Shown here: piece after piece, positions 1 to 64,000 of the stretch
Position numbering within the stretch: position 1 is the stretch's first letter
Layout of the letters: every line of letters starts with the position of its first letter
The notes under the pieces: generated by a model
The model's database searches: none
The model's input: the letters and a program-made list of their open reading frames with translations, nothing else
Told to the model about the DNA's origin: nothing
Origin: an uncultured Gammaproteobacteria bacterium
Lineage (GTDB): Bacteria > Patescibacteriota > Microgenomatia > Daviesbacterales > UBA10151
DNA: 64,000 bases
Direction of reading: 5' to 3'
NCBI GenBank assembly: GCA_964500725.1
Contig: CAZCNP010000001.1
Location: 64,766 to 128,765, forward strand
Program-made: the position numbers and the translations under genes

Positions 1-1037
1 CCACTATCTCTAGGTTACTTGAACCTTTTAGTATTAATGTGGGAATTTATACAGGCAGCAAGAAGAGTATCAAGAATGCTGATGTTTATATTGGCACCCA
101 TGCTCTTTTATCAAAAAAACTTCTAACCCAAGATGTAGGCCTTGTAATAGTTGATGAACAGCAAAGATTTGGAGTACAGCAAAGAAGCTTTTTAAGATCA
201 AGGGCAAAGCTGCCACATTTTTTAACCACCACAGCTACCCCTATTCCCAGAACTGTAGCTTTAACTTTATATGGAGATTTAGACCTTTCTGTTATTGATG
301 AGCTGCCCAAAAATAGGCAAAAAATACAAACCTTTGTTGTTTTATCCAAAAAAAGGTCAGATGCCTACAAATTTATAGAAAAGAAAGTTAAAGAAGGAGA
401 CCAGGTTTATATTATCACTCCTTTAATAGAGGAATCAGAAACTTTAAAATCTGTCAGAGCTGCCAAAGTTGAGTTTGAAAGACTGCAAAGGGAAGTTTTT
501 CCTAATTTAAAGTTAGGTCTTTTGCATGGCAGATTAAAGGGGAAAGAAAAAGATCAAGTCATGCAGGACTTTAAAAATTTTAAGATTGATATCTTGGTGT
601 CCACCTCTGTTGTTGAAGTTGGCATGGATGTTACCAATGCTACCATTATGGTAATAGAGTCTGCAGAAAGATTTGGCCTGGCTCAACTTCATCAGCTCCG
701 AGGCAGGGTAGGCAGGGGTGCTAAACAGTCTTACTGTTTGCTTTTTACAGAAATAGAAGAACCCTCTATTTTGAACAGGTTAAGAAATATGGAAAAAATA
801 GATGATGGAATGAAACTGGCAGAATTGGATCTAAAAATAAGAGGAGCAGGAGAGATTCTTGGCACAAAACAATCTGGAAGATTTGAGTTAAAAATTGCTG
901 ACTTTTCAGATATTCACCTGGTAGAAAAAACCAGAAAGGCTGCATCTGATATTTTAAAAATTGACCCCACACTTGACAAATACCCATCCCTCAAGGCAAA
1001 ATTACAAAATAGCGCATCAGAAGTGATGCCTGATTGA
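1..1037 (+). CDS. recG: ATP-dependent DNA helicase RecG, C-terminal part. The frame is open to the window start, so the 5' end is truncated.
   Basis: Helicase motifs VDEQQRFGV and QLHQLRGRVGRG, with a RecG-like C-terminus. In-frame codons before the listed start at 39 contain no stop. Confidence 0.8.
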   Translation, partial: TISRLLEPFSINVGIYTGSKKSIKNADVYIGTHALLSKKLLTQDVGLVIVDEQQRFGVQQRSFLRSRAKLPHFLTTTATPIPRTVALTLYGDLDLSVIDELPKNRQKIQTFVVLSKKRSDAYKFIEKKVKEGDQVYIITPLIEESETLKSVRAAKVEFERLQREVFPNLKLGLLHGRLKGKEKDQVMQDFKNFKIDILVSTSVVEVGMDVTNATIMVIESAERFGLAQLHQLRGRVGRGAKQSYCLLFTEIEEPSILNRLRNMEKIDDGMKLAELDLKIRGAGEILGTKQSGRFELKIADFSDIHLVEKTRKAASDILKIDPTLDKYPSLKAKLQNSASEVMPD

Positions 1038-1049
1038 AGAAAAAAACAT

Positions 1050-1244
1050 ATGGCTGGAGAACCAAAAAGAAGACATTCTAAAGCACAAAAAAGAACCAGA
1101 AGAGCTGCAATTAAACTTTCAGTAAATCTGGTAAATTGCCAAAACTGTGGCAAATTAACTTTGTCTCACATAGTTTGTAAAAACTGTGGATTCTATAGAG
1201 GAAAAGCTGTAGAAAAAGAAAAAGTTCAAGTGATCAAGGCATGA
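1050..1244 (+). CDS. rpmF: 50S ribosomal protein L32
   Basis: N-terminal PKRRHSKAQKRTRR and two CxxC pairs (CQNCG...CKNCG) are typical of L32. Confidence 0.8.
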   Translation: MAGEPKRRHSKAQKRTRRAAIKLSVNLVNCQNCGKLTLSHIVCKNCGFYRGKAVEKEKVQVIKA

Positions 1245-1609
1245 AGACCAAGTCTGACCCAAGACACCTCAAAAGAAGACAACTCATGCAAGACTTGTTT
1301 TCCTGGCAATTTGGCAAAAGCAAAAAACCTGCAAAAGATATATCTGAGATAATCCCACAGCTTTCAAAGATTGATAAATTAATCTCTAAAGCTGCTCCAG
1401 ATCGGCCAATCAGTCAAATCAACAAGATTGATTTAGCTATCTTGCGTTTAGCAGTTTTTGAGTTAATAATAGATAAAGGGGTGCCTGTTAAAGTGGTCAT
1501 AGATGAGGCAGTAGAGTTGGGCAAAGAATATGGTTCTGACTCATCTGCCAGTTTCATAAATGGTGCTTTAGGTAAATTGGTAGAACTAAAGAAAATTAAA
1601 ACAACATGA
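1241..1609 (+). CDS. nusB: transcription antitermination factor NusB
   Basis: NusB-like helical protein (LAILRLAVFELI...IDEAVELGKEYG...FINGALGKL). Start overlaps the rpmF stop. Confidence 0.7.
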   Translation: MKTKSDPRHLKRRQLMQDLFSWQFGKSKKPAKDISEIIPQLSKIDKLISKAAPDRPISQINKIDLAILRLAVFELIIDKGVPVKVVIDEAVELGKEYGSDSSASFINGALGKLVELKKIKTT

Positions 1610-1842
1610 ATCAAGAAGCACAAATTTTACAAGCTATTGCAGAATATTTAAGCCTGTCTGTTGAAGACCTAGACCGTCATGCCCTACTTCGTGATGAGTT
1701 AAACTTAGGACCCATTGAGCTAAATGACCTTCTTTCATATTTATCAGATAAATTTAAAGTTACCTTTGATGAAACAGATTTAGAGGATTTAAAAAAGGTT
1801 GATGATCTGATTGTTTTGATTGAGGATAACTTATTAGATTAA
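1606..1842 (+). CDS. acyl-carrier-protein-like small acidic protein. The canonical phosphopantetheine-attachment Ser (DSL) is replaced by LGPIEL.
   Basis: 78-aa acidic four-helix ACP-like pattern (DELNLGPIELNDLL), located between nusB and rnc. Confidence 0.45.
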   Translation: MNQEAQILQAIAEYLSLSVEDLDRHALLRDELNLGPIELNDLLSYLSDKFKVTFDETDLEDLKKVDDLIVLIEDNLLD

Positions 1843-2531
1843 TGCCAAATAATGATTTTACAAACCTTTTAAGCCTTCTGCATTTAAAATTTAACAACAT
1901 CAAATTACTGCAGCAGGCTTTCTTGCACAGATCCTACTTAAATGAAGTCAAGACCTATCCGGAGTCTAATGAGCGATTGGAGTTTTTGGGTGATTCTGTT
2001 TTATCTTTGATAATCTCTTATTATTTATATAGCTCAAGACCGCAAGACTCAGAAGGAGAGCTAACCAACTTAAGAGCTCATATTGTCAAAACTAAATCCC
2101 TTGCCCAAGCAGCGCAGAAATTAAGTTTAGGAAAATATCTAAAGCTTTCCAAAGGTGAGGAAAGTTCCGGAGGAAGAGAAAATCCACAACTTTTGGCCAA
2201 CACCTACGAATCCCTTTTAGGAGCAATTTATTTGGACCAAGGTTTAGAAGTTACCAAAAAAATAATTGATAAAACACTGCTTCCTAATTTTGCAGAAGCT
2301 TTAAAAATGGGTCCGCCAAAGGATGCAAAGTCTTCTCTGCAGGAAATAGTCCAACAAAAGTTAAAAGAATCTCCCCATTATAAAATCTTAAAAACCCAAG
2401 GCCCTGACCATGCAAAACTGTTTACTGTTGCTGTATATATCGGTGGCAAAGAGAAAGGCAGAGGAGTCGGCACCAGCAAACAAGTGGCTGAAGAGCAAGC
2501 AGCTGCCATGGCTTTAGAACAGCTGGCTTAA
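1842..2531 (+). CDS. rnc: ribonuclease III
   Basis: RNase III signature [13 protein letters not shown], plus a C-terminal dsRBD-like region. Confidence 0.85.
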
Positions 2532-2577
2532 AAGTCTCCTTTGCATTTTTGAATACGCTTGTTGTATACTTACTTCC

Positions 2578-2949
2578 ATGCTAAAAATCCGTTTAATGAG
2601 AATAGGCGCAAAACAAAGACCTTTCTACCGCGTAGTGGCGGTGGATGAACGTGCCAAAAGAACTGGAGCCTACATTGAACTTCTGGGAACCTACAATCCT
2701 TTGACTGAACCCAAAGATATAAAACTTAAACAAGATAGAATTGATTACTGGATAAAACAGGGGGCCCAACCTTCGACTGGGTATTTAAGAATTATAGGTA
2801 AAGCCCCTCAAAGGCTACCTAGAAAACCAAAGAAGGAAAGCAAAAAAGAGGCTCCAGCTCAAGCTGTACAAGCTCAACAGGCAGAAGAGCCAAAAACAGA
2901 AGAAGTAAAGGAAGTGGAAGGCGAGAAAACTGATGAAAGACCTGCTTAG
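2578..2949 (+). CDS. rpsP: 30S ribosomal protein S16 with a Lys/Glu-rich C-terminal extension
   Basis: [41 protein letters not shown] matches the S16 N-terminus. Confidence 0.85.
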
Positions 2950-3217
2950 TCTTATTGTTACTAGTTTAGTTACTAAACCTGAAGCTGTTTCAATTGATGA
3001 ACAAACAGCAGAAGGTAATGTTGATTTAAATTTAACAGTTGATCCAACTGATATGGGGCTAATAATTGGCAAAGGCGGTCAAACAATAAGGGCGATTAGA
3101 AAACTTTTAACAGTTAGGGCAATTGCTGAAAATGTCAGAGTAAACTTACAGCTAACTGAACCTGCAGGAGAACCTGGAGCTGTAAACCAGGAATCTAGCA
3201 AGCAAGCTAACGCTTAA
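2933..3217 (+). CDS. KH-domain RNA-binding protein (YlqC/UPF0109-like)
   Basis: [20 protein letters not shown] motif; conserved position between rpsP and trmD. Confidence 0.7.
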
Positions 3218-3228
3218 TTTCTAGGCTC

Positions 3229-3921
3229 ATGAAAATCTCTATCATTACTCTCTTTCCCCAAAGTTTTGAAACTATCTTAAACACTTCAATTTTAAAACGG
3301 GCTCAACAAAAAAAACTGGTAGAATTTGAACTTATTAACCTCCGTAATTTTGGAGAAGGCAGACATCAAGTAGTCGATGATAGACCCTACGGCGGAGGAG
3401 CTGGGATGGTTTTGAAAGCAGATATACTTGCCAAAGCAGTAAAATCTTTTTCCAAACTACGAACTGCGAACTATAAACTACGAACTATCTTAACTTCAGC
3501 CTCAGGTACTCCCTACAAACAATCAAAAGCTTTAAAGTTGTCTAAATTGGATCATATAGTCATAGTCTGTGGACATTATGAGGGAGTGGACCAAAGATTT
3601 ATTGAAAATTATATTGACGAGGAAATCTCCATTGGAGATTATATTTTAACAGGAGGGGAGATTCCAGCTATGGTTATTGCTGATTCTATAGTCAGACTTA
3701 TCCCAGGAGTTTTAGAAAAGCTAGAAGCCACTCAAAATGAGTCCTTCTCAGAAAACCTACTTGAGTATCCTCAATATACCAGGCCAGAGGAATTTGAAGG
3801 AAAAAAAGCGCCTGCAGTTTTGCTTTCTGGAAATCATGCTGAAATAAAAAAATGGCAGATGCAAAAATCACTGGAAAAAACCAAAAAAGTAAGAGGGGAT
3901 TTACTCACTCAAAAGGATTAG
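3229..3921 (+). CDS. trmD: tRNA (guanine37-N1)-methyltransferase
   Basis: MKISIITLFPQSFE...DDRPYGGGAGMVLKAD matches the TrmD N-terminus and SAM-binding loop. Confidence 0.85.
   Translation: MKISIITLFPQSFETILNTSILKRAQQKKLVEFELINLRNFGEGRHQVVDDRPYGGGAGMVLKADILAKAVKSFSKLRTANYKLRTILTSASGTPYKQSKALKLSKLDHIVIVCGHYEGVDQRFIENYIDEEISIGDYILTGGEIPAMVIADSIVRLIPGVLEKLEATQNESFSENLLEYPQYTRPEEFEGKKAPAVLLSGNHAEIKKWQMQKSLEKTKKVRGDLLTQKD
3455..3489. repeat. heptanucleotide tandem tract (aactNNN)x5 inside the trmD coding sequence
   Basis: aactacg aactgcg aactata aactacg aactatc. Confidence 0.7.
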
Positions 3922-4609
3922 CCTTACCTCTAGGCGAAACTGGTCCTGTTTCAGAAGGAGCAGAAATAAAAGTATTACTGCTTTCTGCCAGCTTACTTAA
4001 AACTTGACTTTCTTTTTCACTAAACCCTGCTAAAGGAGCATCTGCGCCTCCTGAAGCAGGTGCAACCTGGGCATATAAAACATCCAGTTTTAACGAAGCA
4101 TCAACAATTTGTGAATCAGCCCCGGAAGAAACATCAAAGCTGCTTACCCTAATAAGTCTGGATGAACCTTCTAAATTATTTAACAAAGTCTGAAACATTA
4201 TCCTTGCTCCCTTAACCTCCACCTGAACAGGGAAACTATTAATATTGCCTGATTTATTAGAACTGGTATTCAAGGAAATAGAAGTAAGGCTAAACCCAGC
4301 CTGACTAACCAATTGTTGCAGCAATCCTAATGTACCTCCATAATCTCTTTCAGGAGGCAAAGATTCTAAAGCAAGTCTAACATGCGCAGATAAATCATCT
4401 TGATTTAGACTTTCTAAGGCTATAACCTTAGTTTCTAAAATTTTAGATTTAGCCATTAATTCATCTGCATTTTTTTGATTACTTATTAAGTTACTTATTT
4501 GTGGATAAATTACAAAGACAATTAAAAATAAACAAGATAATGCAACAATGGTAGGAAAAAGAAATAATTTATATGTTTGATAAAATTTTATAATCTCTTC
4601 TTTTTTCAT
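3905..4609 (-). CDS. pilO: type IV pilus assembly protein PilO-like
   Basis: N-terminal TM segment plus coiled coil. Downstream of and overlapping pilN within the pilMNO arrangement. Confidence 0.55.
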   Translation of the reverse strand: MKKEEIIKFYQTYKLFLFPTIVALSCLFLIVFVIYPQISNLISNQKNADELMAKSKILETKVIALESLNQDDLSAHVRLALESLPPERDYGGTLGLLQQLVSQAGFSLTSISLNTSSNKSGNINSFPVQVEVKGARIMFQTLLNNLEGSSRLIRVSSFDVSSGADSQIVDASLKLDVLYAQVAPASGGADAPLAGFSEKESQVLSKLAESSNTFISAPSETGPVSPRGKANPFE

Positions 4610-5151
4610 ATGCCTTTAATTTTTAAACTCATTCTGTAAACCCCATCTCTGCCTCTGTTAAGACTATCTAGGGAGATTTTACTGATTTTATTCTCATTCG
4701 TCTCCTTGGTAGTCAGAGTGCTAACTATATTGTCTAAAGTAGTCGAATCAGGCACCGTAATCAACAAAGCAGCCTCTCCTGACTGATCAACGGTGATTGA
4801 ATTGATAACTACAGAAGAAGATAATAATTTATCAATTACTTGATAAAGCAAGGTTTGCTTTGAGGGCGTCCCTAAATATTGATCGATTGTTGTCAGCCTA
4901 TTTTTTAACAGGGACAATGAAGATTCTACACTTTGTAAACTGGAGACTCTTTGTTGCTGCTCGCTGACTTTGGCTTGCACTTCAACAACATTACGACTCT
5001 GTAAAACACTCAAAGCTACAGTTAAAGAGGCCAAAAAAATCATAATCAAAAAAACTGTTACCCCAGCAAACTGAATCTTGTAGAACTTTTTTCTCTTGGT
5101 ATACTCAGTCAGTATTTCAGGGGGCAGTAAATTAACTGCAATTTTTGCCAT
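4606..5151 (-). CDS. pilN: type IV pilus assembly protein PilN
   Basis: AVNLLPPEIL motif, single TM segment, coiled coil; follows pilM. Confidence 0.65.
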   Translation of the reverse strand: MAKIAVNLLPPEILTEYTKRKKFYKIQFAGVTVFLIMIFLASLTVALSVLQSRNVVEVQAKVSEQQQRVSSLQSVESSLSLLKNRLTTIDQYLGTPSKQTLLYQVIDKLLSSSVVINSITVDQSGEAALLITVPDSTTLDNIVSTLTTKETNENKISKISLDSLNRGRDGVYRMSLKIKGI

Positions 5152-5154
5152 CTT

Positions 5155-6192
5155 TTAATCCTCCCTTAAAGCCAAACCAACAGCAACAGAATAAGAAGGC
5201 GCGTCCTGAGAAAGTTTCATTACTGAGGCTTTATCACGAGTAATAGAATACCAGGGATCAGCTTCTTGAACCTCCAAGCCTAAAGCATTAGCAAGATAGA
5301 TTACTAAACCTGGCATCTTTGCTCCACCGCCTGAAACTACCACTCTTTTAACAGGGTTTTGGGGATATTTGGTATCAAAAGCCTGGATTACTCTTTTTCC
5401 CTCAGAGGCAATAATATCAACAATAGGCTTTAAAGCCTCATAGACTTTCCCCTCCAGTTGCTCTTCTGTAAGCCCATAAATTCTTTTATATTGCTCTGCC
5501 TGGTTTACCTCAAAATTAAAATGTTGAGCCAAAGCGCGTGTTAAGGCCAGTCCTCCTGTAGAGATGGACCTTGTAAACCAGATAAGACCTTTAGCAACCG
5601 CTGCAAAGTCAGTAGATGCAGCCCCAAGCTGCACAATTAAAGTAGTAGGGGAAAATGGGTTATTTCCTACCAAAGACCTGCTGACAGCAATAGCTTCTGT
5701 TTCCAGTATCCTTGGAGTAAGTCCTGCAAAATTTAATACTTGTAAGTACTTGGAAACTATCCTTTTAGGAGAGGCAATTACCAGTACTACAGTTCTGGCA
5801 TTTTTTTCTTTTTCATTTGATCTTACCAATACCTGCCAGTTCAAGTTTACATCATTTAAAGACATTGGAATAAACTCCTCAGCTGCATAACGGATTGTTG
5901 ATTGAAGCTCTGCATCAGTTAAGTAAGGAAGATCATCAATAACCCTGGTAAATACCCTTGATTCAGGCAGGGCTACCACTATTTCTTTAGTATCAATCTT
6001 GGTAGCTGCAAATAACTGCTTTATAGAATTTGCCAAAGCCTCCAAATCAACATCGGCATCAGAAATAAGTCCAGGTTGAGGTGAAAGAACTGTTCCTAAG
6101 GAAACAAGCTTATACTGCTCCCCATTTTTCTCAAGCGATACAACCTTTATCAAAGATGATCCAATATCTAAACCAACAGAAATTTTTCCCAT
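5155..6192 (-). CDS. pilM: type IV pilus assembly ATPase-fold protein PilM
   Basis: Actin-like fold. N-terminal ISVGLDIGSSLIKVV is the PilM/FtsA-type phosphate-1 motif. Confidence 0.75.
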   Translation of the reverse strand: MGKISVGLDIGSSLIKVVSLEKNGEQYKLVSLGTVLSPQPGLISDADVDLEALANSIKQLFAATKIDTKEIVVALPESRVFTRVIDDLPYLTDAELQSTIRYAAEEFIPMSLNDVNLNWQVLVRSNEKEKNARTVVLVIASPKRIVSKYLQVLNFAGLTPRILETEAIAVSRSLVGNNPFSPTTLIVQLGAASTDFAAVAKGLIWFTRSISTGGLALTRALAQHFNFEVNQAEQYKRIYGLTEEQLEGKVYEALKPIVDIIASEGKRVIQAFDTKYPQNPVKRVVVSGGGAKMPGLVIYLANALGLEVQEADPWYSITRDKASVMKLSQDAPSYSVAVGLALRED

Positions 6193-6242
6193 CCTAAAAT
6201 TATTTTAGAACAAACTATACCCTAAACGCTATACCCTAAACC

Positions 6243-8036
6243 CTACTTTACCTGGTATGTTCCTTTTACTAGAGAAAAAGCTCCTGAAGGACCAGAGGTA
6301 AACATGCTGCTTGCCAAACCTGTTTCATAATCTATAGTGGAATTGTTAATAAGCTTTATCTTCCAGGCTGTTAACTCGGCAAATCTGTTGCCTGTTCCAG
6401 GCTCAATGATACCATTACCAGCATAATATACTCCTGTGTTACCATTACTGTTTACTTTTATTGCTGATAGGCCAGTAGTTCTTGAGTCATAATTTGATAA
6501 CACCATCAGCAAGCTGCTGCCTGTACCTGTCCCATTTAGATGATTATTGCTGTTCATTTCAAACTGCCCATCAATAATGATTACTCCCGATGAATATCCA
6601 TAGCTTGAATCAAGTGTTAGAGTGTTATTACTGTTTAATGTTAAATTACCTGTAATCCAAAGCGGGCTTTTGACTGTAATAGAACAACCACTGCCTAAGT
6701 TAACATTCCCGTTAATTTTTTTGGAATTAAGTATACTGACACAACCGTTTATATCACCTGTACTTTCCCCATTGCTCTGAGCAGTTTCTTTCCAATCTGC
6801 CACATTTGCATCTGAGATTGGAAAAACCTTGGGTGGTGAATCAGCAGAACCCGGGTGAGAGGTCCCAGATACAGTTGAGGAAATAATAGTTTGGTAGTAT
6901 GCATCTTTGCTGATTGTTAAATTCTCAATAGTGTTGGCATGAACATTGCCGCCAACCGTCATCTTATTGGAACCTGCTCTGATTGAAGTTGGAGCTCCTC
7001 CTAAATATAATCTAAAGCTTAAATCTAAACTTGGAATGGTTGCATTCCATGTTGGGTTCCCAGTTGACCAATTAGAAGACCATTTAGGCAAACCTCTCAA
7101 GTAACCTTGGGCCAAATCAGCCTGCCAGGACCAATAATTATTATTATCTTGGGTAGTATCAATCATAATCCAGTAAGTTGTATCTGATGTAACTGCAGGG
7201 GAAGAGGCAAAACCAACATCAATCCAACCATATTGGTCGGTCACTAAACTGCCAAATAAAGTACCTGAGGTTAATACTGCATTTTTATCCGGCCTGCCAT
7301 CTTTATCTTGCAAAATCCTCACTGTTGCATCAGCAGGATTGCCAATTTTTTTTATCTTTAAAGTTATTTTATTTATCGAGCCGGAAGTTGCCGGCTGAAA
7401 AGACTGGGCTGCATCAAACCTATCCTCTCCGTTGATATTCCTCCCGAAAGAAAAATCCTGACAATTACCATCAGTGCAATCTGTATCCTGGTCAGTCTCA
7501 GTTGCCGGCCCTCCAGCCACCCAAGCATCTCCTGTGATTACATTATCATTTCCTGCTGTAATATTACCATTTGAATAAATTGATCCCTCAACCCTGTTGC
7601 TATTGCCTAAATCTAAACCTCCATCTCCAACCTGCAGTCCATAAGTAAAAGCAATGCCAACCCCGTTTGATGCTGTAATCTTCACAGTTCTTTTGGCTCT
7701 GGCTTTTGCTTTATTGGGGATATAGCCGGTTGATTGAATAACTTTGGTAGAAGCATCAGAAGAGGTGATAGTCACGGAATATGATCCATCCCCAAAAACG
7801 GTTTCCAGCTCTCCGTTATAACTTCCAGCTGTGGCATTCAAAGCTGTTAAAGCCTTATCTGCTCCTGCTTCAGCTAAAGCTGTTGCTTTCTCTGCATCTG
7901 CAGCATAGAAGGCATTAGAAAAATAAACCTGGGCACCACCAACAACAAACAGCACCGTAAAAAGAACAACCCCTAAGGCTACAAACACAATAACTAAAAT
8001 CTGTCCTTTTTGGCTTAAATGTAAGTTTTTTTTCAC
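6243..8036 (-). CDS. large pilus-associated protein with a PilX-N-like N-terminus (TM helix + AxxAAEAG motif) and a long Gly/Asn/Thr-rich beta-rich body
   Basis: N-terminal hydrophobic helix followed by ADAEKATALAEAGADKAL, which is PilX_N-like. Confidence 0.55.
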   Translation of the reverse strand: MKKNLHLSQKGQILVIVFVALGVVLFTVLFVVGGAQVYFSNAFYAADAEKATALAEAGADKALTALNATAGSYNGELETVFGDGSYSVTITSSDASTKVIQSTGYIPNKAKARAKRTVKITASNGVGIAFTYGLQVGDGGLDLGNSNRVEGSIYSNGNITAGNDNVITGDAWVAGGPATETDQDTDCTDGNCQDFSFGRNINGEDRFDAAQSFQPATSGSINKITLKIKKIGNPADATVRILQDKDGRPDKNAVLTSGTLFGSLVTDQYGWIDVGFASSPAVTSDTTYWIMIDTTQDNNNYWSWQADLAQGYLRGLPKWSSNWSTGNPTWNATIPSLDLSFRLYLGGAPTSIRAGSNKMTVGGNVHANTIENLTISKDAYYQTIISSTVSGTSHPGSADSPPKVFPISDANVADWKETAQSNGESTGDINGCVSILNSKKINGNVNLGSGCSITVKSPLWITGNLTLNSNNTLTLDSSYGYSSGVIIIDGQFEMNSNNHLNGTGTGSSLLMVLSNYDSRTTGLSAIKVNSNGNTGVYYAGNGIIEPGTGNRFAELTAWKIKLINNSTIDYETGLASSMFTSGPSGAFSLVKGTYQVK

Positions 8037-8038
8037 TG

Positions 8039-8614
8039 TTAGATATTTCTTAGGTTCGCCTCAGATGTGGCTATATTAGTCTCAAAAGAGGCTCCGCTTC
8101 TTTGCTTTATAACCAAAGTCATTTTTATCCTAATTGCTGCAGTAGGAATAACTTCCCGAGGAGGAATTGCTGAGTTAAAGTATTGGAAGGTTAAGTTATC
8201 TATAGAGGTAGAAAAAATTCGGTCTGCTGTTTTTCTGGAGCTTGCAGAATCAGGAAACACTTTAAAGTGTAAGGTATTGGAATCTAGATAAAATATGTAG
8301 TAATCATAGGTGTCTGTAATAACGCTATTTGAAGAATCAATAGCAGGAACCTGTAGCACAAGTTGATTACTGCCAGATGTATAAGTATCGGAACCGTTAG
8401 TATACTGCTCAGCTACAGTATAAGCCTGCTTAATACTGCTTCTGACTACCACTAGAGCATCATTACTGTTTAAACCCATCTGCACCTTAGAAGACTGGTT
8501 GGTAAAAAGGCCTGCGCTGTTGACTATTATCACCAATAGTAATACTCCAACAATTGCAGTAATCCCCATTGCTATCAAAACCTCAACAAGGGTCAACCCT
8601 TTCTCAACTCTCAT
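8039..8614 (-). CDS. minor (pseudo)pilin, prepilin-type N-terminus
   Basis: N-terminus KGLTLVEVLIAMGITAIVGVLLL matches the class III signal (G|xTLVE). Confidence 0.7.
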   Translation of the reverse strand: MRVEKGLTLVEVLIAMGITAIVGVLLLVIIVNSAGLFTNQSSKVQMGLNSNDALVVVRSSIKQAYTVAEQYTNGSDTYTSGSNQLVLQVPAIDSSNSVITDTYDYYIFYLDSNTLHFKVFPDSASSRKTADRIFSTSIDNLTFQYFNSAIPPREVIPTAAIRIKMTLVIKQRSGASFETNIATSEANLRNI

Positions 8615-9072
8615 TGGTTTATTCCTCCTTCTCCAATCATGGTTTTTAAAGTAACATTTTGCAGTTTACTATTATCCTTCCAGGTAATTGTGACTGAAAC
8701 CTGTTTTATATGCTCTCCATTAGTACAAATCTGCTCACTGCAATTCTCAACAACTACATTTCCAGCTCCAGAAGGCAGCAAACTTAAACGGTTATCGGCA
8801 ATAGGGGAATTATCATTTACTAGATTAATGTAGCTTATTGTTCTTTTGTCCTCAATTTGTTTGGCTGCTATTTCTCTGGCCAGAGAAAGATGCCTGCTTT
8901 TACCAATTAGCATCATTGCATTAGGAATACTTGCCATCAAAAATACAATGGACCCTACGATCACTATAACCAGAAGAGACTCTATCAAAGAAAAACCACG
9001 GGAAGAATGTAAAATGTAAAATGTAAAATGTAAAATTCTTTTTGGCTTAATTGTAAATTGTACATTGTACAT
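8611..9072 (-). CDS. minor (pseudo)pilin. The listed ATG and the first ~22 codons are encoded by two heptanucleotide repeat tracts.
   Basis: RGFSLIESLLVIVIVGSIV prepilin motif. The upstream leader MYNVQFTIKPKRILHFTFYILH is encoded by (aatgtaa)x4 and (a/c)attgta x4. Confidence 0.6.
   Translation of the reverse strand: MYNVQFTIKPKRILHFTFYILHSSRGFSLIESLLVIVIVGSIVFLMASIPNAMMLIGKSRHLSLAREIAAKQIEDKRTISYINLVNDNSPIADNRLSLLPSGAGNVVVENCSEQICTNGEHIKQVSVTITWKDNSKLQNVTLKTMIGEGGINQ
9006..9033. repeat. (aatgtaa)x4 heptanucleotide tract in the minor-pilin leader coding sequence
   Basis: Four perfect copies. Confidence 0.85.
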
Positions 9073-9076
9073 TGTA
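9049..9076. repeat. ((a/c)attgta)x4 heptanucleotide tract spanning the annotated start codon of pilin 8611..9072
   Basis: Four copies carrying TGTACA palindromes at 7-bp spacing. Confidence 0.85.
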
Positions 9077-9079
9077 AAT

Positions 9080-9907
9080 TTACTTATTTATCGTTCCTGC
9101 AGAAAAAATGGCATAGTCAAAAAAAGAGGGGACTACTTTATCAAGCCTGAATACTTGAATCTTTCTTTGGGTCTGACCAGAAGTCCCAGTCGCTGTAAAT
9201 ATCTTTGCCTGAACAGGCAGAGAACCTGAATTTGGTCTAACAGCAAATGCCTGGGATGTACTACTATAAAGCAATCTAGCACGCAGTAATATCAACTTAC
9301 TTAAACCTGGTAAAGTAGTCGAACTGACATCTATATCTTTTCCACAAAGAAATGTTTTGTCAGTATCAGGAGATAAGGAGGTTGGAATCGCTGGCGAGGA
9401 ACAAGTAACAACATCAAAACCGGCACTTCTACCACTTATTGATTCTAGGAAATATTTATGGCTCTTATACTCACCTGAGGCATCATATATTACAGTTATT
9501 TCTATTGCGGGACGATCTGAACCAGCAGTTACCTCTGCATTTCCCCAATACACAGCTAGTGTTGAATAGTCATAAACCTTAGCCAAATCACTTGGATTAG
9601 CTAACCAGACTTGGGCCATTTCTTCCTTGCCAATTGGTGGATATTCTAGTGCATTGGTTCCAGCAGGCACAGTATTCATATCAACAGCAGAAGAATTATT
9701 GTCTAAAGTAAACTCATCTACTGTGGCTCCAGTTTGAATGGCTTTTTCTATACCTGCCTCAGCTGCAGAAAAAGCTCTGGAGGATTGTTCTACCTTACTG
9801 GCAGTGGAAACATCAGAAAGAGATCTCTGGACAACTGAAATCCCTATCCCCAAAGCCACAGTCATTACCAAAATCAATATTAAAACAACCTGTCCCTTTT
9901 CTCTCAT
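9080..9907 (-). CDS. PilX-N-domain pilus assembly protein
   Basis: N-terminal TM helix followed by AFSAAEAGIEKAIQ, the PilX_N signature. Confidence 0.55.
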   Translation of the reverse strand: MREKGQVVLILILVMTVALGIGISVVQRSLSDVSTASKVEQSSRAFSAAEAGIEKAIQTGATVDEFTLDNNSSAVDMNTVPAGTNALEYPPIGKEEMAQVWLANPSDLAKVYDYSTLAVYWGNAEVTAGSDRPAIEITVIYDASGEYKSHKYFLESISGRSAGFDVVTCSSPAIPTSLSPDTDKTFLCGKDIDVSSTTLPGLSKLILLRARLLYSSTSQAFAVRPNSGSLPVQAKIFTATGTSGQTQRKIQVFRLDKVVPSFFDYAIFSAGTINK

Positions 9908-9911
9908 ATTT

Positions 9912-10586
9912 TCATCTTAGTCCAACAGTAGTCTTAAATACAACTGGATCAATCTGGCCGGCAATCACAGCAGGCGCATTAACACCTGGACCTAAAGTAA
10001 ATGATACTGTCACACTATCTTTATAACCTGATTGTGGATTTTTGGTAAATGAACCAGTTGTAACTGACACTCCTGATTGAAGATTTGTATCAGTCAAAAT
10101 CACAATCTGTGTCATTGGATCAGCAATATTACATACTCTACTAACAAACTCTGATTCCGTTTCTTTTCTTAAAGGAGAAGAACCAGCAACATCTTGCTTT
10201 GCAGGATTATCTTGTTGTATATAACCATTAATGCTATGATCCGAAGGCTCAAGAGTAATTCTATAACGTGTGTATGTACCATTCGTGACCACTACCAAAG
10301 TGTTCGAAGAAACAATAGCAGGAGGAGATGGTAACTGCGGGCACACTACATTATCAGCGCCTCTGATAGTTTTATCCATATTATCCAAAACTGCCTGGCC
10401 ATTTTGTTTTATCACAGCCAGTATTTGTGATTTATTACTGCCTCTTAAAGTATTGGTAAAAATAGTTACTAAAATAGTCCCAACTATAGCAACAATAGCC
10501 ATAGTGACTAAAATTTCAACTAAAGTAAACCCAGCACCACTCTTTCTAATCCTGTCTTTGTGGTGCTGGGTAAACCCTTTATTCAT
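9912..10586 (-). CDS. type IV pilin-like protein with a long leader
   Basis: GFTQHHKDRIRKSGAGFTLVEILVTMAIVAIVG prepilin signal. The leader-coding DNA contains the conserved hairpin repeat. Confidence 0.75.
   Translation of the reverse strand: MNKGFTQHHKDRIRKSGAGFTLVEILVTMAIVAIVGTILVTIFTNTLRGSNKSQILAVIKQNGQAVLDNMDKTIRGADNVVCPQLPSPPAIVSSNTLVVVTNGTYTRYRITLEPSDHSINGYIQQDNPAKQDVAGSSPLRKETESEFVSRVCNIADPMTQIVILTDTNLQSGVSVTTGSFTKNPQSGYKDSVTVSFTLGPGVNAPAVIAGQIDPVVFKTTVGLR
10527..10576. repeat. pilin-leader hairpin repeat, copy A (arms aaacccagcaccac / gtggtgctgggtaaaccc)
   Basis: 11-bp perfect inverted repeat within the leader-coding region of pilin 9912..10586. The 44-nt core is identical to copy D. 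Confidence 0.8.
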
Positions 10587-11107
10587 AGTTTTCTTAATAT
10601 AGTTGTCAACTTTGATTGATGAGGTCCTGCAAAATCAGTCCACTGAACAATTACTGTAACTGTTTTTTGGGTAGTGTACGTAGTAGAATCATCTGATAAA
10701 ATTACAACTCTTTTAAACTTACCATCGCTTAATGGATCTTCTGCATTATTTGGTATATTATTTGCTGCTGTCGAAAACTGAAAGCTAGAACCACTGAACT
10801 TAAAGTAACAATTGGGCGTACAATTCGGAGAAATCTGATTTGTCCAAAGATCTGTATCCTGCCAGTTATCAATAGTTTGACTGTTCAATGTAAAACTTCC
10901 CGAGATAGAACTATTTCTATCTCTGCTGGAACGTACCTTCTCTATTCCTTCCTGGGCTAGTTTAGTGGCCTGGGCAGAATTTTTGGCAAAGGTGGCATTC
11001 CGTAAAGAAAAGATAGTAGCATAAGTTAAAGCTGCTACAACCAAAATTCCTACAGCAGAAGCTGTAACTACTTCCAGCAAAGACTGACCTGTTTCTCTCA
11101 TTGACAT
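10583..11107 (-). CDS. pseudopilin-like protein. The start is probably the internal ATG at 11107; the ORF track extends to 11194.
   Basis: MSMRETGQSLLEVVTASAVGILVVAAL class III-like signal. Confidence 0.5.
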   Translation of the reverse strand: MSMRETGQSLLEVVTASAVGILVVAALTYATIFSLRNATFAKNSAQATKLAQEGIEKVRSSRDRNSSISGSFTLNSQTIDNWQDTDLWTNQISPNCTPNCYFKFSGSSFQFSTAANNIPNNAEDPLSDGKFKRVVILSDDSTTYTTQKTVTVIVQWTDFAGPHQSKLTTILRKL

Positions 11108-11177
11108 TTGATTCCCTGTTTGATAATATATAAATACTAAACATGAAGCAGATATTTCGTATGTCTGCTTCTTTTTT

Positions 11178-11813
11178 TTATCCTTTTTCCTCAAATTTTA
11201 TATCTTTCTCTAGCCTAACGAAATCTCTAAAGTTACTGCCTGCAAATTGTCTTATTTCTCTGGCTGTCCTTGGACCTCTTGCTAACACAATTACATCCTT
11301 GCCAACTTCTTTAAGATACTTAAGGACAGGAAGAAAATCTCCATCACCTGATAATACAAGCACTCTGTCAAAATTATCTTTTTCTTTCATTAAATAAAAG
11401 GCCATCTCAACATCACAATTAGCTTTCCTTTGGGTGCTGCCATTTTCTTGATAATATAACTTTACAGGTTTTAGATATAACCTATACCCAAATTTCTTAA
11501 GCTTCAGATAAAACTTAATCCTACTAAGATGCCTTGAGAGTAAAATCAACTTAGCTTCATCCAGCTTTTTCCCATTCTGTTCAATATAGTTCTCAAGCTT
11601 CGTTTTTAATTTTTCAATCGGCACTGTTTCATTTTTTAGGTAATCATATTTGTACCCATGAACTTCTACCCCGCCAAAATAATACACTTCCGAAATATTA
11701 TATCTTTTTTTAAGGTACGTTATAAGCTTTGCATAATCAATCTTCCACCCTAAACTCTTTTCTCCACCGTAAAAGAGATTTGAAGCATCTATAAAAGCGT
11801 AGGTTTTATTCAT
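11178..11813 (-). CDS. NYN (LabA/PIN-like) domain protein
   Basis: AFIDASNL ... VLVLSGDGDFLPVLKYL match NYN-domain motifs. Confidence 0.6.
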   Translation of the reverse strand: MNKTYAFIDASNLFYGGEKSLGWKIDYAKLITYLKKRYNISEVYYFGGVEVHGYKYDYLKNETVPIEKLKTKLENYIEQNGKKLDEAKLILLSRHLSRIKFYLKLKKFGYRLYLKPVKLYYQENGSTQRKANCDVEMAFYLMKEKDNFDRVLVLSGDGDFLPVLKYLKEVGKDVIVLARGPRTAREIRQFAGSNFRDFVRLEKDIKFEEKG

Positions 11814-11831
11814 TAGTATATAAACTTCTTG

Positions 11832-13040
11832 CTAGAAAAGAGAACACCCTGCATTACCATTATATGAAGCAGTTATCTCAGCAGGAGTCAAAGCTCTATT
11901 ATAAATCCTAACTTCATCTATAGAACCATTAAAAAATTCTCCATTACCTCCATACTGACCAATATAAACATTCCGGGTAGCATCATAAAGCATGGGTGTA
12001 CTAGAGGCATAAGTGCCACTTCCTACTTGATTGCCATTAGCATAGATGGTATAGCCAGTGGTAGTAACTACATAGGTGATATGGTACCAAAAGTCTATAG
12101 AATAGCTGAAAGTGGCATCTGCTCCAGTTGTTATCCATGCAGAACCAGTACCAATATCTCCATGAATAGTGTTGCCGTTTTGCAGCTTCATATCAAAAGT
12201 GTAATCACCTCCGCTTCTGGTACCAAAAATAGCCCCAGTAGAATTATCCGCAGGCTTCACCCAAGCAGATATTGTAAACGGACCAGACATAGATCCTAAT
12301 GCATTAGCACCTAAAGAAACATAGTTGCTTCCATTAAATTGCCCTGCGCTACCAATCTTACCATTGGGATCCCAACTAGCTGTACTCCAGGTTCCAGTAT
12401 GGCCATAACCACTTTTATCTGCAACTTTGGTATCTGTTCCTTCATTAAAATCCCAATAACCAACTAAACCATTTAGCTGTGAACCAGAAGCATCACAGGT
12501 AGGCCTTGTTTTAAGGGTTCCCCCGGAAGTCATGGAAATAGATTTAGTGCTTGTAGTCCTAGTATTTTCCAGAGAAACTGCAAAAGAAGTGCATTTTGGC
12601 TCTCCGAAGTTCATCGTACCCGTCAGAAGATCAAAATTTATTGTATAAGCCGATCCTGGAAATCCCGGGTCTGACGGGCAAGCAACACCAACTCTTGATA
12701 TACTGTCTATTTGGATATTTGAATCTATCTTACTAATATCCAATTCTTTCTTTGAATAAAAAGTCCCTGATTCCTCACAACCTAAAGTTACAGTCTTACG
12801 GTCATCTGAAAATACTACTTGCCATTTAGCGCTGAAAGCGCTCTGGCATTTGTTATTAGAGCTGGCATTTGTCTGTGCTTGTCTTATTAAACCTTGAATA
12901 TCAGAAGTTGCGCTTTTTAATTTCTGGTCTTCTCCAAAATTGGCAAAATTAGCAAAAGCAAAAACTCCTGTTATAGCCATAATGGTCACAACCACCAAAA
13001 GCTCAACTAAAGTAAAGGCATTAGGGACAGCTTTAGCCAT
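11832..13040 (-). CDS. type IV pilin fused to a C-terminal LamG/concanavalin-like domain
   Basis: N-terminus AFTLVELLVVVTIMAITGV. C-terminus GNGEFFNGSIDEVRIYNRALTPAEI is the LamG hallmark. Confidence 0.7.
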   Translation of the reverse strand: MAKAVPNAFTLVELLVVVTIMAITGVFAFANFANFGEDQKLKSATSDIQGLIRQAQTNASSNNKCQSAFSAKWQVVFSDDRKTVTLGCEESGTFYSKKELDISKIDSNIQIDSISRVGVACPSDPGFPGSAYTINFDLLTGTMNFGEPKCTSFAVSLENTRTTSTKSISMTSGGTLKTRPTCDASGSQLNGLVGYWDFNEGTDTKVADKSGYGHTGTWSTASWDPNGKIGSAGQFNGSNYVSLGANALGSMSGPFTISAWVKPADNSTGAIFGTRSGGDYTFDMKLQNGNTIHGDIGTGSAWITTGADATFSYSIDFWYHITYVVTTTGYTIYANGNQVGSGTYASSTPMLYDATRNVYIGQYGGNGEFFNGSIDEVRIYNRALTPAEITASYNGNAGCSLF

Positions 13041-13046
13041 GTTTTA

Positions 13047-13078
13047 ATTGTACATTGTACATTGTACATTGTACATTG
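13047..13078. repeat. (attgtac)x4.5 heptanucleotide tract between a pilin stop and the pilin-LamG start
   Basis: Same unit as 9049-9076. Lies 6 nt upstream of the ATG of 11832..13040. Confidence 0.85.
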
Positions 13079-13079
13079 C

Positions 13080-13538
13080 TTAAGGTGGAGTAACTACAAA
13101 ATTATAATCACTAAAATCAGGCGCAAGAGGCCATGAAGTACCACAGCTGACTGGAAGAGATTGCGGGGGAGAAGGAGGGTTTTCCAGCTTGGCATAAAGA
13201 CAATAGCTTGTGCAATTATTTCCTGCTGCATCACAACCTAAAGGAACATAACCATATCCTTGAGGAATTTGGGTCATATAATTTCTTCGGCTACCCGCAC
13301 AAGGAGATCCTTGGCTAATATTACATAAATAACCAATCTGCCCCGGATAAGCATCCGCTTCTGTCACATATTGTTCCAGAGCCAGCTGAATGGATTTTAA
13401 ATCTGCCTGCCTTTTGCTGTCCCTGCCTTGTTTTAAGACAGAGGAATATAAAATCAAACCAATAGCAGAAAGTATAGCAATAATGCTGATTGTTATTAAA
13501 AGCTCAATTAAGGTGAAACCTTTTTTTTGGGCAGGCAT
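13080..13538 (-). CDS. type IV pilin (PilA/GspG-like)
   Basis: KKGFTLIELLITISIIAILSAIGL...RQADLKSIQLALEQY. Confidence 0.8.
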   Translation of the reverse strand: MPAQKKGFTLIELLITISIIAILSAIGLILYSSVLKQGRDSKRQADLKSIQLALEQYVTEADAYPGQIGYLCNISQGSPCAGSRRNYMTQIPQGYGYVPLGCDAAGNNCTSYCLYAKLENPPSPPQSLPVSCGTSWPLAPDFSDYNFVVTPP

Positions 13539-13575
13539 AACTTTAATTTAACACATAATCTTAAACTTTTGAACT

Positions 13576-13995
13576 TCAGTTTTCATAATATAAATCTAAA
13601 AAATCTTTTGCAGAGATAATCTCTATGTTTTTAAACTTTTTAAGAGAGAGTAGATGCTTTTTATCCCCGGAAATAATATACTCAGCTTTTGCCTCCTGGG
13701 CAGCTTCTAAAATTTTATTGTCCTTGGGATAGGTTTGTATCACTTTAACAATAACCTGGGGAGAAACCAGAATAGCAAACTCACCAATTCCTTTTATAAC
13801 TTCCTTTACTTCTTCCGCTGACCAACCAAATTTATTCTGCAGGTTTCTGGCAACCTCCAATAATATTGCATTACTTGTAAAAAGTTCTATGTCTCCTTTT
13901 TTAGCCAGTTCTAAACATTGCCTTGGGTTACCACCAAAAATAATTGCAGAAAGGTAAATATTGGCGTCAAAAACAACTTTAACCTTTTGCTTCAT
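13576..13995 (-). CDS. PIN-domain toxin (putative TA toxin, TIGR00305-like)
   Basis: VVFDANIYLSAII...ELFTSNAILLEV...ISGDKKHL is the PIN acidic-residue pattern. Overlaps the upstream RHH gene. Confidence 0.6.
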   Translation of the reverse strand: MKQKVKVVFDANIYLSAIIFGGNPRQCLELAKKGDIELFTSNAILLEVARNLQNKFGWSAEEVKEVIKGIGEFAILVSPQVIVKVIQTYPKDNKILEAAQEAKAEYIISGDKKHLLSLKKFKNIEIISAKDFLDLYYEN

Positions 13996-14224
13996 GGAGT
14001 ATACGGTCTATATCATCTTCCGAAGTTATCTTAAAATCCCTGGCAGTTTTCGCACCTCTTTTGTAAATCCTCTGCCATCTCTCTTCCTCAGAAGCATTAT
14101 CTATTAAAGAAGAGATAAAAGCGCTGCGGGATTGACCGCTCGTACTACGGCTTTTCTCCAGTTTCAGAGCCACTCTTTGAGGCATAGATATAGAAATTAC
14201 ATGGGTTGTTCTTTGAATTTTCAT
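13979..14224 (-). CDS. ribbon-helix-helix (CopG-like) antitoxin
   Basis: VISISMPQRVALKLEK matches an RHH beta-strand and helix. Its 3' end overlaps the PIN gene by 17 nt. Confidence 0.5.
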   Translation of the reverse strand: MKIQRTTHVISISMPQRVALKLEKSRSTSGQSRSAFISSLIDNASEEERWQRIYKRGAKTARDFKITSEDDIDRILHEAKG

Positions 14225-14284
14225 ACAGTGTAATAATAATTTATTTCTTAAGTTCTGTCAATATAACAAATTCAGTCAATTGTT

Positions 14285-14740
14285 TTATGGTGATGAGACT
14301 GAATAATGATAAGTACTTGCGCCAGATATAGTATTAGGGCATTCTGTAACTAAGTTATTATTGGATGAATTTTCCATTTCAGCAAATAAGCAATATTTAG
14401 TGCAATTATTACTAACATTATCACATCCTGTTGCATTTGCTGAAGTAGCAGAAACATACAAAGGAATATATAAATATGGGTGATTTGTAGTATCTACTGC
14501 CTCAGTTGGAACCTGGTTTAAATAAGGAGACCATGAAGGAGCAGGAAGAGATAAAGGATATGAGGTATTATCCCTATAATATTGTTCCAGGGCAGACTGG
14601 ATCTGTTTTAAATCAGATTTTCTTTGAGAGTCTCTGGCATTTTTAGTTAAATTATCATAAGAGGCAATAGAAATTGCCATCAAAATAGCAATTATAGAAA
14701 TAGTCACCAAAAGTTCAATTAAAGTAAAACCATTTTTCAT
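14285..14740 (-). CDS. type IV pilin
   Basis: MKNGFTLIELLVTISIIAILMAISIA...DLKQIQSALEQYY. Confidence 0.8.
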   Translation of the reverse strand: MKNGFTLIELLVTISIIAILMAISIASYDNLTKNARDSQRKSDLKQIQSALEQYYRDNTSYPLSLPAPSWSPYLNQVPTEAVDTTNHPYLYIPLYVSATSANATGCDNVSNNCTKYCLFAEMENSSNNNLVTECPNTISGASTYHYSVSSP

Positions 14741-14747
14741 ACCTTAT

Positions 14748-14782
14748 TCAATTGTCAATTGTCCAATGTTAATTGTCAATTG
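14748..14782. repeat. (tcaattg)x5 imperfect heptanucleotide tract immediately upstream of pilin 14285..14740
   Basis: CAATTG palindromes at 7-bp spacing. Confidence 0.8.
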
Positions 14783-14788
14783 TTTTAA

Positions 14789-16678
14789 TTAATTGGGAGT
14801 AAAGTTTATGGTAATAGTATAGATAGAATCATCATTTACTACATTTGAGAGGGAATCCTTATAGTAAGTTAGCACATCGCCATTACCATTCATCTGCTGG
14901 GTAACTGTTCTGGTTTTTCGAACACGATCACCTGCACCAACAGTCACTTCTTGTAAGTCAAATCCTGGAAAATCATTATATTGCTTAACGCGATCTAATC
15001 TATAAAGCCAACTATAATCCATATAAATAACACCAAATTTAAATCCATTGCCTCCTGTACCTACCTTCGTTTCGGTTACTGTCATAATTGCCAGACCTTT
15101 CCTGGGTGCCCGCCAAAAAATAACTGCTGTGTCAATCTGTCCTCCTAGAGAATGGCTTGGGGATAACATCATATAACTCGCTCCCCAAATATTACTATTA
15201 GGTGCTTTCCAATAAGGCTGTCCTGAAGGCACATCCATCCAAATTTCCGGTCCAGCTTCATAATTGGCCTGCTGTGTTGTGCCCCCATATTGCCAGACAT
15301 CTTGGCTGTAGTGGTAAAACCAGCAACGACTCCAGACAGGGTTATCTCCTGAGCATAAAGTAACATTTCCTAGGTTACCTGAATATTCGGAAGCCAAAGT
15401 ATGCGTTGATGGACAAGGCAAATTGGTACAAGTCCTTGAACTGTTACCTCCATCTAAGCTACTACAATCTGTGCCTTCGTTTGCAGGGGAGGGATTAGAA
15501 CAAGTTCTAGTTTGTGTGCCACTAGTACCACAAGCAGTTGCTGAACAAGCACTCCAATCAGACCATCCTCCATTAACAGGACATGCTTGAGTATTGCAAG
15601 CCACAGTTTCTGTTAAACCTCTTGTTACACCATCTGACAATAAACATTGAGATCCTCCATTGGCAGGAGAGGGATTTGTACAGGTTCTAGTTTGTGTGCC
15701 ACTAGTACCACAAGCTATGGCTGAACAACTACTCCAGGCAGTCCAAACACCATCAATCCTCTCCACCGGCCCTTGCTTTAATTTAATACTGACATCATAA
15801 CCTCGGCCATTACAAAGATAGCTTGAGTTATAATAATAAGGGCTTATAGCACCTGTGCTAGCGATAGTACTTGTGGAGTCTCGACTACTATAGTAAGCAA
15901 ATCCTCCTATACCCGGACATGTTCCATAACAGGAAGCCGTACAAGGTGTACACCGGTTTAAAATATTACTTAAATCAGAATTGCTTGGGCAACTCATGTA
16001 GACTGTTTTATTTGCTAGGCCGGCATCCGATGTTCTGCAATGGATGGCAGAAACAGTACTTAACATTGGCACAGTTGGACAAGCTGGACTAAGATCATAG
16101 GGAGTTGTTGTTCCACTTGAACCAATGGTAGAAACTGCTCCTGAAGGCAAAGTAGAACCATTATCATAGACTCCACCTCTAGAAATAGCAGCAATCAGAT
16201 TTTGAGCAGAAGCCCCTACAGATGTTTTACAATAACAATAATTCTGATTAGTTCCAGAAGCAAGACTATTTATACACTGCTGAGGAGTTACACCAGGAGG
16301 CGCGCTATCTAAAATACTACATGCTACAAATGACTTCCCGTCTGAACTGATAACATAATCATTGTCTTTAGGTGGAGTAGGCAAAGTGTTATTTACAAAA
16401 AATGAGGCAAGACTAGATAAACTGCTTAAAACAGGATAGCTAGCTGTTTTAATATTGTATTTTGACTCCATAACCTTGGCTATAGCATCAATATCTGCTT
16501 TTCTTTTAGTATCCCTGGCCTTTTGCCCAACTCCACTATACATTGTCAACCCAACCACACTTAACACCCCAATAATGGCTACTACTATCAAAAGCTCAAC
16601 TAAAGTAAACCCAGCACCACTTTTAGAACTCGGAAATGTGGTGCTGGGTAAACCCACACTTCTTTTTCTCATTTTCAT
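14789..16678 (-). CDS. pilin-like protein carrying two thrombospondin type-1 (TSP1) repeats and a Cys-rich C-terminal domain
   Basis: Leader SGAGFTLVELLIVVAIIGVL, plus WTAWSSCSAIACGTSGTQTRTCTNPSPANGGSQC and WSDWSACSATACGTSGTQTRTCSNPSPANEGTDC. Confidence 0.75.
   Translation of the reverse strand: MKMRKRSVGLPSTTFPSSKSGAGFTLVELLIVVAIIGVLSVVGLTMYSGVGQKARDTKRKADIDAIAKVMESKYNIKTASYPVLSSLSSLASFFVNNTLPTPPKDNDYVISSDGKSFVACSILDSAPPGVTPQQCINSLASGTNQNYCYCKTSVGASAQNLIAAISRGGVYDNGSTLPSGAVSTIGSSGTTTPYDLSPACPTVPMLSTVSAIHCRTSDAGLANKTVYMSCPSNSDLSNILNRCTPCTASCYGTCPGIGGFAYYSSRDSTSTIASTGAISPYYYNSSYLCNGRGYDVSIKLKQGPVERIDGVWTAWSSCSAIACGTSGTQTRTCTNPSPANGGSQCLLSDGVTRGLTETVACNTQACPVNGGWSDWSACSATACGTSGTQTRTCSNPSPANEGTDCSSLDGGNSSRTCTNLPCPSTHTLASEYSGNLGNVTLCSGDNPVWSRCWFYHYSQDVWQYGGTTQQANYEAGPEIWMDVPSGQPYWKAPNSNIWGASYMMLSPSHSLGGQIDTAVIFWRAPRKGLAIMTVTETKVGTGGNGFKFGVIYMDYSWLYRLDRVKQYNDFPGFDLQEVTVGAGDRVRKTRTVTQQMNGNGDVLTYYKDSLSNVVNDDSIYTITINFTPN
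15485..15750. repeat. two ~85-bp, ~90%-identical DNA segments 180 bp apart, encoding the two TSP1 repeats
   Basis: 15485-15570 versus 15665-15750. Also similar to 56105-56215 in the 1094-aa protein gene. Confidence 0.75.
16607..16655. repeat. pilin-leader hairpin repeat, copy B
   Basis: Same arms with a different loop. Here read in a different frame (GLPSTT...SGAGF) within pilin 14789..16678. Confidence 0.8.
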
Positions 16679-16920
16679 AATCCAATCCTTTTTTTTAATT
16701 CTCTTATTGAATTACCACTATATTTTAGTCTTTTTTCTCTTAATCTAGCTAAATTTTCCATATTGAAAGCTTCGTAATAATGAAGAGTCCATGGCTTATA
16801 TCGTTTAGTAGAAAATACTTCACCATTATTATGCTCCAATAAACGCCTTTCAAGATCGTTTGTAGATCCAATATAAATCTGATTATTAGACATACTAACT
16901 AAGATATAAACATAATACAT
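16675..16920 (-). CDS. GIY-YIG nuclease (homing-endonuclease-like, stand-alone domain)
   Basis: MYYVYILVS...QIYIGSTNDLERRLLEHNNG is the GIY-YIG motif block. Confidence 0.75.
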   Translation of the reverse strand: MYYVYILVSMSNNQIYIGSTNDLERRLLEHNNGEVFSTKRYKPWTLHYYEAFNMENLARLREKRLKYSGNSIRELKKRIGL

Positions 16921-16922
16921 AA

Positions 16923-16953
16923 GTGGTGCTGGGTAAAACCCTTTTTAGGCATT
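16923..16953 (-). pseudogene. orphan pilin start fragment (MPKKGFTQHH...) left upstream of the GIY-YIG gene
   Basis: The start context gggcattac and the right hairpin arm gtggtgctgggtaaaaccc are duplicated from pilin 18965..20023 (MPKNSGFTQHH). Confidence 0.5.
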
Positions 16954-16963
16954 ACTTCTATCT

Positions 16964-17008
16964 TGTCATTTTAGTCAGCAAATATGCAAGTATTTGTGGT
17001 AAAATTAG
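16964..17008 (+). promoter_or_regulatory. ~45-bp upstream element (promoter/operator candidate) of AbiEii-like cassette 1
   Basis: gtcattttagtcagcaaatatgcaagtatttgtggtaaaatt is repeated almost identically at 17943-17988 and contains a TAAAAT -10-like box. Confidence 0.45.
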
Positions 17009-17011
17009 ATT

Positions 17012-17305
17012 ATGCAACAAGCATCTATGAACAAGTTCTTGGCTTCGCCGATAAAACAGGCATTTTGGGATTATAATTTTACCGAACACCAGCTTCTGAA
17101 AAAATTGGCAAAAGGCACAAGAGAAGAAAAAACATGGATTATAGGCAGAATTTTGGAAAATCTTCCTTTTAATTCTATATGGAAATATACAACACCAAAA
17201 CAAGTAAAAGAAATCTTTCCATACCTTCACCTGCGCCCCAAACTTAAACAAATCTGGAGCTATACACTCTCTTTGTGGGGAAAATATGAAAAAACCTCTC
17301 ACTAA
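17012..17305 (+). CDS. small partner protein of the AbiEii-like nucleotidyltransferase (putative antitoxin/regulator; not AbiEi-like)
   Basis: 97 aa, overlaps the downstream NTase gene. Paralogous to 17991..18203 (WDYN...ILENL / INYGNL). Confidence 0.5.
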   Translation: MQQASMNKFLASPIKQAFWDYNFTEHQLLKKLAKGTREEKTWIIGRILENLPFNSIWKYTTPKQVKEIFPYLHLRPKLKQIWSYTLSLWGKYEKTSH

Positions 17306-17939
17306 ACTTCAGGAGGAGGTTCTTAAAAACTTTTTTGCCCAGCCAATTGGAAAATCCTACTTTTTGACTGGTGGCACTGCGCTTTCCGGATTTTATTTTT
17401 ACCATCGTGATAGTATTGATCTTGACTTTTTCACCTTTGAAACTATTGAAATTGAGCCTGTAAGACAGCTGCTCGAGATGGTTGCAAAAGAAGCCGGTTT
17501 ATCTTTGGATCATCGCGTGGCAACATCCGGATATCATAAATTTTTTCTGACAGGCAAAAAGGAGGAGCTTAAAATTGATCTGGTCAGAGAACAAAAGGTC
17601 CATTTTGGGGAAATTAAGACTTTTGGCAAAATAAAAGTGGATTCTATAGAAAACATTGGCAGTAATAAAATTACCGCAATTTTTGGCAGGACAGAGGCAA
17701 AAGACTTCATTGATCTTTATTTAATCTTGCAGAAGAAACTATTTACTTTTGAAAAACTCCTAAAAGATGCTAAAAAGAAGGATTTGGGTCTTTCTGAATT
17801 TTATCTGGCCCATATGCTTCTTGAAGTAAAAAATCTAAAAAATTTTCCCAAGATGTTAATTCCTTTTGACAAATCAACCATGAAAAACTATTTTATCTTG
17901 TTGGCAAACAGACTTCTAGTAGAAGCGAAGCCAGAATAA
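17286..17939 (+). CDS. AbiEii/DUF1814-family nucleotidyltransferase (type IV TA toxin-like)
   Basis: FLTGGTALSGFYFYHRDSIDLDFF N-terminal NTase motif. Confidence 0.65.
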   Translation: MKKPLTKLQEEVLKNFFAQPIGKSYFLTGGTALSGFYFYHRDSIDLDFFTFETIEIEPVRQLLEMVAKEAGLSLDHRVATSGYHKFFLTGKKEELKIDLVREQKVHFGEIKTFGKIKVDSIENIGSNKITAIFGRTEAKDFIDLYLILQKKLFTFEKLLKDAKKKDLGLSEFYLAHMLLEVKNLKNFPKMLIPFDKSTMKNYFILLANRLLVEAKPE

Positions 17940-17942
17940 ACA

Positions 17943-17988
17943 GTCATTTTAGTCAGCAAATATGCAAGTATTTTATGGTAAAATTATA
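17943..17988 (+). promoter_or_regulatory. second copy of the cassette upstream element
   Basis: Near-identical to 16964-17008. Confidence 0.45.
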
Positions 17989-17990
17989 GA

Positions 17991-18203
17991 GTGAAAACAC
18001 CTTACTTTATATGGGATTACAATATTAAAAATAATTGGCAGCCTAAAACCCAGGAGCAATGGGAATGGTTTTTAGTACGGAAGATTAATTATGGAAACCT
18101 CAAAGGTTTGAAAAAGGAAACTATCGCGGAATACTTTCCAAAAATAAAACAGATGCTCGATCCTGGCAAACGGGAGATGCTTGCGTACTTTCTAAACCAA
18201 TGA
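17991..18203 (+). CDS. small partner protein of the AbiEii-like NTase (paralog)
   Basis: 70 aa, overlaps the downstream gene start. Confidence 0.5.
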   Translation: MKTPYFIWDYNIKNNWQPKTQEQWEWFLVRKINYGNLKGLKKETIAEYFPKIKQMLDPGKREMLAYFLNQ

Positions 18204-18874
18204 ATTTAACAAAACTGCAAAAACTGGCAATAGAACTGTTAGCGCATTCTCCACTCAGGAACATTTTCTACTGGACTGGCGGAACGTTACTTGCATCTCA
18301 CTATTTACATCATCGGGAATCTATTGATCTTGATTTCTTTAGCGAAAAAAAGTTTTCTCTTGAAGAAATTAACCGTTTCACCCAGGAACTTAAAGAGAAA
18401 GGCGGTTTCGCAACCGTACATTACCAGAAAATATTCGATAGATATGAATTTCTGTTTGAAAATGAAGAACACCTACGGATAGAGTTTGTCTACTATAATC
18501 ACGAGAAAAAGACACTGAGAAAACGAGAACTTCTTAATGGAGTACACATTGATTCTTTAGATGATATTGCTGCAAATAAAGTAATGGCATACTTTGACAG
18601 AAACGAACCAAAAGATTTATTTGATATCTATTTCCTTATTCATAAATCAGGATTCAATCCTTTAAAATTATTGAAACTTGTCAAGCAAAAATTTGGCATT
18701 TCTTTTAACGAAGCATCTTTTTGGAGTGAGGCATTTAAATGTTTTCCCCTTCTTCATACTTTAAAACCCCTGATGCTTCAAAAAGAAGAGGACAAACAAA
18801 AACAATTACTCAAAACCATTGAAGATTATTTCCAAGAAGGCTCCGCAAGATTTCTACATAAAAACCTAGAATAA
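18200..18874 (+). CDS. AbiEii/DUF1814-family nucleotidyltransferase (paralog)
   Basis: YWTGGTLLASHYLHHRESIDLDFF. Confidence 0.65.
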   Translation: MNLTKLQKLAIELLAHSPLRNIFYWTGGTLLASHYLHHRESIDLDFFSEKKFSLEEINRFTQELKEKGGFATVHYQKIFDRYEFLFENEEHLRIEFVYYNHEKKTLRKRELLNGVHIDSLDDIAANKVMAYFDRNEPKDLFDIYFLIHKSGFNPLKLLKLVKQKFGISFNEASFWSEAFKCFPLLHTLKPLMLQKEEDKQKQLLKTIEDYFQEGSARFLHKNLE

Positions 18875-18888
18875 ATTAAAAATCTAAC

Positions 18889-18957
18889 CAATAATTGCTA
18901 CTACTATCAAAAGCTAGCTCAACCAGGGTAAACCCCTGGGGAGTTTTTTCATGCATT
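18889..18957 (-). pseudogene. pilin 5' fragment (MHEKTPQGFTLVELAFDSSS...), truncated
   Basis: DNA similar to the 5' end of pilin 14789..16678 (ctactactatcaaaagct...gtaaaccc); reaches a stop after about 25 codons. Confidence 0.5.
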
Positions 18958-18964
18958 AATCTTA

Positions 18965-20023
18965 TTATATTAAAGGAATAAGGTAATCAAGGCTTTGCCT
19001 TGAAAAAATCATATATCCAATCCCTGGAGAAATTGCAAAACCATCGCCTCCACCACCCACTGAAAATACCGAAAAACTCGCACCTTCCAGTTGAAAAATC
19101 TGAGTTGCACACCCAGTACAACCTGTGTTTATAGCGTTCAATAATGTTTTTGCTTTATTTATGCTGGCGGGAACAGCAGCAAAGGATATTCCTGTATATC
19201 CAGAAAGTAAAGAGATCTTAGTTTGTACAGCCTGTACCCCTTGAATTTGTGAATTAGATGACCCATCAGCGTTGATAAAAAAAGCCATTCCTACAGTGAC
19301 CGGAGAAGTGTTGTTTTGACAACCATCAGAACAGTCTGACAAATAATAGTCTCCATTAGCTGCAACCGTCGCAATAGATAAAATCCCATTTTCTTCTCCT
19401 CCTAAATCTGTATAAAATTTTCCGAGTGTATAAGAACTACCTTTATCTACCGTTAAACCGACAAAGTTGAAACCTGCTGTGAGGTTAATAGTTTGGAAAG
19501 CTGGAGCAGGATATGTGGGCGGACCACCACCACCGGAGGAAGTTTTGCAAAAACAATTAACAGAATCTTGCGCATTAACACATGAATTATTACCAATGTT
19601 ACTCCCCAAAGGAGCGCAAACAGAAAAATTATCTCCAGAAACAGTATCTCCAGAACCATTTGTATTATTATAGTTAGCATTTATATCTGGTCCTACTACA
19701 ATATAGGAAGTATTAGTTGTTCCATCGGGGGTAGGAATTTTTCCAGAGGCAAACATAGCTTCTGTTAATGGTTTATATCCACCCTGGCCACCATTTGCAG
19801 TAGGATCATAATTTGTTTCATAGGCTTTTTTAATAGCATCAATATCTGCTCTTCTTTTGGCATCCAGGGTTGAATTCCTGACTGCTTGAAAAGACACAAA
19901 ACCTACTACAGATAAAATACTGATTATGGAAATAACTACTAAAAGTTCAATGAGGGTAAAACCAGCACCACTCTTTCTAATCCTGTCTTTGTGGTGCTGG
20001 GTAAAACCAGAGTTTTTGGGCAT
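18965..20023 (-). CDS. type IV pilin-like protein with a long leader and a Gly/Asn-rich C-terminal domain
   Basis: MPKNSGFTQHHKDRIRKSGAGFTLIELLVVISIISILSVVGF. The 5' ~110 bp after the TM helix is near-identical to 20070..21152. Confidence 0.75.
   Translation of the reverse strand: MPKNSGFTQHHKDRIRKSGAGFTLIELLVVISIISILSVVGFVSFQAVRNSTLDAKRRADIDAIKKAYETNYDPTANGGQGGYKPLTEAMFASGKIPTPDGTTNTSYIVVGPDINANYNNTNGSGDTVSGDNFSVCAPLGSNIGNNSCVNAQDSVNCFCKTSSGGGGPPTYPAPAFQTINLTAGFNFVGLTVDKGSSYTLGKFYTDLGGEENGILSIATVAANGDYYLSDCSDGCQNNTSPVTVGMAFFINADGSSNSQIQGVQAVQTKISLLSGYTGISFAAVPASINKAKTLLNAINTGCTGCATQIFQLEGASFSVFSVGGGGDGFAISPGIGYMIFSRQSLDYLIPLI
19957..20007. repeat. pilin-leader hairpin repeat, copy D
   Basis: ccagcaccactctttctaatcctgtctttgtggtgctgggtaaaacc within pilin 18965..20023. 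Confidence 0.8.
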
Positions 20024-20069
20024 TACTTACATTTTGTCACAGAAAGAGTTGGGGAGTCAAGAAAAAATA

Positions 20070-21152
20070 TCAGAGGCATCCATTACCACTATTGTAAAGC
20101 AAGCCTACTTCACCGGCAGAGAGAGCCCTGTTATAGATCCTGGCATCATCAACCAAACCATTCATCCATTCTCCTCCTGTTATAGAATACCTTCCCATCA
20201 GAGAAACTCCATGATTATTCGTAAATGAATAATTAGTAGGTCCTGCTTTGAGCTCATTATCAACATATAAACTGGCTTTTGTGCCATCAAAGACACCAAC
20301 AATATGATACCAGCTATCATTTGTTACCATAAACGAAGTATTAACCACCCATGGAAGACCGCCACCACCGTTTTGACCAAACACCGGTGAATTAGCATCA
20401 CTAAGAGCTATCTCAGCAAAAGAAGTATTTGTACCAATAATAGTTCTCCAGCTGCCAGCTCCAGCTGCAGCTGGTTTTACCCATGCAGAAAATGTAAATG
20501 GTAAAGTTTTATCAGTGGGCAACACCTGGCCAGCATTTATATAATCATTGTTACCATCAAACTGTCCTGCATTACCAAATTTGCCCGTACTGACTGTAGC
20601 TCCAGAAGCCACACCATTATGATTATTACCTGATGAGTCTTTCACTTCACCTGCAGTATTGTTCCAATTTGTAGTCTCATCCATCTTCCAATATCCTATC
20701 AGCCCATAAATCAAGCTGTTGGTAGGATCACAGGTAGAATTTGATAGAGAATTAATTTGAGTAATAAGAGTGGTATCTCCTTGAGTAGAGGTAGCACAAG
20801 TACTAGTGTTATCATTCATAGTAGCGCAGACTTTATATGCTGTATTGCTATTTAGGCCACCTGCCCCGGGTCCTACAAAAAATATATATGATCCTCCTTC
20901 CGGAGGAGTAGGGATCTTACCGGAGGCAAAATTAGAATCCTGTAATGGTTTATATCCACCCTGGCCACCATTTGCAGTTGGATCATAATTTGTTTCATAG
21001 GCTTTTTTAATTGAGTCAATATCTGCTTTTCTTTTAGCATCCAAAGCATTAGACCTGACATTTTTATAAGAAACCAACACAATAGTATAGAGTATAGTCA
21101 GAATAGAAATAATAACCAGAAGTTCAATTAAGGTAAAAGCATTTTTCTTCAC
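20070..21152 (-). CDS. type IV pilin fused to a C-terminal LamG domain
   Basis: NAFTLIELLVIISILTIL; C-terminus LVDDARIYNRALSAGEVGLLYNSGNGCL. Confidence 0.75.
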   Translation of the reverse strand: MKKNAFTLIELLVIISILTILYTIVLVSYKNVRSNALDAKRKADIDSIKKAYETNYDPTANGGQGGYKPLQDSNFASGKIPTPPEGGSYIFFVGPGAGGLNSNTAYKVCATMNDNTSTCATSTQGDTTLITQINSLSNSTCDPTNSLIYGLIGYWKMDETTNWNNTAGEVKDSSGNNHNGVASGATVSTGKFGNAGQFDGNNDYINAGQVLPTDKTLPFTFSAWVKPAAAGAGSWRTIIGTNTSFAEIALSDANSPVFGQNGGGGLPWVVNTSFMVTNDSWYHIVGVFDGTKASLYVDNELKAGPTNYSFTNNHGVSLMGRYSITGGEWMNGLVDDARIYNRALSAGEVGLLYNSGNGCL

Positions 21153-21745
21153 TGTGAGCTTGGTTTACAGTAAGGAGTACCAGTTTCTAACCTCGCACAC
21201 ACTTTCCAGGAAATAACACTAGGTCCAAATCTTGACGAGGCTGCAGCTGTTCCCTTTAAGGGTCCCGTTCTATCTGATCCCGTGTTTGCGGCTAGTCCCC
21301 ATGAACCAATATCAATCCAAGCGCTTTCTCCTGTAGCTGCTGTTGGTCCTATAGGGCATTTATCAGCATCAGCTCCTCCAGATGTAACAGTCCACTCAGT
21401 CCCATCTGTTTTCGGGCTTGTCGGAACAGTAGCTGCTATGCTTGTCCTTATACAATAATGAGCCTTATTTGCAGTATCAGCATTATCGACCGGTACCACC
21501 CCTCCGCTGAAGCCAGAAGCAGGTAAAGAAGTATAATATACAGTCGCTGGGGCTCTGGTTGTCTCTAAAGCATTTGCAATAGCATCAATATCTGCTTTTC
21601 TTCTGGCATCTCTGGCATTGGTTTGTGCAGAAGTAAAAATAGTTAGTCCGATTGTTGACAAAATAGCAATTATAGCTACAACCACCAGCAACTCAACTAA
21701 AGTAAAACCACTCTCTAATCTATTCTTATACAATTGTGTTTTCAT
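21149..21745 (-). CDS. type IV pilin
   Basis: ESGFTLVELLVVVAIIAILSTIGL...RRKADIDAIANALE. Confidence 0.8.
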   Translation of the reverse strand: MKTQLYKNRLESGFTLVELLVVVAIIAILSTIGLTIFTSAQTNARDARRKADIDAIANALETTRAPATVYYTSLPASGFSGGVVPVDNADTANKAHYCIRTSIAATVPTSPKTDGTEWTVTSGGADADKCPIGPTAATGESAWIDIGSWGLAANTGSDRTGPLKGTAAASSRFGPSVISWKVCARLETGTPYCKPSSQ

Positions 21746-21749
21746 TATC

Positions 21750-22217
21750 TTATTGCTGTGCAGCTCTACAATAAAAATTAAGTGTTCCTGTAGTAACTAT
21801 TGAAGTTTCACTTGAAGAATTGCCATTACCTTTTTCTAGTCTTGCACAAGCGATAAATTTGGGATCCGAAGCATTAACAGTGACAACATATTGATAACTA
21901 TTTCCACCATAAGCTATTGCGTTACCAGATTTTGCTGTGTCCACAGGATCAAATGGTTGTTGATTATTAGCAAAGATACTAGGACCATAAGTTGGATAAG
22001 TTTCGCTTCCTGGTGCTCCAGTACGGTTTGACTCCATGGCTGTAGCTATAGCATCAATGTCTGCACGCCTTCTGCCATCCCTCGCTTGTTTTTGAGCATT
22101 CGAAAAAGCAGCAACGCCTATCACAGACAAAAAGGCAATAATGGTAACAACTACCATCAGTTCAATAAGGGTGAAACCTGAAGTATTATTTTTAAGTTTG
22201 GGCAGAAACTTCTTCAT
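21750..22217 (-). CDS. type IV pilin
   Basis: TSGFTLIELMVVVTIIAFLSVIGV...RRRADIDAIATAME. Confidence 0.8.
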   Translation of the reverse strand: MKKFLPKLKNNTSGFTLIELMVVVTIIAFLSVIGVAAFSNAQKQARDGRRRADIDAIATAMESNRTGAPGSETYPTYGPSIFANNQQPFDPVDTAKSGNAIAYGGNSYQYVVTVNASDPKFIACARLEKGNGNSSSETSIVTTGTLNFYCRAAQQ

Positions 22218-22335
22218 ATTATTATTTGCTTAATTTTCTATATACTAATCTATTATTGATACAAATCTTTCGGGCTGTCAATACGTCAGTTCAAAGCTAA
22301 ATAGATAGATGTAAATACCACTCCATTAATTTATC

Positions 22336-22412
22336 TCCCCAATAGAGCATAATTAAACTACCTAATACCAAAAATGGCCCAAAGGGGATGGTTTGACCAA
22401 AGTGTGAAGATA
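22336..22412 (-). pseudogene. duplicated 3' fragment of pilD (~85% identical to 23356-23432)
   Basis: Reverse translation gives ...SHFGQTIPFGPFLVLGSLIMLYW, matching the PilD C-terminus KHFGQTIPFGPFLVLGSLIMLYW. Confidence 0.6.
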
Positions 22413-22427
22413 TCAGTTGAGCTTCAA

Positions 22428-23072
22428 TCAAAGGTATTTTTTGACTTCATCTTCAAAAAAATGCTTTATCTCTTCCGGCTGGGGCAGGGAAACTTTTGCA
22501 ACCGGTGTAACAGAAAAACTGGATATATCACCAAAGTAAACCAGTTGTTCCAGGAAAAGTTTCTCACTAAAAGCACCCCCATAAACCTTTTCAGATACTG
22601 AAATAATTTGTTTTATATCAATATGACCCTGTTTTAAAATCGTGTACAAGTCAAAGTAATCCCTGTATTCTCCTCTTCTGCCAATTGTGTATGCTTTTTG
22701 TATAGCAATTTCCGGTATGGAAAATAGGGAAAGCCCTTTTCCTGTTTTCAAAATTTGGAAGTGCGGTTTGAAAGGATAGTAAAGAAAAGTAATTTTTATA
22801 CCATTTTTTGTAAATAAGGTTAGCTCGTCTAATGTGTCAATAACAACATTATCTATTGCCAATACCTGGGAAAGTTTTTCCAGTAATTTTTTGGGAATCT
22901 GGGAGGTACTAAAAAAATCAAAATCAAACGATTTACGGTGGGCAAGCTGAAGAGCAAGCGCAGTTCCTCCAGCTAACACAAACTCTTCAGTAAAGGGAAT
23001 GATTTTTTGTAATAAATCTCTCCTCTTATCATCCAAGATGCCGGGGTGTACTTTTGAGATATTTTTGTTCAT
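22428..23072 (-). CDS. AbiEii/DUF1814-family nucleotidyltransferase (third copy)
   Basis: FVLAGGTALALQLAHRKSFDFDFF. Confidence 0.6.
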   Translation of the reverse strand: MNKNISKVHPGILDDKRRDLLQKIIPFTEEFVLAGGTALALQLAHRKSFDFDFFSTSQIPKKLLEKLSQVLAIDNVVIDTLDELTLFTKNGIKITFLYYPFKPHFQILKTGKGLSLFSIPEIAIQKAYTIGRRGEYRDYFDLYTILKQGHIDIKQIISVSEKVYGGAFSEKLFLEQLVYFGDISSFSVTPVAKVSLPQPEEIKHFFEDEVKKYL

Positions 23073-23316
23073 CTAATTTAGTACTAATACCAAGAACTAT
23101 GTTCTTGATAAAGTTAAAAGCTGAGGCTGTATAAATTTTTTTGGGAAAACCCAGAAAACATTTTTTTACTTCTTTTTCTCCAACAACATTAAGAAGAGAT
23201 TTTATCTCTTCCAGCGAACCAAACATTAGCGTCTGATGGATATTGTCTAAAGAACCCTGTTCTACTTCATCTAAATACCATACACGTTTTGTACCCATGA
23301 ACAAATTATACCTCAA
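23029..23316 (-). CDS. small partner protein of the third AbiEii-like NTase
   Basis: 95 aa, upstream of and overlapping the NTase gene; unrelated in sequence to the other two partners. Confidence 0.4.
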   Translation of the reverse strand: MRYNLFMGTKRVWYLDEVEQGSLDNIHQTLMFGSLEEIKSLLNVVGEKEVKKCFLGFPKKIYTASAFNFIKNIVLGISTKLDEQKYLKSTPRHLG

Positions 23317-24243
23317 TTACTGCCCTAAATGAAGATACCAGTCAATAATTTGACTGCCCCAATATAGCATTATCAAACTTCCTAACACTAAAAATGGGCC
23401 AAAGGGGATTGTTTGGCCAAAATGCTTTTTACCCAGGAGTATCAGACCTACTGAAAATACAGCTCCTGTTAAAAATGATAAAATTAAAGCAACCAGGGCA
23501 TTAGGGAAGCCTAACATCAACCCTATAAAAGCCCCTAACTTAACATCCCCTCCACCCATACCTTTACCGCGGGTTATAATAATCAAGCTTAAGAAAAAAC
23601 CTCCAATTGCTAGCCCCATTAAAATAGATAACAAAAATGGCTGGGCAGTAATCAAAGCATGCCTTTGGAAATAATCACTATGTGGAGGAAGTAAGTATCT
23701 CCCCACTGGAGTCTGAGAAAGGTAAAAGTAAAGGTATCCAATCTTATATATGGTAAATAAAAATAGGGAAACTGCCCCCACAACAATAGCTGGCAAAATA
23801 ACCCTGTCTGGAATAAACATCTTTTTTAAATCTGTTAAAAAAAGAGCTGTTAAAACTGCTATAAAGAATATATTTAACAAAACTTCTATAACTTTAATTT
23901 GAAATTTGAAATTTGAAATTTGAAATTGAAGAGGGGAGAGACCTTGAAAGCTTTGAAAGAAAAGAAATCCTACCAATAATCCTACTGCCACCTCGACTAA
24001 TAAATACTCCATGCCAATTTTTTTCTTGCAATACCTGCATTTTCCAGCAAGCAGGATATAGGAGAAAATAGGAAAAAGGTCGTACCATCTAAGTTCTGTT
24101 TTGCAGAATAGACAATACGACCTTCCCTTAAAATACTTACCAATTAAACTTCGGTCAGCCAATACCTTCGTAAAACTCCCTAAAATAATGCCTATTAAAA
24201 ACCCGACTGACCCCCAAATGACCATTATGGCGCGTACGTACAA
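23317..24243 (-). CDS. pilD: prepilin peptidase (A24 family)
   Basis: N-terminal CxxC...CxxC zinc-finger region and catalytic GGGDVKLGAFIGLMLG motif. Confidence 0.85.
   Translation of the reverse strand: MYVRAIMVIWGSVGFLIGIILGSFTKVLADRSLIGKYFKGRSYCLFCKTELRWYDLFPIFSYILLAGKCRYCKKKIGMEYLLVEVAVGLLVGFLFFQSFQGLSPLQFQISNFKFQIKVIEVLLNIFFIAVLTALFLTDLKKMFIPDRVILPAIVVGAVSLFLFTIYKIGYLYFYLSQTPVGRYLLPPHSDYFQRHALITAQPFLLSILMGLAIGGFFLSLIIITRGKGMGGGDVKLGAFIGLMLGFPNALVALILSFLTGAVFSVGLILLGKKHFGQTIPFGPFLVLGSLIMLYWGSQIIDWYLHLGQ
23899..23926. repeat. (tttgaaa)x4 heptanucleotide tract inside the pilD coding sequence
   Basis: Four perfect copies; encodes FQISNFKFQI. Confidence 0.85.
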
Positions 24244-24785
24244 GTACCTCCAGATGTTTTAATAAGATCCAATTTTGAACCAACCTCATAAAGGGCTGTA
24301 TCATCTCCACCATCTTCTTCTCTCTTATCATTACCAGCTGCAGTCTGTTGAGCTGACTCTAAATCAGTATTAATCTCCCATGCCTCGCCATCAGAACAAT
24401 AAGTGTAGTGGTATGCTGCACTATTGACTGGATCAACTGGCAAGGTAGGAACTGATACGCTCTGTTGGGCTGATAAATCAACCTTTACCCAACCTGTACC
24501 ATCAGAAGCTCTAGGACTACTCTCTGTGGTTCTACCAACACATGTTGGTCCACCTTGAGAACACAAAATAACCTCTGCAGAATCAGTCGCTTCCTGCACA
24601 GCTACGTTAATTGCCTGTTGTAGATTTGCAAGATCAGTAAGTCTGGCTGCATCTCGACCTCTACGAGTAAGCTCTAATGGGTTTATAATCAACACTACCA
24701 CTGCTGCCAATATGGCTATAATTGCTATAACAACTAAAAGTTCAACCAAAGTAAAACCTTTGTGAACTTGAGCAGATTTTTTCAA
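24225..24785 (-). CDS. type IV pilin (candidate major pilin)
   Basis: HKGFTLVELLVVIAIIAILAAVVV; immediately downstream of pilC. Confidence 0.75.
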   Translation of the reverse strand: MKKSAQVHKGFTLVELLVVIAIIAILAAVVVLIINPLELTRRGRDAARLTDLANLQQAINVAVQEATDSAEVILCSQGGPTCVGRTTESSPRASDGTGWVKVDLSAQQSVSVPTLPVDPVNSAAYHYTYCSDGEAWEINTDLESAQQTAAGNDKREEDGGDDTALYEVGSKLDLIKTSGGTCTYAP

Positions 24786-24873
24786 ACTTTCTCACCCCCT
24801 TTGTTAATCCATTGTAGACATAACTAATATTAGCTAGTCAAGAGGTCAGTTAAAAAACAGCTTCCAGTTTCAA

Positions 24874-26076
24874 CTAAAATGATGTAGTTAATTTGTATAT
24901 TGGCAAAATAATGGAAATAACCAAAAATGCTACCCCTATACCCAAAATAACTAAAACTATTGGCTCAATTGCTACTGTTAGGTTTTTGATCAAGTGATCT
25001 GATTCTGATTCGAAAAAATCTGCCAGCTTGAAAAATATTTCATCAACCTTACCAGTTTCCTCACCTACTTTGACCATCTGGCCAACAATTTTAGGAAAAA
25101 CATTAGGATTTAAAAGTGAGGAAAAAGGCAACCCTTTTTCTACTCCTTTATAGGATTCTTTAATAGCATTTTTAAAAACAGGGTTATCTGTCAAATCACC
25201 CACAATCCCTATAGACTCCAGCAAAGGAATACCTGCAGAGGTCAAAAGACCAAAAGTGCGGTTAAAATTAGTTAAAGTTACAGAGGAAACCACCTTGCCT
25301 ACAATCGGAGTTTTTAGAATTAATTTACCAATTACCATACTTCCTCCAGGAGTTTTCTTCCATCTATGAATACCAACCACAGCTCCAACTAAAGCAATTA
25401 TCCCTGCCCACCAATAATTAACAAACATAGAAGAGGTACCTATTAATATTTTAGTAGGCAGAGGCAGCTCCATTGTTGACTGCTCATATAAGTTGGTAAG
25501 TTTGGGAATAACAAAAACCATCATAATTATAATGACTACTACCATCATTGACAAAACAACAATAGGATAAATCATTGCCCCCTTAACTTTGGCCTGAAAC
25601 TCCCTTTCTTTTTCCAAACTGTTAGCCATCTGCATAAGCACATTGTCAAGTTTGCCTGAAGTCTCACCGCTTTTGACTAAATTAACGTAAAGGCGGGGGA
25701 AAATATTAGGAAACTTTGATAAAGCCTGGGCTAGAGTTAAACCTCCTTTAATATCTTGGGAAATATCAGCAAGGGCTCTTTTTAAAGTTTTATTTACCTG
25801 TTGCTCTTCTAAAATATCTATAGCCTCCGATAAAACCAGACCACTGCCTACCATTGTTGCCAACTGTCTGGTAACTATCACTAACTCTGTAAAACTTACC
25901 TTGTTTAAAAACCGGTCTAAAAAAGTGTTCGCAGAGGAATTTTTAGGGTTTAGAGCAACTAAAATTAAGCCTTTTTTACGCACTGTTGAAGCAGCAGCAT
26001 GAGCATCTGGGGCTTCCACACTACCATTATGACTTGCTCCTTGTAAATCTTTAGCTTTGTACAGAAATTCAGCCAT
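24874..26076 (-). CDS. pilC: type IV pilus platform protein PilC (GspF family)
   Basis: Duplicated GspF-domain architecture with three TM segments. Confidence 0.8.
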   Translation of the reverse strand: MAEFLYKAKDLQGASHNGSVEAPDAHAAASTVRKKGLILVALNPKNSSANTFLDRFLNKVSFTELVIVTRQLATMVGSGLVLSEAIDILEEQQVNKTLKRALADISQDIKGGLTLAQALSKFPNIFPRLYVNLVKSGETSGKLDNVLMQMANSLEKEREFQAKVKGAMIYPIVVLSMMVVVIIIMMVFVIPKLTNLYEQSTMELPLPTKILIGTSSMFVNYWWAGIIALVGAVVGIHRWKKTPGGSMVIGKLILKTPIVGKVVSSVTLTNFNRTFGLLTSAGIPLLESIGIVGDLTDNPVFKNAIKESYKGVEKGLPFSSLLNPNVFPKIVGQMVKVGEETGKVDEIFFKLADFFESESDHLIKNLTVAIEPIVLVILGIGVAFLVISIILPIYKLTTSF

Positions 26077-27128
26077 TACTTTAGCAGTTTACTCAATAAT
26101 TCCGGCCTTAAGGCAAACTTTAATGCTACCTCCTGAGAAATCTTTCCCGCCCGCACTAAATTAGCCAGTGCCCGCTCCAAAGGCTGCATACCCAGTTCTG
26201 CTGATGTTTGTATAGTATTATCTATTAAATAAGTCTTGCCTTCTCTAATAATGCTTCTTACTGCAGGAGTAGCAAATAAGATTTCTGCTGCCAAAGTTCT
26301 TCCAGGCTGAATAGTAGGTATTAACCTTAGAGATAAAATTGCCTCCAAAGTGGCAGCAAGCTGTAATCTGATTTGAGATTGCTGCACCTCTGGGAAAACA
26401 TCAATAATTCTATCCATAGACTGCGAGGCTGAATTTGTATGAAGTGTTGCAAAAACTAAGTGCCCTGTTTCTGCAATAGTCATAGCCGATGAAATAGTTT
26501 CCAGATCTCTCATTTCACCTACTAAAACTACATCAGGATCTTCCCGCAGAGCTGCGCGCAAAGCATTATTCCAAGATTTAGTATCAGAAAACATTTCCCT
26601 TTGCTCTATTAAGGATTTACCAGCAGGATAGACATACTCAATTGGGTCTTCAACAGTTAAAATATGGGCTGAACGAGCTTGATTAATATAGTTGATAAAA
26701 GAGGCCAAAGCTGTGGATTTACCATGACCAGTTGGTCCTGTGACTAAAATAAAACCTTGCTTTAATTCCAGAAGCTTTGTGATATTAGCAGGCAAACCTA
26801 ATTCCTCAATTGTTGGTATCTTGTAGGGAATAAGTCTTAAGGCCACCCCAGAATTACCTTTTTGCTTGTATAAATTAGCCCTAAACCTGGCTTTTTTCTC
26901 AAATTCAAAAGAAAAATCAAGTTCTAAATTTTCTTTAAAAAGATTATATTGAGTTTCTGACAATAAAGGTCTGATCAGACTTTCAATCTGTTCCGGTGTA
27001 ATTGGCGTTTCCCCAGGCACAGGCAACAGTTCGCTATGAATCCGCAGCATTGGAGGAGAACCTACAGATAAGTGTAAGTCTGAAGCATTTCTTTGGATAG
27101 TCAAATCCAAAAGTTGAGTTATATTCAT
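26076..27128 (-). CDS. pilT: twitching-motility retraction ATPase PilT
   Basis: Walker A LVTGPTGHGKSTAL, PilT-like length, AIRNLIRE-like region (AVRSIIREGK). Confidence 0.85.
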   Translation of the reverse strand: MNITQLLDLTIQRNASDLHLSVGSPPMLRIHSELLPVPGETPITPEQIESLIRPLLSETQYNLFKENLELDFSFEFEKKARFRANLYKQKGNSGVALRLIPYKIPTIEELGLPANITKLLELKQGFILVTGPTGHGKSTALASFINYINQARSAHILTVEDPIEYVYPAGKSLIEQREMFSDTKSWNNALRAALREDPDVVLVGEMRDLETISSAMTIAETGHLVFATLHTNSASQSMDRIIDVFPEVQQSQIRLQLAATLEAILSLRLIPTIQPGRTLAAEILFATPAVRSIIREGKTYLIDNTIQTSAELGMQPLERALANLVRAGKISQEVALKFALRPELLSKLLK

Positions 27129-27131
27129 ATC

Positions 27132-28841
27132 CTAATCCTGGGCTACTCTTAGCACCTCCTCCATTGTGGTCACTCCTTCTATAACTTTTAAATACCCATC
27201 CTGCTTCATAGTAATCATCCCCTCAGAGACAGCTACTTCTTCAATCTCGCCGGAGGAGGCGTGTTCTAAAATTAGCTTGGAAATCGGCTCTAAAATAACC
27301 AGCACCTCAAAAATACCCACTCTTCCCAAATAACCAGTTTGAGCACAAGCAACACAACCTTTTCCTTTATAGAGCTTGAGCGTTGTGGCTTTGTCAGCTG
27401 GCAAGAATTTGCCTAAAACATGTTTAATATTTTCAGCAACTTCAGGAGGAACGCTAAGTTCAATCCTGCAGCGTGGGCAAATTTTACGCACAACACGCTG
27501 TCCCACTACAGCATTTAAAGAAGAAGTCAGCAAAAATGGCTCAATCCCCATATCTAAAAGCCTGGGAGGAGCGCCGGCAGAAGAGTTAGTATGAACAGTA
27601 GAAAAAACCTGGTGGCCAGTCAAAGCTGCCTGTATAGCCAAATCAGCTGTTTCTGTATCCCGAATTTCTCCTACCATTATAATATTAGGGTCTTGTCTTA
27701 AAAAGCTTCTTAAAGCTGAAGCAAAGGTAAGACCAATTTGGGTATTGGCTTGAACTTGATTTACTCCAGGAATCTGATACTCAACAGGGTCTTCAATGGT
27801 AACAATATTTACTTTAGTGGTAGAGATTTTACTCAAAACTGAATATAAAGTAGTAGTTTTACCAGAACCAGTTGGACCGCAGATTAAGATAATTCCATGA
27901 GGGCGGGTTAGCTGAGTTTCCAGATTTTTCAAAGAGGTTCCTCTCAACCCCAATTCTAAAAGAGTAGGGGCCCCGCTTGATTTAGGCAATAACCTTAAAA
28001 CCACTTTTTCTCCAAAAACAGTTGGCACAGTGGAAACCCTAATATCTACTGTACTTTGTTCATGAGTAAAGCTAAACCTGCCATCCTGAGGCAGCCTTTT
28101 TTCATCAATTTTGAGCACTGAAAGAATTTTAATCCTGGAAATTAAAGCATCATGCACCCCTTTGGGAAGCAAAATCTTTTCCTGTAGAATTCCATCAATT
28201 CTATATCTAACCCTGGTCCTGTCTTCTTGTGGCTCAATATGAATATCAGAAGCCCTGCTTTTTAAAGCATATTCCAAAAGCTGGTTGATAATATTGGAAA
28301 CTGGAGCCTCACGTAAGATTTCTGGAGCATTCTGAACTCCCTCGTCCATTTTTACCGACTCAACTTCTTTTAAGGCTGAGGTAACCTCAGAGGTTAGGTT
28401 TTGAGAGTACTGGTCAGAGATAACTTTGAGAATATCTTGTTCTTGGGCTAAAAATGGTTTGACCCTAAGCCCTGCTCTTTTTTCCACAAACTGAGCGATT
28501 TGAATATCCAAAGGGTCGGCCATTGCCACCCATAATTCTTCTCCTTTTTTGTCAAAAGGGATAATATGGTAACGGCGGGCAGCAGGTTCTGGAATTAAGT
28601 TTAAAATATCAGCAGAAATAGCCTGGCCTTCAAGCTTAATATAGGGGATATTTAAAATCTGGGCTTTGGCTTGGGTAATTTTGTCAGATGGAATTAGATT
28701 ATGTTGCAGCAGAATCTTTTCAACAGGTTGGCCTGAATTAATACTTTCAAGCTTAATAGAGGAGAGTTGATCAGAAGTTAAAAGACCCTGATTAAACAAT
28801 ATGTCTTCTAAAGCGCTATCTTGGACAGTTTGGTTTACCAT
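27132..28841 (-). CDS. pilB: type IV pilus assembly ATPase PilB (GspE family)
   Basis: Walker A ILICGPTGSGKTTTL and a tetracysteine CPRC...CVAC zinc motif. Confidence 0.85.
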   Translation of the reverse strand: MVNQTVQDSALEDILFNQGLLTSDQLSSIKLESINSGQPVEKILLQHNLIPSDKITQAKAQILNIPYIKLEGQAISADILNLIPEPAARRYHIIPFDKKGEELWVAMADPLDIQIAQFVEKRAGLRVKPFLAQEQDILKVISDQYSQNLTSEVTSALKEVESVKMDEGVQNAPEILREAPVSNIINQLLEYALKSRASDIHIEPQEDRTRVRYRIDGILQEKILLPKGVHDALISRIKILSVLKIDEKRLPQDGRFSFTHEQSTVDIRVSTVPTVFGEKVVLRLLPKSSGAPTLLELGLRGTSLKNLETQLTRPHGIILICGPTGSGKTTTLYSVLSKISTTKVNIVTIEDPVEYQIPGVNQVQANTQIGLTFASALRSFLRQDPNIIMVGEIRDTETADLAIQAALTGHQVFSTVHTNSSAGAPPRLLDMGIEPFLLTSSLNAVVGQRVVRKICPRCRIELSVPPEVAENIKHVLGKFLPADKATTLKLYKGKGCVACAQTGYLGRVGIFEVLVILEPISKLILEHASSGEIEEVAVSEGMITMKQDGYLKVIEGVTTMEEVLRVAQD

Positions 28842-28895
28842 AAGCAGTTACCCTTTTTTAAAAAGGGTATGTAATCATTATGTTAAAATTGCGCT

Positions 28896-29516
28896 GTGAT
28901 TGCAAGGCTTTATATTTGTAGAAATATTGACAAGAGAGCAGAGGAGATTAAAAAGATATTAGCTTCCCACATCGGAAGTGGGAACGTAAATCATCCTGAT
29001 GTTTTATACTTTGAAAAAGATACTAAGTTAGGGATTGCTGAAAGCAGAAAAATAATAGATCACTTTTCTCTAAAACCTTACTCTGCCAAAGGCAGGGTAG
29101 CAGTTTTAGAACAAGCAGAAGATTTAACCCTTGATGCTCAAAATGCCCTGTTAAAAACACTAGAAGAGTTACCTACTGAGGCAGTTTTTATTCTGGGGGC
29201 TGCCTCTGAAGATAACCTTTTACCAACAATTTTATCCAGATGCCAGATTATTAAAGTTCACAGTTCACAGTTCACAGTTCACAGTTATAACAAAGACATT
29301 GAGAAATTGCTGCAGACTACAATTGAGGAAAGATTTGAATATATAGAGAAATTAAAAGATAGGGAGCAGTTCCTATATTCTTTAACAAGCTTTTTCCATC
29401 AAAAATTACCAAACAGCGCTTCATTTTTAGAAAAACTTTTGCAAGCAGAGGGATGGGCCAAACAAAATGTTAATATCAGGGCAATTTTAGAATATTTGAT
29501 GCTTGAAATGCCATAA
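28896..29516 (+). CDS. holB: DNA polymerase III delta' subunit-like protein (short form)
   Basis: Sensor motif TILSRCQII; about 200 aa, AAA+-lid-like. Confidence 0.55.
   Translation: MIARLYICRNIDKRAEEIKKILASHIGSGNVNHPDVLYFEKDTKLGIAESRKIIDHFSLKPYSAKGRVAVLEQAEDLTLDAQNALLKTLEELPTEAVFILGAASEDNLLPTILSRCQIIKVHSSQFTVHSYNKDIEKLLQTTIEERFEYIEKLKDREQFLYSLTSFFHQKLPNSASFLEKLLQAEGWAKQNVNIRAILEYLMLEMP
28964..28984. repeat. 21-bp palindromic element ttcccacatcggaagtgggaa, in-frame inside holB
   Basis: Perfect 7-bp arms TTCCCAC/GTGGGAA with a 7-nt spacer; encodes SHIGSG. Confidence 0.85.
29256..29283. repeat. (gttcaca)x4 heptanucleotide tract inside the holB coding sequence
   Basis: Four perfect copies; encodes VHSSQFTVHS. 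Confidence 0.85.
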
Positions 29517-29523
29517 TTTTCTT

Positions 29524-29551
29524 GACTCTAGACTCTAGTCACTAGACTCTA
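29524..29551. repeat. (gactcta)x4 heptanucleotide tract in the holB-gyrB intergenic region
   Basis: Three perfect copies plus one variant (gtcacta); TCTAGA palindromes. Confidence 0.8.
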
Positions 29552-29579
29552 ATTATGCTAAACTATACACTTAGCCTAA

Positions 29580-31538
<1,959 letters not shown>

Positions 31539-31549
31539 ATTTTTCCCAT

Positions 31550-32620
31550 ATGAAAAAAATATATTTTACTGTTGGGCCATCACAAATTTATCCAACTCTA
31601 TATAAACATTTAAACAAAGCTATAAAAGAGGATATTTTCTCTTTAAACCATAGGGGGGAAGAGTTTAAAAAGTTATTTACCAGCACCACAGAAGGACTAA
31701 AAAAACTTCTTAATATTCCAGCAAACTTTCAAATATTCTTTGTTTCTTCTGCTTTAGAAGGAATGGAAAGAACAATTCAGGGCTGCTCCGAGAAAACATC
31801 TTTCCATATTATTACTGGTTCTTTTGGAAAAGCTTGGGCCAACTATGCTTCTCAACTGGGCAGAAATGTCTTAACTTACAATATAGACCCAACCCAAAAG
31901 GCTGAACTTTCAAATATTAAAATTCCTCAAAGAGCAGAAATAATTTGTATAACCCAAAATGATACTTCCACAGGCTATTGGATTCCTATGGATGAAATTA
32001 TTAAATTAAAGAAGAAGTATCCTGAAAAGCTAGTTGCTATTGATGTAGTTTCCTCAGTTCCTTTTGTGACCATTGATTATAAATATATAGATATAGCTTT
32101 TTTCTCAGTGCAAAAAGGTTTTGGACTGCCGGCAGGACTGGGGGTAATAATTGCCAGCCCCAAAGCTTTAGAAAAAACTGAAAAGTTACTTAAAAACAAA
32201 AGTGTTATCGGCAGTTATCATAGTTTTAAACACCTTTCTGAAAAAGCATTAAACTTACAAACTCCAGAAACACCTAATGTTTTAAATATTTATCTTCTAA
32301 ATAGCGTTATAAAAGATATGTTAAAAATAGGAATTAATAATATCAGGCAGGATATGGATAAAAAAGCTAAAGCCCTTTATGAACTTTTTGAAAATCATCA
32401 TCTATATAAACCATATGTTGCCAATAAAGAATTTAGATCTCCAACAACAGCAGTGTTTGATGTTAAAGGAACCTCAGAAAGCTTAAGAAAAAAATTAAGC
32501 CAAAAGGGCTTTATTGTTGGGGCAGGATATGGGGATAATAAATTAAATCATATAAGGGTTGCCAACTTCCCAGCCCACACCTACAAAGACACCTTACAAC
32601 TACTAAAATATATTGCATGA
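31550..32620 (+). CDS. serC: phosphoserine aminotransferase-like class V aminotransferase
   Basis: FTVGPS, LNHRGEEF, PANFQIFF and FSVQKGFGLPAGLGVII match the SerC blocks (FSSGPA, SHRGKEF, AQKNIGPAGL). Confidence 0.65.
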   Translation: MKKIYFTVGPSQIYPTLYKHLNKAIKEDIFSLNHRGEEFKKLFTSTTEGLKKLLNIPANFQIFFVSSALEGMERTIQGCSEKTSFHIITGSFGKAWANYASQLGRNVLTYNIDPTQKAELSNIKIPQRAEIICITQNDTSTGYWIPMDEIIKLKKKYPEKLVAIDVVSSVPFVTIDYKYIDIAFFSVQKGFGLPAGLGVIIASPKALEKTEKLLKNKSVIGSYHSFKHLSEKALNLQTPETPNVLNIYLLNSVIKDMLKIGINNIRQDMDKKAKALYELFENHHLYKPYVANKEFRSPTTAVFDVKGTSESLRKKLSQKGFIVGAGYGDNKLNHIRVANFPAHTYKDTLQLLKYIA

Positions 32621-32701
32621 GGAAGGTCCATTTTTTAGGAATAAAGGGGAGCGGGGAGTTGCGCGGATATCTAGAGTTTTAAATTATGGTATAATTTACC
32701 T

Positions 32702-32947
32702 ATGAATAAATCTTCCGTATTATCGTATTCTGTAATTTATGAAGAAGCTCCGGAGGGGGGATATGTCGTGCGTGCGCCAGCCTTACCAGGATGTCATACT
32801 CAAGGTGAAACCATAGAAGAAGCGGAAAAAAATATCAAAGAGGCTATTGAGTTATATTTAGAAAGCCTAAATGCGCATGATGAAAAAATCCCCCAGGAGA
32901 GAAGAATTTTCCAAAGCAAAGTTGACGTGCAATTCCCATTTGTTTAA
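32702..32947 (+). CDS. hicB: HicB-family antitoxin
   Basis: YSVIYEEAPEGGYVVRAPALPGCHTQGETIEEAEKNIKEAIELYLESL. Confidence 0.65.
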   Translation: MNKSSVLSYSVIYEEAPEGGYVVRAPALPGCHTQGETIEEAEKNIKEAIELYLESLNAHDEKIPQERRIFQSKVDVQFPFV

Positions 32948-32976
32948 TAAACCATGGGACTATTTTCTTTCAGAAA

Positions 32977-33207
32977 ATGAAAAATCTTCCGGCTTTAACC
33001 TCCAAAAAAGTCATTAAGGCATTAAAAAAAGCAGGATTTATTGAAGACAGACAAAAAGGTTCTCATCTTATACTAGTAAATCTGTTAACCAATAAAAAAG
33101 TTGTGGTGCCTATTCATGCCGGAAAAACTATCAAGAAACCCTTATTGCAATCAATAATAGAAGACGATGCAGGTTTAACAATCGAGAATTTTCTGAAACT
33201 GCTTTAA
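32977..33207 (+). CDS. hicA: HicA-family mRNA interferase toxin
   Basis: KKVIKALKKAGFIEDRQKGSHLIL. Confidence 0.65.
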   Translation: MKNLPALTSKKVIKALKKAGFIEDRQKGSHLILVNLLTNKKVVVPIHAGKTIKKPLLQSIIEDDAGLTIENFLKLL

Positions 33208-33216
33208 TTTCTATCT

Positions 33217-34518
33217 ATGATCAAGGTACATTTCTTAGGAATAGGTGGTTCTGGAGCATCTGGGGCTGCAGCTATTGCCCAAGCACAAGGGTATAAAGTA
33301 ACAGGCTGTGACCTTTACCCAGAAAATGAATTTACTACAGTATTTAATTCCAACCAAATGTTTGCTGGCCACAGTCCAGAGCATTTAGCTTCCCACATCG
33401 GAAGTGGGAATGTAGATATTTTAGCTGTTACTCCAGCAATCTTTTCTTTAGACCCCAATAACCCAGAACTATTAGAAGCTAAGAAAAAAGGTATTCCTGT
33501 TTTAACCTGGCAACAATTTTTGGGGAAATATTTGGCAAAGGACAAACTTGTGATTGCTATAGCAGGTACCCATGGTAAATCTACCACCACTGCTATGATA
33601 GCCCAATTGCTAGAAGATGCTGGTTTAGATCCAACAGCTCTACTAGGAGCAATTATTCCCAGGTGGGAAACCAATTACAGGATTGGGAAAGGCAAATTTT
33701 TTGTAGTTGAGGCAGATGAATTTAATGATAATTTCTTAAGTTTAAAACCCAATATTGCTGTTGTTACCAATATTGAAATGGATCACCCAGAATACTTTAA
33801 AGATTTTGAAGCAGTAAAGATGAGTTTTTATAAATTTTTACTACAAACCAACCAAACAGCTGTTGTTAACTTAACTGATCCAGGCATTGCTGAGGTGGCT
33901 AAAAACACCATGAAACATTCTGGTATTACTTATTTAGATTATTCCAAAAATGAATTAGGTATAGACCTTAAAGTTCCTGGAGGGTTCAATAACCTAAATG
34001 CTAAAGCTGCTATGCAGGTTGGACTAGTTTTAGGAATTGAAACCAATGTTATCAAACAGAGTTTAGGAAACTTTACTGGAGCCAGTAGAAGATTTGAATA
34101 TATTGGAGAGTACAATGGAGCTAAAGTATATTCTGACTTTGGGCATCATCCTAGAGAAATAGAAGTTACAGCAAAAGCTGCTAGACAAAAATTTCCTGAC
34201 AGTAGAATTTTATTAATCTTCCAACCTCATATGTTTTCCAGAACCAAAGCTTTATTTGATAATTTTGTAAATGTTTTAAAAAATGTCCCAACTGATAAAA
34301 CTTTTATCATGGATATTTACCCCTCAAGAGAGATAGATACAGGGTTAGTTACAAGCAAACAGTTAGTTGAAGCAATTAACAAACCCTCAGTTGTATATAT
34401 TGGATCTGCCTCAGAAACTTTAGAAAAGCTTAAACCAAAAATCCAAAAAGGGGATATTGTCTTTTTTATGAGCGCTGGAGATACAGATATGTTAGCTAAA
34501 AAATTAGTCAGGTCCTAA
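33217..34518 (+). CDS. murC: UDP-N-acetylmuramate--L-alanine ligase
   Basis: HFLGIGGSGASGAAAIA; GTHGKSTTTAMIAQLL. Confidence 0.9.
   Translation: MIKVHFLGIGGSGASGAAAIAQAQGYKVTGCDLYPENEFTTVFNSNQMFAGHSPEHLASHIGSGNVDILAVTPAIFSLDPNNPELLEAKKKGIPVLTWQQFLGKYLAKDKLVIAIAGTHGKSTTTAMIAQLLEDAGLDPTALLGAIIPRWETNYRIGKGKFFVVEADEFNDNFLSLKPNIAVVTNIEMDHPEYFKDFEAVKMSFYKFLLQTNQTAVVNLTDPGIAEVAKNTMKHSGITYLDYSKNELGIDLKVPGGFNNLNAKAAMQVGLVLGIETNVIKQSLGNFTGASRRFEYIGEYNGAKVYSDFGHHPREIEVTAKAARQKFPDSRILLIFQPHMFSRTKALFDNFVNVLKNVPTDKTFIMDIYPSREIDTGLVTSKQLVEAINKPSVVYIGSASETLEKLKPKIQKGDIVFFMSAGDTDMLAKKLVRS
33390..33410. repeat. 21-bp palindromic element, in-frame inside murC
   Basis: Identical 21-mer. About 30 nt are near-identical to the holB copy (tagcttcccacatcggaagtgggaaYgtaRat). 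Confidence 0.85.
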
Positions 34519-35328
34519 ATCAACTTTTTTTAATCCTTTAAGTTTCTTGCCAAAAAACCTGCTTGCTATCTGATAAACCCTATCTGGTGCATCTGTGACA
34601 TAAAACTCTAAAGTAGGCTCTTTGCTATCAGAAAGCAAATTATTATTTTCTAAGGTAATTTTTAGCTGTTGGGCTGTTGGAACTGCTGAATCTACAATAT
34701 TAACTTTGGGTCCAACTACATTTCTAATAGTTTCCAACAATAGAGGATAGTGGGTACAGCCTAAAATTAGGATATCAACTCCAGAGGAAATAATTTCTTC
34801 CAAATAATCTTTTGCCAATAATTTAGCAGCTGGATGATCTCCTAAACCTTCTTCTGCTAAAGACACAAAAAGAGGGCAGGCAGTAGCAACCACTTTTATT
34901 TTTAGATTTATTTTTTTTATTTCTTTTTCGTATGCATAACTTGCAATTGTGCCTTGGGTTCCAATCACCCCAATTTTTTTATTTTTTGTTTCTTCTGTAG
35001 CTTTTTTTGCTGCAGGAATAATAACTCCAATTACTGGCACAGGAGAGATCTTTTTAATTTCATCTAAAGCAACAGAAGAAATGGTGTTACAAGCAACTAC
35101 CAAAAATTTTACTTTTCTTTTTAGCAGAAAATTAACTAACTGCTTGGCAAATTTAGTAATTACTTCCTTAGATCTAGTCCCATATGGAACTCTTGCTGTA
35201 TCACCAATATAAATAATACTTTCATGAGGTAATAGCTTAACTATTTCTTTGGTTACTGTTAAACCACCAATTCCTGAATCAAATATACCAATTGGACTGT
35301 TGTTTGTCTTTCGCATTCTCAAGATCAA
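34504..35328 (-). CDS. murI: glutamate racemase
   Basis: IGIFDSGIGGLTV ... LGCTHYPLL. Confidence 0.9.
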   Translation of the reverse strand: MILRMRKTNNSPIGIFDSGIGGLTVTKEIVKLLPHESIIYIGDTARVPYGTRSKEVITKFAKQLVNFLLKRKVKFLVVACNTISSVALDEIKKISPVPVIGVIIPAAKKATEETKNKKIGVIGTQGTIASYAYEKEIKKINLKIKVVATACPLFVSLAEEGLGDHPAAKLLAKDYLEEIISSGVDILILGCTHYPLLLETIRNVVGPKVNIVDSAVPTAQQLKITLENNNLLSDSKEPTLEFYVTDAPDRVYQIASRFFGKKLKGLKKVDLGPD

Positions 35329-35346
35329 AACGATATAATATCATAA

Positions 35347-36705
35347 ATGCAATCGTTTAAGGATAAAAAAATATTGGTGTTTGGATTGGGCTTAAATCAA
35401 GGTGGAGTAGGGTCTGCTTTGTTTTTTGTAAAACTTGGAGCAGAAGTAAAAGTTACAGATTTAAAAACCAAAGAAGTTTTACAACCCTCTTTAGATCAAC
35501 TCAAAGATTTCCCAAATATTTCCTATACCCTAGGAGAACATAAAAATGAAGATATCGATTGGGCAGATTTAATAATCAAAAATCCTGCAGTTAAGCCAGG
35601 TAATCAATATATTGAATATGCTTTGAAAAATGGCAAACAAGTTGAAACAGATATGGGAATATTCTTACAATCTGTTTTACCATCTCAAATTATTGGGGTT
35701 ACAGGAACTAAGGGAAAATCTACTACTTCTTCTTTAATTTATGAAGTATTAAAAGCTGCTGGTAGAAAAGTAGTCTTTGCTGGCAATATTGGTAAAAGTG
35801 TTTTAGAAACTATCCCCTTTGTTGATAAAGATACCTTAGTAGTTTTGGAAATTTCTTCTTTCCAGTTAGAGGCTTTTGATGCTCATAAAGTTTCTCCTAA
35901 ATGGGCAGTAATAACCAACATTACTCCAGATCATCTAAATTATTACAAATCAATGGATGAATATATAAAAGCAAAAAAGGTAATAGGGAAGTACCAAACA
36001 GAAAAAGATTATATGTTATTGAAGAAAGATGATCCAGTCACCACTAATCCAAGTTTCTTAGAAGGATTAAAAGGACAAATCATTTATTGCTCAACAGAAG
36101 ATTTACCCCAAAATTTTCATCCCCACCTTTTAGGTCAACATAATTTAGGTAATATTGCTGCTGTCTATAACTTAGGAAAGCTGTTTGATATCAACCCAGA
36201 TCTCTTACTCAAAACTCTTACTAATTTTAAAGGGATACCCTTTAGAATGGAGCTTATTAAAGATTGGGATGGAGTAAAAATTTATAATGATACTACAGCT
36301 ACCTCACCTGAGTCAGGAATTCAAGCCATAAAAGCTTTACGTTCCCACATCGGAAGTGGGAAGCTAAATATTATCCTTGTTTGCGGAGGAATGAACAAAG
36401 GAATGGACTACACAGAATATGCCAAAGAGATTAGCAAATCAGTTAAAAAAGTTTTCTTCCTAGAGGGAGACTCTACTGACTCCATTCTCCGGTCATTGCA
36501 AGCGGAGCAAAACAATCTAGAAACTTTTGGGCCATACAACAACTTAGAACAACTCTTGGAAGATGTTAAAAAAGTAGCAAAACCAGGAGATACAATTTTA
36601 TTTTCTCCAGCAGCAACATCATTTAACTTATTCCAAAATGAATTTGACAGGGGAAGAAAATTTAATAAAGCAGTTGAAAAAGTTTTTGGGACAAGTACTT
36701 CTTAG
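35347..36705 (+). CDS. murD: UDP-N-acetylmuramoylalanine--D-glutamate ligase
   Basis: GVTGTKGKSTTSSLI and a Mur ligase C-terminal domain. Confidence 0.85.
   Translation: MQSFKDKKILVFGLGLNQGGVGSALFFVKLGAEVKVTDLKTKEVLQPSLDQLKDFPNISYTLGEHKNEDIDWADLIIKNPAVKPGNQYIEYALKNGKQVETDMGIFLQSVLPSQIIGVTGTKGKSTTSSLIYEVLKAAGRKVVFAGNIGKSVLETIPFVDKDTLVVLEISSFQLEAFDAHKVSPKWAVITNITPDHLNYYKSMDEYIKAKKVIGKYQTEKDYMLLKKDDPVTTNPSFLEGLKGQIIYCSTEDLPQNFHPHLLGQHNLGNIAAVYNLGKLFDINPDLLLKTLTNFKGIPFRMELIKDWDGVKIYNDTTATSPESGIQAIKALRSHIGSGKLNIILVCGGMNKGMDYTEYAKEISKSVKKVFFLEGDSTDSILRSLQAEQNNLETFGPYNNLEQLLEDVKKVAKPGDTILFSPAATSFNLFQNEFDRGRKFNKAVEKVFGTSTS
36342..36362. repeat. 21-bp palindromic element, in-frame inside murD
   Basis: Identical 21-mer, same reading frame (RSHIGSGKLN). 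Confidence 0.85.
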
Positions 36706-37189
36706 ATAATCTTTGAAGAATTTCATATCCTCCAAATAATAAAACAGTGTAGCCTACATCTCCAATTAAACTATTTCTGAAAAAGGGGATTGCCATTGTA
36801 TAACTTTGGATTAGACCACTTAAAGTATGTGGGTACCAATTATTTGGTGGAGCCCAAACTCCAAAGTTAGTAATAATAAAAAACAAAATAGAAGAAAATA
36901 GTGCTGATCCTAAAACAAACTTTGCTGATTTATGCTTTCTTAACCAAAGCCCAATAAGACCTATCAAAACAAAGCTGCCATAAACATAAAACATATCCAC
37001 ACCATAAAACCCAATAAAATAATCACTAAAGAGCAAAGCAAGTAATGGTAAAAAGGCAAACTTCTTAGGTAAATATGTACCTCCAAAAAGACAAAGAGCA
37101 GTTATAGGAACTATATTTGGATGATGGGGAAGCAACCTTGATAATACTCCAACCAGCACTATTAATATTGCTGCTAATTTCAAATTCAT
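36662..37189 (-). CDS. polytopic membrane protein (possibly an ECF-type S-component-like)
   Basis: Five or six predicted TM helices; no diagnostic motif recognised. Confidence 0.4.
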   Translation of the reverse strand: MNLKLAAILIVLVGVLSRLLPHHPNIVPITALCLFGGTYLPKKFAFLPLLALLFSDYFIGFYGVDMFYVYGSFVLIGLIGLWLRKHKSAKFVLGSALFSSILFFIITNFGVWAPPNNWYPHTLSGLIQSYTMAIPFFRNSLIGDVGYTVLLFGGYEILQRLSKKYLSQKLFQLLY

Positions 37190-37304
37190 AACCTATATAC
37201 AATATGAAAGAGAGAATCATTTGTCAATCTACCATATATTGTATACCTGTAGAAAAATGAAATCTTAAGCAATCTGCAGTATAATTATTGCCCTCCCTAA
37301 TTAG

Positions 37305-38441
37305 ATGTTAGATAAATTAATTAAAGCTTTAAAAAGAGAATATCAAACCCTCAATATTATTGAGATCTCTAGAAATAACTTGCTTTCAAACTTTAAATAC
37401 CTTGCTTCTTTAAACAAAAAGATAAAAATAGCCCCTGTGGTAAAAAGTAATGGATATGGACATGGTATAGAAAATATAGCAAAGATCTTAGATGACCTAA
37501 ATTTCCCTTTCTTTTGTGTAGATAGCTTATTTGAAGCCTATCTGTTACAAAAAGCTCTTGTAATCAATAAAGTTTTGGTCATGGGTTATACTAACCCAGA
37601 AAATTTAAAAGTTAAAAAGCTTCCATTTTCTTTTGCTGTTTTTGATCTAGAAACTGCTAAAGTATTAAATGAATTCCAACCAGGTTGTAAAATTCATATT
37701 TTTGTAGATACCGGCATGCACAGAGAGGGCATACCAGTTAAAGATTTGCCTCAATTTTTGGAAGAACTAAAGAAATTACCAAATATTAAAATTGATGGAC
37801 TGATGTCTCATCTTGCTTCGTCTGAAAGTAAAAGTGATCCAATTTTTGCAAGCCAAATTAAACAATTTCAAAAAGCAAAAGAGATCTGTAAAAAATTAAA
37901 AATAAATCCTAAATGGTTCCATATTTCAGCAACAGGTGGAATAGTAAATCCTAAAACTAGATCTATTATAGCAAGTATTTCTAATTTAGTTAGGGCAGGC
38001 CTTGCTCTTTATGGTTTTTCTTCTTCCACCTTTGACCCAAATCTAAAACCAGTTCTGACTTTAAAAACTAAAATTTCTCAGATTAAAAAAATTAAAAAAA
38101 GAGAAAAGGTTGGGTATAATGGAACATATATTGCTAAAAAAGAATTAACAGTTGGAATATTACCAATTGGCTACTATGATGGAATAGACAGAAGATTATC
38201 CAATAAAGGATGGGTGACTATAAATAATATTCCCTGTAAAATTTTAGGAAGAGTTTCTATGAATATTAATTCTGTCGATCTAACAAAAATTACAAACCCA
38301 CAAGTTGGTCAGGAGGTAGTAGTTTTTTCAAGCAACCCACAAGATCCAAATTCAATTGGCAATGTGGCCAAAGCTTGTAAAACCATTCCATATGATATAC
38401 TCATTTCTCTGGCTTCTTCTACTAAAAGAATCATTATATGA
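37305..38441 (+). CDS. alr: alanine racemase
   Basis: APVVKSNGYGHG is the PLP-Lys motif. Confidence 0.85.
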   Translation: MLDKLIKALKREYQTLNIIEISRNNLLSNFKYLASLNKKIKIAPVVKSNGYGHGIENIAKILDDLNFPFFCVDSLFEAYLLQKALVINKVLVMGYTNPENLKVKKLPFSFAVFDLETAKVLNEFQPGCKIHIFVDTGMHREGIPVKDLPQFLEELKKLPNIKIDGLMSHLASSESKSDPIFASQIKQFQKAKEICKKLKINPKWFHISATGGIVNPKTRSIIASISNLVRAGLALYGFSSSTFDPNLKPVLTLKTKISQIKKIKKREKVGYNGTYIAKKELTVGILPIGYYDGIDRRLSNKGWVTINNIPCKILGRVSMNINSVDLTKITNPQVGQEVVVFSSNPQDPNSIGNVAKACKTIPYDILISLASSTKRIII

Positions 38442-39349
38442 AAGTATTAATCATCACTGGCGGCACCTCATCTGAAAGGCCTGTATCTTTAAAATCAGCT
38501 CGTCAAGTCAAAAAAGGCTTGGAAGAAAGTAATCATCAAGCAACACTTTTCGACCTTAAAAAAGGTAAAGAAAAATTAAAAGAAACAGCAAAGAAATTTG
38601 ATGTAATCTTTCCAGTTCTGCATGGAGAAGAAGGAGAAGGAGGAACTTTGCAAAAATTATTAGCTGATATAGGAAAACCTTTTGTAGGTGGTGATCCAAA
38701 AGGATTTAAAGAAGGCTGGTATAAAATATCTTTCAAAAAATTCTGTAATAAAAATAAAATTTTAACTGCTCCTTGGAAAAAAGTAAAAAGCAAAATAGAT
38801 ATGATTAAATTTGGTTTTCCATCTGTGTTAAAAGCCTCAAATGGAGGTTCATCAAAAGAAGTTATTATTCTAAAAACAGAAGGTGATTTAAAAAAGGCTG
38901 ATTGCCAAAAGCTGCTCAAATCAAATACTGATTTATTTGTAGAAAGATTCCTTCCAGGTATTGAAGTTACTGCTGCTATATTAGACAACAAAGCTTTACC
39001 TTTAATAGAAATTGTTCCTCCTAAAGGAGGTTGGTTTGATTATAAAAATAAGTATTCTGGAGCAACAAAAGAGATTACAAACGCGCCCTCTGTCAACAAA
39101 TCTTTAACAAAATCAGTTCAAAAAATGGCCTTAAAAATCCATCAACTTTTAAATCTAGGGTCTTACTCTAGAATTGACTTTATTATCTTTGAAGGTAAAC
39201 CATATGTTTTAGAAATTAATACCATCCCAGGATTAACTTCAGAGTCTCTTTTTCCAAAAGCAGCTAAAGCAGTTGGAATTTCATTCCCTAAACTAATGGA
39301 TAAATTAGTTAAGATGGCTTATGAGGAAAAACTTTCTAAAACCAAATGA
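38438..39349 (+). CDS. ddl: D-alanine--D-alanine ligase
   Basis: FPVLHGEEGEGG...LEINTIPGLTSESLFPK. Confidence 0.85.
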   Translation: MKVLIITGGTSSERPVSLKSARQVKKGLEESNHQATLFDLKKGKEKLKETAKKFDVIFPVLHGEEGEGGTLQKLLADIGKPFVGGDPKGFKEGWYKISFKKFCNKNKILTAPWKKVKSKIDMIKFGFPSVLKASNGGSSKEVIILKTEGDLKKADCQKLLKSNTDLFVERFLPGIEVTAAILDNKALPLIEIVPPKGGWFDYKNKYSGATKEITNAPSVNKSLTKSVQKMALKIHQLLNLGSYSRIDFIIFEGKPYVLEINTIPGLTSESLFPKAAKAVGISFPKLMDKLVKMAYEEKLSKTK

Positions 39350-39932
39350 TCCGCGGTTAATCCAAATCTCTCAAGAAATCCCTAAGGACCAGATTAATTC
39401 CAAAGGTACTAAAAAAATTATTGATGCAATGCTCAACATTGCTTATGGAGAACAAAAGAAGAAAGATAAACCTATTATGGTAGGACTAGCTGCTCCCCAA
39501 ATAGGTATTTTAAAAAGAATAATTTTAGTGGATACAGCAGCAGATGGCAAAGGACAAGTGGGAGAGTTAAAAGTTTTTATAAACCCAAAAATAACCTGGA
39601 GATCCAAAAGAAAAAGGGAGTGGTATGAAGGATGCTACTCTACAGGCAAAGTTTGTGGCATAGTCTCACGTCCAATTTCTATAAAAATCCAAGCATTGAC
39701 GATCCAGGGCGACACCCTGGAGGCTAGATATACAGGGTATGTAGCCAGAATTTTCCAGCATGAAATTGATCACTTAGATGGAAAAGTATTTATAGATTTA
39801 ATCAAAGATGAAGACAAACTCCACATAGTAGAAAAAGCAGAATTTTCTTTATATAGAGATGAGCAAGCTTGGAGACACTGGCCCAATAAATGCTCTTTCC
39901 AAGAGTGGCACAAAATTAGTAGTATACTCTAA
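39321..39932 (+). CDS. def: peptide deformylase
   Basis: GLAAPQIG, EGCYS and QHEIDHLDG are the three PDF motifs. Confidence 0.85.
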   Translation: MRKNFLKPNDPRLIQISQEIPKDQINSKGTKKIIDAMLNIAYGEQKKKDKPIMVGLAAPQIGILKRIILVDTAADGKGQVGELKVFINPKITWRSKRKREWYEGCYSTGKVCGIVSRPISIKIQALTIQGDTLEARYTGYVARIFQHEIDHLDGKVFIDLIKDEDKLHIVEKAEFSLYRDEQAWRHWPNKCSFQEWHKISSIL

Positions 39933-40263
39933 TTAATGGTTAGACTGTTTCGAAATATTACAATTATCTTCCTTACAGTTATTCTTTGCATACTTGTACT
40001 TTATTTAATGCTTTACCTTTACTCCTCACAAAAATTTCTTCAGTTTAGGTGGTGCGAAAACTGCAACTATAACATGGGTAGAGCAGTAACTGTAAGTTGT
40101 ATAGGTATAAAAATTAAACAAACTGTAGCTTTTAAAAGTTGTCGTAGCTTCCCAATTTAATAGGTTGGGATATACAATTCATTACTTTAAGGCCCTTGCT
40201 TCTGGAAGGCTGAAAAAGGTATAATCAAAGCAGAGCGAAAGCTCTTTTTTAGTTCACTTCTTT

Positions 40264-42708
40264 ATGTCAAACATTGGAAAAGTACAGCCAGCACCTATTA
40301 TAGAAGAGATGCAGAAGTCTTATTTGGACTATGCCATGTCTGTTATTGTTTCAAGAGCTTTACCAGATGTTAGAGATGGATTAAAACCAGTGCAGAGAAG
40401 AATAATCTATGCCATGGCCGAACAAGGCTTGCACCACACAGCCCGTTTCCAAAAATCAGCTGCTGTTGTTGGAGAAGTATTGAAAAATTTCCACCCACAT
40501 GGTGATGCCCCAGTTTATGAGGCTATGGTTAGAATGGCCCAAAACTTTTCCATGAGGTATATGTTAGTTGATGGCCAAGGAAACTTTGGTTCTATAGATG
40601 GAGACAGTCCTGCGGCAATGCGTTATACAGAGGCTAGACTATCAGCTATTGCTGATGAACTCTTAAGAGATATCAATAAAAATACTGTTGAATTTGTAGA
40701 CAACTATTCTGGCACTACCAAAGAACCAGTTTTACTCCCATCAGTTATCCCTAACTTACTGCTTAATGGTGCCTCTGGTATTGCTGTTGGTATGGCCACT
40801 CAGATCCCGCCTCATAATTTAGGAGAAATTTGTGATGCTCTTGCGCATATGATAGAACACCCTGAGGCTACTGTAGAAGACCTCCTGCAATTTGTCAAAG
40901 GCCCTGATTTTCCAACAGGTGCTTCTATATATGATCAAACAGAAATTTTAGCTGCATATGCTACAGGCAAAGGTAGAATAGTAATGAGAGCAAAGGCAGA
41001 AATAGATGAAACCCCACAAGGCAAAATGCAAATTATTGTTTCTGAATTACCATACCAAGTAAACAAAGCCACTTTGATTGCCAGAATTGCTGAGATGGTT
41101 AAAGATAAAAAGCTTGAAGGAATAGCAGACTTGCGGGATGAATCAGACAGAAAACAAATGGTTAGAATTGTATTTGACTTAAAAAGAGATGCTAAACCTC
41201 AATCACTTTTAAATAACCTCTATAAACATACTGCTATGCAGTCTGTATTTAATGTTAATCTTGTAGCTTTGGTTGATGGAGTCCCGCATCTTTTAACTTT
41301 AAAACGCGTCCTAGAAGAATTTATTCACCACAGACAAACAGTTGTTAGAAGAAGGTCGGAATATGAACTGGCTGAAGCAAAAGCACGAGAGCATATTTTA
41401 GAAGGTTTAAAAATTGCTGTTGATAATATAGATGCTGTCATTGAAACAATCAAAAAAAGCAAGGATGCAGATACTGCCAGAGAGAACTTGATAAGCAAGT
41501 TTAAACTTTCAGAACTTCAAGCTGTTGCTATTTTGGATATGCAGCTTCGAAGACTGGCAGCGCTTGAAAGACAAAAGATTGAAGATGAGTTAAAGATGGT
41601 CCGTGAAACCATTACTTATTTGGAAGATTTACTTGCCCATCCTGAGAAAATACTAAAAGTGATCAAAGAAGAGTTAACAAGAATTAAAGAAAGATATGGA
41701 GATGATAGAAAAACCAGAGTTTATAAACAAAAAGTAGGGGAGTTTCCTGAGGAGGATTTAGTACCTAATGAAGTTACTATTGCCACCATTACAGAGGGGG
41801 GTTATATCAAAAGACAATCACCAATGTCTTTTAGAACCCAGCAAAGAGGTGGCAAAGGGGTAATGGGTATATCTACCAAAGAAACAGATGCTGTTTCTCA
41901 TATTTTCTATACTCAAACACACGACAGCATTTTATTCTTTACAGACAAGGGAAGAGTTTTTCAAATTAAAGTTTGGGAAATTCCAGAAACTCAAAGAGCT
42001 GCCAAAGGCCAGGCTATAGTAAATCTAATTAATGTTGAACAAGGTGAAAAAGTTACAGCAGTTTTGACTACCCGCCAAAAAGGAGAAAGCGCCCAGTTCT
42101 TCTTTATGTGCACCTGCAAAGGAACAGTTAAAAAAACTGCTATTTCAGAATATACCAATATTAGAAAAAGCGGTTTGGTAGCAATCAAGTTAGATACTGG
42201 TGATGAGTTAGGCTGGGTAGCTGCCACCTCAGGCAAAGATGATTTAATTATTGTAGCAAGGTCAGGCAAATCAATCCGTTTCTCAGAATCTCAGGTCAAA
42301 CCTACTCATAGAGATACATCTGGTGTTAGAGGAATAAGATTAGGAAAAGATGATGAGGTGGTTTCCTTAAATCTGATTCAAAACAATGATGATAAATTGC
42401 TGGTAATTATGGAAAATGGACTGGGCAAAAAAACACCTTTCTCAGCCTGGAGCAAACAGGGCAGGGGAGGACAGGGAGTTAAAGCAGCACAAGTTACCTC
42501 CAAAACTGGACCAATTGTTACAGCTGCAGCAGTAGATGGAACAATGGATACTTTAGTGTTAACCTCTACCAAAGGACAGCTAATCAAGATGAATCTGGAA
42601 GAGGTGCCTACTTTGCAACGCCAAACCCAGGGTGTAATTTTAATGAGAGTCAGACCTGGGGAAAAAGTAGCAGCAGCAACAGTAGTTTCATCAAAAGAGA
42701 AAACCTAA
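40264..42708 (+). CDS. gyrA: DNA gyrase subunit A
   Basis: Active-site region [10 protein letters not shown] and six C-terminal beta-pinwheel blades. Confidence 0.95.
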
Positions 42709-42918
42709 ATGGGCAAAGAAAAACTGCTTTCAACTATAGCTATCATTTATTTTATGTTGGGGTTTGTGTTTGCTGTTAGTTTTGCACTTTATTACCGCTG
42801 GTCAGCTTATTCTTTTTTATCCCCAGGGTTTTATAGTGTGATTTTTACCTGGCCATTTCAGCTTATTGGCTTTGCAAGCGATTTCCTCAACTATGGCCTC
42901 GCAGGAAAACCTATATAA
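42709..42918 (+). CDS. small two-TM membrane protein (hypothetical)
   Basis: Hydrophobic 69-aa ORF starting at the gyrA stop. Confidence 0.3.
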   Translation: MGKEKLLSTIAIIYFMLGFVFAVSFALYYRWSAYSFLSPGFYSVIFTWPFQLIGFASDFLNYGLAGKPI

Positions 42919-42970
42919 TTTATACAACTTTCTGATATAATCATTCCTCTAATAAAGATATAAATGAAAT

Positions 42971-44728
42971 ATGGTTGCAGAACTTGAACGTATAGATACC
43001 ACAATACAAGGAACAACTAATACTATCGGCGAGAGACCGTCAATTGATCCTAATACCTCACCTCCCTGGTGGTTTAGATTTCCAACTCTAATTGTAAACA
43101 GCAATCTCCATATTATTGACCAAGGCAGAAAAACAAATCATACAGAAGCAGCTCAAGTTTTCGACGCTGCCCGACCTATGTTGGAAACAATAGCAAGAGA
43201 ATTTGAAAGAGCAGGATGCAGCACTATTACAGTTTCACATAATGAAGAAGTACCTATCACCACAAACGGATCCCATGATAACCCTGCCTACTCAATCACT
43301 ATTAATCCAGTATATCTAGGATCTTTACCCAAACAAGTTGAGATAGCCCTAGCAGATTACAGACTTCATCCTGATGATCCTCGTTTATTAAAAGCCTTAA
43401 AAAAATACCTTCCTGAAGAAAAAACACCTTTATTGGCAGGCATAGGAAACAGATTATTACGAATACTCCAGCGACGCAAGGATCCAGAAGAGAAAAAACA
43501 AGAATCGGAAAAGAACTTCGTCAATATGATTTTTATCAGGGATGACAACGGCGCAATCGCAGCTGCCCCTGACCGCGCAAAACAGTTATTTAATTGGACA
43601 TTAATGGCCAAAGTAGGAGCTTTTAAAGAAACTATTACTGCATTTAAAGAAGCCGGCGGCGAAATCGAGTTTAGCAATCATATTTTAGCAACCCTAGAAG
43701 GTGGCCACCCATTTTTAGAATCTATTGATCTAGCACAACATTTAATGGTAGTTGGTTCCACTAAAAGCGTTGGGAGTGCTGAAGTAATAGAAAACGTTGA
43801 CCCCATATCGAGGCGACTTTGGAGAAACTCACCCGTAGTTAATGGTCTTCGGGAGCTAGGGAAATTTCTGGGCCGCAGAGATTTATTATCACCTCCACTA
43901 GCTTTTCATCAAATGGTACGCAGTAGACTCCTTCAACGAAAATTAAAAAAAATTGCAAAATTTGCGCGTCAAGCTGAAGGAGCTTTTTGGGGATTTTATC
44001 CAAAACAGAAAATGGTAGAATCAGCAACAGCTCTTATGGATCCTCCGCTGACTGGAGTTGCCATAGTTACCTCATCTGGAAAATTTGGCGCTATCAAAAC
44101 TAAACTTGGATTTAAAGATATAGTTACTTCAATACCCGCAAGAAAGAAACATCCTACAGATGAATCAAAAATTGTCTATTTACCTGTTCAGGGACAAGAG
44201 GTTAGAAAGCCTTCCGTAGAAGCAGAAGAATTTACCTGGCCAGTCTACGAACTTGCCTCAGAAAACCCTGAGACATACACCGTAAGACTTCAAGAAACTA
44301 AAGACGGGTATATAAAATCCTCTGAGGGAGATATCACAGCCCCAGTTGTAAAAGGTGTAGCGCACTTACACGATAAAGCAATTATTAAAGAAGGAGTTGA
44401 TGATATTTTTGAGGTAGATACTTCAGAATTTCCAGCTTTTGGTTGTGGGGTGGATTTAATGCAAGAAATGAGCAGGAGAGTGATGAAAAAAGCAATCGAT
44501 ACATGGATCAAACGAGGAAGAAAAGACAAAGCAGCTATCTTTTATGTTCCAAATCATGGTTATAATATAATGACTTTCTGGAAAGAAGACAAAAATGGCA
44601 TCATTCCAGAAGATCCATTTGCGTTGCTTAAAGAAGCGGTAGAAAAAGGTGAATTAATAATCACAAGAGAAGTGCCTCAACGTCATTACTACCGACCACT
44701 GGACGATTATTATGCTAAAACAGCCTAG
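42971..44728 (+). CDS. hypothetical 585-aa protein with visibly higher GC and CGN-rich codon usage than its neighbours
   Basis: Long intact ORF with no recognisable motifs; composition is atypical for this genome. Confidence 0.6.
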   Translation: MVAELERIDTTIQGTTNTIGERPSIDPNTSPPWWFRFPTLIVNSNLHIIDQGRKTNHTEAAQVFDAARPMLETIAREFERAGCSTITVSHNEEVPITTNGSHDNPAYSITINPVYLGSLPKQVEIALADYRLHPDDPRLLKALKKYLPEEKTPLLAGIGNRLLRILQRRKDPEEKKQESEKNFVNMIFIRDDNGAIAAAPDRAKQLFNWTLMAKVGAFKETITAFKEAGGEIEFSNHILATLEGGHPFLESIDLAQHLMVVGSTKSVGSAEVIENVDPISRRLWRNSPVVNGLRELGKFLGRRDLLSPPLAFHQMVRSRLLQRKLKKIAKFARQAEGAFWGFYPKQKMVESATALMDPPLTGVAIVTSSGKFGAIKTKLGFKDIVTSIPARKKHPTDESKIVYLPVQGQEVRKPSVEAEEFTWPVYELASENPETYTVRLQETKDGYIKSSEGDITAPVVKGVAHLHDKAIIKEGVDDIFEVDTSEFPAFGCGVDLMQEMSRRVMKKAIDTWIKRGRKDKAAIFYVPNHGYNIMTFWKEDKNGIIPEDPFALLKEAVEKGELIITREVPQRHYYRPLDDYYAKTA

Positions 44729-44730
44729 TT

Positions 44731-45006
44731 TTATTTACTTCCTAGAAACTTTTGAACTGCATCATTTAGGTAATTTGATAACCTGGCTATAATAAAAGCA
44801 GATAAAAGGAAATCCCAAAAAGGATTTAAAATTTCTGTTCCTAAAAAAATATTAAATAAACTTACCTGGTAACCAAAAGTTAAAAGAATTGCTATTGCTA
44901 AAGAAAGCAGGGGAATATAAGGCTTTAACTGCCTAACACTTCCCAACAAATATTCAATAATAGCCTCATTTAGAGTAACAAAGATAAAAATTACAAACCA
45001 GTTCAT
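44731..45006 (-). CDS. small membrane protein (hypothetical)
   Basis: Three predicted TM helices. Confidence 0.35.
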   Translation of the reverse strand: MNWFVIFIFVTLNEAIIEYLLGSVRQLKPYIPLLSLAIAILLTFGYQVSLFNIFLGTEILNPFWDFLLSAFIIARLSNYLNDAVQKFLGSK

Positions 45007-45290
45007 TTAGATTGGGCAGGAAGAGCAATTAGCAGTTTGTACAGGTTAATCAAAGCTCCCACTATTGTCAAGGTTTCATCTTGTTTGTGTTCATTCAAAT
45101 CCTCTTGAGTGGATTGTGTTAGTCTCATCTGTAGATCAGTAATTTCTTTATCTTTTTCTAATATAGCCTCTTGCAAACTTATCACCTGCTGGTTTAAAGA
45201 AGCCAAGGTTGTCTGGAAATTTTCAATCTGATCCTGAAAAAAGGCATTAGAGGTAGTAGATTGTGGAGTATTAAAGATTATTTCAGACAT
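45003..45290 (-). CDS. small coiled-coil protein (hypothetical)
   Basis: Heptad-like coiled coil; overlaps the neighbouring gene. Confidence 0.35.
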   Translation of the reverse strand: MSEIIFNTPQSTTSNAFFQDQIENFQTTLASLNQQVISLQEAILEKDKEITDLQMRLTQSTQEDLNEHKQDETLTIVGALINLYKLLIALPAQSK

Positions 45291-45338
45291 TAATATTGAG
45301 CAGGATGAAGCTAATATACCTAAAGCAGTCTCAGCTTG

Positions 45339-47651
45339 TCAAATCTTAAAAAGCATCTGCAGTGGAGGATAAGTCAAAATCAAAAGCTGCATCACTAAAA
45401 CAAAGACAACTGAGGCAAACAATTTTTTATTGGAAAGTATTGAATGATGCCTTCTAATAATAAATGGCAGAGTCATCTGAAAAACTACCATTGCAGTAAA
45501 AGTAGCATTTCTGGCTGTTTGTAACCCAAAATTAGAAAGAAGGTAGTAAAAGATCCCTAAACAGAAAACTGCAATAATACCACCAACAGCAATTACATAT
45601 CTGAGCATATTTGGTCCCAGCAGATTGGAGTCTTTTCTGGGAGGATTTTTCATCACATGCTTTGAAGGACTATCAAATCCTAAGCTTAATGCTGGCAATC
45701 CATCTGTGACAAAATTTATCCAAAGAATCTGGGCAGGCAGCAGGGGAGTAGGAAAGCCTAAAACAACAGCAAAAACTATTAGTAATGTTTCTGATAAATT
45801 CCCTGTCAGCAAAAATTTCACCACTTTTAAAATATTGCTATAAATTAACCTACCTTGCTCAATGGCTGTAACCAGAGTAGCAAAGTTATCATCCAGCAAA
45901 ATAATATCTGATGCCTCCTTGGAAACATCTGTGCCAATTTTGCCCATAGAAACACCAACTTCAGCCTGTTTTAAAGCCAACACGTCATTAACCCCATCAC
46001 CTGTAACTGCCACCACCTCTCCTAGTCTTTGCAAAGTCTGGACAATCCTTAATTTTTCCTGGGGAGTAATTCTGGCAAAGATTTTGACCTTGTTAATCCT
46101 TTTTTGCAGCTGTTCATCACTAAGTTCTTGCAGCTGAACTCCAGTTAACACCTCATCTCCTAATTTTAACAGCCCCAAATCTTCACCAATTGCCTTGGCT
46201 GTCAACTCATTGTCACCTGTCACCATTATCACCTCAATGCCAGCATCCTTGGCTACTCTGATAGCTTCCTTAGCTTCTGGACGCACCTCATCTGCAATGC
46301 CCGCCAAACCTAAAAACTGCCCATCCTTGGAAAAGGCTAAAGTCCGAAGACCTTTTTTGGCCATTTTTTGATACTCTAAGTCCCATTTTTCTTTTTCCTT
46401 TTCAGATAAACGGCAGTCAGCGATTAAGACTTCAGGCGCGCCTTTGGTAAAGGCAGTTTTTTGGCTGCCTTCCTGCCAAACAACTGTCATTTTTCTGCTC
46501 TTTAGATCAAAAGGAATTTCTTCAACAAGTTTTCCCTCAGCTCTTTCCAAATCAATATCCAACCCTTTATCTTTTGCCCAAAGCAATAAAGCACCTTCAG
46601 TAGTATCACCCAAAATATCAAAGCTGCCCCCGTCTTCTTTTAATACTAGGGAAGCGCTATTGCAAAGCACTGCGCATTTTAGAAGCTCATTTTCCTTGCG
46701 ATCTTTAATGCTAACTTCTTTTACTCTCATTTCATTTTTGGTCAAAGTACCTGTTTTATCAGTAACAATTACTGTAGCTGCGCCCAACGACTCAACAGCA
46801 ATCATTTTTCTGACTAAGGCTTTTTTGTGGTACATTCTTCTAACTCCCAATGCCAAAACTAGTGTCAGTACTGTAGGCAATCCCTCAGGCACAATTGCAA
46901 CCATTAAAGCAATGCTGCCTAAAAGCACCTGGGTAATTTCAAAGCCTTGAAAAACCCGTAGAGCAAAAACCACAGCAGAGATGCCAAGCGCTCCGATACC
47001 AATCCCGCGGCTTAAAGTTTCCAGGGCTTTTTCTAGAGGAGTTTGTTCGTCCTCTATTTGAGTTAAATCCTGGGCAATAGTCCCAAACTTTGTTTTTAAT
47101 CCTGTTTGGGTAACTAAAATCTTAGCCCGGCCGGAAACTACAGTAGTACCAAAGAAAACTAAATTCTCGCTTTGCTTGCTGGTCTTGGCAACAGGCAGGG
47201 ACTCGCCAGTCAAAACCGACTCATTAACCTGCAGCAGGTAGCTTTCTATAATTTGCCCGTCTGCTGGAACTTTATCACCAGATTCTAAAATCACCACATC
47301 TTCTGGAACAAGATGAGTTGATTGAATTTCAACTTCTTTACCATCCCTTAGGACTCTGGCAAATTCAACTTCAAATTTCTTCAATGCTTCCAGCTCTTTT
47401 GAGGCTTTGTATTCCTGCCAAAAACCTAAAACGATATTTAAAAGCAAAATTGCAGCAATTAAAAATACATCTATAAAATCCCCAACAACCAAAGAAAGTA
47501 CCACTGCTCCAAAAAGCAAAAAAGCAAAAGGATTTTTAATTTGCCTGAGAAACACTTTAAAAGCAGAAATCCTATTCTTTTGAGGAAGGGTATTTAAACC
47601 ATATTTTATTAAAGCCTCTTGAGCTTTTGCGGAAGTAAGTCCTAATATCAT
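45339..47651 (-). CDS. P-type cation-transporting ATPase (type IIA, Ca2+-ATPase-like)
   Basis: DKTGTLT, KGAPE, VTGDNELTAKAIG, GDGVNDVLALKQAEVGVSMG. Confidence 0.9.
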   Translation of the reverse strand: MILGLTSAKAQEALIKYGLNTLPQKNRISAFKVFLRQIKNPFAFLLFGAVVLSLVVGDFIDVFLIAAILLLNIVLGFWQEYKASKELEALKKFEVEFARVLRDGKEVEIQSTHLVPEDVVILESGDKVPADGQIIESYLLQVNESVLTGESLPVAKTSKQSENLVFFGTTVVSGRAKILVTQTGLKTKFGTIAQDLTQIEDEQTPLEKALETLSRGIGIGALGISAVVFALRVFQGFEITQVLLGSIALMVAIVPEGLPTVLTLVLALGVRRMYHKKALVRKMIAVESLGAATVIVTDKTGTLTKNEMRVKEVSIKDRKENELLKCAVLCNSASLVLKEDGGSFDILGDTTEGALLLWAKDKGLDIDLERAEGKLVEEIPFDLKSRKMTVVWQEGSQKTAFTKGAPEVLIADCRLSEKEKEKWDLEYQKMAKKGLRTLAFSKDGQFLGLAGIADEVRPEAKEAIRVAKDAGIEVIMVTGDNELTAKAIGEDLGLLKLGDEVLTGVQLQELSDEQLQKRINKVKIFARITPQEKLRIVQTLQRLGEVVAVTGDGVNDVLALKQAEVGVSMGKIGTDVSKEASDIILLDDNFATLVTAIEQGRLIYSNILKVVKFLLTGNLSETLLIVFAVVLGFPTPLLPAQILWINFVTDGLPALSLGFDSPSKHVMKNPPRKDSNLLGPNMLRYVIAVGGIIAVFCLGIFYYLLSNFGLQTARNATFTAMVVFQMTLPFIIRRHHSILSNKKLFASVVFVLVMQLLILTYPPLQMLFKI

Positions 47652-48202
47652 TTTAATAAACTAACAGGCATAACGATTAAAAGTATACCTGCAGTATTTA
47701 ATACGTAAGTTACAATTGCTATTTGGTAATATTTTAACTTAGAAATTCCAAGCATCACCAAACCCAACTCGTCTGGCAGGGGAGAGGCTACAATTAGCGC
47801 TCCTACTACTGGAGTAAGAAAAGTTAGTTTCCATTTTATGAGAAAATAATTAATTTTTTCAAACCGTAATTGATGGGATACTAAATTAATCTCAGAAGAG
47901 ATTCCTTCTCTAAAGAATTTAATAATTATTATATCTGCTAAAGCTGAACCAAATCCTGCCAGCAAAGCTAAACTAAAAGGGTTATTACTCTTGGCCAGCA
48001 CAACAAGCATTGCAAGTGAAATCGGAGAAGTTAAAAATGAAGTATAAAACATTCCGGCAATAAATTCTGCAACAAACTTCAATGGCAAAATTGTTCCCAC
48101 CAAATTATTTAGCAAACCGTTTCTAATAAGATACCAGGAAACAATCACACTGATAGTAAAGATTGTAGTTTTTACAATGAATCTTCTTCGACTTGAGTCC
48201 AC
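47648..48202 (-). CDS. membrane protein (DedA/VTT-like?)
   Basis: Four or five TM helices; overlaps the ATPase gene start. Confidence 0.35.
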   Translation of the reverse strand: MDSSRRRFIVKTTIFTISVIVSWYLIRNGLLNNLVGTILPLKFVAEFIAGMFYTSFLTSPISLAMLVVLAKSNNPFSLALLAGFGSALADIIIIKFFREGISSEINLVSHQLRFEKINYFLIKWKLTFLTPVVGALIVASPLPDELGLVMLGISKLKYYQIAIVTYVLNTAGILLIVMPVSLLK

Positions 48203-48223
48203 TACTTTAGTGTATCAAAAATA

Positions 48224-48643
48224 TTGACATTAAAGAATAACTACTACATGATAGTATTAAGACAACAAAAAAAGGAGGTGATAGTTTTGCAAATCTTAAT
48301 AGCTTTAGTATTAAATACAGTAGCGCTGCTTATAACAGCCTATATTGTTCCAGGATTTCAAGTCCAAAATTTTACCACAGCTTTACTTGCTGCTATTGTT
48401 TTAGGGGTAGTTAATACCTTTATTAAACCAATTCTACACTTTATCACAGCGCCATTATCACTGATTACATTAGGACTATTTGCTTTTGTGGTAAATGCTG
48501 TAGTTTTATTTATAGTAGCTTCTATAGTTAAAGGGCTAACAATTGATGGCTGGCTTCCAGCAATACTGGGAGGTATAGTCTTATCAGTTGTTTCTACGCT
48601 GTTAAATGCAGTCTTGAAAGACTTGGGTAAATTGGGGAAGTAA
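48224..48643 (+). CDS. DUF360-family ('phage holin family') four-TM membrane protein
   Basis: LLITAYIVPGFQV...LLAAIVLGVVNTFIKPIL...LGLFAFVVNAVVL pattern. Confidence 0.55.
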   Translation: MTLKNNYYMIVLRQQKKEVIVLQILIALVLNTVALLITAYIVPGFQVQNFTTALLAAIVLGVVNTFIKPILHFITAPLSLITLGLFAFVVNAVVLFIVASIVKGLTIDGWLPAILGGIVLSVVSTLLNAVLKDLGKLGK

Positions 48644-48645
48644 TA

Positions 48646-49569
48646 TTAGTCTTTACTATTACCTGAATGAAATGCTTTATGCGCATCTTTTAAATGGGCA
48701 TTGGTAACATGAGTATAAATTTGGGTGGTTGAGATATTGGAATGTCCCAACATTTCTTGCACAGACCTAATATCAGCTCCATTTATTAACAAATCTGTGG
48801 CAAAAGAATGCCTTAAACTATGAGGAGTTGCCTTAACTGAAAACCCTAAGGCTTTAACATATTTTTCTACAACTCTTTCAATAGATCTGGTAGTAAGCCT
48901 CATTGACTCACCTCCATTTTCAGGATTTACTTTTCCTTGAAATCTAATAAATAAAGGCTTAAAAGTGTCTTTACGGGCATATAAATAAGTCTCTATGGCT
49001 GAAGCTGCAGAATCTGAAATAAAAACCACTCTTTCTTTACCCCCCTTACCAACTATGCCAAACTCTTTTCTTTGTAAATTAATAGTATCTCTATTTAGGC
49101 AAGCCAATTCTGATACCCTAAGTCCTGTTGAAAATAGAGTTTCCAAAATAGCTTTATCACGCAATCCATCTTTTTTTGTTACATCTGGAGCCTCCAATAA
49201 AGATTTTAATTGTGACTCATCCAGCACCTTCAAAGGTGCTGGATCTGTTTCTCCCAGCTCAACTTTTTCAGGGGATAGAGTAGAGACATCAATCCTTGCC
49301 AGGTATCTTAAAAATGCCCGCAGAGCTATCATAAAATAATTTTGAGTGATTCTTTTTAAAGGTTTACCCGTTTGCGGATCCGTCCATCTAGACAGGTAAA
49401 GCCTGTATTTTCTAATTAGATTTAAATCTATATTCCTAGGGTCTATATCCCCAGCAAATTCTAAAAATCTTTTAAGATAATGATCGTAATTTCTAATAGT
49501 GAGCTGGGAAGCGTTTCTTTCCAGCTCAAGATATTCTAGAAAGTCTGTAATTAAGGCAGCAAGGGTCAT
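48646..49569 (-). CDS. tyrosine recombinase (XerC/XerD-like)
   Basis: C-terminal HSLRHSFATDLLINGADIRSVQEMLGHSNISTTQIYTHV with catalytic R..H..R..Y. Confidence 0.8.
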   Translation of the reverse strand: MTLAALITDFLEYLELERNASQLTIRNYDHYLKRFLEFAGDIDPRNIDLNLIRKYRLYLSRWTDPQTGKPLKRITQNYFMIALRAFLRYLARIDVSTLSPEKVELGETDPAPLKVLDESQLKSLLEAPDVTKKDGLRDKAILETLFSTGLRVSELACLNRDTINLQRKEFGIVGKGGKERVVFISDSAASAIETYLYARKDTFKPLFIRFQGKVNPENGGESMRLTTRSIERVVEKYVKALGFSVKATPHSLRHSFATDLLINGADIRSVQEMLGHSNISTTQIYTHVTNAHLKDAHKAFHSGNSKD

Positions 49570-50312
49570 AACAAAGCAAGTCCCAAAATCCCCAAAACTG
49601 TTAATACCCCTCCGACAATAGCCAGGTTAAAAGTTAACCCTTCCAAACCTGCAGGTGGAAGTGTTGCTACAGGTTGTTTTGTTTCAGTAGGCCTGACAAT
49701 TGATTTAGGCTGGGCTGAATCTGTACCAACTGAACCTCTGCCTGCAGGCAGAGGGTTGGTACTACCTCCTGGTGCAGGTGAGACTTGAGCGCAACTCCCT
49801 GATCCTATAGTATAACTCCCGTCAACTACTGAGTTTAAGACATCTACAACTGTCCCTCTTTGCACTACATTAGAATCAGTGGTTTTGGCTTTATCATTAG
49901 GGTCAAAGTCGAACTTGATTTGAGTTACCCCGGCAGGAGCAGTGGGTACTACTGTAAATTGGACAGTAATCAGGGTGCCTTTGCCGGAAAAGGGTGTTGA
50001 GACAGAAGCTAAACCTGAAACAGTAATTTTACCACTTGAGGCATCAATGTTGTTGCCAGGATAATCTGGATAAATTGTCCCTTTGGTAATAGAAGTGGCA
50101 GTAAACCTGGAGGTATCATAAAGCAGGATAGCATCAGCTCCATCTGTTTCTGTTCCACCGCTGTCAAGATCAATATTTAAAGAAAAACTACAACTTTGGT
50201 TAAAAGTGCCACTGGCTGGGTTTAAGGATAAAGTAGCTGTCTGGGCAAAAACTGAGGAAGGGAGTATAACAATTATAACGGTTATCGTGATTATAAAAAT
50301 AATATTCTTCAT
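49566..50312 (-). CDS. secreted cohesin-like domain protein with a C-terminal hydrophobic anchor
   Basis: Signal peptide, beta-sandwich-like ...GKGTLITVQFTVVP...IKFDF..., C-terminal TM segment. Confidence 0.45.
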   Translation of the reverse strand: MKNIIFIITITVIIVILPSSVFAQTATLSLNPASGTFNQSCSFSLNIDLDSGGTETDGADAILLYDTSRFTATSITKGTIYPDYPGNNIDASSGKITVSGLASVSTPFSGKGTLITVQFTVVPTAPAGVTQIKFDFDPNDKAKTTDSNVVQRGTVVDVLNSVVDGSYTIGSGSCAQVSPAPGGSTNPLPAGRGSVGTDSAQPKSIVRPTETKQPVATLPPAGLEGLTFNLAIVGGVLTVLGILGLALL

Positions 50313-50950
50313 CTTATCTCCAGTTCCAGATTATCAACTTGCTCTAAAATATTTTTAGATGTGGCAGCCTCCACTAAATTAGAAGCTGTGGTTGAACCTT
50401 TCTTAAAATCAACTGTTAAAGATGTTTTGCCAGGGATTTTTGCCTTAAAATTTATCAAAGCAAATTGTCCAGAACCTTTAAAACTTTTATTTAAACTACT
50501 GATCCCTGAAATTGAAATCAAACCATTTTTGACGTCTACAGACGCCAGAGGGTATTCATCAAATATTTTTCCTTTGATGATGGCAGTCCCTGATGCCTCT
50601 AAAACTTTGAGATCAAAGCGGACTATCAAATCAGCTCCGGAGACAGCTTTTTCACCAGTATCTACTACTACCGTAACAGGCACTACCTCTCCCACACGCA
50701 AACTTGTTTTAGTAGTATTTAAAGAAATTTTAGAAATAGTTGAAACCATGCTAACCTGATTATTATTAGTTTGAGTTACTACAGAAGAACTGCGGGTAAT
50801 CAAAACTTTAACAACAGATATAACCTCTATTAAAACAATAATACCTAAAATTGAAAAAACAACTCTAGGAATTGTTAAGAAGTTTTTGACTTTATCAAAT
50901 TTCTTTTGATTATTTTGCTGAGAAAAAACTTGCACATCTAAATTATCCAT
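50309..50950 (-). CDS. membrane-anchored cohesin-like domain protein
   Basis: N-terminal TM segment; GEVVPVTVVVDTGEKAVSGADLIVRFD. Confidence 0.4.
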   Translation of the reverse strand: MDNLDVQVFSQQNNQKKFDKVKNFLTIPRVVFSILGIIVLIEVISVVKVLITRSSSVVTQTNNNQVSMVSTISKISLNTTKTSLRVGEVVPVTVVVDTGEKAVSGADLIVRFDLKVLEASGTAIIKGKIFDEYPLASVDVKNGLISISGISSLNKSFKGSGQFALINFKAKIPGKTSLTVDFKKGSTTASNLVEAATSKNILEQVDNLELEIR

Positions 50951-50992
50951 ATAATATTAATGTAGTACAATTTCCCTTCTTTTACCAGCCCG

Positions 50993-52768
50993 TCATGGCG
51001 AAGCAGCTGGACTTGGACTTACAGCTGGGGTGGGGGTAGGAGTAGAACTCTGGCTCGGGCTTGGGCTAGAAGCGGTAGAAGCTGCGGGGCTTGGACTGGA
51101 AGATGGGGCCGCCGCCGCTGCAGGACCGCCGGCAGCTGGTTCTGAATCATCTGAGGAGCCAAAGTCATGTCTCATACAGGCCCAATCTACAGAATTAACT
51201 CTGCCATCTTGGTTAAAATCAGCGGTTCTGCCTGCTGCATCGATGGCAACAATCCACTGACGAACCAGCTCAGCCCTATCTAAGCTGTTAATTACCCCGT
51301 CTCCAAGGGCTGGGAAAATATCTCCAACAGGTAAAACAAAATTATTAACATTTGTAGTACCATTTCCTGCTGTAAATTCAGCAGTCCTCCGGAGCGATCT
51401 TGGAGCTTTTAAGGATAATTTATAATTTTTGCCTTCTTCTAATTTTTGAGTCAAACCAGTAATTACACCACTTGTATCAATACTTACTTTTTGTTTTGTC
51501 TTTGTGCCTGTATCAAACGCTCCTGCCAGGACCAGATCAACATTACTCACTGCTGCTGCAGCAGTCTGGCCGCAGAAAAACCTGGCTCCAACAGAAAGCT
51601 GAGAAATAGCGCTACATTGGCTTTCAGCAACTTGGCCATCTGAATCTGTCAAGGTTACAGGCAATGCTTGTCCCTCTGGAGCATTTGGCCAAACTGCTTT
51701 AACACGATTGTTTTTCCACTCTTTAACCTGCAGTTCTGTCTCATCACTTTTGACCAGACCTTTATTGGCACCAAAACCATGACTTTTCTCTGCTGTCAAA
51801 GTAATAATGGTGTTGCTGCCTTCAAAGCTTAACAAACAGCTGGCTATGCTAGGTTCTCCCAACAGTCTAATACTGGCCTGATGCCTAACACTGGCATCAC
51901 TGGAACCTTGAAATTCCACAAAAATAGTCTTCAGGCCGGGAGTCTGATCTTTAAACTCAAAATCGCGAAGCGTAGGCTCAGCAGTATAAGGCTCCAAAAG
52001 AGCTGCAGCCAAATCAGTTGGGTTTTCAGCAACCCTAAAAAATGAGGTGGTGGTAGCAGGGAGAATTTGAACAATTCCTCCCTGAGCGCCCGCTGTCAAA
52101 GGACCTGCCCGATCTGAGGAAGTAGCACTAATGTCGCCAAAATTAAGCTGGGCCACCCCGGCTAGACTTTTGGTTTTAAATTGCAGTATCCCTAAATTAA
52201 CTTCACCAGAAACTCTGGCAACAGAGGCTGATCTTACTCCAGTAAAGCGCCAAGACCCTGACAGATTATTTTTTTCATTAATAATCTGATCGATACGACT
52301 CTCAGAAGAAGGGACAAAATTTATAAGCTCTAATTTTTCTTTGTCAAAACTTAGAGTAACATCTACTGCTGAAATATTAAACGAGCCAGCATTTAGTTTG
52401 AAAGACACATTAAAAGTTTCATTAAATGGTTTAGAAACTTGTGCTGAATCTAAGATAAAAGATACGTCACCACTAGTTGAGGCAGGAGTGGGGATGGGGA
52501 GTGCACTAGAGGTGGCAGGTGCCCCTGGAGCGCCTAAACTAGAAGTCAGTTCCAAAGAAATTTTACTCTTAAGTGCCACCCACTGGCTATTCCTTTGAGC
52601 CACATTATCTCCTTTAAATACAATTGGAGAATTGGCAGCCCTGGATTGAATAATTTTTTGCTGGCTGAGTAATTTTATTCCCAAAGGAAGGGCCAAAATC
52701 AGTATCCCCAAAAGGAGGAAACTGATAAGATGTTTTTTATTCTTAAATAAATCTAAAAATTCTCTCAT
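50993..52768 (-). CDS. secreted protein with a dockerin-like repeat pair and a Pro/Ala/Ser-rich C-terminus
   Basis: GDGVINSLDRAEL ... DFNQDGRVNSVDWACM are dockerin type I-like repeats. Confidence 0.55.
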   Translation of the reverse strand: MREFLDLFKNKKHLISFLLLGILILALPLGIKLLSQQKIIQSRAANSPIVFKGDNVAQRNSQWVALKSKISLELTSSLGAPGAPATSSALPIPTPASTSGDVSFILDSAQVSKPFNETFNVSFKLNAGSFNISAVDVTLSFDKEKLELINFVPSSESRIDQIINEKNNLSGSWRFTGVRSASVARVSGEVNLGILQFKTKSLAGVAQLNFGDISATSSDRAGPLTAGAQGGIVQILPATTTSFFRVAENPTDLAAALLEPYTAEPTLRDFEFKDQTPGLKTIFVEFQGSSDASVRHQASIRLLGEPSIASCLLSFEGSNTIITLTAEKSHGFGANKGLVKSDETELQVKEWKNNRVKAVWPNAPEGQALPVTLTDSDGQVAESQCSAISQLSVGARFFCGQTAAAAVSNVDLVLAGAFDTGTKTKQKVSIDTSGVITGLTQKLEEGKNYKLSLKAPRSLRRTAEFTAGNGTTNVNNFVLPVGDIFPALGDGVINSLDRAELVRQWIVAIDAAGRTADFNQDGRVNSVDWACMRHDFGSSDDSEPAAGGPAAAAAPSSSPSPAASTASSPSPSQSSTPTPTPAVSPSPAASP

Positions 52769-52771
52769 ATT

Positions 52772-53980
52772 TTACGGGCACAGGTTAAGGCCAGCATCAA
52801 ATTCCCTGCGCCAAATATTATAATCCTTAATATCAATCACTCCGTCTCCTTTTTGATTGTTGTTACACTCTGGATAGAAATCAGCTGTCTCAGTAGTTAC
52901 TGCTCCTACGAATTCACTATACCAGGTATTGTAATCATCAATACTCACACATAGATTTCCACCTATTGTATCCCCATTGATACAAGGAGGAATACATGTA
53001 TTAGTTGCTGAACAAATATATTCAGCGGTAGCGCAAGTTTTACTGGCTACAGTACAAGAGGCGCCAGTTACAGTAGTACAAGTACCACCAGTGGATAAGG
53101 TAGTTTTATTACAGGTTCCAGTTAAGTTAGTACCACAGGCTGTAGCAGTAGTACATACATCTGCAGCAGCAGTCCCACAGGTATCACAACCAGCGCAGGC
53201 TTGGGTATTACATGCTGTCACTGCTGATCTGGTTTCTGTCCTATTAGTAGCGGTAGTTAGAGTACCATCAAGTTTTGTACATTCTGTCCCACCAGCACCA
53301 GGTGCAGGTGCAGAGCATGTCCTGGTTTCTCCGGTTAAAGTACCTCCTCCACATGTTACAGTACAAGTGCCACCACTCCAAGCAGACCAGGTACCATTAG
53401 TAGGACCTGCAATAGTATAAGTAGTAGTTGTTGTACCTCCAATAGCCACGGTACCTGCTTGATCTTTGGCAACAATCTGATTGGTAGTAATAGTAATTGT
53501 AGCTGTCCCTGCGCTAATAGCTGTAAAAGTAAGCTTTCCTAGCGGAACATAAGTCCGGGAAACTAAATCACCAGTCTTGCTAACAGCAACATAATGCACA
53601 GTTATAGGATTTACAGCAGGATTTCTACTTTCCAATACCAATTCCGGTAAAACAGTCGTATCTTTTGAAAAAGTATCCAGCCTCAGGTTATTAGCATAGG
53701 TAATAGTTACATCCACGCCGGTAATCCGTGCCGCCGGATTCAAATTAATGCCAAATTCAAGATCAAAGACGCTGTTTATATTCACAGATCCTGTTGGGGT
53801 AGGTGGTATAAATACCAAACTGCCAGCATCAGTTGCTTTTGAACGCAAATCCTGTTGTTGTTTGGCCAAATAAAAAGTTACAGGTATACCAATCACAACC
53901 ACTAAAATTATAATCAGGACTAAGATATGTCCCTGCAGCAAATTCCTAACATCAATTAATTTCTCTTTTATGTTATTCAT
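52772..53980 (-). CDS. membrane-anchored protein with a TSP1 repeat, a Cys/Thr-rich region and a C-terminal dockerin-like module
   Basis: WSAWSGGTCTVTCGGGTLTGETRTCSAP ... GDGVIDIKDYNIWRREF. Confidence 0.55.
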   Translation of the reverse strand: MNNIKEKLIDVRNLLQGHILVLIIILVVVIGIPVTFYLAKQQQDLRSKATDAGSLVFIPPTPTGSVNINSVFDLEFGINLNPAARITGVDVTITYANNLRLDTFSKDTTVLPELVLESRNPAVNPITVHYVAVSKTGDLVSRTYVPLGKLTFTAISAGTATITITTNQIVAKDQAGTVAIGGTTTTTYTIAGPTNGTWSAWSGGTCTVTCGGGTLTGETRTCSAPAPGAGGTECTKLDGTLTTATNRTETRSAVTACNTQACAGCDTCGTAAADVCTTATACGTNLTGTCNKTTLSTGGTCTTVTGASCTVASKTCATAEYICSATNTCIPPCINGDTIGGNLCVSIDDYNTWYSEFVGAVTTETADFYPECNNNQKGDGVIDIKDYNIWRREFDAGLNLCP

Positions 53981-55191
53981 TGTCTTGCAAATTGGCTCCT
54001 CCAGGTGTTAAAAAGCACCAGATCTACTGCCACATCCGCACAATTATTAAGAGCAGGGGGGGCATTTGTAATAGAATTCCCATTAATAAAAGCTGTTCTC
54101 CATTTATCAAAGTCTGCCTGCTCAATCCTTCCGTTGCCATCAATATCACCACTGACACTACAGGAAGCAACTGTACAGGTAAAATCAGCTCCAGCATAGA
54201 CACCTTTGTAAGGAGATTGTTCTCCTTGTCTAACACCCTGAATACTGGTGTTATATTTCATGCCTGTTACTATTTTAGCTCTTAAAGTAGTAGAAGTATT
54301 GCCTTGAGTATTTGCTCCAAAATCTTTATTATTACCAGTTGGAGCAATTAAAGTTGTACCAGTATATATACCTAAATTTTCAGGATGCCAACCATCATCT
54401 TGATCGTTAGGAAAAGCATTAGTTCTCACAACATAAGCAACAGACTCAGGGATTGGATCCCAAGTAACTGTGACCACGGTACCATCAGCAGAACACACAG
54501 GTTGTAGGTGCGAAGCTGCAGGAAGGGGATTAGGAGGTGGAGCGGGAGGTGGATTTGCGGTAACTGTGACCGATGTCAGACCAGTGCCACTACAGGTACA
54601 AGCAGCTTGCCCAGCAGGAATATTGCAGCTGCTGGAATTGTATAAGGTAAAGGTATAATTATTATTAGGCTGTATCCAAGTAGCAGCTTGGGATTGAGCT
54701 CCAGAACCACTGCTAGCAAAAACAGTACCAGGAGCAGGATTGCCAGTTCCACTGACACAAACAAAAGTACTGCTGGTATTACTGCTAGTCCAGGAGATGG
54801 AAGAAGTACAAGTACCAGCTCCAGCTGCTACATTACAAGGATTAGGACTGGCAGTAATTGATCCGGTTGGGGTGTTGCTGCCATCCCCACCGCTGCCACC
54901 TCCTCCACCCGAAATGTCACATTCCTCCATACCGCTCCATGACGCAACTGCATCAGGACCATTTGGACATTCAATACCTGATGTACTTTCTCCGCAGGCG
55001 GTACATGCGTACACGCAAGCTTTCTGACCTTTACCGGGCTTGTTACCCTTACTCGCATCACATATACTATCACAGCCCACCCTCCTCGTACCAGTGCAAG
55101 CCTGGTATGCCTTACTAGAAGTTGTAGTAAACAATACAAGAACCATTAATTCCAGGAAAATAAAAACTATAAAAATTAACTTCTTTTTCAT
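53977..55191 (-). CDS. secreted Cys-rich protein with a C-terminal dockerin-like module
   Basis: Signal peptide; GDIDGNGRIEQADFDKWRTAF. Confidence 0.5.
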   Translation of the reverse strand: MKKKLIFIVFIFLELMVLVLFTTTSSKAYQACTGTRRVGCDSICDASKGNKPGKGQKACVYACTACGESTSGIECPNGPDAVASWSGMEECDISGGGGGSGGDGSNTPTGSITASPNPCNVAAGAGTCTSSISWTSSNTSSTFVCVSGTGNPAPGTVFASSGSGAQSQAATWIQPNNNYTFTLYNSSSCNIPAGQAACTCSGTGLTSVTVTANPPPAPPPNPLPAASHLQPVCSADGTVVTVTWDPIPESVAYVVRTNAFPNDQDDGWHPENLGIYTGTTLIAPTGNNKDFGANTQGNTSTTLRAKIVTGMKYNTSIQGVRQGEQSPYKGVYAGADFTCTVASCSVSGDIDGNGRIEQADFDKWRTAFINGNSITNAPPALNNCADVAVDLVLFNTWRSQFARQ

Positions 55192-55303
55192 TCTAAAAAC
55201 TCTCCCTTGATATAAAGGGCTGTATATCTAAACTTAACCATTTAGGATAGCTTTGTCAACCCCGATTTAGCCTGTCCCGATATAATCGGGATCGGAGTCA
55301 AAC

Positions 55304-55546
55304 TTACCTCGGGGAAGCTGGAGCAAGGTCAGATTTAAGTTCAAACTCTACAGTAGGACTGGTTGTTTCCCAAGTATTACCATTTTTAGTTATATTTGGT
55401 CCAGCAACAGGAGTTATAGGATCAGAAGAAGCTTTAGAAAATAATTTTAATGGGTTTCCAGAGGTAATCAAATATATTCCAGCAACAAGACCTACAAGAA
55501 GTAAAAGCAAGATAAGAATATGGGCAAAACCTTTTTGGCTTTTCAT
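55304..55546 (-). CDS. small N-terminally anchored protein (hypothetical)
   Basis: TM helix HILILLLLLVGLVAGIYLI. Confidence 0.35.
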   Translation of the reverse strand: MKSQKGFAHILILLLLLVGLVAGIYLITSGNPLKLFSKASSDPITPVAGPNITKNGNTWETTSPTVEFELKSDLAPASPR

Positions 55547-55585
55547 CTAACTTAAGTATAATCACATATTTTTACCGCTGTCAAT

Positions 55586-58500
55586 CTAGCGATTTGAAAC
55601 TCCCAGATACAATACTGATTTATCTCCACAGCTATACCAATTCCATCCACCTGCGGATATGGGGTAGGAAACATATGGATTGCCTGAACAAGCTTTAGAG
55701 TTTGATTGAACATCAACTATAACTGCATAATTACCTCCACTATTTAAAGTAAAACTGGCAGAATATGAAGAAGCAGTTGAAGATCCGACTTCATACCAAA
55801 CACAATTTAGAGAAGAAGCATTAACACAATTAAATTTGTTAATATTATATCCCAAAATATCAGAGCTAGTGATACGAGTCCTGTCTGTTCCATCATTTGA
55901 CTTGGCAATATAAATATGGCTGCCAGTTACAGAGGATGAGGAACTGATACCAGCATTAAAAGTTACTGCCTGGCCTAAGATTGCTGTATTAGGCCCACTA
56001 ATTGAAGCTGTGGGATATGAGGAATCACCAACTACAGAAGATGCGCATGGACGGCTGTTACAAGATTGGTTTTGGGATGAATCGCCGGAACAATCAGTAC
56101 CTCCATTGGCAGGAGTAGGGTTAGTACAAGTTCTGCTTCTTGTCTGATTTCCACTACCACAGCTTACAGAACAAACAGACCAACTACTCCAGGCTGACCA
56201 TCCTCCATTAACTGCAGCGGGAGCTACTGTTGGAGCAGCTGTAGCAGATGGAACAGGAGTAGCAGCAGGTGCTGTGGTTGGAGCTGTGGTTGGAGTTGTG
56301 GTTGGAGCAGTAGTAGGAACTGGTGTTGAAGCAACTGTAGCAGCTGGAACAGGAGTAGCAGCAGAGGCTAACACTATTTTGAGTTGATGAATTATTTCTC
56401 TGCCTTTATTGGTTTTAAACTTAACAAAGATAAATTTATCTCCTGGAGCAGTGGAGAAGGTATGGGAAACTTTAATATTATCTGTATAATTTAATTCAGA
56501 ACCCCATTCAGTATCACCAGTAGGTCTATTATCATAGGCTACCTGATATTTAATGGTATATTCAGGAGACTGTGTAGGAGAGGGGGATGGATTTGCTGAA
56601 GAAACAACTAAATCAATTTTTGATGAAGTACCACAACTGTAAAAAGTCATGCCTCCACTAGTAACAGGATAAGTAGTATATGGATTACCACTGCATAATC
56701 TCTGATTAGCATTAGCCCCAGATGGCTTTGCGTTTACAATTATTTTATAATTACCAGACTGAAGAGGGGTAAAACTTGTTACAACTCTATTCTCATTACT
56801 ACTACCTAGTTTGTACCAAATACAACCATCTCCATCACAATTGAAATTACTTTGACTGAGGTTTGCTATATCATTACTATTTATCTTTGATCCCTGGCCA
56901 TTGTTATCTCTGGCTACCCAGATATCACTGTTTTCTATACCAGTTGAACTGACAAGTGAGGCAATATAACTCAAACTCTGACCAACACTACCTTCACCCG
57001 GACCTCTTAACATAGCACTAGGATGATCTACAGGAGTAAGCAAAGGCAGTTGCAGAGTAGCCAAACCAATATCATGGAACAAATATCCCCCCATATCACT
57101 GCCTGTTCCTCCTGAATTATTTCCCCACCCATCTCTTGCTCCAAAATATAAGAAAAGTTTAGAATTATCAGGAGACTCAACTACTGTTGGTAGGTTAATC
57201 GAAACATTAGTTTGAGGATTATTAAACTTCATCCAAGGGAAAGGCCCTGCTTGAGTAATAATTTGCGCCCTGTTTTCTCCAGGCCATTTAGCTAAAGGAT
57301 TTTTGGTCCAGAAAGCGTCAACTCTTGGAAGACCTCCAGAAATAGCATTGTAAAACATCACATGATTACCGCTGCCTTGATCAAAATAATAAATAGGCCC
57401 TTCTTCTGCTGTTCCAATCTTAGTTGCTTGATCTATGGGAGTAAAAAGAGGGTTCCCGCTCCAAGGAGTCCAAGGGCCAAGGGGGGAGGAAGATGAGGTA
57501 GCGTAACCTGAAGTAATAGCATGGCAACCTGCTTCGCCATCTCCTTGATGCCCACCTGTTCCTTCCCATTTGCCATTTTCATATTGTGTTTGTCCTGCTA
57601 AAAACAGTACCCAAGTCCCATTAATTTGATGAGGTACCCCATTGGCAGTTATATAATCACAACCCCATATCATATTACCTCCACTACAACTTCTTATTTG
57701 TTGTTGACAATAATTTAGATCAGCAGGTACCACAACAGAAGAATTTTGGGAAATTCTGGTAAAAGGACCCAAAGGAGAGTTAGCCTCAGACAAACCTGAT
57801 CTGGCAGGATACCTGCTACTTCCATCACCATTTGGAAGTTGGGTAGCTAAATCCCAGTAAAGGACACTCCCATCCACAGGGTGCCAGGCTTCCCAGGTGT
57901 AGGCATACCATTTGCCATTGTACGGAAAAACATTGGCATACATAAATGATGTTCCAGAAAATCCTGCCGTTTCTGATTCTCTTTCCCATTCACCTTTAGC
58001 TCCTAAAACCTTTAAAGGTCCCTTTTTGGTAAAGTTAATTCCGTCAGAAGAGGTAGCCACACAAGATTTCCAACCTATTACTTCCTCTAAGTTTCTATTA
58101 AAATCCAAAGATCCAGGAAAATCGGTTGGAGTAGAAACACCAGCATCAGTTACCCTTTCCAGTTGCACACCATCCCAGAAACTGGTAAATCTAGTTGCTG
58201 TTGGGGTAGCAAAGGAAATAGTTACAGCCTTAGCATTTGAGTCAGTGGTAAATTTGACATAAATTCTTTGCCAATTATTATTTCCTCTCTTAATCACTGA
58301 TGCAGTGGAAGAATCAATAACATTTTCTGCAAAGTTTCTTGGATCAGATTTATATTGCTTAACAATTAGCCCCATTTCTGTATTAGAATCAGCCCAAAAA
58401 TAGGCAGAGGCAATATATGTAGTATTGGGGGTTACTAAAAGCCCCATTGGTGAGGCTAAATTAGCCTCAGTATGATTATTATTATAATAATAATTACCTG

Positions 58501-58870
58501 TATAAGCCCCTCCTCCCTTGGTACCATCTGTTTCAACTTTTAAACTTCTTTCTCCAAACAACTTCTTTTCTGAAACTGAGGAAACACTAGCGTGCCAGGT
58601 ATCCCAACCATTTACTCCTAAATTACTCTCAAAAGATGGATTTAATAGATTCTCAGTACAATCATAGTAAAGATAATAAGTTCCATTATCTTTAACTACA
58701 AATGGATCCCTGGCTCCCAGCAAATCATGATAGCTGCTATTGCCCCAACGGATTACTGGTTGGGAATAAATTTGGGGATTTGCAATATTGTCTGTAGCTG
58801 CTCCCAACACCGAAGCAGGGGAAAAGGGGAGAAGTAATATAGAAAATAAGGCAATAATAATCTTTTTCAT
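55586..58870 (-). CDS. 1094-aa secreted multidomain protein: glycoside-hydrolase-like beta-propeller with CBM4_9-like insert, Thr/Pro linker, TSP1 repeat, Ig-like C-terminal repeats
   Basis: Signal peptide; [15 protein letters not shown] (GH43/32-like); NPSFESNLG (CBM4_9-like); [28 protein letters not shown] (TSP1). Confidence 0.6.
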
Positions 58871-59277
58871 TAGTTAAAAGTTGTTGGTGATTTATCGCCA
58901 CTCTGAGGTATCTGTATCTGTGCAGGAACTGGAGTGGGAATTACACTGCTGCTAGAGGCCTTTGGCTGTGAACTCGGAACTGGAGTTATTGCAACACCTG
59001 TTTGAATCGAAGTTGATACAGACTTAGCAGTACTAGCAGGACTATAACCCCTTGACATCTCTGGCAATGATCCGCCTGCAGACTGAGGATTGATTGGTAT
59101 CTTTTGAGTATTTTGTATAGGACTATTAGCTTTTACAAAAGTACCAGTAGTCTTCTTTTGTCCATTATAATTTTTGAGTATAAAAAACCCTGTTGCAGCT
59201 ATCCCTATAATAAGGAAGACAATAACTAAAACAAAAACAATAAAACCTTCTTGAGATTCTAACCTATTTTTGGGCAT
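58870..59277 (-). CDS. small membrane-anchored Ser/Pro-rich protein (hypothetical)
   Basis: N-terminal TM segment; low-complexity tail. Confidence 0.35.
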
Positions 59278-59375
59278 CTAACACTAATATGAACCTTCTT
59301 ATAACTAATTGTCAAATACCGAAGGAGGAAATATATTGTGCGACAACAAATAGCTTTTAAATTACAGTTAGCAAA

Positions 59376-59912
59376 TTAACGTAATTTTGCATTTTTCTGA
59401 TTCAAAAAGGCTTGTTTATGTTTAACATACTCAAAAAAACGGGGATTGGCAACAAACTCAAAAACTTTCACTTCTGCTGAATGAGGATAGGGGAGAATTA
59501 ACACCTTCTTAGTAGCAGGAAGAGCAAGGTACTTTTCAAGCTTTAAAGCATTGGTGTCACCACATTCTGTAGGAAAATATAAATCCTTATCTATTACATC
59601 AACTTCAAAACCTATTAAAGGATATTCGTATTTTATATCTTTTTCAAACACGCCACATTGCGATGTTAAATAATCTTTGGCAAAAGATTTTAAAGCTAAA
59701 TGCCCATCATTTTCACCGCTTTTTGAAAACCCATTCTTTGAATCCAAAACAAAATCTATCTTTGTAATAAATTCATCAGGTTGGGCAAGCACTTGCGATG
59801 AAATAGTAAACAATCCTTCCTGATGCATCCAAGCAATTTCATCAATATTGTCCCAATCAATATTTGGAGTAAAATTGCTGTAAAATATTTTTACAAAATC
59901 TTCACTTGTCAT
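59376..59912 (-). CDS. hypothetical protein (nuclease-fold?) downstream of the integrase
   Basis: 178 aa; LIGFEVDVIDKD...ECGDT is a weak PD-(D/E)xK-like pattern. Confidence 0.3.
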   Translation of the reverse strand: MTSEDFVKIFYSNFTPNIDWDNIDEIAWMHQEGLFTISSQVLAQPDEFITKIDFVLDSKNGFSKSGENDGHLALKSFAKDYLTSQCGVFEKDIKYEYPLIGFEVDVIDKDLYFPTECGDTNALKLEKYLALPATKKVLILPYPHSAEVKVFEFVANPRFFEYVKHKQAFLNQKNAKLR

Positions 59913-60918
59913 TTGCTTCAGCTAATGGATGATACTTTCGATGAGTTTCTTGAGCAAATCTATCAGAAGCATTAATATACCTGGTAGTAGTACCTAGAGA
60001 TTCATGTCCTAATAAAATCTGTATAGCAGCAGCAGAAGCACCATTCTCAGCCATATAAGTAGCAAAACCGTGTCTTAAGGAATGCGGAGTAGTTGGCAGA
60101 TTTATCCTCAAGGCCTCTCTATACTTTTGAATTTTTCCTTGGATATAACGAGCTGTTAGTCGCTGGGGTATACCTTTTCCTGTTGTCTTACTTTTAGTTG
60201 GTACAAATAGCGCCTGCTCTCGATCCTGTCTCAATTTTAAGTAACTCTCCAAACAAGACTTGGCACGATCGGTTAAATAAACAAATCTCTGTTTTCTTCC
60301 TTTACCGATTATAAAAATCCTACCCTCATCATTTAAATCGCGTTTATTCAGATTTACTAATTCGGAAATGCGCATCCCTGTAGAAAACAGGGTCTCTAAA
60401 ACTGCCCTATTTCTCGCACCAATCAGTGAGTGTTTTTCCAAACGAGAGGGACTTTCTATCAAAGCAACTAGATCTTGAAAATCTGCTACGTTCGGATGAG
60501 GCCTTCCCCGTTTGACCATCTTGAAGAAATCAGGGATAACCGGACAATCGTACTCCTGATCAATAAGAAACCTAATGTAGGCTCTCACCGCGGACAAACA
60601 TCTGTTAATACTAATAGCAGCCAATCTGCGTGACGATTTTTCCTTCAGGAAGGAAGTTTTCCGATCTTTTGACGCAAGATAAGCTTTGAATTCCAAAACA
60701 GAGCGTTTATCTAAATCTTTAATATATAGATTTCTCGATTCAAGAAAGTTGTCAAATAACAAAAGGTCGCTTTTATAATGGTAAATCGTCTCAGGAGAAT
60801 AATTATTGGTTTCCAAAAATAAATAGAAGTCTTCAATTAGATCCAACCTTAAGGCTTTATGATTACCAAAACTACTTTTAGGTTCAGACATTTTATTTAA
60901 GACCATTGAGTCTTTCAA
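59902..60918 (-). CDS. tyrosine recombinase/integrase with an N-terminal SAM-like domain
   Basis: HSLRHGFATYMAENGASAAAIQILLGHESLGTTTRY. Confidence 0.8.
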   Translation of the reverse strand: MKDSMVLNKMSEPKSSFGNHKALRLDLIEDFYLFLETNNYSPETIYHYKSDLLLFDNFLESRNLYIKDLDKRSVLEFKAYLASKDRKTSFLKEKSSRRLAAISINRCLSAVRAYIRFLIDQEYDCPVIPDFFKMVKRGRPHPNVADFQDLVALIESPSRLEKHSLIGARNRAVLETLFSTGMRISELVNLNKRDLNDEGRIFIIGKGRKQRFVYLTDRAKSCLESYLKLRQDREQALFVPTKSKTTGKGIPQRLTARYIQGKIQKYREALRINLPTTPHSLRHGFATYMAENGASAAAIQILLGHESLGTTTRYINASDRFAQETHRKYHPLAEANDK

Positions 60919-61384
60919 AGATTAAATTAAGACCTTGATGTTCCGAATCGATTACAGTCTCAACTCTAGCCCGTCCCTTTTTTCTCTTAAAATCACCTGT
61001 GGATGGCCTTAAATAAAAAAATTGATCCCTTTTTATGGTATCTCTAGCAAAAACTAAGAATTTATATAAGTCGAGATTCTCTTCAAGTAACACAAAGACA
61101 TAATAATCTGATCTAGATCTTTTTAAGGCTCCAAATTGCCAACCCGAAGAATACGCTTTATCTACACCTTGTTTGGCATAACTATATGTAGAGCGCTTAC
61201 AGTTTCTGCTATAAATTGCTGTCTTAACTTCTAGAGTAATATTTCCTTCTATTATTATGTCTGCTAGGGTATTTATGTTTTGACTCCCAAGAATATAACA
61301 GTTAAAACCCTTTTTAAGTATTTCGGAATAGAGTAGTGCTTCACCTAATTTGCCCAAAATAGTCCTACTAGAGGAGTTTCTCAT
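60893..61384 (-). CDS. PD-(D/E)xK nuclease-fold protein (hypothetical)
   Basis: ...LADIIIEGNITLEVKTAI is a D...E-x-K motif. Overlaps the integrase start by 26 nt. Confidence 0.4.
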   Translation of the reverse strand: MRNSSSRTILGKLGEALLYSEILKKGFNCYILGSQNINTLADIIIEGNITLEVKTAIYSRNCKRSTYSYAKQGVDKAYSSGWQFGALKRSRSDYYVFVLLEENLDLYKFLVFARDTIKRDQFFYLRPSTGDFKRKKGRARVETVIDSEHQGLNLIFERLNGLK

Positions 61385-62273
61385 ATTTTCATATCTTAAT
61401 CCTTATACACCAATCTGTAAAATTTTATCATCATAGGTTAGCATGAATATCTTACTTGTAATGCTGATTACAAGAATAATACCAAGGCTAAATAGGTATT
61501 GTCAAGCATGAAATTAACAATAAGCTATATAATATTTAAGGGGTTGAAGTAATGTTAGATCATTACCAGTGGGTGGATCCTTACGGGGTGAAACTATTAA
61601 CACTATGAAGGCATTCTTACCCCTTTCTTTCCTATCTGAGCCTGCTCAGGCGCGAGGCCCTGGAAGGCCTCAAAAACGGCTTATTGGGGAGTAGGAGCTA
61701 TATACCTTCATCCAAAGTTTAGATTGTTATAGAGGGCCAAACTAAACATTAGTATAAAATAAAAAACTCCGGAATATAACTTAAAAAATTTGGACGGGAA
61801 TAACACAAAAATATGTACCAATAAAAGTTTATAATTCCTACCTTTTGTTCGCTTTATATTTCAACCAATCAGTCAAAGCAGGTCTCCTCCGTCAAAATGT
61901 ATATATCTCATATTGTACGACATCAAATGTAGGGAATTCACAACAATTCTCTAAAAGAGAAGAGAAGATCTAAGCAAGAGCTCGATATAAACAAACTCAT
62001 TACACTCATAAATAAAACAACACCATTACTGCTAACAGAGCAGACCTCTCCTCTAAGCAAGCTTCGGGTATTGTAAGAAGGAAACTAGCAGTTATCCACA
62101 AACGGTGACAATACAGGCACAAGTAGACCCCATAGTTTTTCTTCTTTGTGCCTATCAACTATATCATTCTATATCATTTATTCTTTTCACGAAAATACCC
62201 TATAATTTTTCACGACTCTACTCTGACTTTAGAGTTTTAATACTTCCCCACTTCCCCATCTTTATTGTATTTT

Positions 62274-62308
62274 AATTGTCAATTCTCAACTTTCAATTCT
62301 CAATTTAT
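62274..62308. repeat. (aaYtNtc)x5 imperfect heptanucleotide tract at the edge of the ORF-free region
   Basis: aattgtc aattctc aactttc aattctc aatttat. Confidence 0.6.
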
Positions 62309-62309
62309 T

Positions 62310-63092
62310 CTATCCACTCCAAGAAGTTGTAAAAAGACTAACAAAAAAGATTGCTGCCCCTATAAACGCATACTCCCAAATAATCCTTTGATTCAGCCTC
62401 CCCCTCAGATGCTGCGTAGTTAAGCCTAATAAGACATAAAGAGCTGTTGCCAAAGACAAAGCCTTTATGGTGATTGGAGAAGGCCAAAATGAAAAGCTCA
62501 AAGAAAGTTCCCCCAAAACCAAACTCAAAATTAAACTTTGAACTAGAATAGGCATATTTATTCTATCTTCCATATTAATAGACCAAAGTGTTTGCAGAAT
62601 CAGCAGGAAGCTTACTGCAAATACCACTACCCCATTCCAGAAAAACATCATGTTAAAAGCCAAAATTACATGATAAATAAAAAATGCTGAAAGCAAAGTA
62701 AAAAGAAGGCTGGTAGTTGAGGCTGCTCTATATAAAGGAATAGTCCTTAAGCTAGCCACGTTAAAGACGTTTTGGGCCAGCAGTAACAAATAAAAGGTCA
62801 AGCCAAAAACAAAAGCTACAGGCAGCCTGGTCAACCATCTAACTGGTAATAAAAAGTAAAAACTTGCCACAGCCACAGTAAAAAAAGTGGGTAAAATCAT
62901 CAGCACAATAGCCTTCGTAATATTTAAACCCTCCCAAAGAGACCAGAGCGAAAGAGCATATGCCAAAACTGCCAACCCTCCCAAAAATTTAAACCTTAAA
63001 TTAAAATCAACCATTTGTGTTGATAAAAGTCCTATAGTTAAAATAATGGCAGAGATAACTATTTTTTGTCTTTTATTTAGGCCTGGATTCAT
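62310..63092 (-). CDS. polytopic membrane protein (hypothetical)
   Basis: Seven or eight TM helices. Confidence 0.5.
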   Translation of the reverse strand: MNPGLNKRQKIVISAIILTIGLLSTQMVDFNLRFKFLGGLAVLAYALSLWSLWEGLNITKAIVLMILPTFFTVAVASFYFLLPVRWLTRLPVAFVFGLTFYLLLLAQNVFNVASLRTIPLYRAASTTSLLFTLLSAFFIYHVILAFNMMFFWNGVVVFAVSFLLILQTLWSINMEDRINMPILVQSLILSLVLGELSLSFSFWPSPITIKALSLATALYVLLGLTTQHLRGRLNQRIIWEYAFIGAAIFFVSLFTTSWSG

Positions 63093-63101
63093 AGAGAGAC
63101 C

Positions 63102-63635
63102 TTACTTAGCCACCAGTTTTAACACATGACAAATAGCTATTGCCAAAGCATCTGTGGCATCATCCAAATGACCACCCTTCCTGTTAACTTTTAACTTATT
63201 TCTTTTTCTGCCATTAGTTCCTAAAAATTTCCTCACTCCTTCATGGACCTGATTTTTATCAGCCCTGCCTGAACCAGCCACCATTAGCTTTACCTGCAAG
63301 CCTGTATAGTCTTGAAAAGGCAATCTATTTTGAGCAGCTGTTAACATAATAACTCCCCTAGCCTGACCTACCATAATAGCTGTTCTGGTATTAGCCCCAA
63401 AAAATAACATCTCACACACCATCTGATCTGGCTGATACTTTTTAATCACATCGCTAAGCTCTCTATGAATCATGCTCAACCTGTCCTGCATTAATTTATC
63501 TTTAGGAGTGCTGATATTTCCATAAGTAATAAGCTCAATATCATAATCAAACTCTCTGCCGATAATGTCATCAGGCACTTTGATAATTCCATATCCAGTT
63601 GTAGCAGTTCCAGGATCAATCCCTAATATAATCAT
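63102..63635 (-). CDS. ruvC: crossover junction endodeoxyribonuclease RuvC
   Basis: MIILGIDPGTATTGYGII and C-terminal DALAIAICH. Confidence 0.85.
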   Translation of the reverse strand: MIILGIDPGTATTGYGIIKVPDDIIGREFDYDIELITYGNISTPKDKLMQDRLSMIHRELSDVIKKYQPDQMVCEMLFFGANTRTAIMVGQARGVIMLTAAQNRLPFQDYTGLQVKLMVAGSGRADKNQVHEGVRKFLGTNGRKRNKLKVNRKGGHLDDATDALAIAICHVLKLVAK

Positions 63636-64000
63636 AAAGTTAGGTCAAAATTTGTGTATACTTTTTGCACATCATCTAAATCCTCTAACCTTTCTGCAAA
63701 TTCTAGTACTTTTTTAGCAGATTCTGAATCATTTATTGTTACTAAAATGTTTGGTTTATAGACTAATCCTTGTGACTCTACTCCATACCCTCCCTGAGTA
63801 ATTTTATTACCCATAGTATTTAGTTCTGAGCTTTCTGTATATACCAAATACTTTTGTATATTATCCTCCAAATAATCCTCCACATCCTTTGCTCCCAAAT
63901 CTATAAGCTCTAACATTTCATCCTCTACTCCTCCACCTTTACTAACTACTTTAATCTCCCCACACCTATCAAACATATATGAAACACTTCCCTGTCCACC
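63632..64000 (-). CDS. yebC: YebC/PmpR-family transcriptional regulator, C-terminal half. The N-terminus lies beyond the window end.
   Basis: ...DDVQKVYTNFDL C-terminus; the frame is open to the window end. Confidence 0.7.
   Translation of the reverse strand, partial: GGQGSVSYMFDRCGEIKVVSKGGGVEDEMLELIDLGAKDVEDYLEDNIQKYLVYTESSELNTMGNKITQGGYGVESQGLVYKPNILVTINDSESAKKVLEFAERLEDLDDVQKVYTNFDLTL

Follow-up and report, generated by a model that had tools for sequence, protein, structure and literature searches.

Ten heptanucleotide tracts in the window

The window analysed is a 64,000-nt stretch of a metagenome-assembled genome (MAG) contig from an uncultured groundwater member of Candidatus Daviesbacteria (CPR). 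The predicted gene calls trmD, pilD (prepilin peptidase) and holB (DNA polymerase III delta') hold by Pfam, which also agrees with N-methyl pilins at 8611-9072, 11832-13040, 13080-13538 and 14285-14740; the gene at 29598-31538 was called gyrB by synteny with locus L121. Tandem Repeats Finder identified ten period-7 arrays in the window, each of 4.4-5.1 copies and 31-36 bp, with perfect periodicity in 5/10 (Table 1). The original prediction had listed nine heptamer tracts, and an array was present at all nine positions; the tenth (6215-6245), near pilM, had been overlooked. The proposed comparison with shuffled controls, run on the window using a strict criterion (80% match), gave six period-7 tracts versus 0.05 per dinucleotide shuffle (maximum 1), and the same shuffle test showed nothing comparable for periods 4, 5 and 8-15. 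The 6-bp palindromes noted earlier are present in four of the ten units (TGTACA, CAATTG, AAATTT and TCTAGA), although their significance is weak (12% expected, P=0.024).

Table 1 Period-7 tracts of the window, with unit, copy number, location and encoded peptide
Position	Strand	Unit and copies	Location	Peptide	Source
3455..3487	+	(AACTACG)x4.7, imperfect	in trmD	KLRTANYKLRT	Tandem Repeats Finder, Pfam
6215..6245	-	TAGGGTT/TAGGGTA (sense) x4.4	upstream of pilM		Tandem Repeats Finder
9006..9036	-	TTTTACA (sense) x4.4, perfect	5' part of minor-pilin ORF 8611-9072	ILHFTFYILH	
9049..9080	-	AATTTAC AATGTAC AATGTAC AATTTAC AATT (sense)			Tandem Repeats Finder
13047..13078	-	CAATGTA (sense) x4.6, perfect	between pilin 13080-13538 and pilin-like 11832-13040		
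14748..14783	-	ACAATTG (sense) x5.1, degenerate inner units	between 14789-16678 and pilin 14285-14740		
23896..23927	-	(AATTTGA)x4.6, perfect	in pilD	QFQISNFKFQI	Pfam
29255..29286	+	(AGTTCAC)x4.6, perfect	in holB	KVHSSQFTVHS	Pfam
29520..29551	+	(TCTAGAC)x4.6, imperfect	holB-gyrB intergenic		Tandem Repeats Finder
62274..62305	-	AATTGAG AATTGAA AGTTGAG AATTGAC AATT (sense), imperfect			Tandem Repeats Finder

Within genes, the 3455 peptide sits in a TrmD loop between 'ADILAKAVKS' and 'ILTSASG', the 23896 peptide forms a variable PilD loop C-terminal of the A24 N-terminal domain, and the 29255 peptide is a HolB linker following the 'LPTILSRCQII' motif. Between genes, the 6215 tract covers the stop codon (6243-6245) of a 597-aa gene and ends 22 nt 5' of the pilM ATG (6192), the 9049 tract occupies the gap 3' of the stop of 9080-9907 and includes an ATG at 9072, and the 13047 tract fills a 39-nt gap. 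The 29520 tract begins 4 nt past the holB stop and ends 46 nt short of ATG 29598, and the 62274 tract begins 4 nt past the stop of 62310-63092.

An assembly artefact was considered as the source of the constant tract length and rejected: k-mer collapse would spread lengths over k to k+6, the imperfect tracts are equally long, the in-gene tracts preserve the frame, and the Logan contigs concur with those of the NCBI MAG.

Tracts are lineage-wide and share a preferred length

Heptamer tracts numbered 4-7 per 12-16 kb in loci L007-L009, and the closest relative (L122) has 13 of them within 20.7 kb, versus about none in acidobacterial control loci. Across 157 kb of DNA from Daviesbacteria, the exact runs with period 7 comprised a background of 16-20 nt, almost none of 21-28 nt (one at 24) and 12 of 29-34 nt, and periods 6 and 8 gave no comparable peak. 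The suggestion of a genome-wide mutational or element signature is supported and can be extended: tracts occur throughout the lineage, keep their positions and have a quantised length. Among the long-motif repeats of prokaryotes, heptanucleotides form the most abundant class, and polymerase slippage has been proposed as their source (Mrazek 2007, as cited in PMC4679880 and PMC4692102). The tracts are best read as the 7-nt class of such long-motif simple sequence repeats, which Daviesbacteria and the Microgenomates close to them carry as a persistent feature.

Sites are conserved while units drift

Tracts recur across species at identical protein loops (TrmD, HolB, PilD, RecG) and gene junctions, while the unit sequence drifts; units at orthologous sites usually differ by 1-2 changes. 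Comparison of orthologous TrmD, HolB and PilD, proposed as a check on inserted residues, revealed 7-aa-periodic inserts or tracts at matching loops. Alignment of TrmD homologues showed such inserts at the window's loop (KLQTTNYKLQT and others), and this loop has a 7-nt period in many lineages, the TrmD-loop tract being seen also in Roizmanbacteria, Margulisbacteria and Verrucomicrobia. Tract-free TrmDs carry K(K/D)ENSK at this loop, encoded by sequence resembling AAAAGTG AAAATTC AAAA, and many TrmD-loop tracts have the unit AAAATTC or AAATTCG; from this resemblance between codons and units, the TrmD-loop tracts appear to have originated from local sequence. HolB homologues have 7-aa-periodic peptides at the window's linker (RIQNSEFKIQN, KVKSEKLKVKS, RVQSSELKVQS), and L121 carries (AAAGTGA)x4.7 there (10358-10390). 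At both the TrmD and HolB sites, the net length difference from tract-free homologues is a few codons. The pilD ortholog in the closest relative (L121 5011-5081) has 10.6 copies, that is 4.6 + 6, in frame. A tract pair occupies the RecG loop in L007 and L042 and is absent in the window. Four genomes bear a tract at the junction upstream of pilM, each with a unit of its own, those outside the window being TTTACAA (L007), TTTACAG (L009) and TTGACAA/TGGACAA (L122). The 29520 tract has no counterpart in L121, whose holB-gyrB gap measures only 14 nt.

A subset of upstream tracts resembles sigma-70 promoters

Upstream tracts had been expected to alter the spacing between promoter and ribosome binding site (RBS). 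This is replaced here by another reading, drawn from a new observation: many of the tracts directly upstream of genes have a TTGACAA-type unit in the sense orientation, so that the tract itself is promoter-like and its unit supplies both the -35 and the -10. In TTGACAA-type tracts the -35 lies in the first unit and the -10 in the last, with 17 bp between, 5-13 nt 5' of the ATG, and no Shine-Dalgarno sequence was found between promoter-like upstream tracts and the ATG. A promoter scan flagged exactly 9078-9050 (TTTACA-N17-TACAAT, 10/12), 9034-9006 (TTTACA-N17-TACATT), 13075-13047 (TGTACA-N17-TACAAT) and 14779-14751 (TTGACA-N17-GACAAT, 10/12), all on the - strand with a 17-nt spacer. The -10 of the 13047 tract ends 6 nt before ATG 13040 (leaderless geometry); the 14748 element lies 10 nt 5' of ATG 14740, and every departure of that tract from periodicity is confined to the spacer. 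The 62274 tract reads TTGAGA-N17-GACAAT on the - strand and faces a 925-nt stretch (61385-62309) with no ORF of at least 60 aa, no Rfam match and no tRNA. Promoter scores were at random level for the 3455 tract, and no promoter likeness was seen for the 6215 tract (consensus score) or the 29520 tract (7/12).

AT-rich DNA commonly contains sigma-70-like matches (in 20 kb, 71 vs 57 expected). Of random heptamer tracts 32 nt long, 2.1% pass the scan rule and 0.3% score at least 10/12; the rule was passed by 11/64 tracts versus 2.7 expected. Among 31 tracts just upstream of genes, eight scored at least 10/12 on the sense strand, versus 0.6% in unit-shuffled controls, and none did so on the antisense strand, while scores for the 34 in-gene tracts were random (6.56 vs 6.63). 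In 15 promoter-like tracts, of which perhaps only 7 are independent because many are kin by orthology or tandem duplication of pilin genes, the spacer accounted for 20 deviations from periodicity and the hexamers for 4 (41% expected in hexamers, P=0.0095). Two of these four were toward consensus (GATAAT in L073, TACAAT in L009) and two were neutral in match count.

Judged from such consensus matches, the 9049, 9006, 13047 and 14748 tracts would be candidate promoters, possibly with leaderless starts, and more than passengers; the same is probably true of 62274. For pilin 8611-9072 the sole in-frame ATG (9072) falls in the -35 region of the 9049 tract, so that neither 9049 nor 9006 can drive that start unless a non-ATG start is used.

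It is unlikely that all tracts are instead neutral microsatellites that look like promoters merely because their units are AT-rich and the duplicated pilin junctions have a common ancestry. In-gene and many intergenic tracts do have arbitrary units and random scores, arbitrary AT-rich heptamer arrays are common in low-GC viral contigs, the heptanucleotide excess is general among prokaryotic genomes as far as the citing papers relate, and duplication of the pilin genes, which are tandem paralogues, could have copied TTGACAA-type junctions too. However, the enrichment at 10/12 or above is strand-specific and restricted to tracts adjoining start codons, and the pattern of intact outer and degenerate inner units is the reverse of usual microsatellite decay. 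TTGACAA-type tracts also lie upstream of genes that are unrelated to one another, in lineages that are likewise unrelated (L073 3759 after trmD, L084 4608 before trmD, L122 5340 before recG). At the 9049/9006 double tract, nucleotide conservation exceeds that of the flanking genes, the 80-nt region being 91% identical to L008, including the pattern of variant units, versus 66-77% for the flanking genes. Finally, (TTGACAA)n arrays in GC-rich IMG/VR phage contigs (GC at least 0.45) are length-constrained at about 4.4 copies (30-33 bp in 17/18), whereas two control units of matched composition hardly occur in those contigs and show a wide range of lengths in all contigs.

Copy number is constant across the assemblies compared

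Phase-variable pilin expression, one of the two readings in the original prediction, is not supported by the assemblies and MAGs compared, in which copy numbers are constant. The comparison found the 3455, 13047 and 14748 tracts identical in copy number in 6-8 independently assembled sequencing runs (3455 the same in 6 Logan contigs, 14748 identical in 4 contigs, 13047 uniform in all spanning Logan contigs), and the pilin ORF of 153 aa that includes the two leader tracts (9006, 9049) is identical in two MAG contigs. Logan k=31 contigs broke at 9006 and on both sides of 6215 in every run examined, and these breaks could hide allelic heterogeneity or phase variation at those two tracts. The 9006 tract is 31 nt long (AATGTAA), equal to the k-mer size, and an identical 31-mer lies at the orthologous site of L008, another species.

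Classical contingency loci would switch pilin genes on and off by high-frequency slipped-strand mispairing, through a leader frameshift (9006/9049) or promoter loss on going from 4.6 to 3.6 units (13047, 14748). Two tracts do lie in the 5' part of ORF 8611-9072, where a 7-nt unit shifts the frame; each promoter-like tract contains one complete -35/-10 pair, so that single-unit loss would abolish the promoter; and contig stops at 9006 and 6215 are expected if longer or variant alleles coexist. There is precedent in the H. influenzae hmw genes, which phase vary through upstream 7-bp repeats. Nevertheless, the uniform copy numbers and the identical leader ORF make such switching improbable, as do the recurrence of the 4.4-copy 9006 tract in another species, copy numbers (~4.5) far under those of known switching tracts, and tracts in trmD, holB, pilD and recG, where a frameshift would be lethal; the contig breaks are innocently explicable by the k-mer coincidence and the presence of that 31-mer in relatives.

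Binding arrays and portable elements as unlikely readings

Each tract might consist of consecutive 7-bp (or 7-nt) sites occupied by an oligomerising protein, and so regulate transcription or translation of the downstream gene. Candidates are a heptad-reading ribbon-helix-helix regulator, such as omega of pSM19035, or the RNA-binding S1 or cold-shock proteins, proposed for the Beggiatoaceae TAACTGA repeats and here candidates only. The 7-bp periodicity, the direct and inverted tract pairs, the tract end a few nt before a start codon without an RBS (common to the Beggiatoaceae repeats) and the clustering of units across tracts beyond composition (36 identical and 239 near-identical pairs vs 7 and 110 expected) are compatible with this. 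We nevertheless give it little credence: unrelated units are too numerous for a single binder, tracts within housekeeping genes have no obvious regulatory role, no specific binder came to light, and inner units of imperfect tracts are degenerate, whereas cooperative binding requires contiguous good sites.

A length of about 30 bp, like that of the tracts, is near the minimum for RecA-dependent recombination; in L107 the next pilin-like gene begins directly after an unchanged 13047 tract and is an allele 65-70% divergent, and in L122 a TTGACAA/TGGACAA mix is common to five sites, one within trmD, which hints at exchange among tracts rather than purely local evolution. That the tracts are portable 32-bp elements, spread or overwritten by ectopic conversion and serving as homology patches for pilin cassette exchange between strains, is still the least credible reading, given a single breakpoint example that a conserved-to-hypervariable gene boundary would mimic, no associated target-site duplications, terminal motifs or transposase, no clean 32-bp insertion at the TrmD and HolB sites, and units so close to those of orthologous sites.

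Probable microsatellites, some of them putative compact promoters

On balance, the tracts are probably heptanucleotide microsatellites that persist at tolerant sites, some of them acting as compact promoters, with no rapid switch. A local 7-mer would have been amplified in place by slipped or out-of-register pairing in 7-nt steps, and repeated unit loss and gain, or conversion, would homogenise the tract, so that the unit drifts as a whole while site and ~32-bp length persist. Tracts survive where the gain or replacement of 31-33 bases does no harm, namely in short co-directional gene gaps, in cleaved prepilin leaders and, within TrmD, HolB, PilD and RecG, in surface loops or linkers; within genes, copy number may change by three units only. 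Under simple slippage, copy numbers should follow a broad or monotonic distribution and not a sharp peak: the Beggiatoaceae TAACTGA repeats are monotonic (68, 40, 19, 2 and 1 sets for 2-6 copies), whereas Daviesbacteria tracts have a sharp length peak. The promoter idea leaves the shared length of the non-promoter tracts (3455, 6215, 23896, 29255, 29520) unaccounted for.

In the putative promoter subset, the gene-strand unit would be a rotation of TTGACAA, TTTACAA or TGTACAA, and the 7-nt periodicity would place GACAAT or TACAAT as the hexamer 23 nt (three units plus 2) downstream of TTGACA. About 4.3 copies would then be the smallest tract with a complete sigma-70-type promoter and 17-bp spacer. 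A -10 ending so close to the ATG, with no Shine-Dalgarno sequence, would imply that individual pilus genes have mRNAs with no leader or almost none, and many tolerant short junctions together with selection for promoter-forming units, rather than a rapid switch, may explain why tracts cluster at pilin gene starts.

Period-7 tracts in the window

Tandem Repeats Finder identified ten period-7 arrays in the window, at 3455, 6215, 9006, 9049, 13047, 14748, 23896, 29255, 29520 and 62274 (tracts are named by their start), each with 4.4-5.1 copies of its unit (31-36 bp), and five of the ten are perfect. The nine tracts listed in the original prediction, which was made from the sequence alone, were all recovered, and 6215-6245 was added to them. 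Under a strict criterion the window contains six period-7 tracts against 0.05 per dinucleotide-preserving shuffle, so that the proposed comparison with shuffled controls gave 6-10 tracts where 0.05 were expected; this rules out chance low complexity as the source of the tracts, and by the same criterion and shuffles no comparable excess was seen in the window for any other period from 4 to 15. The tracts are thus 5-11-nt motifs iterated to significantly more than the length expected for the genome, which places them in the LSSR 5-11 class.

Pfam confirmed trmD, pilD, holB, pilM and several N-methyl pilins in the window (coordinates of features are collected in the table). Three tracts lie deep in genes and are read in frame as 7-aa-periodic peptides (KLRTANYKLRT, QFQISNFKFQI and KVHSSQFTVHS), the 5′ part of the minor-pilin ORF contains tracts 9006 and 9049, and in five cases a short intergenic gap is filled or almost filled by a tract. 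No Rfam family or tRNA was found at the tracts or adjoining them, and neither a common flanking motif nor a target-site duplication was seen around them in the window and related loci. Palindromes or restriction sites are weak as an organising principle: 4 of the 10 units have them where 12% would be expected (P=0.024), and the majority of units in related loci lack them. Stop-codon avoidance is not general among the intergenic tracts, and 9006 and 9049 are in direct rather than inverted orientation and so do not form a complementary pair, although inverted pairs occur elsewhere.

Coordinates of genes, candidate promoter hexamers (-35/spacer/-10) and other features in the window
Feature	Position	Strand	Basis or remark
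trmD	3229-3921		Pfam
Minor-pilin ORF	8611-9072	-	holds tracts 9006 and 9049
TTTACA/17/TACATT	9034-9006	-	consensus scan
TTTACA/17/TACAAT	9078-9050	-	consensus scan
TGTACA/17/TACAAT	13075-13047	-	consensus scan
PIN_3 gene	13576-13995		toxin-antitoxin gene amid pilins
Small ORF upstream of PIN_3 gene	13979-14224		overlaps PIN_3 gene; no Pfam match
TTGACA/17/GACAAT	14779-14751	-	consensus scan
629-aa pilin-like protein	14789-16678		TSP1 domain
Three AbiEii-like nucleotidyltransferases and a HicB-like antitoxin	17286-17939, 18200-18874, 22428-23072, 32702-32947
Prepilin peptidase (pilD)	23317-24243		Pfam
DNA polymerase III delta′ (holB)	28896-29516		Pfam
Tyrosine recombinase genes	48646-49569, 59902-60918		phage-integrase family
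Cohesin- and dockerin-domain proteins	49566-52768		near TSP1 proteins
1094-aa protein	55586-58870		TSP1 domain
Coding repeat	56271-56308		period 12
Region facing tract 62274	61385-62309		925 nt
TTGAGA/17/GACAAT	62274-62305 (tract 62274)	-	hexamers also fit the rule

Conserved sites and drifting units across the lineage

The window sequence is included in contig JACQIW010000013.1 of MAG GCA_016198315.1 (Candidatus Daviesbacteria, CPR/Microgenomates lineage). Species-representative genomes with TrmD 73-76% identical carry 4-7 period-7 tracts per 12-16 kb, of ~4.3-4.9 copies, and the closest relative found (GCA_964415615.1) has 13 tracts in 20.7 kb around trmD and another four around holB, whereas acidobacterial loci from the same query contain essentially zero. 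A metagenome scan by TrmD alignment, which among the matches listed returned mostly distant bacteria and at least two further close relatives, was used as a broad control. In these 728 kb of metagenome loci, again among the matches listed, period 7 is the commonest array class (38 arrays, versus 13 of period 6 and 10 of period 8), and arrays are concentrated in a minority of loci, with Roizmanbacteria, Peribacteraceae, Margulisbacteria and a Verrucomicrobia cluster as examples among the carriers.

When 30 Daviesbacteria TrmDs were aligned, most showed a 7-aa-periodic insert at one loop (KLQTTNYKLQT, KLRTKNYELKT, LKAKSQKLK and others); in some the insert is longer, and a few have none. Among the matches listed, TrmDs only ~50% identical still have a 7-nt-periodic loop, with units as different as AAATTCG, AAAATTC, AATTACG, CAATTTC and AACACCG, and copy number at the site differs by lineage (0, about 3, 4.7 and 7.6). 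Tract-free TrmDs carry K(K/D)ENSK at this loop, which is A-rich and already roughly 7-periodic, so the tract has the look of local sequence that was amplified and homogenised, rather than of a foreign insertion. A clean 33-nt insertion in TrmD or HolB can be rejected, as tract-free loops are merely 0-6 codons shorter (net gain at the TrmD loop, 0-6 codons); Verrucomicrobia TrmDs of variant length, taken for a +3-unit polymorphism, in fact owe their differences to an extended N-terminus and to 11 aa inserted between two tracts.

The same pattern is found in the HolB linker past the SRC motif (RIQNSEFKIQN, KVKSEKLKVKS, RVQSSELKVQS) and in a variable loop of PilD, which has 10.6 copies in the closest relative versus 4.6 in the window, a six-unit difference that preserves the frame. 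In RecG an inverted tract pair occupies one loop in two distant genomes (loci L007 and L042) and is absent from the window genome. Upstream of pilM, four genomes have a tract at the gene junction; the four units are 1-2 bases apart, and there are 4.4-5.1 copies. Length at one site thus changes by whole units between related genomes (pilD, trmD, pilM junction), as in LSSRs, and the comparison of orthologous trmD, holB and pilD suggested originally shows periodic inserts recurring at the same loops. Site and length are thus preserved as the unit turns over as a whole, which is concerted evolution. On the best account, the tracts are heptanucleotide microsatellites kept by concerted turnover at tolerant sites, with selection retaining TTGACAA-type units where a compact promoter is useful. 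The tracts very probably form a lineage-wide, position-conserved repeat class, and of the two readings first offered it is the genome-wide signature that has proved right.

In locus L122 of the closest relative, five tracts (10217, 13009, 16608, 18355 and 18858, one within trmD) share an alternating mix of TTGACAA and TGGACAA units, which suggests sequence exchange between tracts. Inverted tract pairs with complementary units 3-17 nt apart were seen at L073 4742-4823, L122 7641-7716, L007 2438-2508 and L042 3369-3441; some are intergenic, just past the recG stop, with the potential for ~30-bp hairpins, and others lie within a recG loop.

Tract length is quantised

In 157 kb of Daviesbacteria-like DNA, the maximal exact runs with s[i]=s[i+7] form a background that falls off over 16-20 nt; a single run of 24 nt follows, and 12 more are 29-34 nt long. 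No second length peak is present for periods 6 and 8 in the same DNA. Collapse of longer arrays during k-mer assembly predicts lengths spread evenly over k to k+6, which is not observed. An assembly artefact is further opposed by the imperfect tracts, which are beyond the reach of collapse and share the length, by the reading frames, which collapse would disrupt and yet are kept, and by the concordance of MAG and Logan contigs produced by different assemblers. From the length classes, the imperfect tracts, the intact frames and this agreement, the 31-33-bp length quantum is genuine. We infer that the tracts are generated by replication slippage in a 7-nt register, the peaked lengths differing from the prediction of simple slippage.

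An upstream subset resembles sigma-70 promoters

The window was scanned with a sigma-70 rule consisting of a TTGACA-like -35 and a TATAAT-like -10 (A at position 2, T at position 6) 16-18 bp apart. Each of four flagged sites matches an entire tract, reads along the gene strand and has 17 nt between its hexamers, and tract 62274 also conforms; 3455, 6215, 23896, 29255 and 29520 fail the rule, and a promoter reading leaves the 31-33-bp length that these five share unaccounted for. The promoter-like tracts read in the same direction as the gene that follows, and their -10 stops 5-13 nt short of the ATG, with no Shine-Dalgarno sequence between the two; in tract 13047 TACAAT is followed after 6 nt by ATG, the geometry of a leaderless transcript. 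The exception to this placement is tract 62274, which faces a region without ORF. That region, into which the tract points, lacks ORFs of at least 60 aa, Rfam matches even at E<=1, and tRNA or tmRNA genes, and may contain an unrecognised RNA gene or a decayed gene.

In 7-periodic DNA a step of 23 nt downstream (6 + 17) amounts to three units plus two positions, so that both hexamers come from one unit read in two registers: TTGACAA reads TTGACA and GACAAT, and TTTACAA reads TTTACA and TACAAT. One complete hexamer pair requires 29 nt, or about 4.3 units. For 32-nt tracts of all heptamers at window composition, 2.1% pass the scan rule and 0.3% reach at least 10/12 consensus matches, whereas 11 of the 64 tracts over all loci pass the rule (2.7 expected). 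The 34 tracts deep within genes do not stand out from unit-shuffled controls (mean score 6.56 versus 6.63); of the 31 tracts just upstream of genes, eight reach 10/12 or more when the sense strand is read (0.6% expected) and none when the antisense strand is read. Promoter-like tracts also occur outside pilins in other lineages, after trmD (L073 3759), before trmD (L084 4608) and before recG (L122 5340). Over 15 promoter-like tracts, several of which are linked by orthology or gene duplication so that the independent count is nearer seven, the spacer accounts for 20 departures from periodicity and the hexamers for four, where 41% would be expected to strike hexamers (P=0.0095). Of these four, two are toward consensus (GATAAT in L073, TACAAT in L009) and two leave the number of consensus matches unchanged; this bias towards the spacer is the opposite of the usual edge-inward decay of microsatellites.

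On these consensus matches we lean slightly towards the view that the upstream subset works as promoters. More tentatively, a TTGACAA-type heptamer repeated ~4.4 times might constitute a complete, self-contained minimal 'periodic promoter' in the present CPR lineage and, it appears, in certain GC-rich phages. One seed heptamer together with a strong 7-nt amplification drive could then yield a de novo promoter in any 32-bp gap, and each pilus gene would get its own leaderless transcript.

In IMG/VR viral contigs of GC >=0.45, (TT[GT]ACAA)n arrays measure 30-33 bp in 17 of 18 cases and two composition-matched control units are nearly absent, whereas low-GC contigs show broad length spectra for all three units. 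This viral length pattern is an independent echo of the promoter-like tracts. Among IMG/VR loci L132-L161, (TTGACAA)x4.3-4.7 arrays of 30-33 bp lie in phage contigs of GC 51-58%, in some cases two to a contig and with a GC-rich hairpin after them, and TTTACAA arrays of up to 134 bp occur in low-GC giant-virus contigs.

In the minor-pilin ORF the sole in-frame ATG (9072) falls inside tract 9049. Counted from this ATG the leader has 26 residues, mostly repeat-encoded, while an ATT in the final unit of tract 9006 would give a canonical 7-residue leader (ILHSSRG/F); the same alternative of 7 or 26 residues holds in L008, a locus of another species. The ATT start is speculation.

Copy number is constant among assemblies

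Slipped-strand phase variation of pilin expression was the other reading first offered. The placement of several tracts agrees with it: 9006 and 9049 lie in 5′ coding sequence with a unit that is not a multiple of 3, and 13047 and 14748 each span a single -35/-10 pair. It does not agree for tracts 3455, 23896 and 29255, which sit in essential or housekeeping genes. Exact-protein look-ups yielded further contigs of this organism, assembled from a large number of sequencing runs. Tract 3455 is the same in six contigs, 13047 and 14748 are the same in every spanning contig (4-6 contigs), and two MAG contigs contain the full 153-aa pilin ORF, leader tracts included, with 9006/9049 copy number unchanged. 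The 80-nt double-tract region is 91% identical between the window and L008, against 66-77% for flanking genes, and L008 keeps an identical 31-nt AATGTAA tract and the variant-unit pattern. In place of a long tract with a broad length spectrum there are 4.4-5.1 units with a sharp peak at 29-34 bp. Copy number is therefore constant in these consensus assemblies at 3455, 9006/9049, 13047 and 14748, the strain-variant heterogeneity looked for at 13047 and 14748 did not appear in their spanning contigs, and phase variation of the pilins is unsupported. Logan contigs assembled at k=31 from at least seven runs end exactly at the 6215 and 9006 tracts, on both sides (L002, L111-L113, L115-L117, L119-L120, L125-L131), with a pure-tract 31-mer at 9006, while tracts 3455, 13047 and 14748 are spanned; the breaks could equally reflect longer hidden alleles or the same 31-mer in co-occurring relatives. 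Taken together, the tracts are probably not a fast switch, less firmly so for 9006 and 6215.

In strain variant L107 (Logan SRR12113428), pilin 13080-13538 and tract 13047 match the window exactly, and the next gene, which encodes a Laminin_G_3 pilin-like protein, is a 65-70% divergent allele, similarity to window 11832-13078 stopping exactly at the final unit of the tract.

Neighbouring genes

PilD in the window and its homologue in the closest relative (L121 4446-5354) form a mosaic: identity is ~55% over the N-terminal half, rises to nearly 100% at 'FQRHALITAQPF' and stays there until close to the C-terminus. Toxin-antitoxin genes lie amid the pilins, and the small ORF that overlaps the PIN_3 gene may be its antitoxin. 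The two tyrosine recombinase genes, 10 kb apart, bracket a block of surface-protein genes with cohesin, dockerin and Thrombospondin type 1 (TSP1) domains.

Comparison with known repeat systems

Heptanucleotides are described as the most abundant long-motif repeats in prokaryotes, with 7-nt polymerase slippage proposed as their origin (Mrazek, Guo & Shah 2007, as cited in PMC4679880 and PMC4692102). As far as these accounts describe LSSRs, the tracts resemble them in 7-nt tandem iteration far beyond chance, in heptanucleotides standing out among 5-11-nt motifs, and in being mostly intergenic, at the same junctions in related genomes, with changes of unit and length; they differ in lengths sharply peaked at 31-33 bp rather than broad, in conservation in essential genes and in a strand-specific promoter-like subset. 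The tracts thus belong to the known heptanucleotide class and are distinctive in their many unit families, where each of the described cases has a single one, and in their peaked length, essential-gene conservation and sense-only promoter-like subset. Searches of the literature identified no report of such repeats in CPR/Patescibacteria and no paper on leaderless transcription in Patescibacteria.

In marine Beggiatoaceae, TAACTGA direct repeats occur upstream of start codons and a post-transcriptional binder was proposed (MacGregor 2015, PMC4679880). The heptamers here are likewise oriented toward start codons and end a few nt before them, usually with no ribosome-binding site; in both systems a few lie inside ORFs, inverted pairs are rare and essential genes are included. 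Beggiatoaceae have a single unit in 2-6 copies falling monotonically, whereas here there are many units, copy number has its mode at 4.5, and upstream tracts as a class fit the -35/-10 consensus, which TAACTGA does not.

GGGAATC repeats of Xanthomonas (mode four units) and GGGGA(T/C)T repeats of Nostoc and Nostocales are read as G-quadruplex formers (Rehm et al. 2015, PMC4692102). Those repeats are one G-rich unit family of 2-26 units, whereas the tracts here are AT-rich, of many families and G4-incapable. Cyanobacterial STRR sequences were reportedly described from Nostocales by Mazel in 1990, and the STRR unit families of heterocystous cyanobacteria are CCCCAGT, TTGGTCA and CAACAGT; the tracts are not members, as their units differ from these and the organism is Candidatus Daviesbacteria.

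In H. influenzae, 7-bp repeats lie upstream of hmw1A and hmw2A, and TA repeats lie between the -35 and -10 of hif; in such promoter phase-variable repeats the number of copies is large and differs from strain to strain as well as within a strain, and the effect comes from altered spacing or distance. The tracts share with them a short tandem repeat in the promoter region of adhesin or pilus genes, and unit loss here would in principle abolish the promoter. In contrast to hmw and hif, copy number is fixed in all assemblies examined and the unit itself supplies both promoter hexamers.

REP/REPIN elements with a RAYT (Y1) are excluded, since they require imperfect palindromes of 20-40 bp, of one family and dispersed over the genome, and the tracts are direct 7-nt repeats of many families rather than hairpins. 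A Y1 (IS200/IS605-type) transposase-like gene lies beside atpB, upstream of the window, in L001 (605-1252) and L122 (655-1209), and another in L121 (3761-4339). Synteny of the gene in two species is the behaviour of a domesticated (RAYT-like) gene, and no connection between the Y1_Tnp gene and the tracts was found.

Implications

For annotation pipelines, 7-aa-periodic inserts are to be expected in CPR proteins, assemblies at k=31 break at such tracts (here 9006 and 6215), and tracts in pilin leaders should not be scored as phase-variable without read evidence. The locus offers a quantised 31-33-bp length, loop sites in essential proteins kept across deep divergence with units drifting in concert, and a strand-specific subset in which the unit sequence by itself supplies a correctly spaced pair of promoter hexamers. 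Should the non-promoter tracts have kept the ~32-bp quantum for very long times inside essential genes of several phyla, this would suggest that some process not yet recognised sets the length of 7-periodic DNA. If the promoter subset is what it appears to be, it would be a very cheap path to promoter birth, and would account for how ultra-compact CPR genomes drive single genes from 40-nt gaps without ribosome-binding sites.

What the first reader, a model, noticed from the sequence alone, without database searches (positions are those of the whole stretch)
10527..20007. Conserved hairpin inside pilin leader-coding DNA, conserved at nucleotide but not reading-frame level
Four loci carry the inverted repeat cccagcaccac ... 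gtggtgctggg (11-bp stem, 17-20-nt loop): 10527-10576, 16607-16655, 19957-20007 and the half-site 16923-16941. Copies A and D share an identical 44-nt core. In pilins 9912..10586 and 18965..20023 it encodes GFTQHHKDRIRKSGAGF. In pilin 14789..16678 the same DNA is read in another frame (VGLPSTT...SGAGF). Selection therefore appears to act on the DNA or RNA, not the peptide. The element coincides with the junctions of the GIY-YIG/AbiEii insertion. It may be a recombination or homing site, or an mRNA structure regulating pilin translation.
Basis: seen in the sequence. Interest (0 to 1): 0.7.

Follow-up and report, generated by a model that had tools for sequence, protein, structure and literature searches.

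The report
Tiny GIY-YIG mobile element ends in pilin leaders
The conserved hairpin in three pilin genes is the pair of inverted ends of a very small mobile DNA element that encodes only an 81-residue GIY-YIG nuclease; it inserts at the pilin leader cleavage site, where the cell's leader-cutting enzyme should remove the extra peptide.

Summary
The arm CCCAGCACCAC and its complement occur 6 times exactly in the window (0.48 expected). They form hairpins in the 5' ends of three type IV pilin genes, and one further arm lies upstream of the GIY-YIG gene.

The hairpins are not a conserved leader peptide. They are the 11-bp terminal inverted repeats of a mobile-element family common in Patescibacteria (the window is Ca. 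Daviesbacteria).

- **Full element:** about 280 bp, arm, 81-aa single-domain GIY-YIG ORF, arm. 59 of 81 homologous ORFs from other genomes are bracketed this way (0 of 81 with shuffled flanks).
- **Miniature copies:** 35-50 bp, no ORF. 36 of 81 carry an exact 4-bp direct repeat (TNNA) abutting the arms (4.4 expected).
- **Target in pilins:** GGN-TTY-ACN, the Gly-Phe-Thr codons at the prepilin cleavage site. The right arm encodes ..SGAG and the duplication restores Phe-Thr.
- **Fusions:** in 79 of the 148 best-scoring cluster representatives of the family the nuclease is fused in frame as a roughly 100-aa prepilin leader.
- **Other hosts:** 16S rRNA, 23S rRNA and RNase P RNA genes, and TTGAC promoter boxes.

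Window copies A and D are miniatures. Locus B holds a full element with a decayed right arm next to a miniature.

The closest known system is Ssn/NTS (Chenal 2025). Mobility by the nuclease itself is inferred, not shown.

The parts
10530..10570 (-). Miniature element A, no ORF. Arms 10530-10540 and 10560-10570, 19-nt loop. It sits inside the leader-coding part of pilin 9912..10586.
   Evidence: Removing the 41 bp and one TTTA copy gives MNK-G|FTLVEIL, a canonical short prepilin leader. The Pfam N_methyl motif starts at residue 17, after the insert.
10526..10529 (-). Target-site duplication of A (TTTA on the gene strand). The second copy is at 10571-10574.
   Evidence: Across the family, 36 of 81 miniatures have an exact 4-bp TNNA repeat.
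16610..16648 (-). Miniature element B. Arms 16610-16620 and 16638-16648, 17-nt loop. Flanked by TTTA at 16606-16609 and 16649-16652.
   Evidence: It is absent from the orthologous pilin of a relative (L199), so presence varies between genomes.
16653..16933 (-). Full 281-bp element. Left arm 16923-16933, GIY-YIG ORF 16675-16920 (81 aa), decayed right arm 16653-16659 (GTG----TGGG). Flanked by TTTA at 16934-16937 and 16649-16652.
   Evidence: PF01541, E 3.9e-16. L199 has the intact version: TTTA[CCCAGCACCAC TT ATG..TGA AAA GTGGTGCTGGG]TTTA. All residues invariant in the family alignment are kept: Y5, G18, R26, H30, E62, G69.
16950..16952 (-). Original start codon of pilin B (ATG CCT AAA AAG GGT TTT AC = MPKKGFT), now cut off from the pilin by the GIY-YIG element.
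   Evidence: The present pilin ORF starts at 16678, where its ATG overlaps the GIY-YIG stop codon (ATGA).
19961..20001 (-). Miniature element D. Arms 19961-19971 (last base mutated) and 19991-20001, 19-nt loop. Flanked by TTTA at 19957-19960 and 20002-20005.
   Evidence: Homologous pilins in other genomes have short leaders without the insert, e.g. ..PKKNSG|FTLIELL; the in-genome paralogue P0138 has MKKNA|FTLIELL.
9912..10586 (-). Host gene: type IV pilin-like protein carrying element A.
14789..16678 (-). Host gene: large pilin-like protein with thrombospondin type 1 repeats, carrying miniature B downstream of the GIY-YIG element.
18965..20023 (-). Host gene: pilin-like protein carrying element D.

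Best explanation
The hairpin is the pair of 11-bp terminal inverted repeats (CCCAGCACCAC / GTGGTGCTGGG) of a family of very small mobile elements.

Anatomy:
- The full element is about 280 bp: arm, 2-10 nt, one 81-aa single-domain GIY-YIG nuclease ORF, a few nt, arm.
- The 35-50 bp hairpins are ORF-less derivatives. Arm-bounded elements of 100-210 bp also exist; one (L083) keeps a GIY-YIG C-terminal remnant, others carry unrelated sequence.
- Insertion occurs at (g)TNNA(c) and duplicates the 4 bp.

Why pilin leaders:
- The prepilin cleavage site Gly-Phe-Thr is written GGN TTY ACN, so it contains the target.
- The right end of the element (AAAA GTG GTG CTG GG, read K-S-G-A-G) rebuilds a leader that ends in Gly(-1). 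The duplicated TTTA rebuilds Phe(+1)-Thr(+2).
- Prepilin peptidase would therefore remove whatever the element adds, and the pilin would survive.
- A full element either supplies a new start codon overlapping the nuclease stop (ATGA or GTGA), as in window locus B, or is fused in frame so that the nuclease is translated as the prepilin leader.

In the window, A and D are recent miniature copies with an identical 44-nt stretch. B is a full element with a decayed right arm followed by a second, miniature insertion into the same TTTA.

Inferred, not shown: the GIY-YIG protein recognises the stem formed by the arms and nicks at its base, by analogy with Ssn nucleases, which bind hairpin repeats in single-stranded DNA. 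Host repair or ligation would complete the movement, and the resident nuclease would mobilise the miniatures in trans.
For: 1. Arms bracket the ORF. 59 of 81 GIY-YIG ORFs from other genomes and metagenomes have an inverted repeat scoring 12 or more. With shuffled flanks none does (maximum 10). Element sizes are 276-390 bp.
2. About 20 different arm variants each have a complementary partner some 280 bp away. Proteins that share an arm class are more alike than those that do not (59% against 49% identity).
3. Target duplication. 36 of 81 unique miniatures have an exact 4-bp repeat abutting the arms. The permutation mean is 4.4 and the maximum 11. None extends to 5 bp, and 34 of 36 are T..A. G precedes in 21 of 36 and C follows in 26 of 36. 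Full elements show TTTA 13 times, TTGA 3 times and TTCA once.
4. Filled and empty sites. The orthologous pilin in L199 has the intact full element but lacks the 43-bp miniature plus duplication of window B. Paralogous pilins in the window have unoccupied GGTTTTAC sites. About 55 homologues of pilin D have short leaders without the insert.
5. A and D are identical across the element, and identity drops at its borders.
6. The peptide is not the constraint. The left arm is read in three frames. The same arms occur in non-coding DNA. GIY-YIG elements of this family, with variant arms, lie inside 16S rRNA, 23S rRNA and RNase P RNA genes.
7. 79 of the 148 best-scoring cluster representatives (79 of the 89 that are 150 aa or longer) are in-frame fusions of GIY-YIG(1-81), a linker and KSGAG|FTLIE prepilin (DNA checked in L085).
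8. All 22 prepilin-embedded full elements have the same orientation as the pilin. All 12 copies inside RNA genes are co-oriented with the host gene.
9. A biochemical precedent exists: single-domain GIY-YIG Ssn nucleases bind hairpin repeats that flank their own gene (PMC11893778).
Against: - No biochemical or genetic evidence for transposition. A GIY-YIG hydrolase has no known strand-transfer or ligation activity.
- 34 of 81 miniatures, and all copies in RNA genes, show no duplication.
- The loop of A and D lacks the TTT...AAA inner flanks seen in 66 of 80 miniatures.
- Identity of A and D could in principle reflect short-patch gene conversion.
- The protein resembles Ssn-type proteins only over residues 3-66, and its repeats do not fit the published Ssn repeat consensus.
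Confidence: 0.8

Rival explanations
1. Classical homing. The GIY-YIG protein is a homing endonuclease that cuts element-free pilin alleles, and the element is copied in by recombinational repair. The hairpin would be its recognition or homing site.
For: GIY-YIG homing endonucleases exist. There is a strong bias for one site, the prepilin Gly-Phe-Thr codons. Copies in RNA genes lack a duplication, and the same rRNA site is occupied in different genomes.
Against: The protein is 81 aa with no DNA-binding domain; the group I intron endonuclease model scores 29 bits against a cut-off of 56. The element has inverted ends and a 4-bp duplication at many unrelated sites: TTGA, TCAA, TATA, TACA, TTCA. 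ORF-less copies also carry duplications. The authors of PMC11270868 also judged GIY-YIG insertions in CPR rRNA to lie outside homing.
Confidence: 0.08
2. The arms are ends of miniature elements moved in trans by an unlinked conventional transposase (for example an IS5- or piggyBac-like enzyme making 4-bp T..A duplications). The GIY-YIG gene would be passenger cargo.
For: A 4-bp T..A duplication is typical of DDE transposases (established knowledge). Arm-bounded elements of 100-210 bp with non-GIY-YIG cargo exist.
Against: In about 200 loci every long-range arm pair brackets only a GIY-YIG ORF (270-390 bp). No 0.6-3 kb element with these ends and a transposase was seen. Arm variants track the GIY-YIG protein clade. 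The GIY-YIG active-site residues are invariant.
Confidence: 0.08
3. Host function. The hairpin is an mRNA or DNA structure selected to control pilin expression or to promote recombination between pilin genes (pilin variation).
For: A stable hairpin (-20 to -27 kcal/mol) starts 15-23 nt after the start codon, against about -4 kcal/mol in pilins without it. Three of about ten pilin genes in one cluster carry it. In Neisseria, the analogous NTS repeats cluster at surface-protein genes (PMC11893778).
Against: The same element occurs in rRNA genes, RNase P RNA genes and intergenic sites. It carries duplications. Most homologous pilins lack it. No recombinase or silent cassettes lie next to it.
Confidence: 0.04
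4. A conserved long leader peptide (GFTQHH...SGAG) under protein-level selection.
For: The right arm is always read as SGAG before the Phe. A and D encode the same peptide.
Against: The left arm is read in three frames, loops vary, and copies occur in non-coding DNA and RNA genes.
Confidence: 0.01

Closest known systems
Ssn nucleases with NTS/SRM hairpin repeats (Chenal et al., Nat Commun 2025, PMC11893778)
   Same: A single-domain GIY-YIG protein of about 80-95 aa. Its gene is flanked on both sides by hairpin-forming inverted repeats, and the same repeats are scattered through the genome without the gene. Those authors noted the layout resembles an insertion sequence.
   Different: - The repeat sequence is unrelated: it does not fit the SRM consensus.
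- Protein similarity covers only residues 3-66 (47.7% to a Sinorhizobium homologue), and the C-terminal segment differs.
- Here the ends are exact inverted repeats with a 4-bp target duplication, and there is evidence of filled and empty sites. That paper does not mention target-site duplication or Patescibacteria.
- NTS repeats are rarely inside genes (2%). These elements sit inside coding and RNA genes and are often fused to prepilins.
Non-intron insertions in CPR rRNA genes that encode GIY-YIG proteins (PMC11270868)
   Same: Probably the same elements. GIY-YIG ORFs lie inside 16S and 23S rRNA genes of Patescibacteria, are not introns and are scattered over sites. Searches show they carry the family's arms.
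   Different: That study did not describe the inverted ends, the miniature copies, the duplication or the pilin niche.
Miniature inverted-repeat elements and Rickettsia palindromic elements (own knowledge)
   Same: Short palindromic, non-autonomous copies. Rickettsia palindromic elements also insert in frame into protein-coding genes and are tolerated there.
   Different: Much smaller (35-50 bp). The presumed partner encodes a GIY-YIG nuclease, not a known transposase. Tolerance here would rest on proteolytic removal of the leader.
IS200/IS605 and REP elements with their tyrosine transposases (own knowledge; comparison also drawn in PMC11893778)
   Same: Hairpin-based ends, very small size, dispersed short palindromes related to the ends of a gene-carrying element, and an orientation bias relative to the host gene.
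   Different: No HUH tyrosine transposase. Those families make no target duplication and have no terminal inverted repeats.

Membership tests
Ssn / SRM system (cd10448) | Small single-domain GIY-YIG protein | tested here: met
   81 aa; PF01541 E 3.9e-16 over residues 1-69; no other domain.
Ssn / SRM system (cd10448) | Gene flanked on both sides by hairpin-forming repeats that also occur dispersed | tested here: met
   59 of 81 ORFs bracketed, against 0 of 81 with shuffled flanks. More than 70 solo hairpins in other genomes.
Ssn / SRM system (cd10448) | Repeats fit the SRM consensus HGTCWYN(0-2)YYVSBRHN(0-5)WNVSBRGN(0-2)RNCYNB | tested here: not met
   No match in the window or in hairpins A, B or D on either strand.
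Ssn / SRM system (cd10448) | Protein falls in the cd10448 clade | tested here: inconclusive
   CDD is not available here. tblastn to a Sinorhizobium GIY-YIG protein whose gene has hairpin repeats on both sides: 47.7% identity over residues 3-66 only, E 8e-8. Best solved structure is the UPF0213 protein 1ywl, E 0.0095.
Ssn / SRM system (cd10448) | Site-specific cleavage of single-stranded DNA next to the hairpin | not testable with these tools
   Needs purified protein and oligonucleotides.
Transposable element with terminal inverted repeats | Terminal inverted repeats | tested here: met
   11-25 bp inverted ends.
Transposable element with terminal inverted repeats | Target-site duplication of fixed length | tested here: met
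   Exactly 4 bp in 36 of 81 miniatures (control 4.4), 11 more with one mismatch, none of 5 bp. 20 of 54 full elements have an exact 4-nt repeat at or within 3 nt of the boundary. Absent in RNA-gene copies.
Transposable element with terminal inverted repeats | Presence/absence at orthologous sites | tested here: met
   L199 against window locus B. Homologues and a paralogue of pilin D lack the insert. This rests on one orthologous pair plus family comparison.
Transposable element with terminal inverted repeats | Encodes a transposase of a known class (DDE, HUH, serine, tyrosine) | tested here: not met
   The only ORF is GIY-YIG. No larger element with the same ends was found in about 200 loci.
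GIY-YIG homing endonuclease | GIY-YIG domain joined to a DNA-binding domain; intron- or intein-borne or free-standing; no target duplication | tested here: not met
   81 aa. TIGR01453 scores 29 bits against a cut-off of 56. Ends and duplication are present. No intron in the window.
IS200/IS605 or REP elements | HUH tyrosine transposase; no terminal inverted repeats; no duplication | tested here: not met
   No such ORF. Inverted ends and duplication are present.
Type IV prepilin (host genes) | N-terminal methylation/cleavage motif G|F-T-L-[IV]-E | tested here: met
   PF07963 in all three host proteins, starting at residues 17, 22 and 19, after the insert.

The most novel reading that the evidence does not exclude
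The 81-aa GIY-YIG nuclease is the only protein its element needs. That would make it a new class of insertion sequence: about 280 bp, smaller than any autonomous bacterial element I know of, with no DDE, HUH, serine or tyrosine enzyme. In many lineages it is made as the cleavable leader of a prepilin, so prepilin peptidase would act as a protein-level 'splicing' step that heals the host gene. The peptidase cuts at the cytoplasmic face of the membrane, so the nuclease may also be released where imported single-stranded DNA enters.
Probability: 0.4. Interest if true: 0.9.

Novelty: new variant of a known kind. Interest (0 to 1): 0.78.

Why it matters
- The authors who described the Ssn nuclease/hairpin-repeat systems left open whether these are mobile elements. 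This family supplies sequence evidence for mobility: exact inverted ends, a 4-bp duplication, and filled versus empty sites.
- It points to a possible new transposition chemistry carried by a 280-bp unit.
- It suggests why the element persists inside pilin genes. In pilins the added peptide lies upstream of the rebuilt leader cleavage site, so it should be removed with the leader.
- For structured RNA genes, the arms extending a helix is an untested idea.
- It accounts for many odd gene calls in Patescibacteria genomes: GIY-YIG-pilin "fusions", long pilin leaders, and rRNA insertions that are not introns.
- Type IV pili matter for DNA uptake and host attachment in these bacteria, so repeated insertion into pilin 5' ends could affect pilin expression and diversification.

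Tried and rejected
- **Full-text search for the arm sequences:** only unrelated eukaryotic primers.
- **Rfam on the window:** nothing, so this is not a known RNA motif.
- **Published Ssn repeat consensus:** no match.
- **Larger element with the same ends and a conventional transposase:** none in about 200 loci.
- **Viral contigs:** 2 hits in 2.9 million, so phage carriage is not the main route.
- **Solved structures:** only a weak UPF0213 match.
- **Conserved leader peptide:** rejected because of three reading frames and non-coding copies.
- **Intrinsic terminator:** considered and rejected by reading the sequences. The T-run lies inside the stem (arm-TTTT...AAAA-arm), not after it.
- **AbiEii genes as part of the insertion:** rejected, since no arms lie at their borders.
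- **Origin of the A/D loop:** I could not show rigorously that it derives from the 3' end of the GIY-YIG ORF. KDRIRKS against KKRIGL* is only suggestive.


Full report
**1. The observation**

The arm CCCAGCACCAC occurs 6 times exactly and twice with one mismatch in the 64-kb window. 0.48 are expected, and no shuffle reaches 8.

Read on the gene (-) strand, the three loci are:

- A: ATGAATAAAGGG TTTA [CCCAGCACCAC aaagacaggattagaaaga GTGGTGCTGGG] TTTA CTTTAGTTGAA
- D: ATGCCCAAAAACTCTGGT TTTA [CCCAGCACCAC aaagacaggattagaaaga GTGGTGCTGGt] TTTA CCCTCATTGAA
- B: ATGCCTAAAAAGGGT TTTA [CCCAGCACCAC TT ATG..81-aa GIY-YIG..TGA..aagaaGTG----TGGG] TTTA [CCCAGCACCAC atttccgagttctaaaa GTGGTGCTGGG] TTTA CTTTAGTTGAG

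A and D are identical over 44 nt, while their flanks differ.

As RNA, the 5' ends of these genes fold at -20 to -27 kcal/mol, against about -4 for pilin 5' ends without the insert. As DNA, either strand forms the hairpin.

All three host proteins carry the prepilin N-methylation motif, and it begins after the insert. Removing the bracketed DNA and one TTTA restores canonical short leaders: MNK-G|FTLVEIL and MPKNS-G|FTLIELL. Other pilins in the same cluster have unoccupied GGTTTTAC sites.

**2. The hairpin elsewhere**

Full palindromes are almost all in Patescibacteria of many classes, with a few in MAGs labelled Spirochaetota, Planctomycetaceae or Gammaproteobacteria. One-sided hits in high-GC genomes look like chance.

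The general form is TNNA [CCCAGCACCAC TTT..AAA GTGGTGCTGGG] TNNA.

- **Duplication.** Of 81 unique miniatures, 36 have an exact 4-bp direct repeat abutting the arms. The permutation mean is 4.4 and the maximum 11. Eleven more differ by one base, and none extends to 5 bp.
- **Target.** 34 of 36 repeats are T..A. G precedes in 21 of 36 and C follows in 26 of 36.
- **Contexts.** Many copies are not in pilins. Several sit on TTGAC(A) boxes followed by TATAAT-like hexamers.
- **Reading frame.** In 22 prepilin-embedded copies the left arm is read in all three frames (5, 13 and 4). The right arm is always ..SGAG|F.

**3. Link to the GIY-YIG gene**

The window protein is 100% identical to a Ca. Daviesbacteria "GIY-YIG nuclease family protein" and is a bare GIY-YIG domain. 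Homologues often carry arm-encoded extensions such as NPAPLF, GFTQHHF, PSTTF and SGAG.

A metagenome scan returned 501 relatives, of which 80 loci were kept.

- **Bracketing.** Of 81 ORFs with enough flank, 59 are bracketed by an inverted repeat scoring 12 or more. None is with shuffled flanks. Element sizes are 276-390 bp.
- **Arm variants.** About 20 variants occur (CCCAGCACCAC, CCCCGCACC, CCCCTTACCAC, CCCCCCAC, CCGAGCACC and others). Each has its complement at the other end. Proteins that share an arm class are more similar.
- **Duplication.** In pilin and intergenic contexts the full elements also show TTTA (13), TTGA (3) and TTCA (1).
- **Intermediates.** Arm-bounded elements of 100-210 bp exist. 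One (L083) is a deletion derivative that keeps the GIY-YIG C-terminus.
- **Partner transposase.** No larger element with these ends and a conventional transposase was seen.

**4. Locus B and its orthologue**

L199 has a GIY-YIG protein 85% identical to the window's, and the pilin downstream of it matches window pilin B closely over the N-terminal region. It carries the simple intact element: GGT TTTA [CCCAGCACCAC TT ATG..TGA AAA GTGGTGCTGGG] TTTA CCCTAGTTGAG. The pilin restarts at a GTG overlapping the nuclease stop codon, giving the leader (M)KSGAG|FTLVELL. L200 does the same with ATGA.

The window copy differs in two ways. Its right arm has lost 4 nt, and a 39-bp miniature plus a further TTTA follows. 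So locus B holds two successive insertions into one TTTA, and the miniature is present in one lineage and absent in the other.

About 55 homologues of pilin D have short leaders. Only a handful show arm-like inserts.

**5. Why pilin leaders**

The target gTNNAc is contained in GGN TTY ACN, the Gly(-1)-Phe(+1)-Thr(+2) codons. The element's right end encodes K-S-G-A-G, and the duplication restores F-T. An intact cleavage site therefore always follows the inserted sequence. That prepilin peptidase removes the extra peptide follows from the known cleavage rule for prepilins; it is not shown here.

A profile search of 1.84 billion cluster representatives found 21,178 relatives at E up to 0.001 and 4,611 at E up to 1e-10. 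Of the best 148, 89 are 150 aa or longer. 79 of those are in-frame fusions of GIY-YIG(1-81), a linker and KSGAG|FTLIE prepilin. One was checked at DNA level, L085. In many lineages, then, the nuclease is translated as a roughly 100-aa prepilin leader.

All 22 prepilin-embedded full elements are in the sense orientation.

**6. Other hosts**

Rfam places elements inside 16S rRNA (L157, L183, L198), 23S rRNA (L149, L158, L163, L168, L170, L179, L190) and RNase P RNA (L155, also L151). All are co-oriented with the host gene. They lie where native hairpins are: the 5'-proximal 16S hairpin between CAAGTCGA and GGCGAAC, and directly upstream of AGGAAAGT in RNase P RNA. No duplication is visible there.

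These are very likely the non-intron insertions encoding GIY-YIG proteins reported in CPR rRNA genes (PMC11270868).

**7. Mechanism**

Shown by sequence:
- inverted ends;
- a 4-bp duplication with a T..A preference;
- filled and empty sites;
- co-variation of the arms with the protein;
- conserved catalytic residues;
- an orientation bias.

Inferred:
- The nuclease recognises the stem formed by the arms and cuts at its base. In a miniature the stem is local. In a full element it forms between ends about 280 nt apart.
- The precedent is Ssn, a single-domain GIY-YIG nuclease. It binds hairpin repeats in single-stranded DNA only, cuts a few nucleotides upstream, and also cuts when the stem is formed by two separate strands (PMC11893778).

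Unknown: how the target is opened with a 4-nt stagger, and who joins the ends. A GIY-YIG hydrolase is not known to ligate, so host functions would be needed.

The orientation bias fits either strand-specific insertion into single-stranded DNA or dependence on host transcription.

**8. Comparison with what is known, and novelty**

The nearest described system is Ssn/NTS. Its authors noted the insertion-sequence-like layout and left mobility as a hypothesis. The paper does not mention target-site duplication or Patescibacteria.

This family differs in four ways:
- the repeat sequence does not fit the published consensus;
- the protein C-terminus differs, with similarity only over residues 3-66;
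- there is clear duplication evidence;
- it lives inside genes.

Searches of the held literature for pilin with GIY-YIG, for miniature elements in Patescibacteria, and for the arm sequence itself found no description. I rate it a new variant of a known kind. If the nuclease proves to be the sole mobility protein, it would be a new class of insertion sequence.

**9. Caveats**

- MAG taxonomy labels may include mis-binned contigs.
- 34 of 81 miniatures lack a visible duplication.
- The orthologous filled/empty comparison rests on one pair.
- No experiment supports any mechanistic step.

Noticed in passing
window 49219-49244: Perfect 26-nt palindrome ATCCAGCACCT-TTGA-AGGTGCTGGAT inside a tyrosine-recombinase-like ORF (48646..49569, - strand), read as DPAPLKVLD. 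Its arm resembles the ATCCAGCACC variant of the family. No flanking repeat, so it is unclear whether it is an old insertion or native sequence.
   Followed up: partly
P0222-P0337; L085 3622-4521: 79 of the 148 best-scoring cluster representatives of this GIY-YIG family are in-frame fusions of the nuclease domain (residues 1-81) to a type IV prepilin, joined by ..KSGAG|FTLIE. The nuclease would be a roughly 100-aa cleavable leader.
   Followed up: partly
L155 1342-2078; L151; L157, L183, L198; L149, L158, L163, L168, L170, L179, L190: GIY-YIG elements of the same family lie inside RNase P RNA, 16S rRNA and 23S rRNA genes, always co-oriented and without a visible duplication. The same 23S site is occupied by elements with different arms (L190 against L163; L168 against L158).
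   Followed up: partly
window 11178-14224 and 17012-18874, 22428-23072: The pilin gene cluster is interspersed with toxin-antitoxin or defence-like genes: three AbiEii-family toxins (two preceded by small ORFs), a PIN domain with a weak HicB-like partner, and an NYN-domain protein.
   Followed up: partly
window 14789-16678: Pilin-like protein B (629 aa) contains two thrombospondin type 1 repeats (PF00090, E 3.2e-6), which I did not expect in a bacterial pilin.
   Followed up: no
window about 13041-13065, 14741-14765 and 8980-9072 (- strand): Repeated TGTACAAT / TTGACAAT motifs lie directly upstream of two pilin start codons. A run of TTTTACA x4 and TGTACAAT x2 lies inside the 5' end of ORF 8611..9072. 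This could be a shared promoter or operator motif, or slippage-prone repeats.
   Followed up: no
L083 4925-5749: A prepilin peptidase gene carries an in-frame CCAGCACCAC hairpin (..FIQHHSWHMSGAGIT..) just before the conserved EIPFGPFL segment. In L039 and L200, GIY-YIG elements sit next to prepilin peptidase genes.
   Followed up: no
L045, L053, L060, L062, L111 (Spirochaetota-labelled MAG); L008, L093, L101: In some MAGs not labelled as Patescibacteria, the hairpin recurs with conserved longer flanks (for example cataaagccacg[...]caaggacagcg). It may be part of a larger repeat unit there, or the contigs may be mis-binned.
   Followed up: no
L001-L118 miniatures: 66 of 80 miniatures have loops starting TTT and ending AAA. 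Most are near-perfect long palindromes with only 0-5 unpaired bases. This hints at palindrome 'perfecting' by template switching or at formation through a fold-back intermediate. Window copies A and D are atypical, with a 19-nt non-palindromic loop.
   Followed up: partly

What the first reader, a model, noticed from the sequence alone, without database searches (positions are those of the whole stretch)
16601..18960. Composite insertion (GIY-YIG nuclease + two AbiEii-like NTase pairs) bounded by duplicated pilin 5' ends
Layout on the minus strand:
- An intact pilin-TSP1 gene begins at 16678, with the full leader hairpin at 16607-16655.
- Immediately upstream lie the GIY-YIG gene (16675-16920), then an orphan pilin start plus a half hairpin (16921-16953, 'MPKKGFTQHH').
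- Next come two tandem cassettes on the plus strand. Each has a ~45-bp near-identical upstream element, a small ORF and an AbiEii/DUF1814 NTase.
- The block ends with a second truncated pilin start (18889-18957, 'MHEKTPQGFTLVELAFDSSS') whose DNA resembles 16571-16620.

The ~2.3-kb block therefore sits between two partial copies of the sequence it interrupted. That is what homing-endonuclease-mediated or other target-duplicating insertion would leave. In this reading, a defence or addiction cargo has been inserted into a pilin gene hotspot.
Basis: partly seen in the sequence, partly recalled or inferred. Interest (0 to 1): 0.8.

Follow-up and report, generated by a model that had tools for sequence, protein, structure and literature searches.

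The report
Nuclease-hairpin mobile element in pilin leader
A tiny mobile DNA element, made of a hairpin repeat and an 81-residue GIY-YIG nuclease gene, sits exactly at the signal-peptide cleavage codons of a pilus-subunit gene, where it rebuilds the cleavage site it interrupts. The same element occupies that position in pilin genes across many candidate-phyla-radiation bacteria, while the neighbouring toxin-like gene pairs are separate residents.

Summary
It is not one 2.3-kb composite insertion, though; there are three separate things.

1. **GIY-YIG/hairpin element (16609-16934, about 326 bp).**
   - It lies in the Gly-Phe-Thr codons of prepilin A, has perfect 14-nt terminal inverted repeats and is flanked by a 2-bp duplication.
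   - The "orphan start" MPKKGF is the pilin's original start. The element's right end encodes KSGAG, which restores the prepilin-peptidase site.
   - The hairpin occurs in 104 stretches of CPR genomes. 77 of 103 copies have a 2-bp direct repeat in a T|NN|A target.
   - 31 copies lie in pilin G-F-T codons and 26 lie at TTGAC promoter boxes.
   - 79 of the 150 best protein relatives are in-frame GIY-YIG::pilin fusions.

2. **Two AbiEii nucleotidyltransferase cassettes.** Close relatives place them inside pilus clusters with no GIY-YIG gene.

3. **A 69-nt frameshifted pilin 5′ stub.** It is closest to pilin A (40/44 nt). Its origin is unresolved.

The closest known system is the Ssn nuclease/hairpin-repeat family described in 2025. 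I rate this a new variant of that kind. Mobility is inferred from sequence anatomy only, not shown.

The parts
16609..16934 (-). Composite GIY-YIG/hairpin element. Read on the minus strand it runs: left end ACCCAGCACCAC-TT, giy ORF, degenerate right end, TT, mini-hairpin.
   Evidence: Perfect 14-nt inverted repeats at 16609-16622 and 16921-16934, 298 nt apart. It is flanked by AA at 16607-08 and AA at 16935-36 (TT on the minus strand), with T and A outside them. The same layout is seen in L124, L106 and L114.
16675..16920 (-). 81-aa single-domain GIY-YIG nuclease gene. Its stop overlaps the pilin ATG (ATGA).
   Evidence: PF01541 E = 3.9e-16. G18, R26, H30 and E62 are invariant, and Y5 and Y16 are >=90% conserved. 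There are 7481 relatives at E < 1e-3.
16923..16934 (-).
   Evidence: I6
16935..16953 (-). Original pilin start ATG CCT AAA AAG GGT TTT (MPKKGF), cut off from the pilin by the insertion.
   Evidence: Equivalent orphan starts lie upstream of giy in L124, L106, L080, L095, L076 and L028.
16652..16669 (-). Degenerate right arm of the giy-bearing element (AGAAAAAGAAGTGTGGGT), now coding part of the pilin leader.
   Evidence: Comparison with the intact right arms AAAGTGGTGCTGGGT in L124 and AAAAGTGGTGCTGGGT in L114.
16609..16649 (-). 41-nt mini-hairpin copy in the pilin A leader, translated as (G)LPSTTFPSSKSGAG.
   Evidence: I1. It is absent at the same place in relative L124.
14789..16678 (-). Prepilin A (629 aa, TSP1 repeats). 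Leader MKMRKRSVGLPSTTFPSSKSGAG, then FTLVELL.
10529..10571 (-). Hairpin copy in the leader of the pilin gene 9912-10586, read as TQHHKDRIRKSGAG. Its 19-nt loop is identical to the copy at 19960-20002.
19960..20002 (-). Hairpin copy in the leader of pilin B (18965-20023).
16965..17939 (+). Cassette 1: promoter/operator-like element (16965-17007), small ORF 17012-17305 and AbiEii NTase 17286-17939.
   Evidence: The small ORF has only a sub-threshold DUF6922 hint.
17943..18874 (+). Cassette 2: the same 31-nt element, small ORF 17991-18203 and AbiEii NTase 18200-18874.
   Evidence: Homologues at 75-85% identity are common; those whose context was checked (79% identical) lie in pilus clusters.
18889..18957 (-). 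Frameshifted pilin 5' stub (MHEKTPQ-GFTLVEL...) with an uninterrupted G-F-T site.
   Evidence: D3. The homology ends exactly where the cassette-2 3' flank begins.
23317..24243 (-). Prepilin peptidase (PilD, Peptidase_A24) of the same pilus operon. It would remove the extended leaders.
   Evidence: Precomputed Pfam hits on the source contig.

Best explanation
The interval holds three independent things.

**(1) A small IS-like element**
- Its 16-bp terminal inverted repeats (consensus ACCCAGCACCACTTTT ... AAAAGTGGTGCTGGGT) enclose only an 81-aa GIY-YIG nuclease gene. A gene-less hairpin copy of the same ends lies next to it.
- It is inserted in the Gly-Phe-Thr codons (GGT TTT AC) of prepilin A, at a T|NN|A target with a 2-bp duplication.
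- The upstream 'orphan start' is the pilin's old start.
- The element's right end reads AAA AGT GGT GCT GGG T + TT, which encodes K-S-G-A-G-F. The glycine-phenylalanine cleavage site for the prepilin peptidase is therefore rebuilt.
- The pilin is re-started at an ATG that overlaps the nuclease stop codon. In many other genomes the nuclease is fused in frame to the pilin instead.
- Inferred: PilD cuts off the whole extended leader, so the insertion costs the host little.
- Inferred by analogy with Ssn nucleases and other GIY-YIG enzymes: the nuclease recognises the hairpin, probably in single-stranded or extruded DNA, and cuts at its borders with a 2-nt stagger. This would drive spread of full and miniature copies.

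**(2) Two AbiEii-type nucleotidyltransferase/small-ORF cassettes.** These are toxin-antitoxin-like and are older, separate residents of the pilus cluster.

**(3) A decayed pilin 5' stub.** It was left by an unresolved rearrangement when the cassettes interrupted the pilin operon.
For: **Shown in the window**
- The arm motif occurs 7 times against 0.15 expected.
- Perfect 14-nt inverted repeats flank giy.

**Shown in relatives**
- L124 (GIY 85% identical) has the clean form: ATGTCTAATAAGGGTTTT | ACCCAGCACCACTT | giy | AAAGTGGTGCTGGGT | TTACCCTAGTTGAGC. Its pilin starts at a GTG overlapping the giy stop.
- L114 has the same element inside an RHS core motif. Removing the element and one repeat restores R-F-T-G-H-E-L-D.

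**Shown across CPR genomes**
- The hairpin is found in 104 genome stretches from many CPR classes.
- 77 of 103 copies have identical dinucleotides on both sides (about 6 expected). 88 of 103 have T and A outside them.
- The rule also holds for non-pilin copies: 53 of 72.
- 31 copies lie in pilin G-F-T codons.
- All 31 pilin-sense copies stay open 30 nt upstream in the pilin frame, against 51% of non-pilin copies. The left arm is read in three different frames in different genes (TQHHF, PSTTF, YPAPL). The constraint is therefore on the DNA, with selection to keep the pilin translatable.
- 22 of 26 TTGAC-context copies abut a TTGACn-N16-18-TAnnnT promoter, against 1.4 expected.
- 79 of the best 150 cluster representatives are GIY-YIG (residues 1-81) fused to pilins. 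Of ten scanned, all have the GIY-YIG domain and eight also hit the N_methyl motif.
- Five of six further short homologues sampled lie directly upstream of a pilin on the same strand.
- The arms co-vary in L203: ACCCCGCACCAC with GTGGTGCGGGGT.
- The catalytic residues are conserved.

**Separateness of the NTase cassettes:**

**Precedent for small GIY-YIG nucleases paired with hairpin repeats:** PMC11893778.
Against: - There is no biochemical or population evidence of movement. Mobility is inferred from anatomy alone.
- No orthologous empty site was found for the giy element at pilin A. The only close relative (L124) is also occupied.
- The published Ssn-related-motif search pattern finds nothing in the window. 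Assignment of the protein to cd10448 could not be tested.
- Exact conservation of 12-nt arms across very divergent CPR lineages, and the very frequent in-frame nuclease-pilin fusions, could instead indicate a host function.
- Cleavage of a roughly 100-residue leader by PilD has not been shown.
- My hairpin set was collected with both arms fixed, so it is biased towards intact copies.
Confidence: 0.72

Rival explanations
1. The whole 2.3-kb block (GIY-YIG plus two NTase cassettes) entered a pilin gene as one unit by a homing-endonuclease-mediated or target-duplicating event, leaving two partial copies of the interrupted sequence.
For: - The stub 18889-18935 and pilin A 16569-16612 are 40/44 identical, far closer than other pilins of the window.
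- The stub homology ends exactly at the cassette-2 flank.
- Relative L124 also has cassette 1 next to giy-pilin.
- A Campbell-type integration through a 44-bp homology would give such flanking repeats (inference).
Against: - giy has its own inverted repeats and 2-bp duplication and occurs without NTases elsewhere.
- NT2 cassettes occur in pilus clusters without giy or a stub.
- The two copies have different leaders, and the repeat starts at the G-F-T codons rather than at the block edges.
- A cut at the G-F-T site would not leave a stub extending 44 nt past it.
Confidence: 0.08
2. A domesticated host system. The hairpin and nuclease are kept by the cell for one of two purposes. Either they make breaks at the 5' end of pilin genes that drive recombination among the many pilin paralogues (repertoire switching). 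Or they place a single-strand DNA nuclease, made as a pilin leader, at the pilus/competence machinery to process incoming DNA, as SsnA modulates transformation in Neisseria.
For: - Nuclease-pilin fusions are very common and keep long open reading frames.
- The catalytic residues are conserved.
- The arms are conserved across CPR classes.
- Rearranged pilin 5' ends (orphan start, stub) lie next to the element in the window.
- SsnA/NTS modulates natural transformation (PMC11893778).
Against: - Copies also lie in an RHS gene and at many unrelated promoters.
- The 2-bp duplication rule points to insertion events.
- Only 3 of 11 pilin genes in this window carry a hairpin, and only 1 carries the nuclease.
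- There are no functional data.
Confidence: 0.15
3. The hairpins are ordinary structural or regulatory repeats (REP-like, terminator or mRNA stem-loops) unrelated to the GIY-YIG gene, which merely happens to lie nearby.
For: - The hairpins are stable (z = -2.7 to -6.3).
- Many sit beside promoters.
- Most of the 104 hairpin loci have no giy within 8 kb.
Against: - giy is bracketed precisely by the two arms of the same repeat in the window, L124, L106 and L114.
- The arms co-vary with a different giy lineage.
- The flanking direct dinucleotide repeats are not expected for a regulatory stem-loop.
- No Rfam family matches.
Confidence: 0.05

Closest known systems
Ssn nucleases (cd10448) with NTS/SRM hairpin repeats (Chenal et al. 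2025, PMC11893778)
   Same: A single-domain GIY-YIG protein of 80-100 aa. Its gene is bracketed by a hairpin-forming inverted repeat that is also scattered in many copies through the genome. Repeat variants pair with protein variants. That paper already noted an IS-like 'repeat-gene-repeat' layout.
   Different: - The repeat sequence is different and does not fit the published SRM pattern.
- Here the gene can lie inside one split hairpin.
- There is a clear 2-bp duplication and a T|NN|A target.
- Copies lie inside coding sequence at the prepilin cleavage codons and are translated, whereas NTS is rarely inside genes.
- In-frame fusions to pilins are frequent.
- The hosts are CPR bacteria, which the paper does not mention.
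- Family assignment and single-strand cleavage are untested here.
MITE/IS pairs, and REP elements with their RAYT (IS200/IS605-like) transposases
   Same: Short palindromic non-autonomous copies far outnumber a gene-bearing copy with the same ends. Terminal inverted repeats and target duplication are present.
   Different: The only encoded protein is a minimal GIY-YIG nuclease, not a DDE, tyrosine (Y1/HUH) or serine transposase. No such IS family is known to me (own knowledge).
Rickettsia palindromic elements (RPE)
   Same: Palindromic repeats inserted in protein-coding genes and translated as part of the host protein (review PMC10969869).
   Different: RPEs are about 150 bp and are spread over unrelated genes. 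The element here targets one specific, removable part of one protein class and carries its own nuclease gene.
Homing endonuclease genes in self-splicing introns or inteins
   Same: A works-like resemblance. A selfish nuclease gene sits in a host gene at a place where the inserted material is removed afterwards, so the host product is unharmed. Here the removal would be by the prepilin peptidase (inferred).
   Different: - There is no intron or intein.
- The nuclease lacks a DNA-binding domain. TIGR01453 scores 29 bits against a cut-off of 56.
- A target duplication is present, which homing does not produce.
AbiE (AbiEi/AbiEii) type IV toxin-antitoxin / abortive-infection systems
   Same: The two 217-aa and 224-aa proteins match AbiEii nucleotidyltransferase models. 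Each overlaps a small upstream ORF in a two-gene cassette.
   Different: The upstream partners are 70 and 97 aa with no AbiEi or winged-helix match. There is only a sub-threshold DUF6922 hint.

Membership tests
GIY-YIG nuclease superfamily | GIY-YIG catalytic domain with conserved Tyr, Tyr, Arg, His and Glu | tested here: met
   PF01541 E = 3.9e-16, 59.5 bits against a cut-off of 22.6. G18, R26, H30 and E62 are invariant, and Y5 and Y16 are >=90% conserved in 28 relatives. A profile search hits UPF0213 BH0048 at 2.3e-10, plus SLX1 and I-TevI.
Ssn family (cd10448) | Single-domain protein of about 80-150 aa with no DNA-binding extension | tested here: met
   81 aa; the domain covers residues 1-69.
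Ssn family (cd10448) | Top CDD hit is cd10448, or blastp E < 1e-10 over 75% of N. meningitidis SsnA (CAX49033.1) | not testable with these tools
   Neither the CDD nor the SsnA sequence was available, and no SsnA structure is in the PDB copy.
Ssn family (cd10448) | Gene flanked on both sides by a hairpin-forming repeat that is multi-copy in the genome | tested here: met
   Arms at 16923-16934 and 16609-16649 bracket the gene. There are 3 full copies in 64 kb. L201 and L203 show hairpin-gene-hairpin.
Ssn family (cd10448) | Repeat fits the published SRM search pattern HGTCWY..RNCYNB | tested here: not met
   0 matches on either strand of the window or in the three hairpins, while an NTS control matched.
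Ssn family (cd10448) | Cuts only single-stranded DNA next to its hairpin | not testable with these tools
   Needs a nuclease assay.
GIY-YIG homing endonucleases (I-TevI type) | Catalytic domain plus linker and DNA-binding domain; intron-encoded or free-standing in phage | tested here: not met
   81 aa only. TIGR01453 scores 29 bits against a cut-off of 56.05. The hairpin has 0 hits in 2.9 million viral contigs.
Insertion sequence / MITE | Terminal inverted repeats | tested here: met
   14-nt perfect repeats in the window. 16-nt repeats in L114.
Insertion sequence / MITE | Target-site duplication | tested here: met
   A 2-bp identical dinucleotide in 77 of 103 copies against about 6 expected, and in 53 of 72 outside pilins.
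Insertion sequence / MITE | Transposase of a recognised class | tested here: not met
   The only ORF in the element is the GIY-YIG domain.
Insertion sequence / MITE | Presence/absence at orthologous sites | tested here: inconclusive
   The mini-hairpin is present in the window but absent at the same place in L124. No empty site was found for the giy copy.
AbiE toxin-antitoxin | AbiEii nucleotidyltransferase toxin | tested here: met
   PF08843 E = 2.5e-13 and 5.2e-19. PADLOC AbiEii models score down to 2.5e-15.
AbiE toxin-antitoxin | AbiEi antitoxin (winged-helix, about 200-300 aa) encoded upstream | tested here: not met
   The upstream ORFs are 97 and 70 aa and have no Pfam, NCBIfam or PADLOC hit. 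DUF6922 scores 14.5 bits against a cut-off of 27.
Type IV prepilin | Gly(-1), then Phe-Thr-Leu-x-Glu and a hydrophobic helix; prepilin peptidase in the locus | tested here: met
   PF07963 hits, KSGAG|FTLVELL, and Peptidase_A24 in the same operon.

The most novel reading that the evidence does not exclude
The element uses the prepilin signal-peptide site as a protein-level 'safe harbour'.
- It inserts at the cleavage codons.
- It makes itself the N-terminal leader of the pilin precursor, either as a GIY-YIG::prepilin fusion or as a translationally coupled ORF.
- It relies on the host prepilin peptidase to release an intact mature pilin and a free nuclease.

This would be a third route to harmless residence in a host gene, beside self-splicing introns and inteins. 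It would also be the first bacterial transposable element mobilised by a minimal GIY-YIG nuclease. A bolder extension is that breaks at these hairpins drive shuffling of pilin 5' ends, or that the leader-borne nuclease acts on DNA taken up through the pilus.
Probability: 0.3. Interest if true: 0.9.

Novelty: new variant of a known kind. Interest (0 to 1): 0.78.

Why it matters
- Small GIY-YIG nucleases paired with hairpin repeats were characterised only in 2025. Whether they are mobile was left as a hypothesis.
- These CPR copies show insertion-sequence anatomy: inverted ends, a 2-bp duplication, a definable target, and miniature derivatives. That makes the question directly testable.
- The preference for the prepilin cleavage codons and for -35 boxes points to a general strategy. 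In both cases the element's own end regenerates the motif it splits, which would let selfish DNA survive in very compact genomes.
- It also explains a large, unannotated class of 'GIY-YIG-pilin' fusion proteins and unusually long pilin leaders in CPR bacteria, whose pili are central to their episymbiotic lifestyle and DNA uptake.
- Practically, each nuclease/hairpin pair is a candidate sequence-specific DNA-cutting tool.

Tried and rejected
- **Rfam scan of 9000-24000 at E <= 1:** no match.
- **Published SRM pattern:** no match.
- **Hairpin scan of viral contigs:** none found.
- **Metagenome scan with the 18-mer of the cassette promoter element:** 73 loci, all chance matches. None had extended similarity or an NTase nearby.
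- **Homologue search with pilin B, to find relatives spanning the pilin B-pilin A junction:** only partial matches, at most 66% identity over 43% of the protein. The empty-site test for the whole block therefore could not be done.
- **Exact-protein look-up of pilin A:** returned only the source contig.
- **L106 versus L107 difference downstream of giy:** this turned out to be a scaffold gap of Ns, not a polymorphism.
- **PDB searches:** no solved Ssn protein to compare with.
- **Literature searches for the arm sequences and for GIY-YIG together with pilin or CPR:** no prior description in the held library.
- **Protein-motif reading rejected.** I considered that the repeated GFTQHH...SGAGFT peptide is a protein-level motif. 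The same DNA is read in three frames and also occurs in non-coding DNA.

Full report
**Setting.** The window comes from a Candidatus Daviesbacteria genome (GCA_016198315.1, contig JACQIW010000013.1). It covers a type IV pilus operon with PilB, PilC, the prepilin peptidase PilD, PilM and eleven pilin-like genes on the minus strand.

**Observation.**
- The pilin-TSP1 gene 14789-16678.
- A stable leader hairpin with arms 16609-16624 and 16634-16649.
- An 81-aa GIY-YIG ORF at 16675-16920 (PF01541, E = 4e-16).
- An orphan start MPKKGF followed by one hairpin arm at 16923-16953.
- Two plus-strand cassettes of a small ORF plus an AbiEii nucleotidyltransferase. Each is preceded by a 31-nt stretch that is 100% identical between them, although the proteins are only 31% and 25% identical.
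- A frameshifted pilin start at 18889-18957. It matches pilin A's 5' end at 40 of 44 positions, far better than any other pilin of the window.

**The hairpin is a repeat family.**
- The 12-nt arm ACCCAGCACCAC occurs seven times in the window against 0.15 expected. These are three complete hairpins, each in a pilin leader, plus the lone arm upstream of the nuclease gene.
- Two copies (in the genes starting at 10586 and 20023) share an identical 19-nt loop and read in frame as G-F-T-QHHKDRIRKSGAG-F-T.
- A scan of one genome per prokaryotic species found the hairpin in 104 stretches. Nearly all are CPR/Patescibacteria, from many classes, and there are often several copies per genome. None was found in 2.9 million viral contigs.

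**Insertion anatomy.**
- Around the hairpin the rule is T-NN-[ACCC...GGGT]-NN-A, with NN the same on both sides. It holds in 77 of 103 copies (about 6 expected), and T and A lie outside the repeat in 88 of 103.
- The rule holds equally outside pilins (53 of 72). The reconstructed target there is (G)T|NN|A(C).
- The conserved stem is 16 bp (arm plus TTTT/AAAA). The apex varies in sequence but is still enriched in pairing.

**Where copies sit.**
- 31 of 103 lie exactly in the Gly-Phe-Thr codons of pilin genes.
- All 31 pilin-sense copies stay open 30 nt upstream in the pilin frame, against 51% of other copies.
- The left arm is read in three different frames in different genes, while the right arm always reads K-S-G-A-G-F.
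- 26 more copies sit at TTGAC. 22 of these are followed by a -10 box at 16-18 nt, against 1.4 expected.
- In both settings the element's last bases plus the duplicated dinucleotide regenerate the split motif: GGG TTT ACC, or TTGACA.

**Link to the nuclease.**
- In the window, perfect 14-nt inverted repeats at 16609-16622 and 16921-16934 bracket the gene.
- The closest relative (L124, nuclease 85% identical) shows the clean form. The order is pilin start, then GGTTTT, left arm, TT, the gene, AAA, right arm, and TTACC with the rest of the pilin. The pilin restarts at a GTG overlapping the nuclease stop. The window differs by one extra miniature hairpin.
- L106 has the same layout after PilB-PilC.
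- L114 has a complete element with 16-nt ends inside the conserved R-F-T-G-H-E motif of an RHS gene.
- L203 has co-varying arms ACCCCGCACCAC and GTGGTGCGGGGT.
- Five of six further short homologues sampled lie directly upstream of a pilin on the same strand.

**Fusions.**
- Six of the 104 hairpin loci carry one ORF that runs from the nuclease through the hairpin into a pilin.
- An exhaustive search of 1.84 billion cluster representatives found 7481 relatives.
- 79 of the best 150 have the nuclease at residues 1-81 followed by ...KSGAG-FTLIELL and a pilin body. Of ten scanned against Pfam, all have the GIY-YIG domain and eight also hit the N_methyl motif.
- The catalytic residues are conserved.

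**Interpretation.** The GIY-YIG gene and the hairpins form a small IS-like element with miniature derivatives. It is inserted at the prepilin cleavage codons and rebuilds the cleavage site.
- The insertion anatomy is shown.
- Nuclease-driven mobility, a 2-nt staggered cut and removal of the long leader by PilD are inferred.
- The closest known system is the Ssn family of single-domain GIY-YIG single-strand nucleases with their hairpin repeats. For that family an IS-like origin was only hypothesised (PMC11893778).
- The published repeat pattern does not match here, and cd10448 membership could not be tested.
- Translated palindromic insertions are known from Rickettsia (PMC10969869).
- No description of this CPR element or of nuclease-pilin fusions was found in the held library.

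**The rest of the block.**
- The AbiEii cassettes are separate. NT2 homologues at 75-85% identity are common. In L198, L199 and L200 (79% identical) the cassette again sits in a pilus cluster on the opposite strand, without a nuclease gene or a stub. A third cassette lies next to PilD in the window.
- The stub has its own leader (MHEKTPQ) and an uninterrupted G-F-T site, and it ends exactly at the cassette flank.
- It is either pilin A's former start or the relic of a close paralogue. The data do not decide between these.

**Verdict.** The underlying finding is a new variant of a recently recognised kind of nuclease/repeat system, with an unusual and testable targeting strategy.

Noticed in passing
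window 16965-16995 and 17943-17973; L124 101-141: A 31-nt stretch (GTCATTTTAGTCAGCAAATATGCAAGTATTT) is 100% identical in front of two NTase cassettes whose proteins are only 31% and 25% identical. It is 30/31 conserved in relative L124. It is probably a shared promoter/operator and is much better conserved than the genes.
   Followed up: partly
window 18923-18949 (+): On the plus strand, the pilin stub forms a terminator-like stem-loop (CCAGGG-TAAAC-CCCTGG followed by GGAGTTTTTT) 49 nt after the NT2 stop. The relic may be retained as the terminator of the convergent cassette. The palindrome is centred on the empty G-F-T target.
   Followed up: no
26 CPR hairpin loci of L001-L104, e.g. L008, L075, L081: 22 of 26 hairpins flanked by TTGAC sit immediately upstream of a sigma-70-type promoter. 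The element's last T completes the -35 box (1.4 expected by shuffling).
   Followed up: yes
L114 1950-2290 (Komeilibacteria; also L115-L123): A complete nuclease-bearing element interrupts the conserved RHS core motif R-F-T-G-H-E-L-D of a gene longer than 3000 aa. This splits off the C-terminal part.
   Followed up: partly
L203 1400-1950; L011 5630-5960; proteins P0177, P0190, P0208: Other nuclease lineages carry different arms: ACCCCGCACCAC, TATAACCCCGCACATAAAAC, and a variant read as 'TPYH'. This suggests co-evolving nuclease/hairpin pairs.
   Followed up: partly
window 14789-16678, 11832-13040, 20070-21152: These pilins carry eukaryote-like adhesion modules: two thrombospondin type-1 repeats in pilin A, and Laminin_G_3 domains in two others.
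   Followed up: no
window 13576-14224, 11178-11813, 22428-23316: Further small modules are interspersed among the pilin genes: a PIN_3 gene with an 81-aa upstream partner, a NYN-domain gene, and a third small-ORF/AbiEii cassette next to PilD. A similar small-ORF/AbiEii pair lies in the L198 pilin cluster.
   Followed up: partly
L007, L024, L033, L056, L071, L078, L046: A few hairpin-bearing genome bins are titled 'uncultured Gammaproteobacteria' or 'Spirochaetes'. I did not check whether this is mislabelling or binning error, or real spread outside CPR.
   Followed up: no
window 10529-10571 and 19960-20002: In this genome the two hairpins lack the usual TTTT/AAAA stem extension. They share an unpaired 19-nt loop encoding the basic peptide KDRIRK, as if the loop had been adapted to serve as a prepilin leader.
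   Followed up: no
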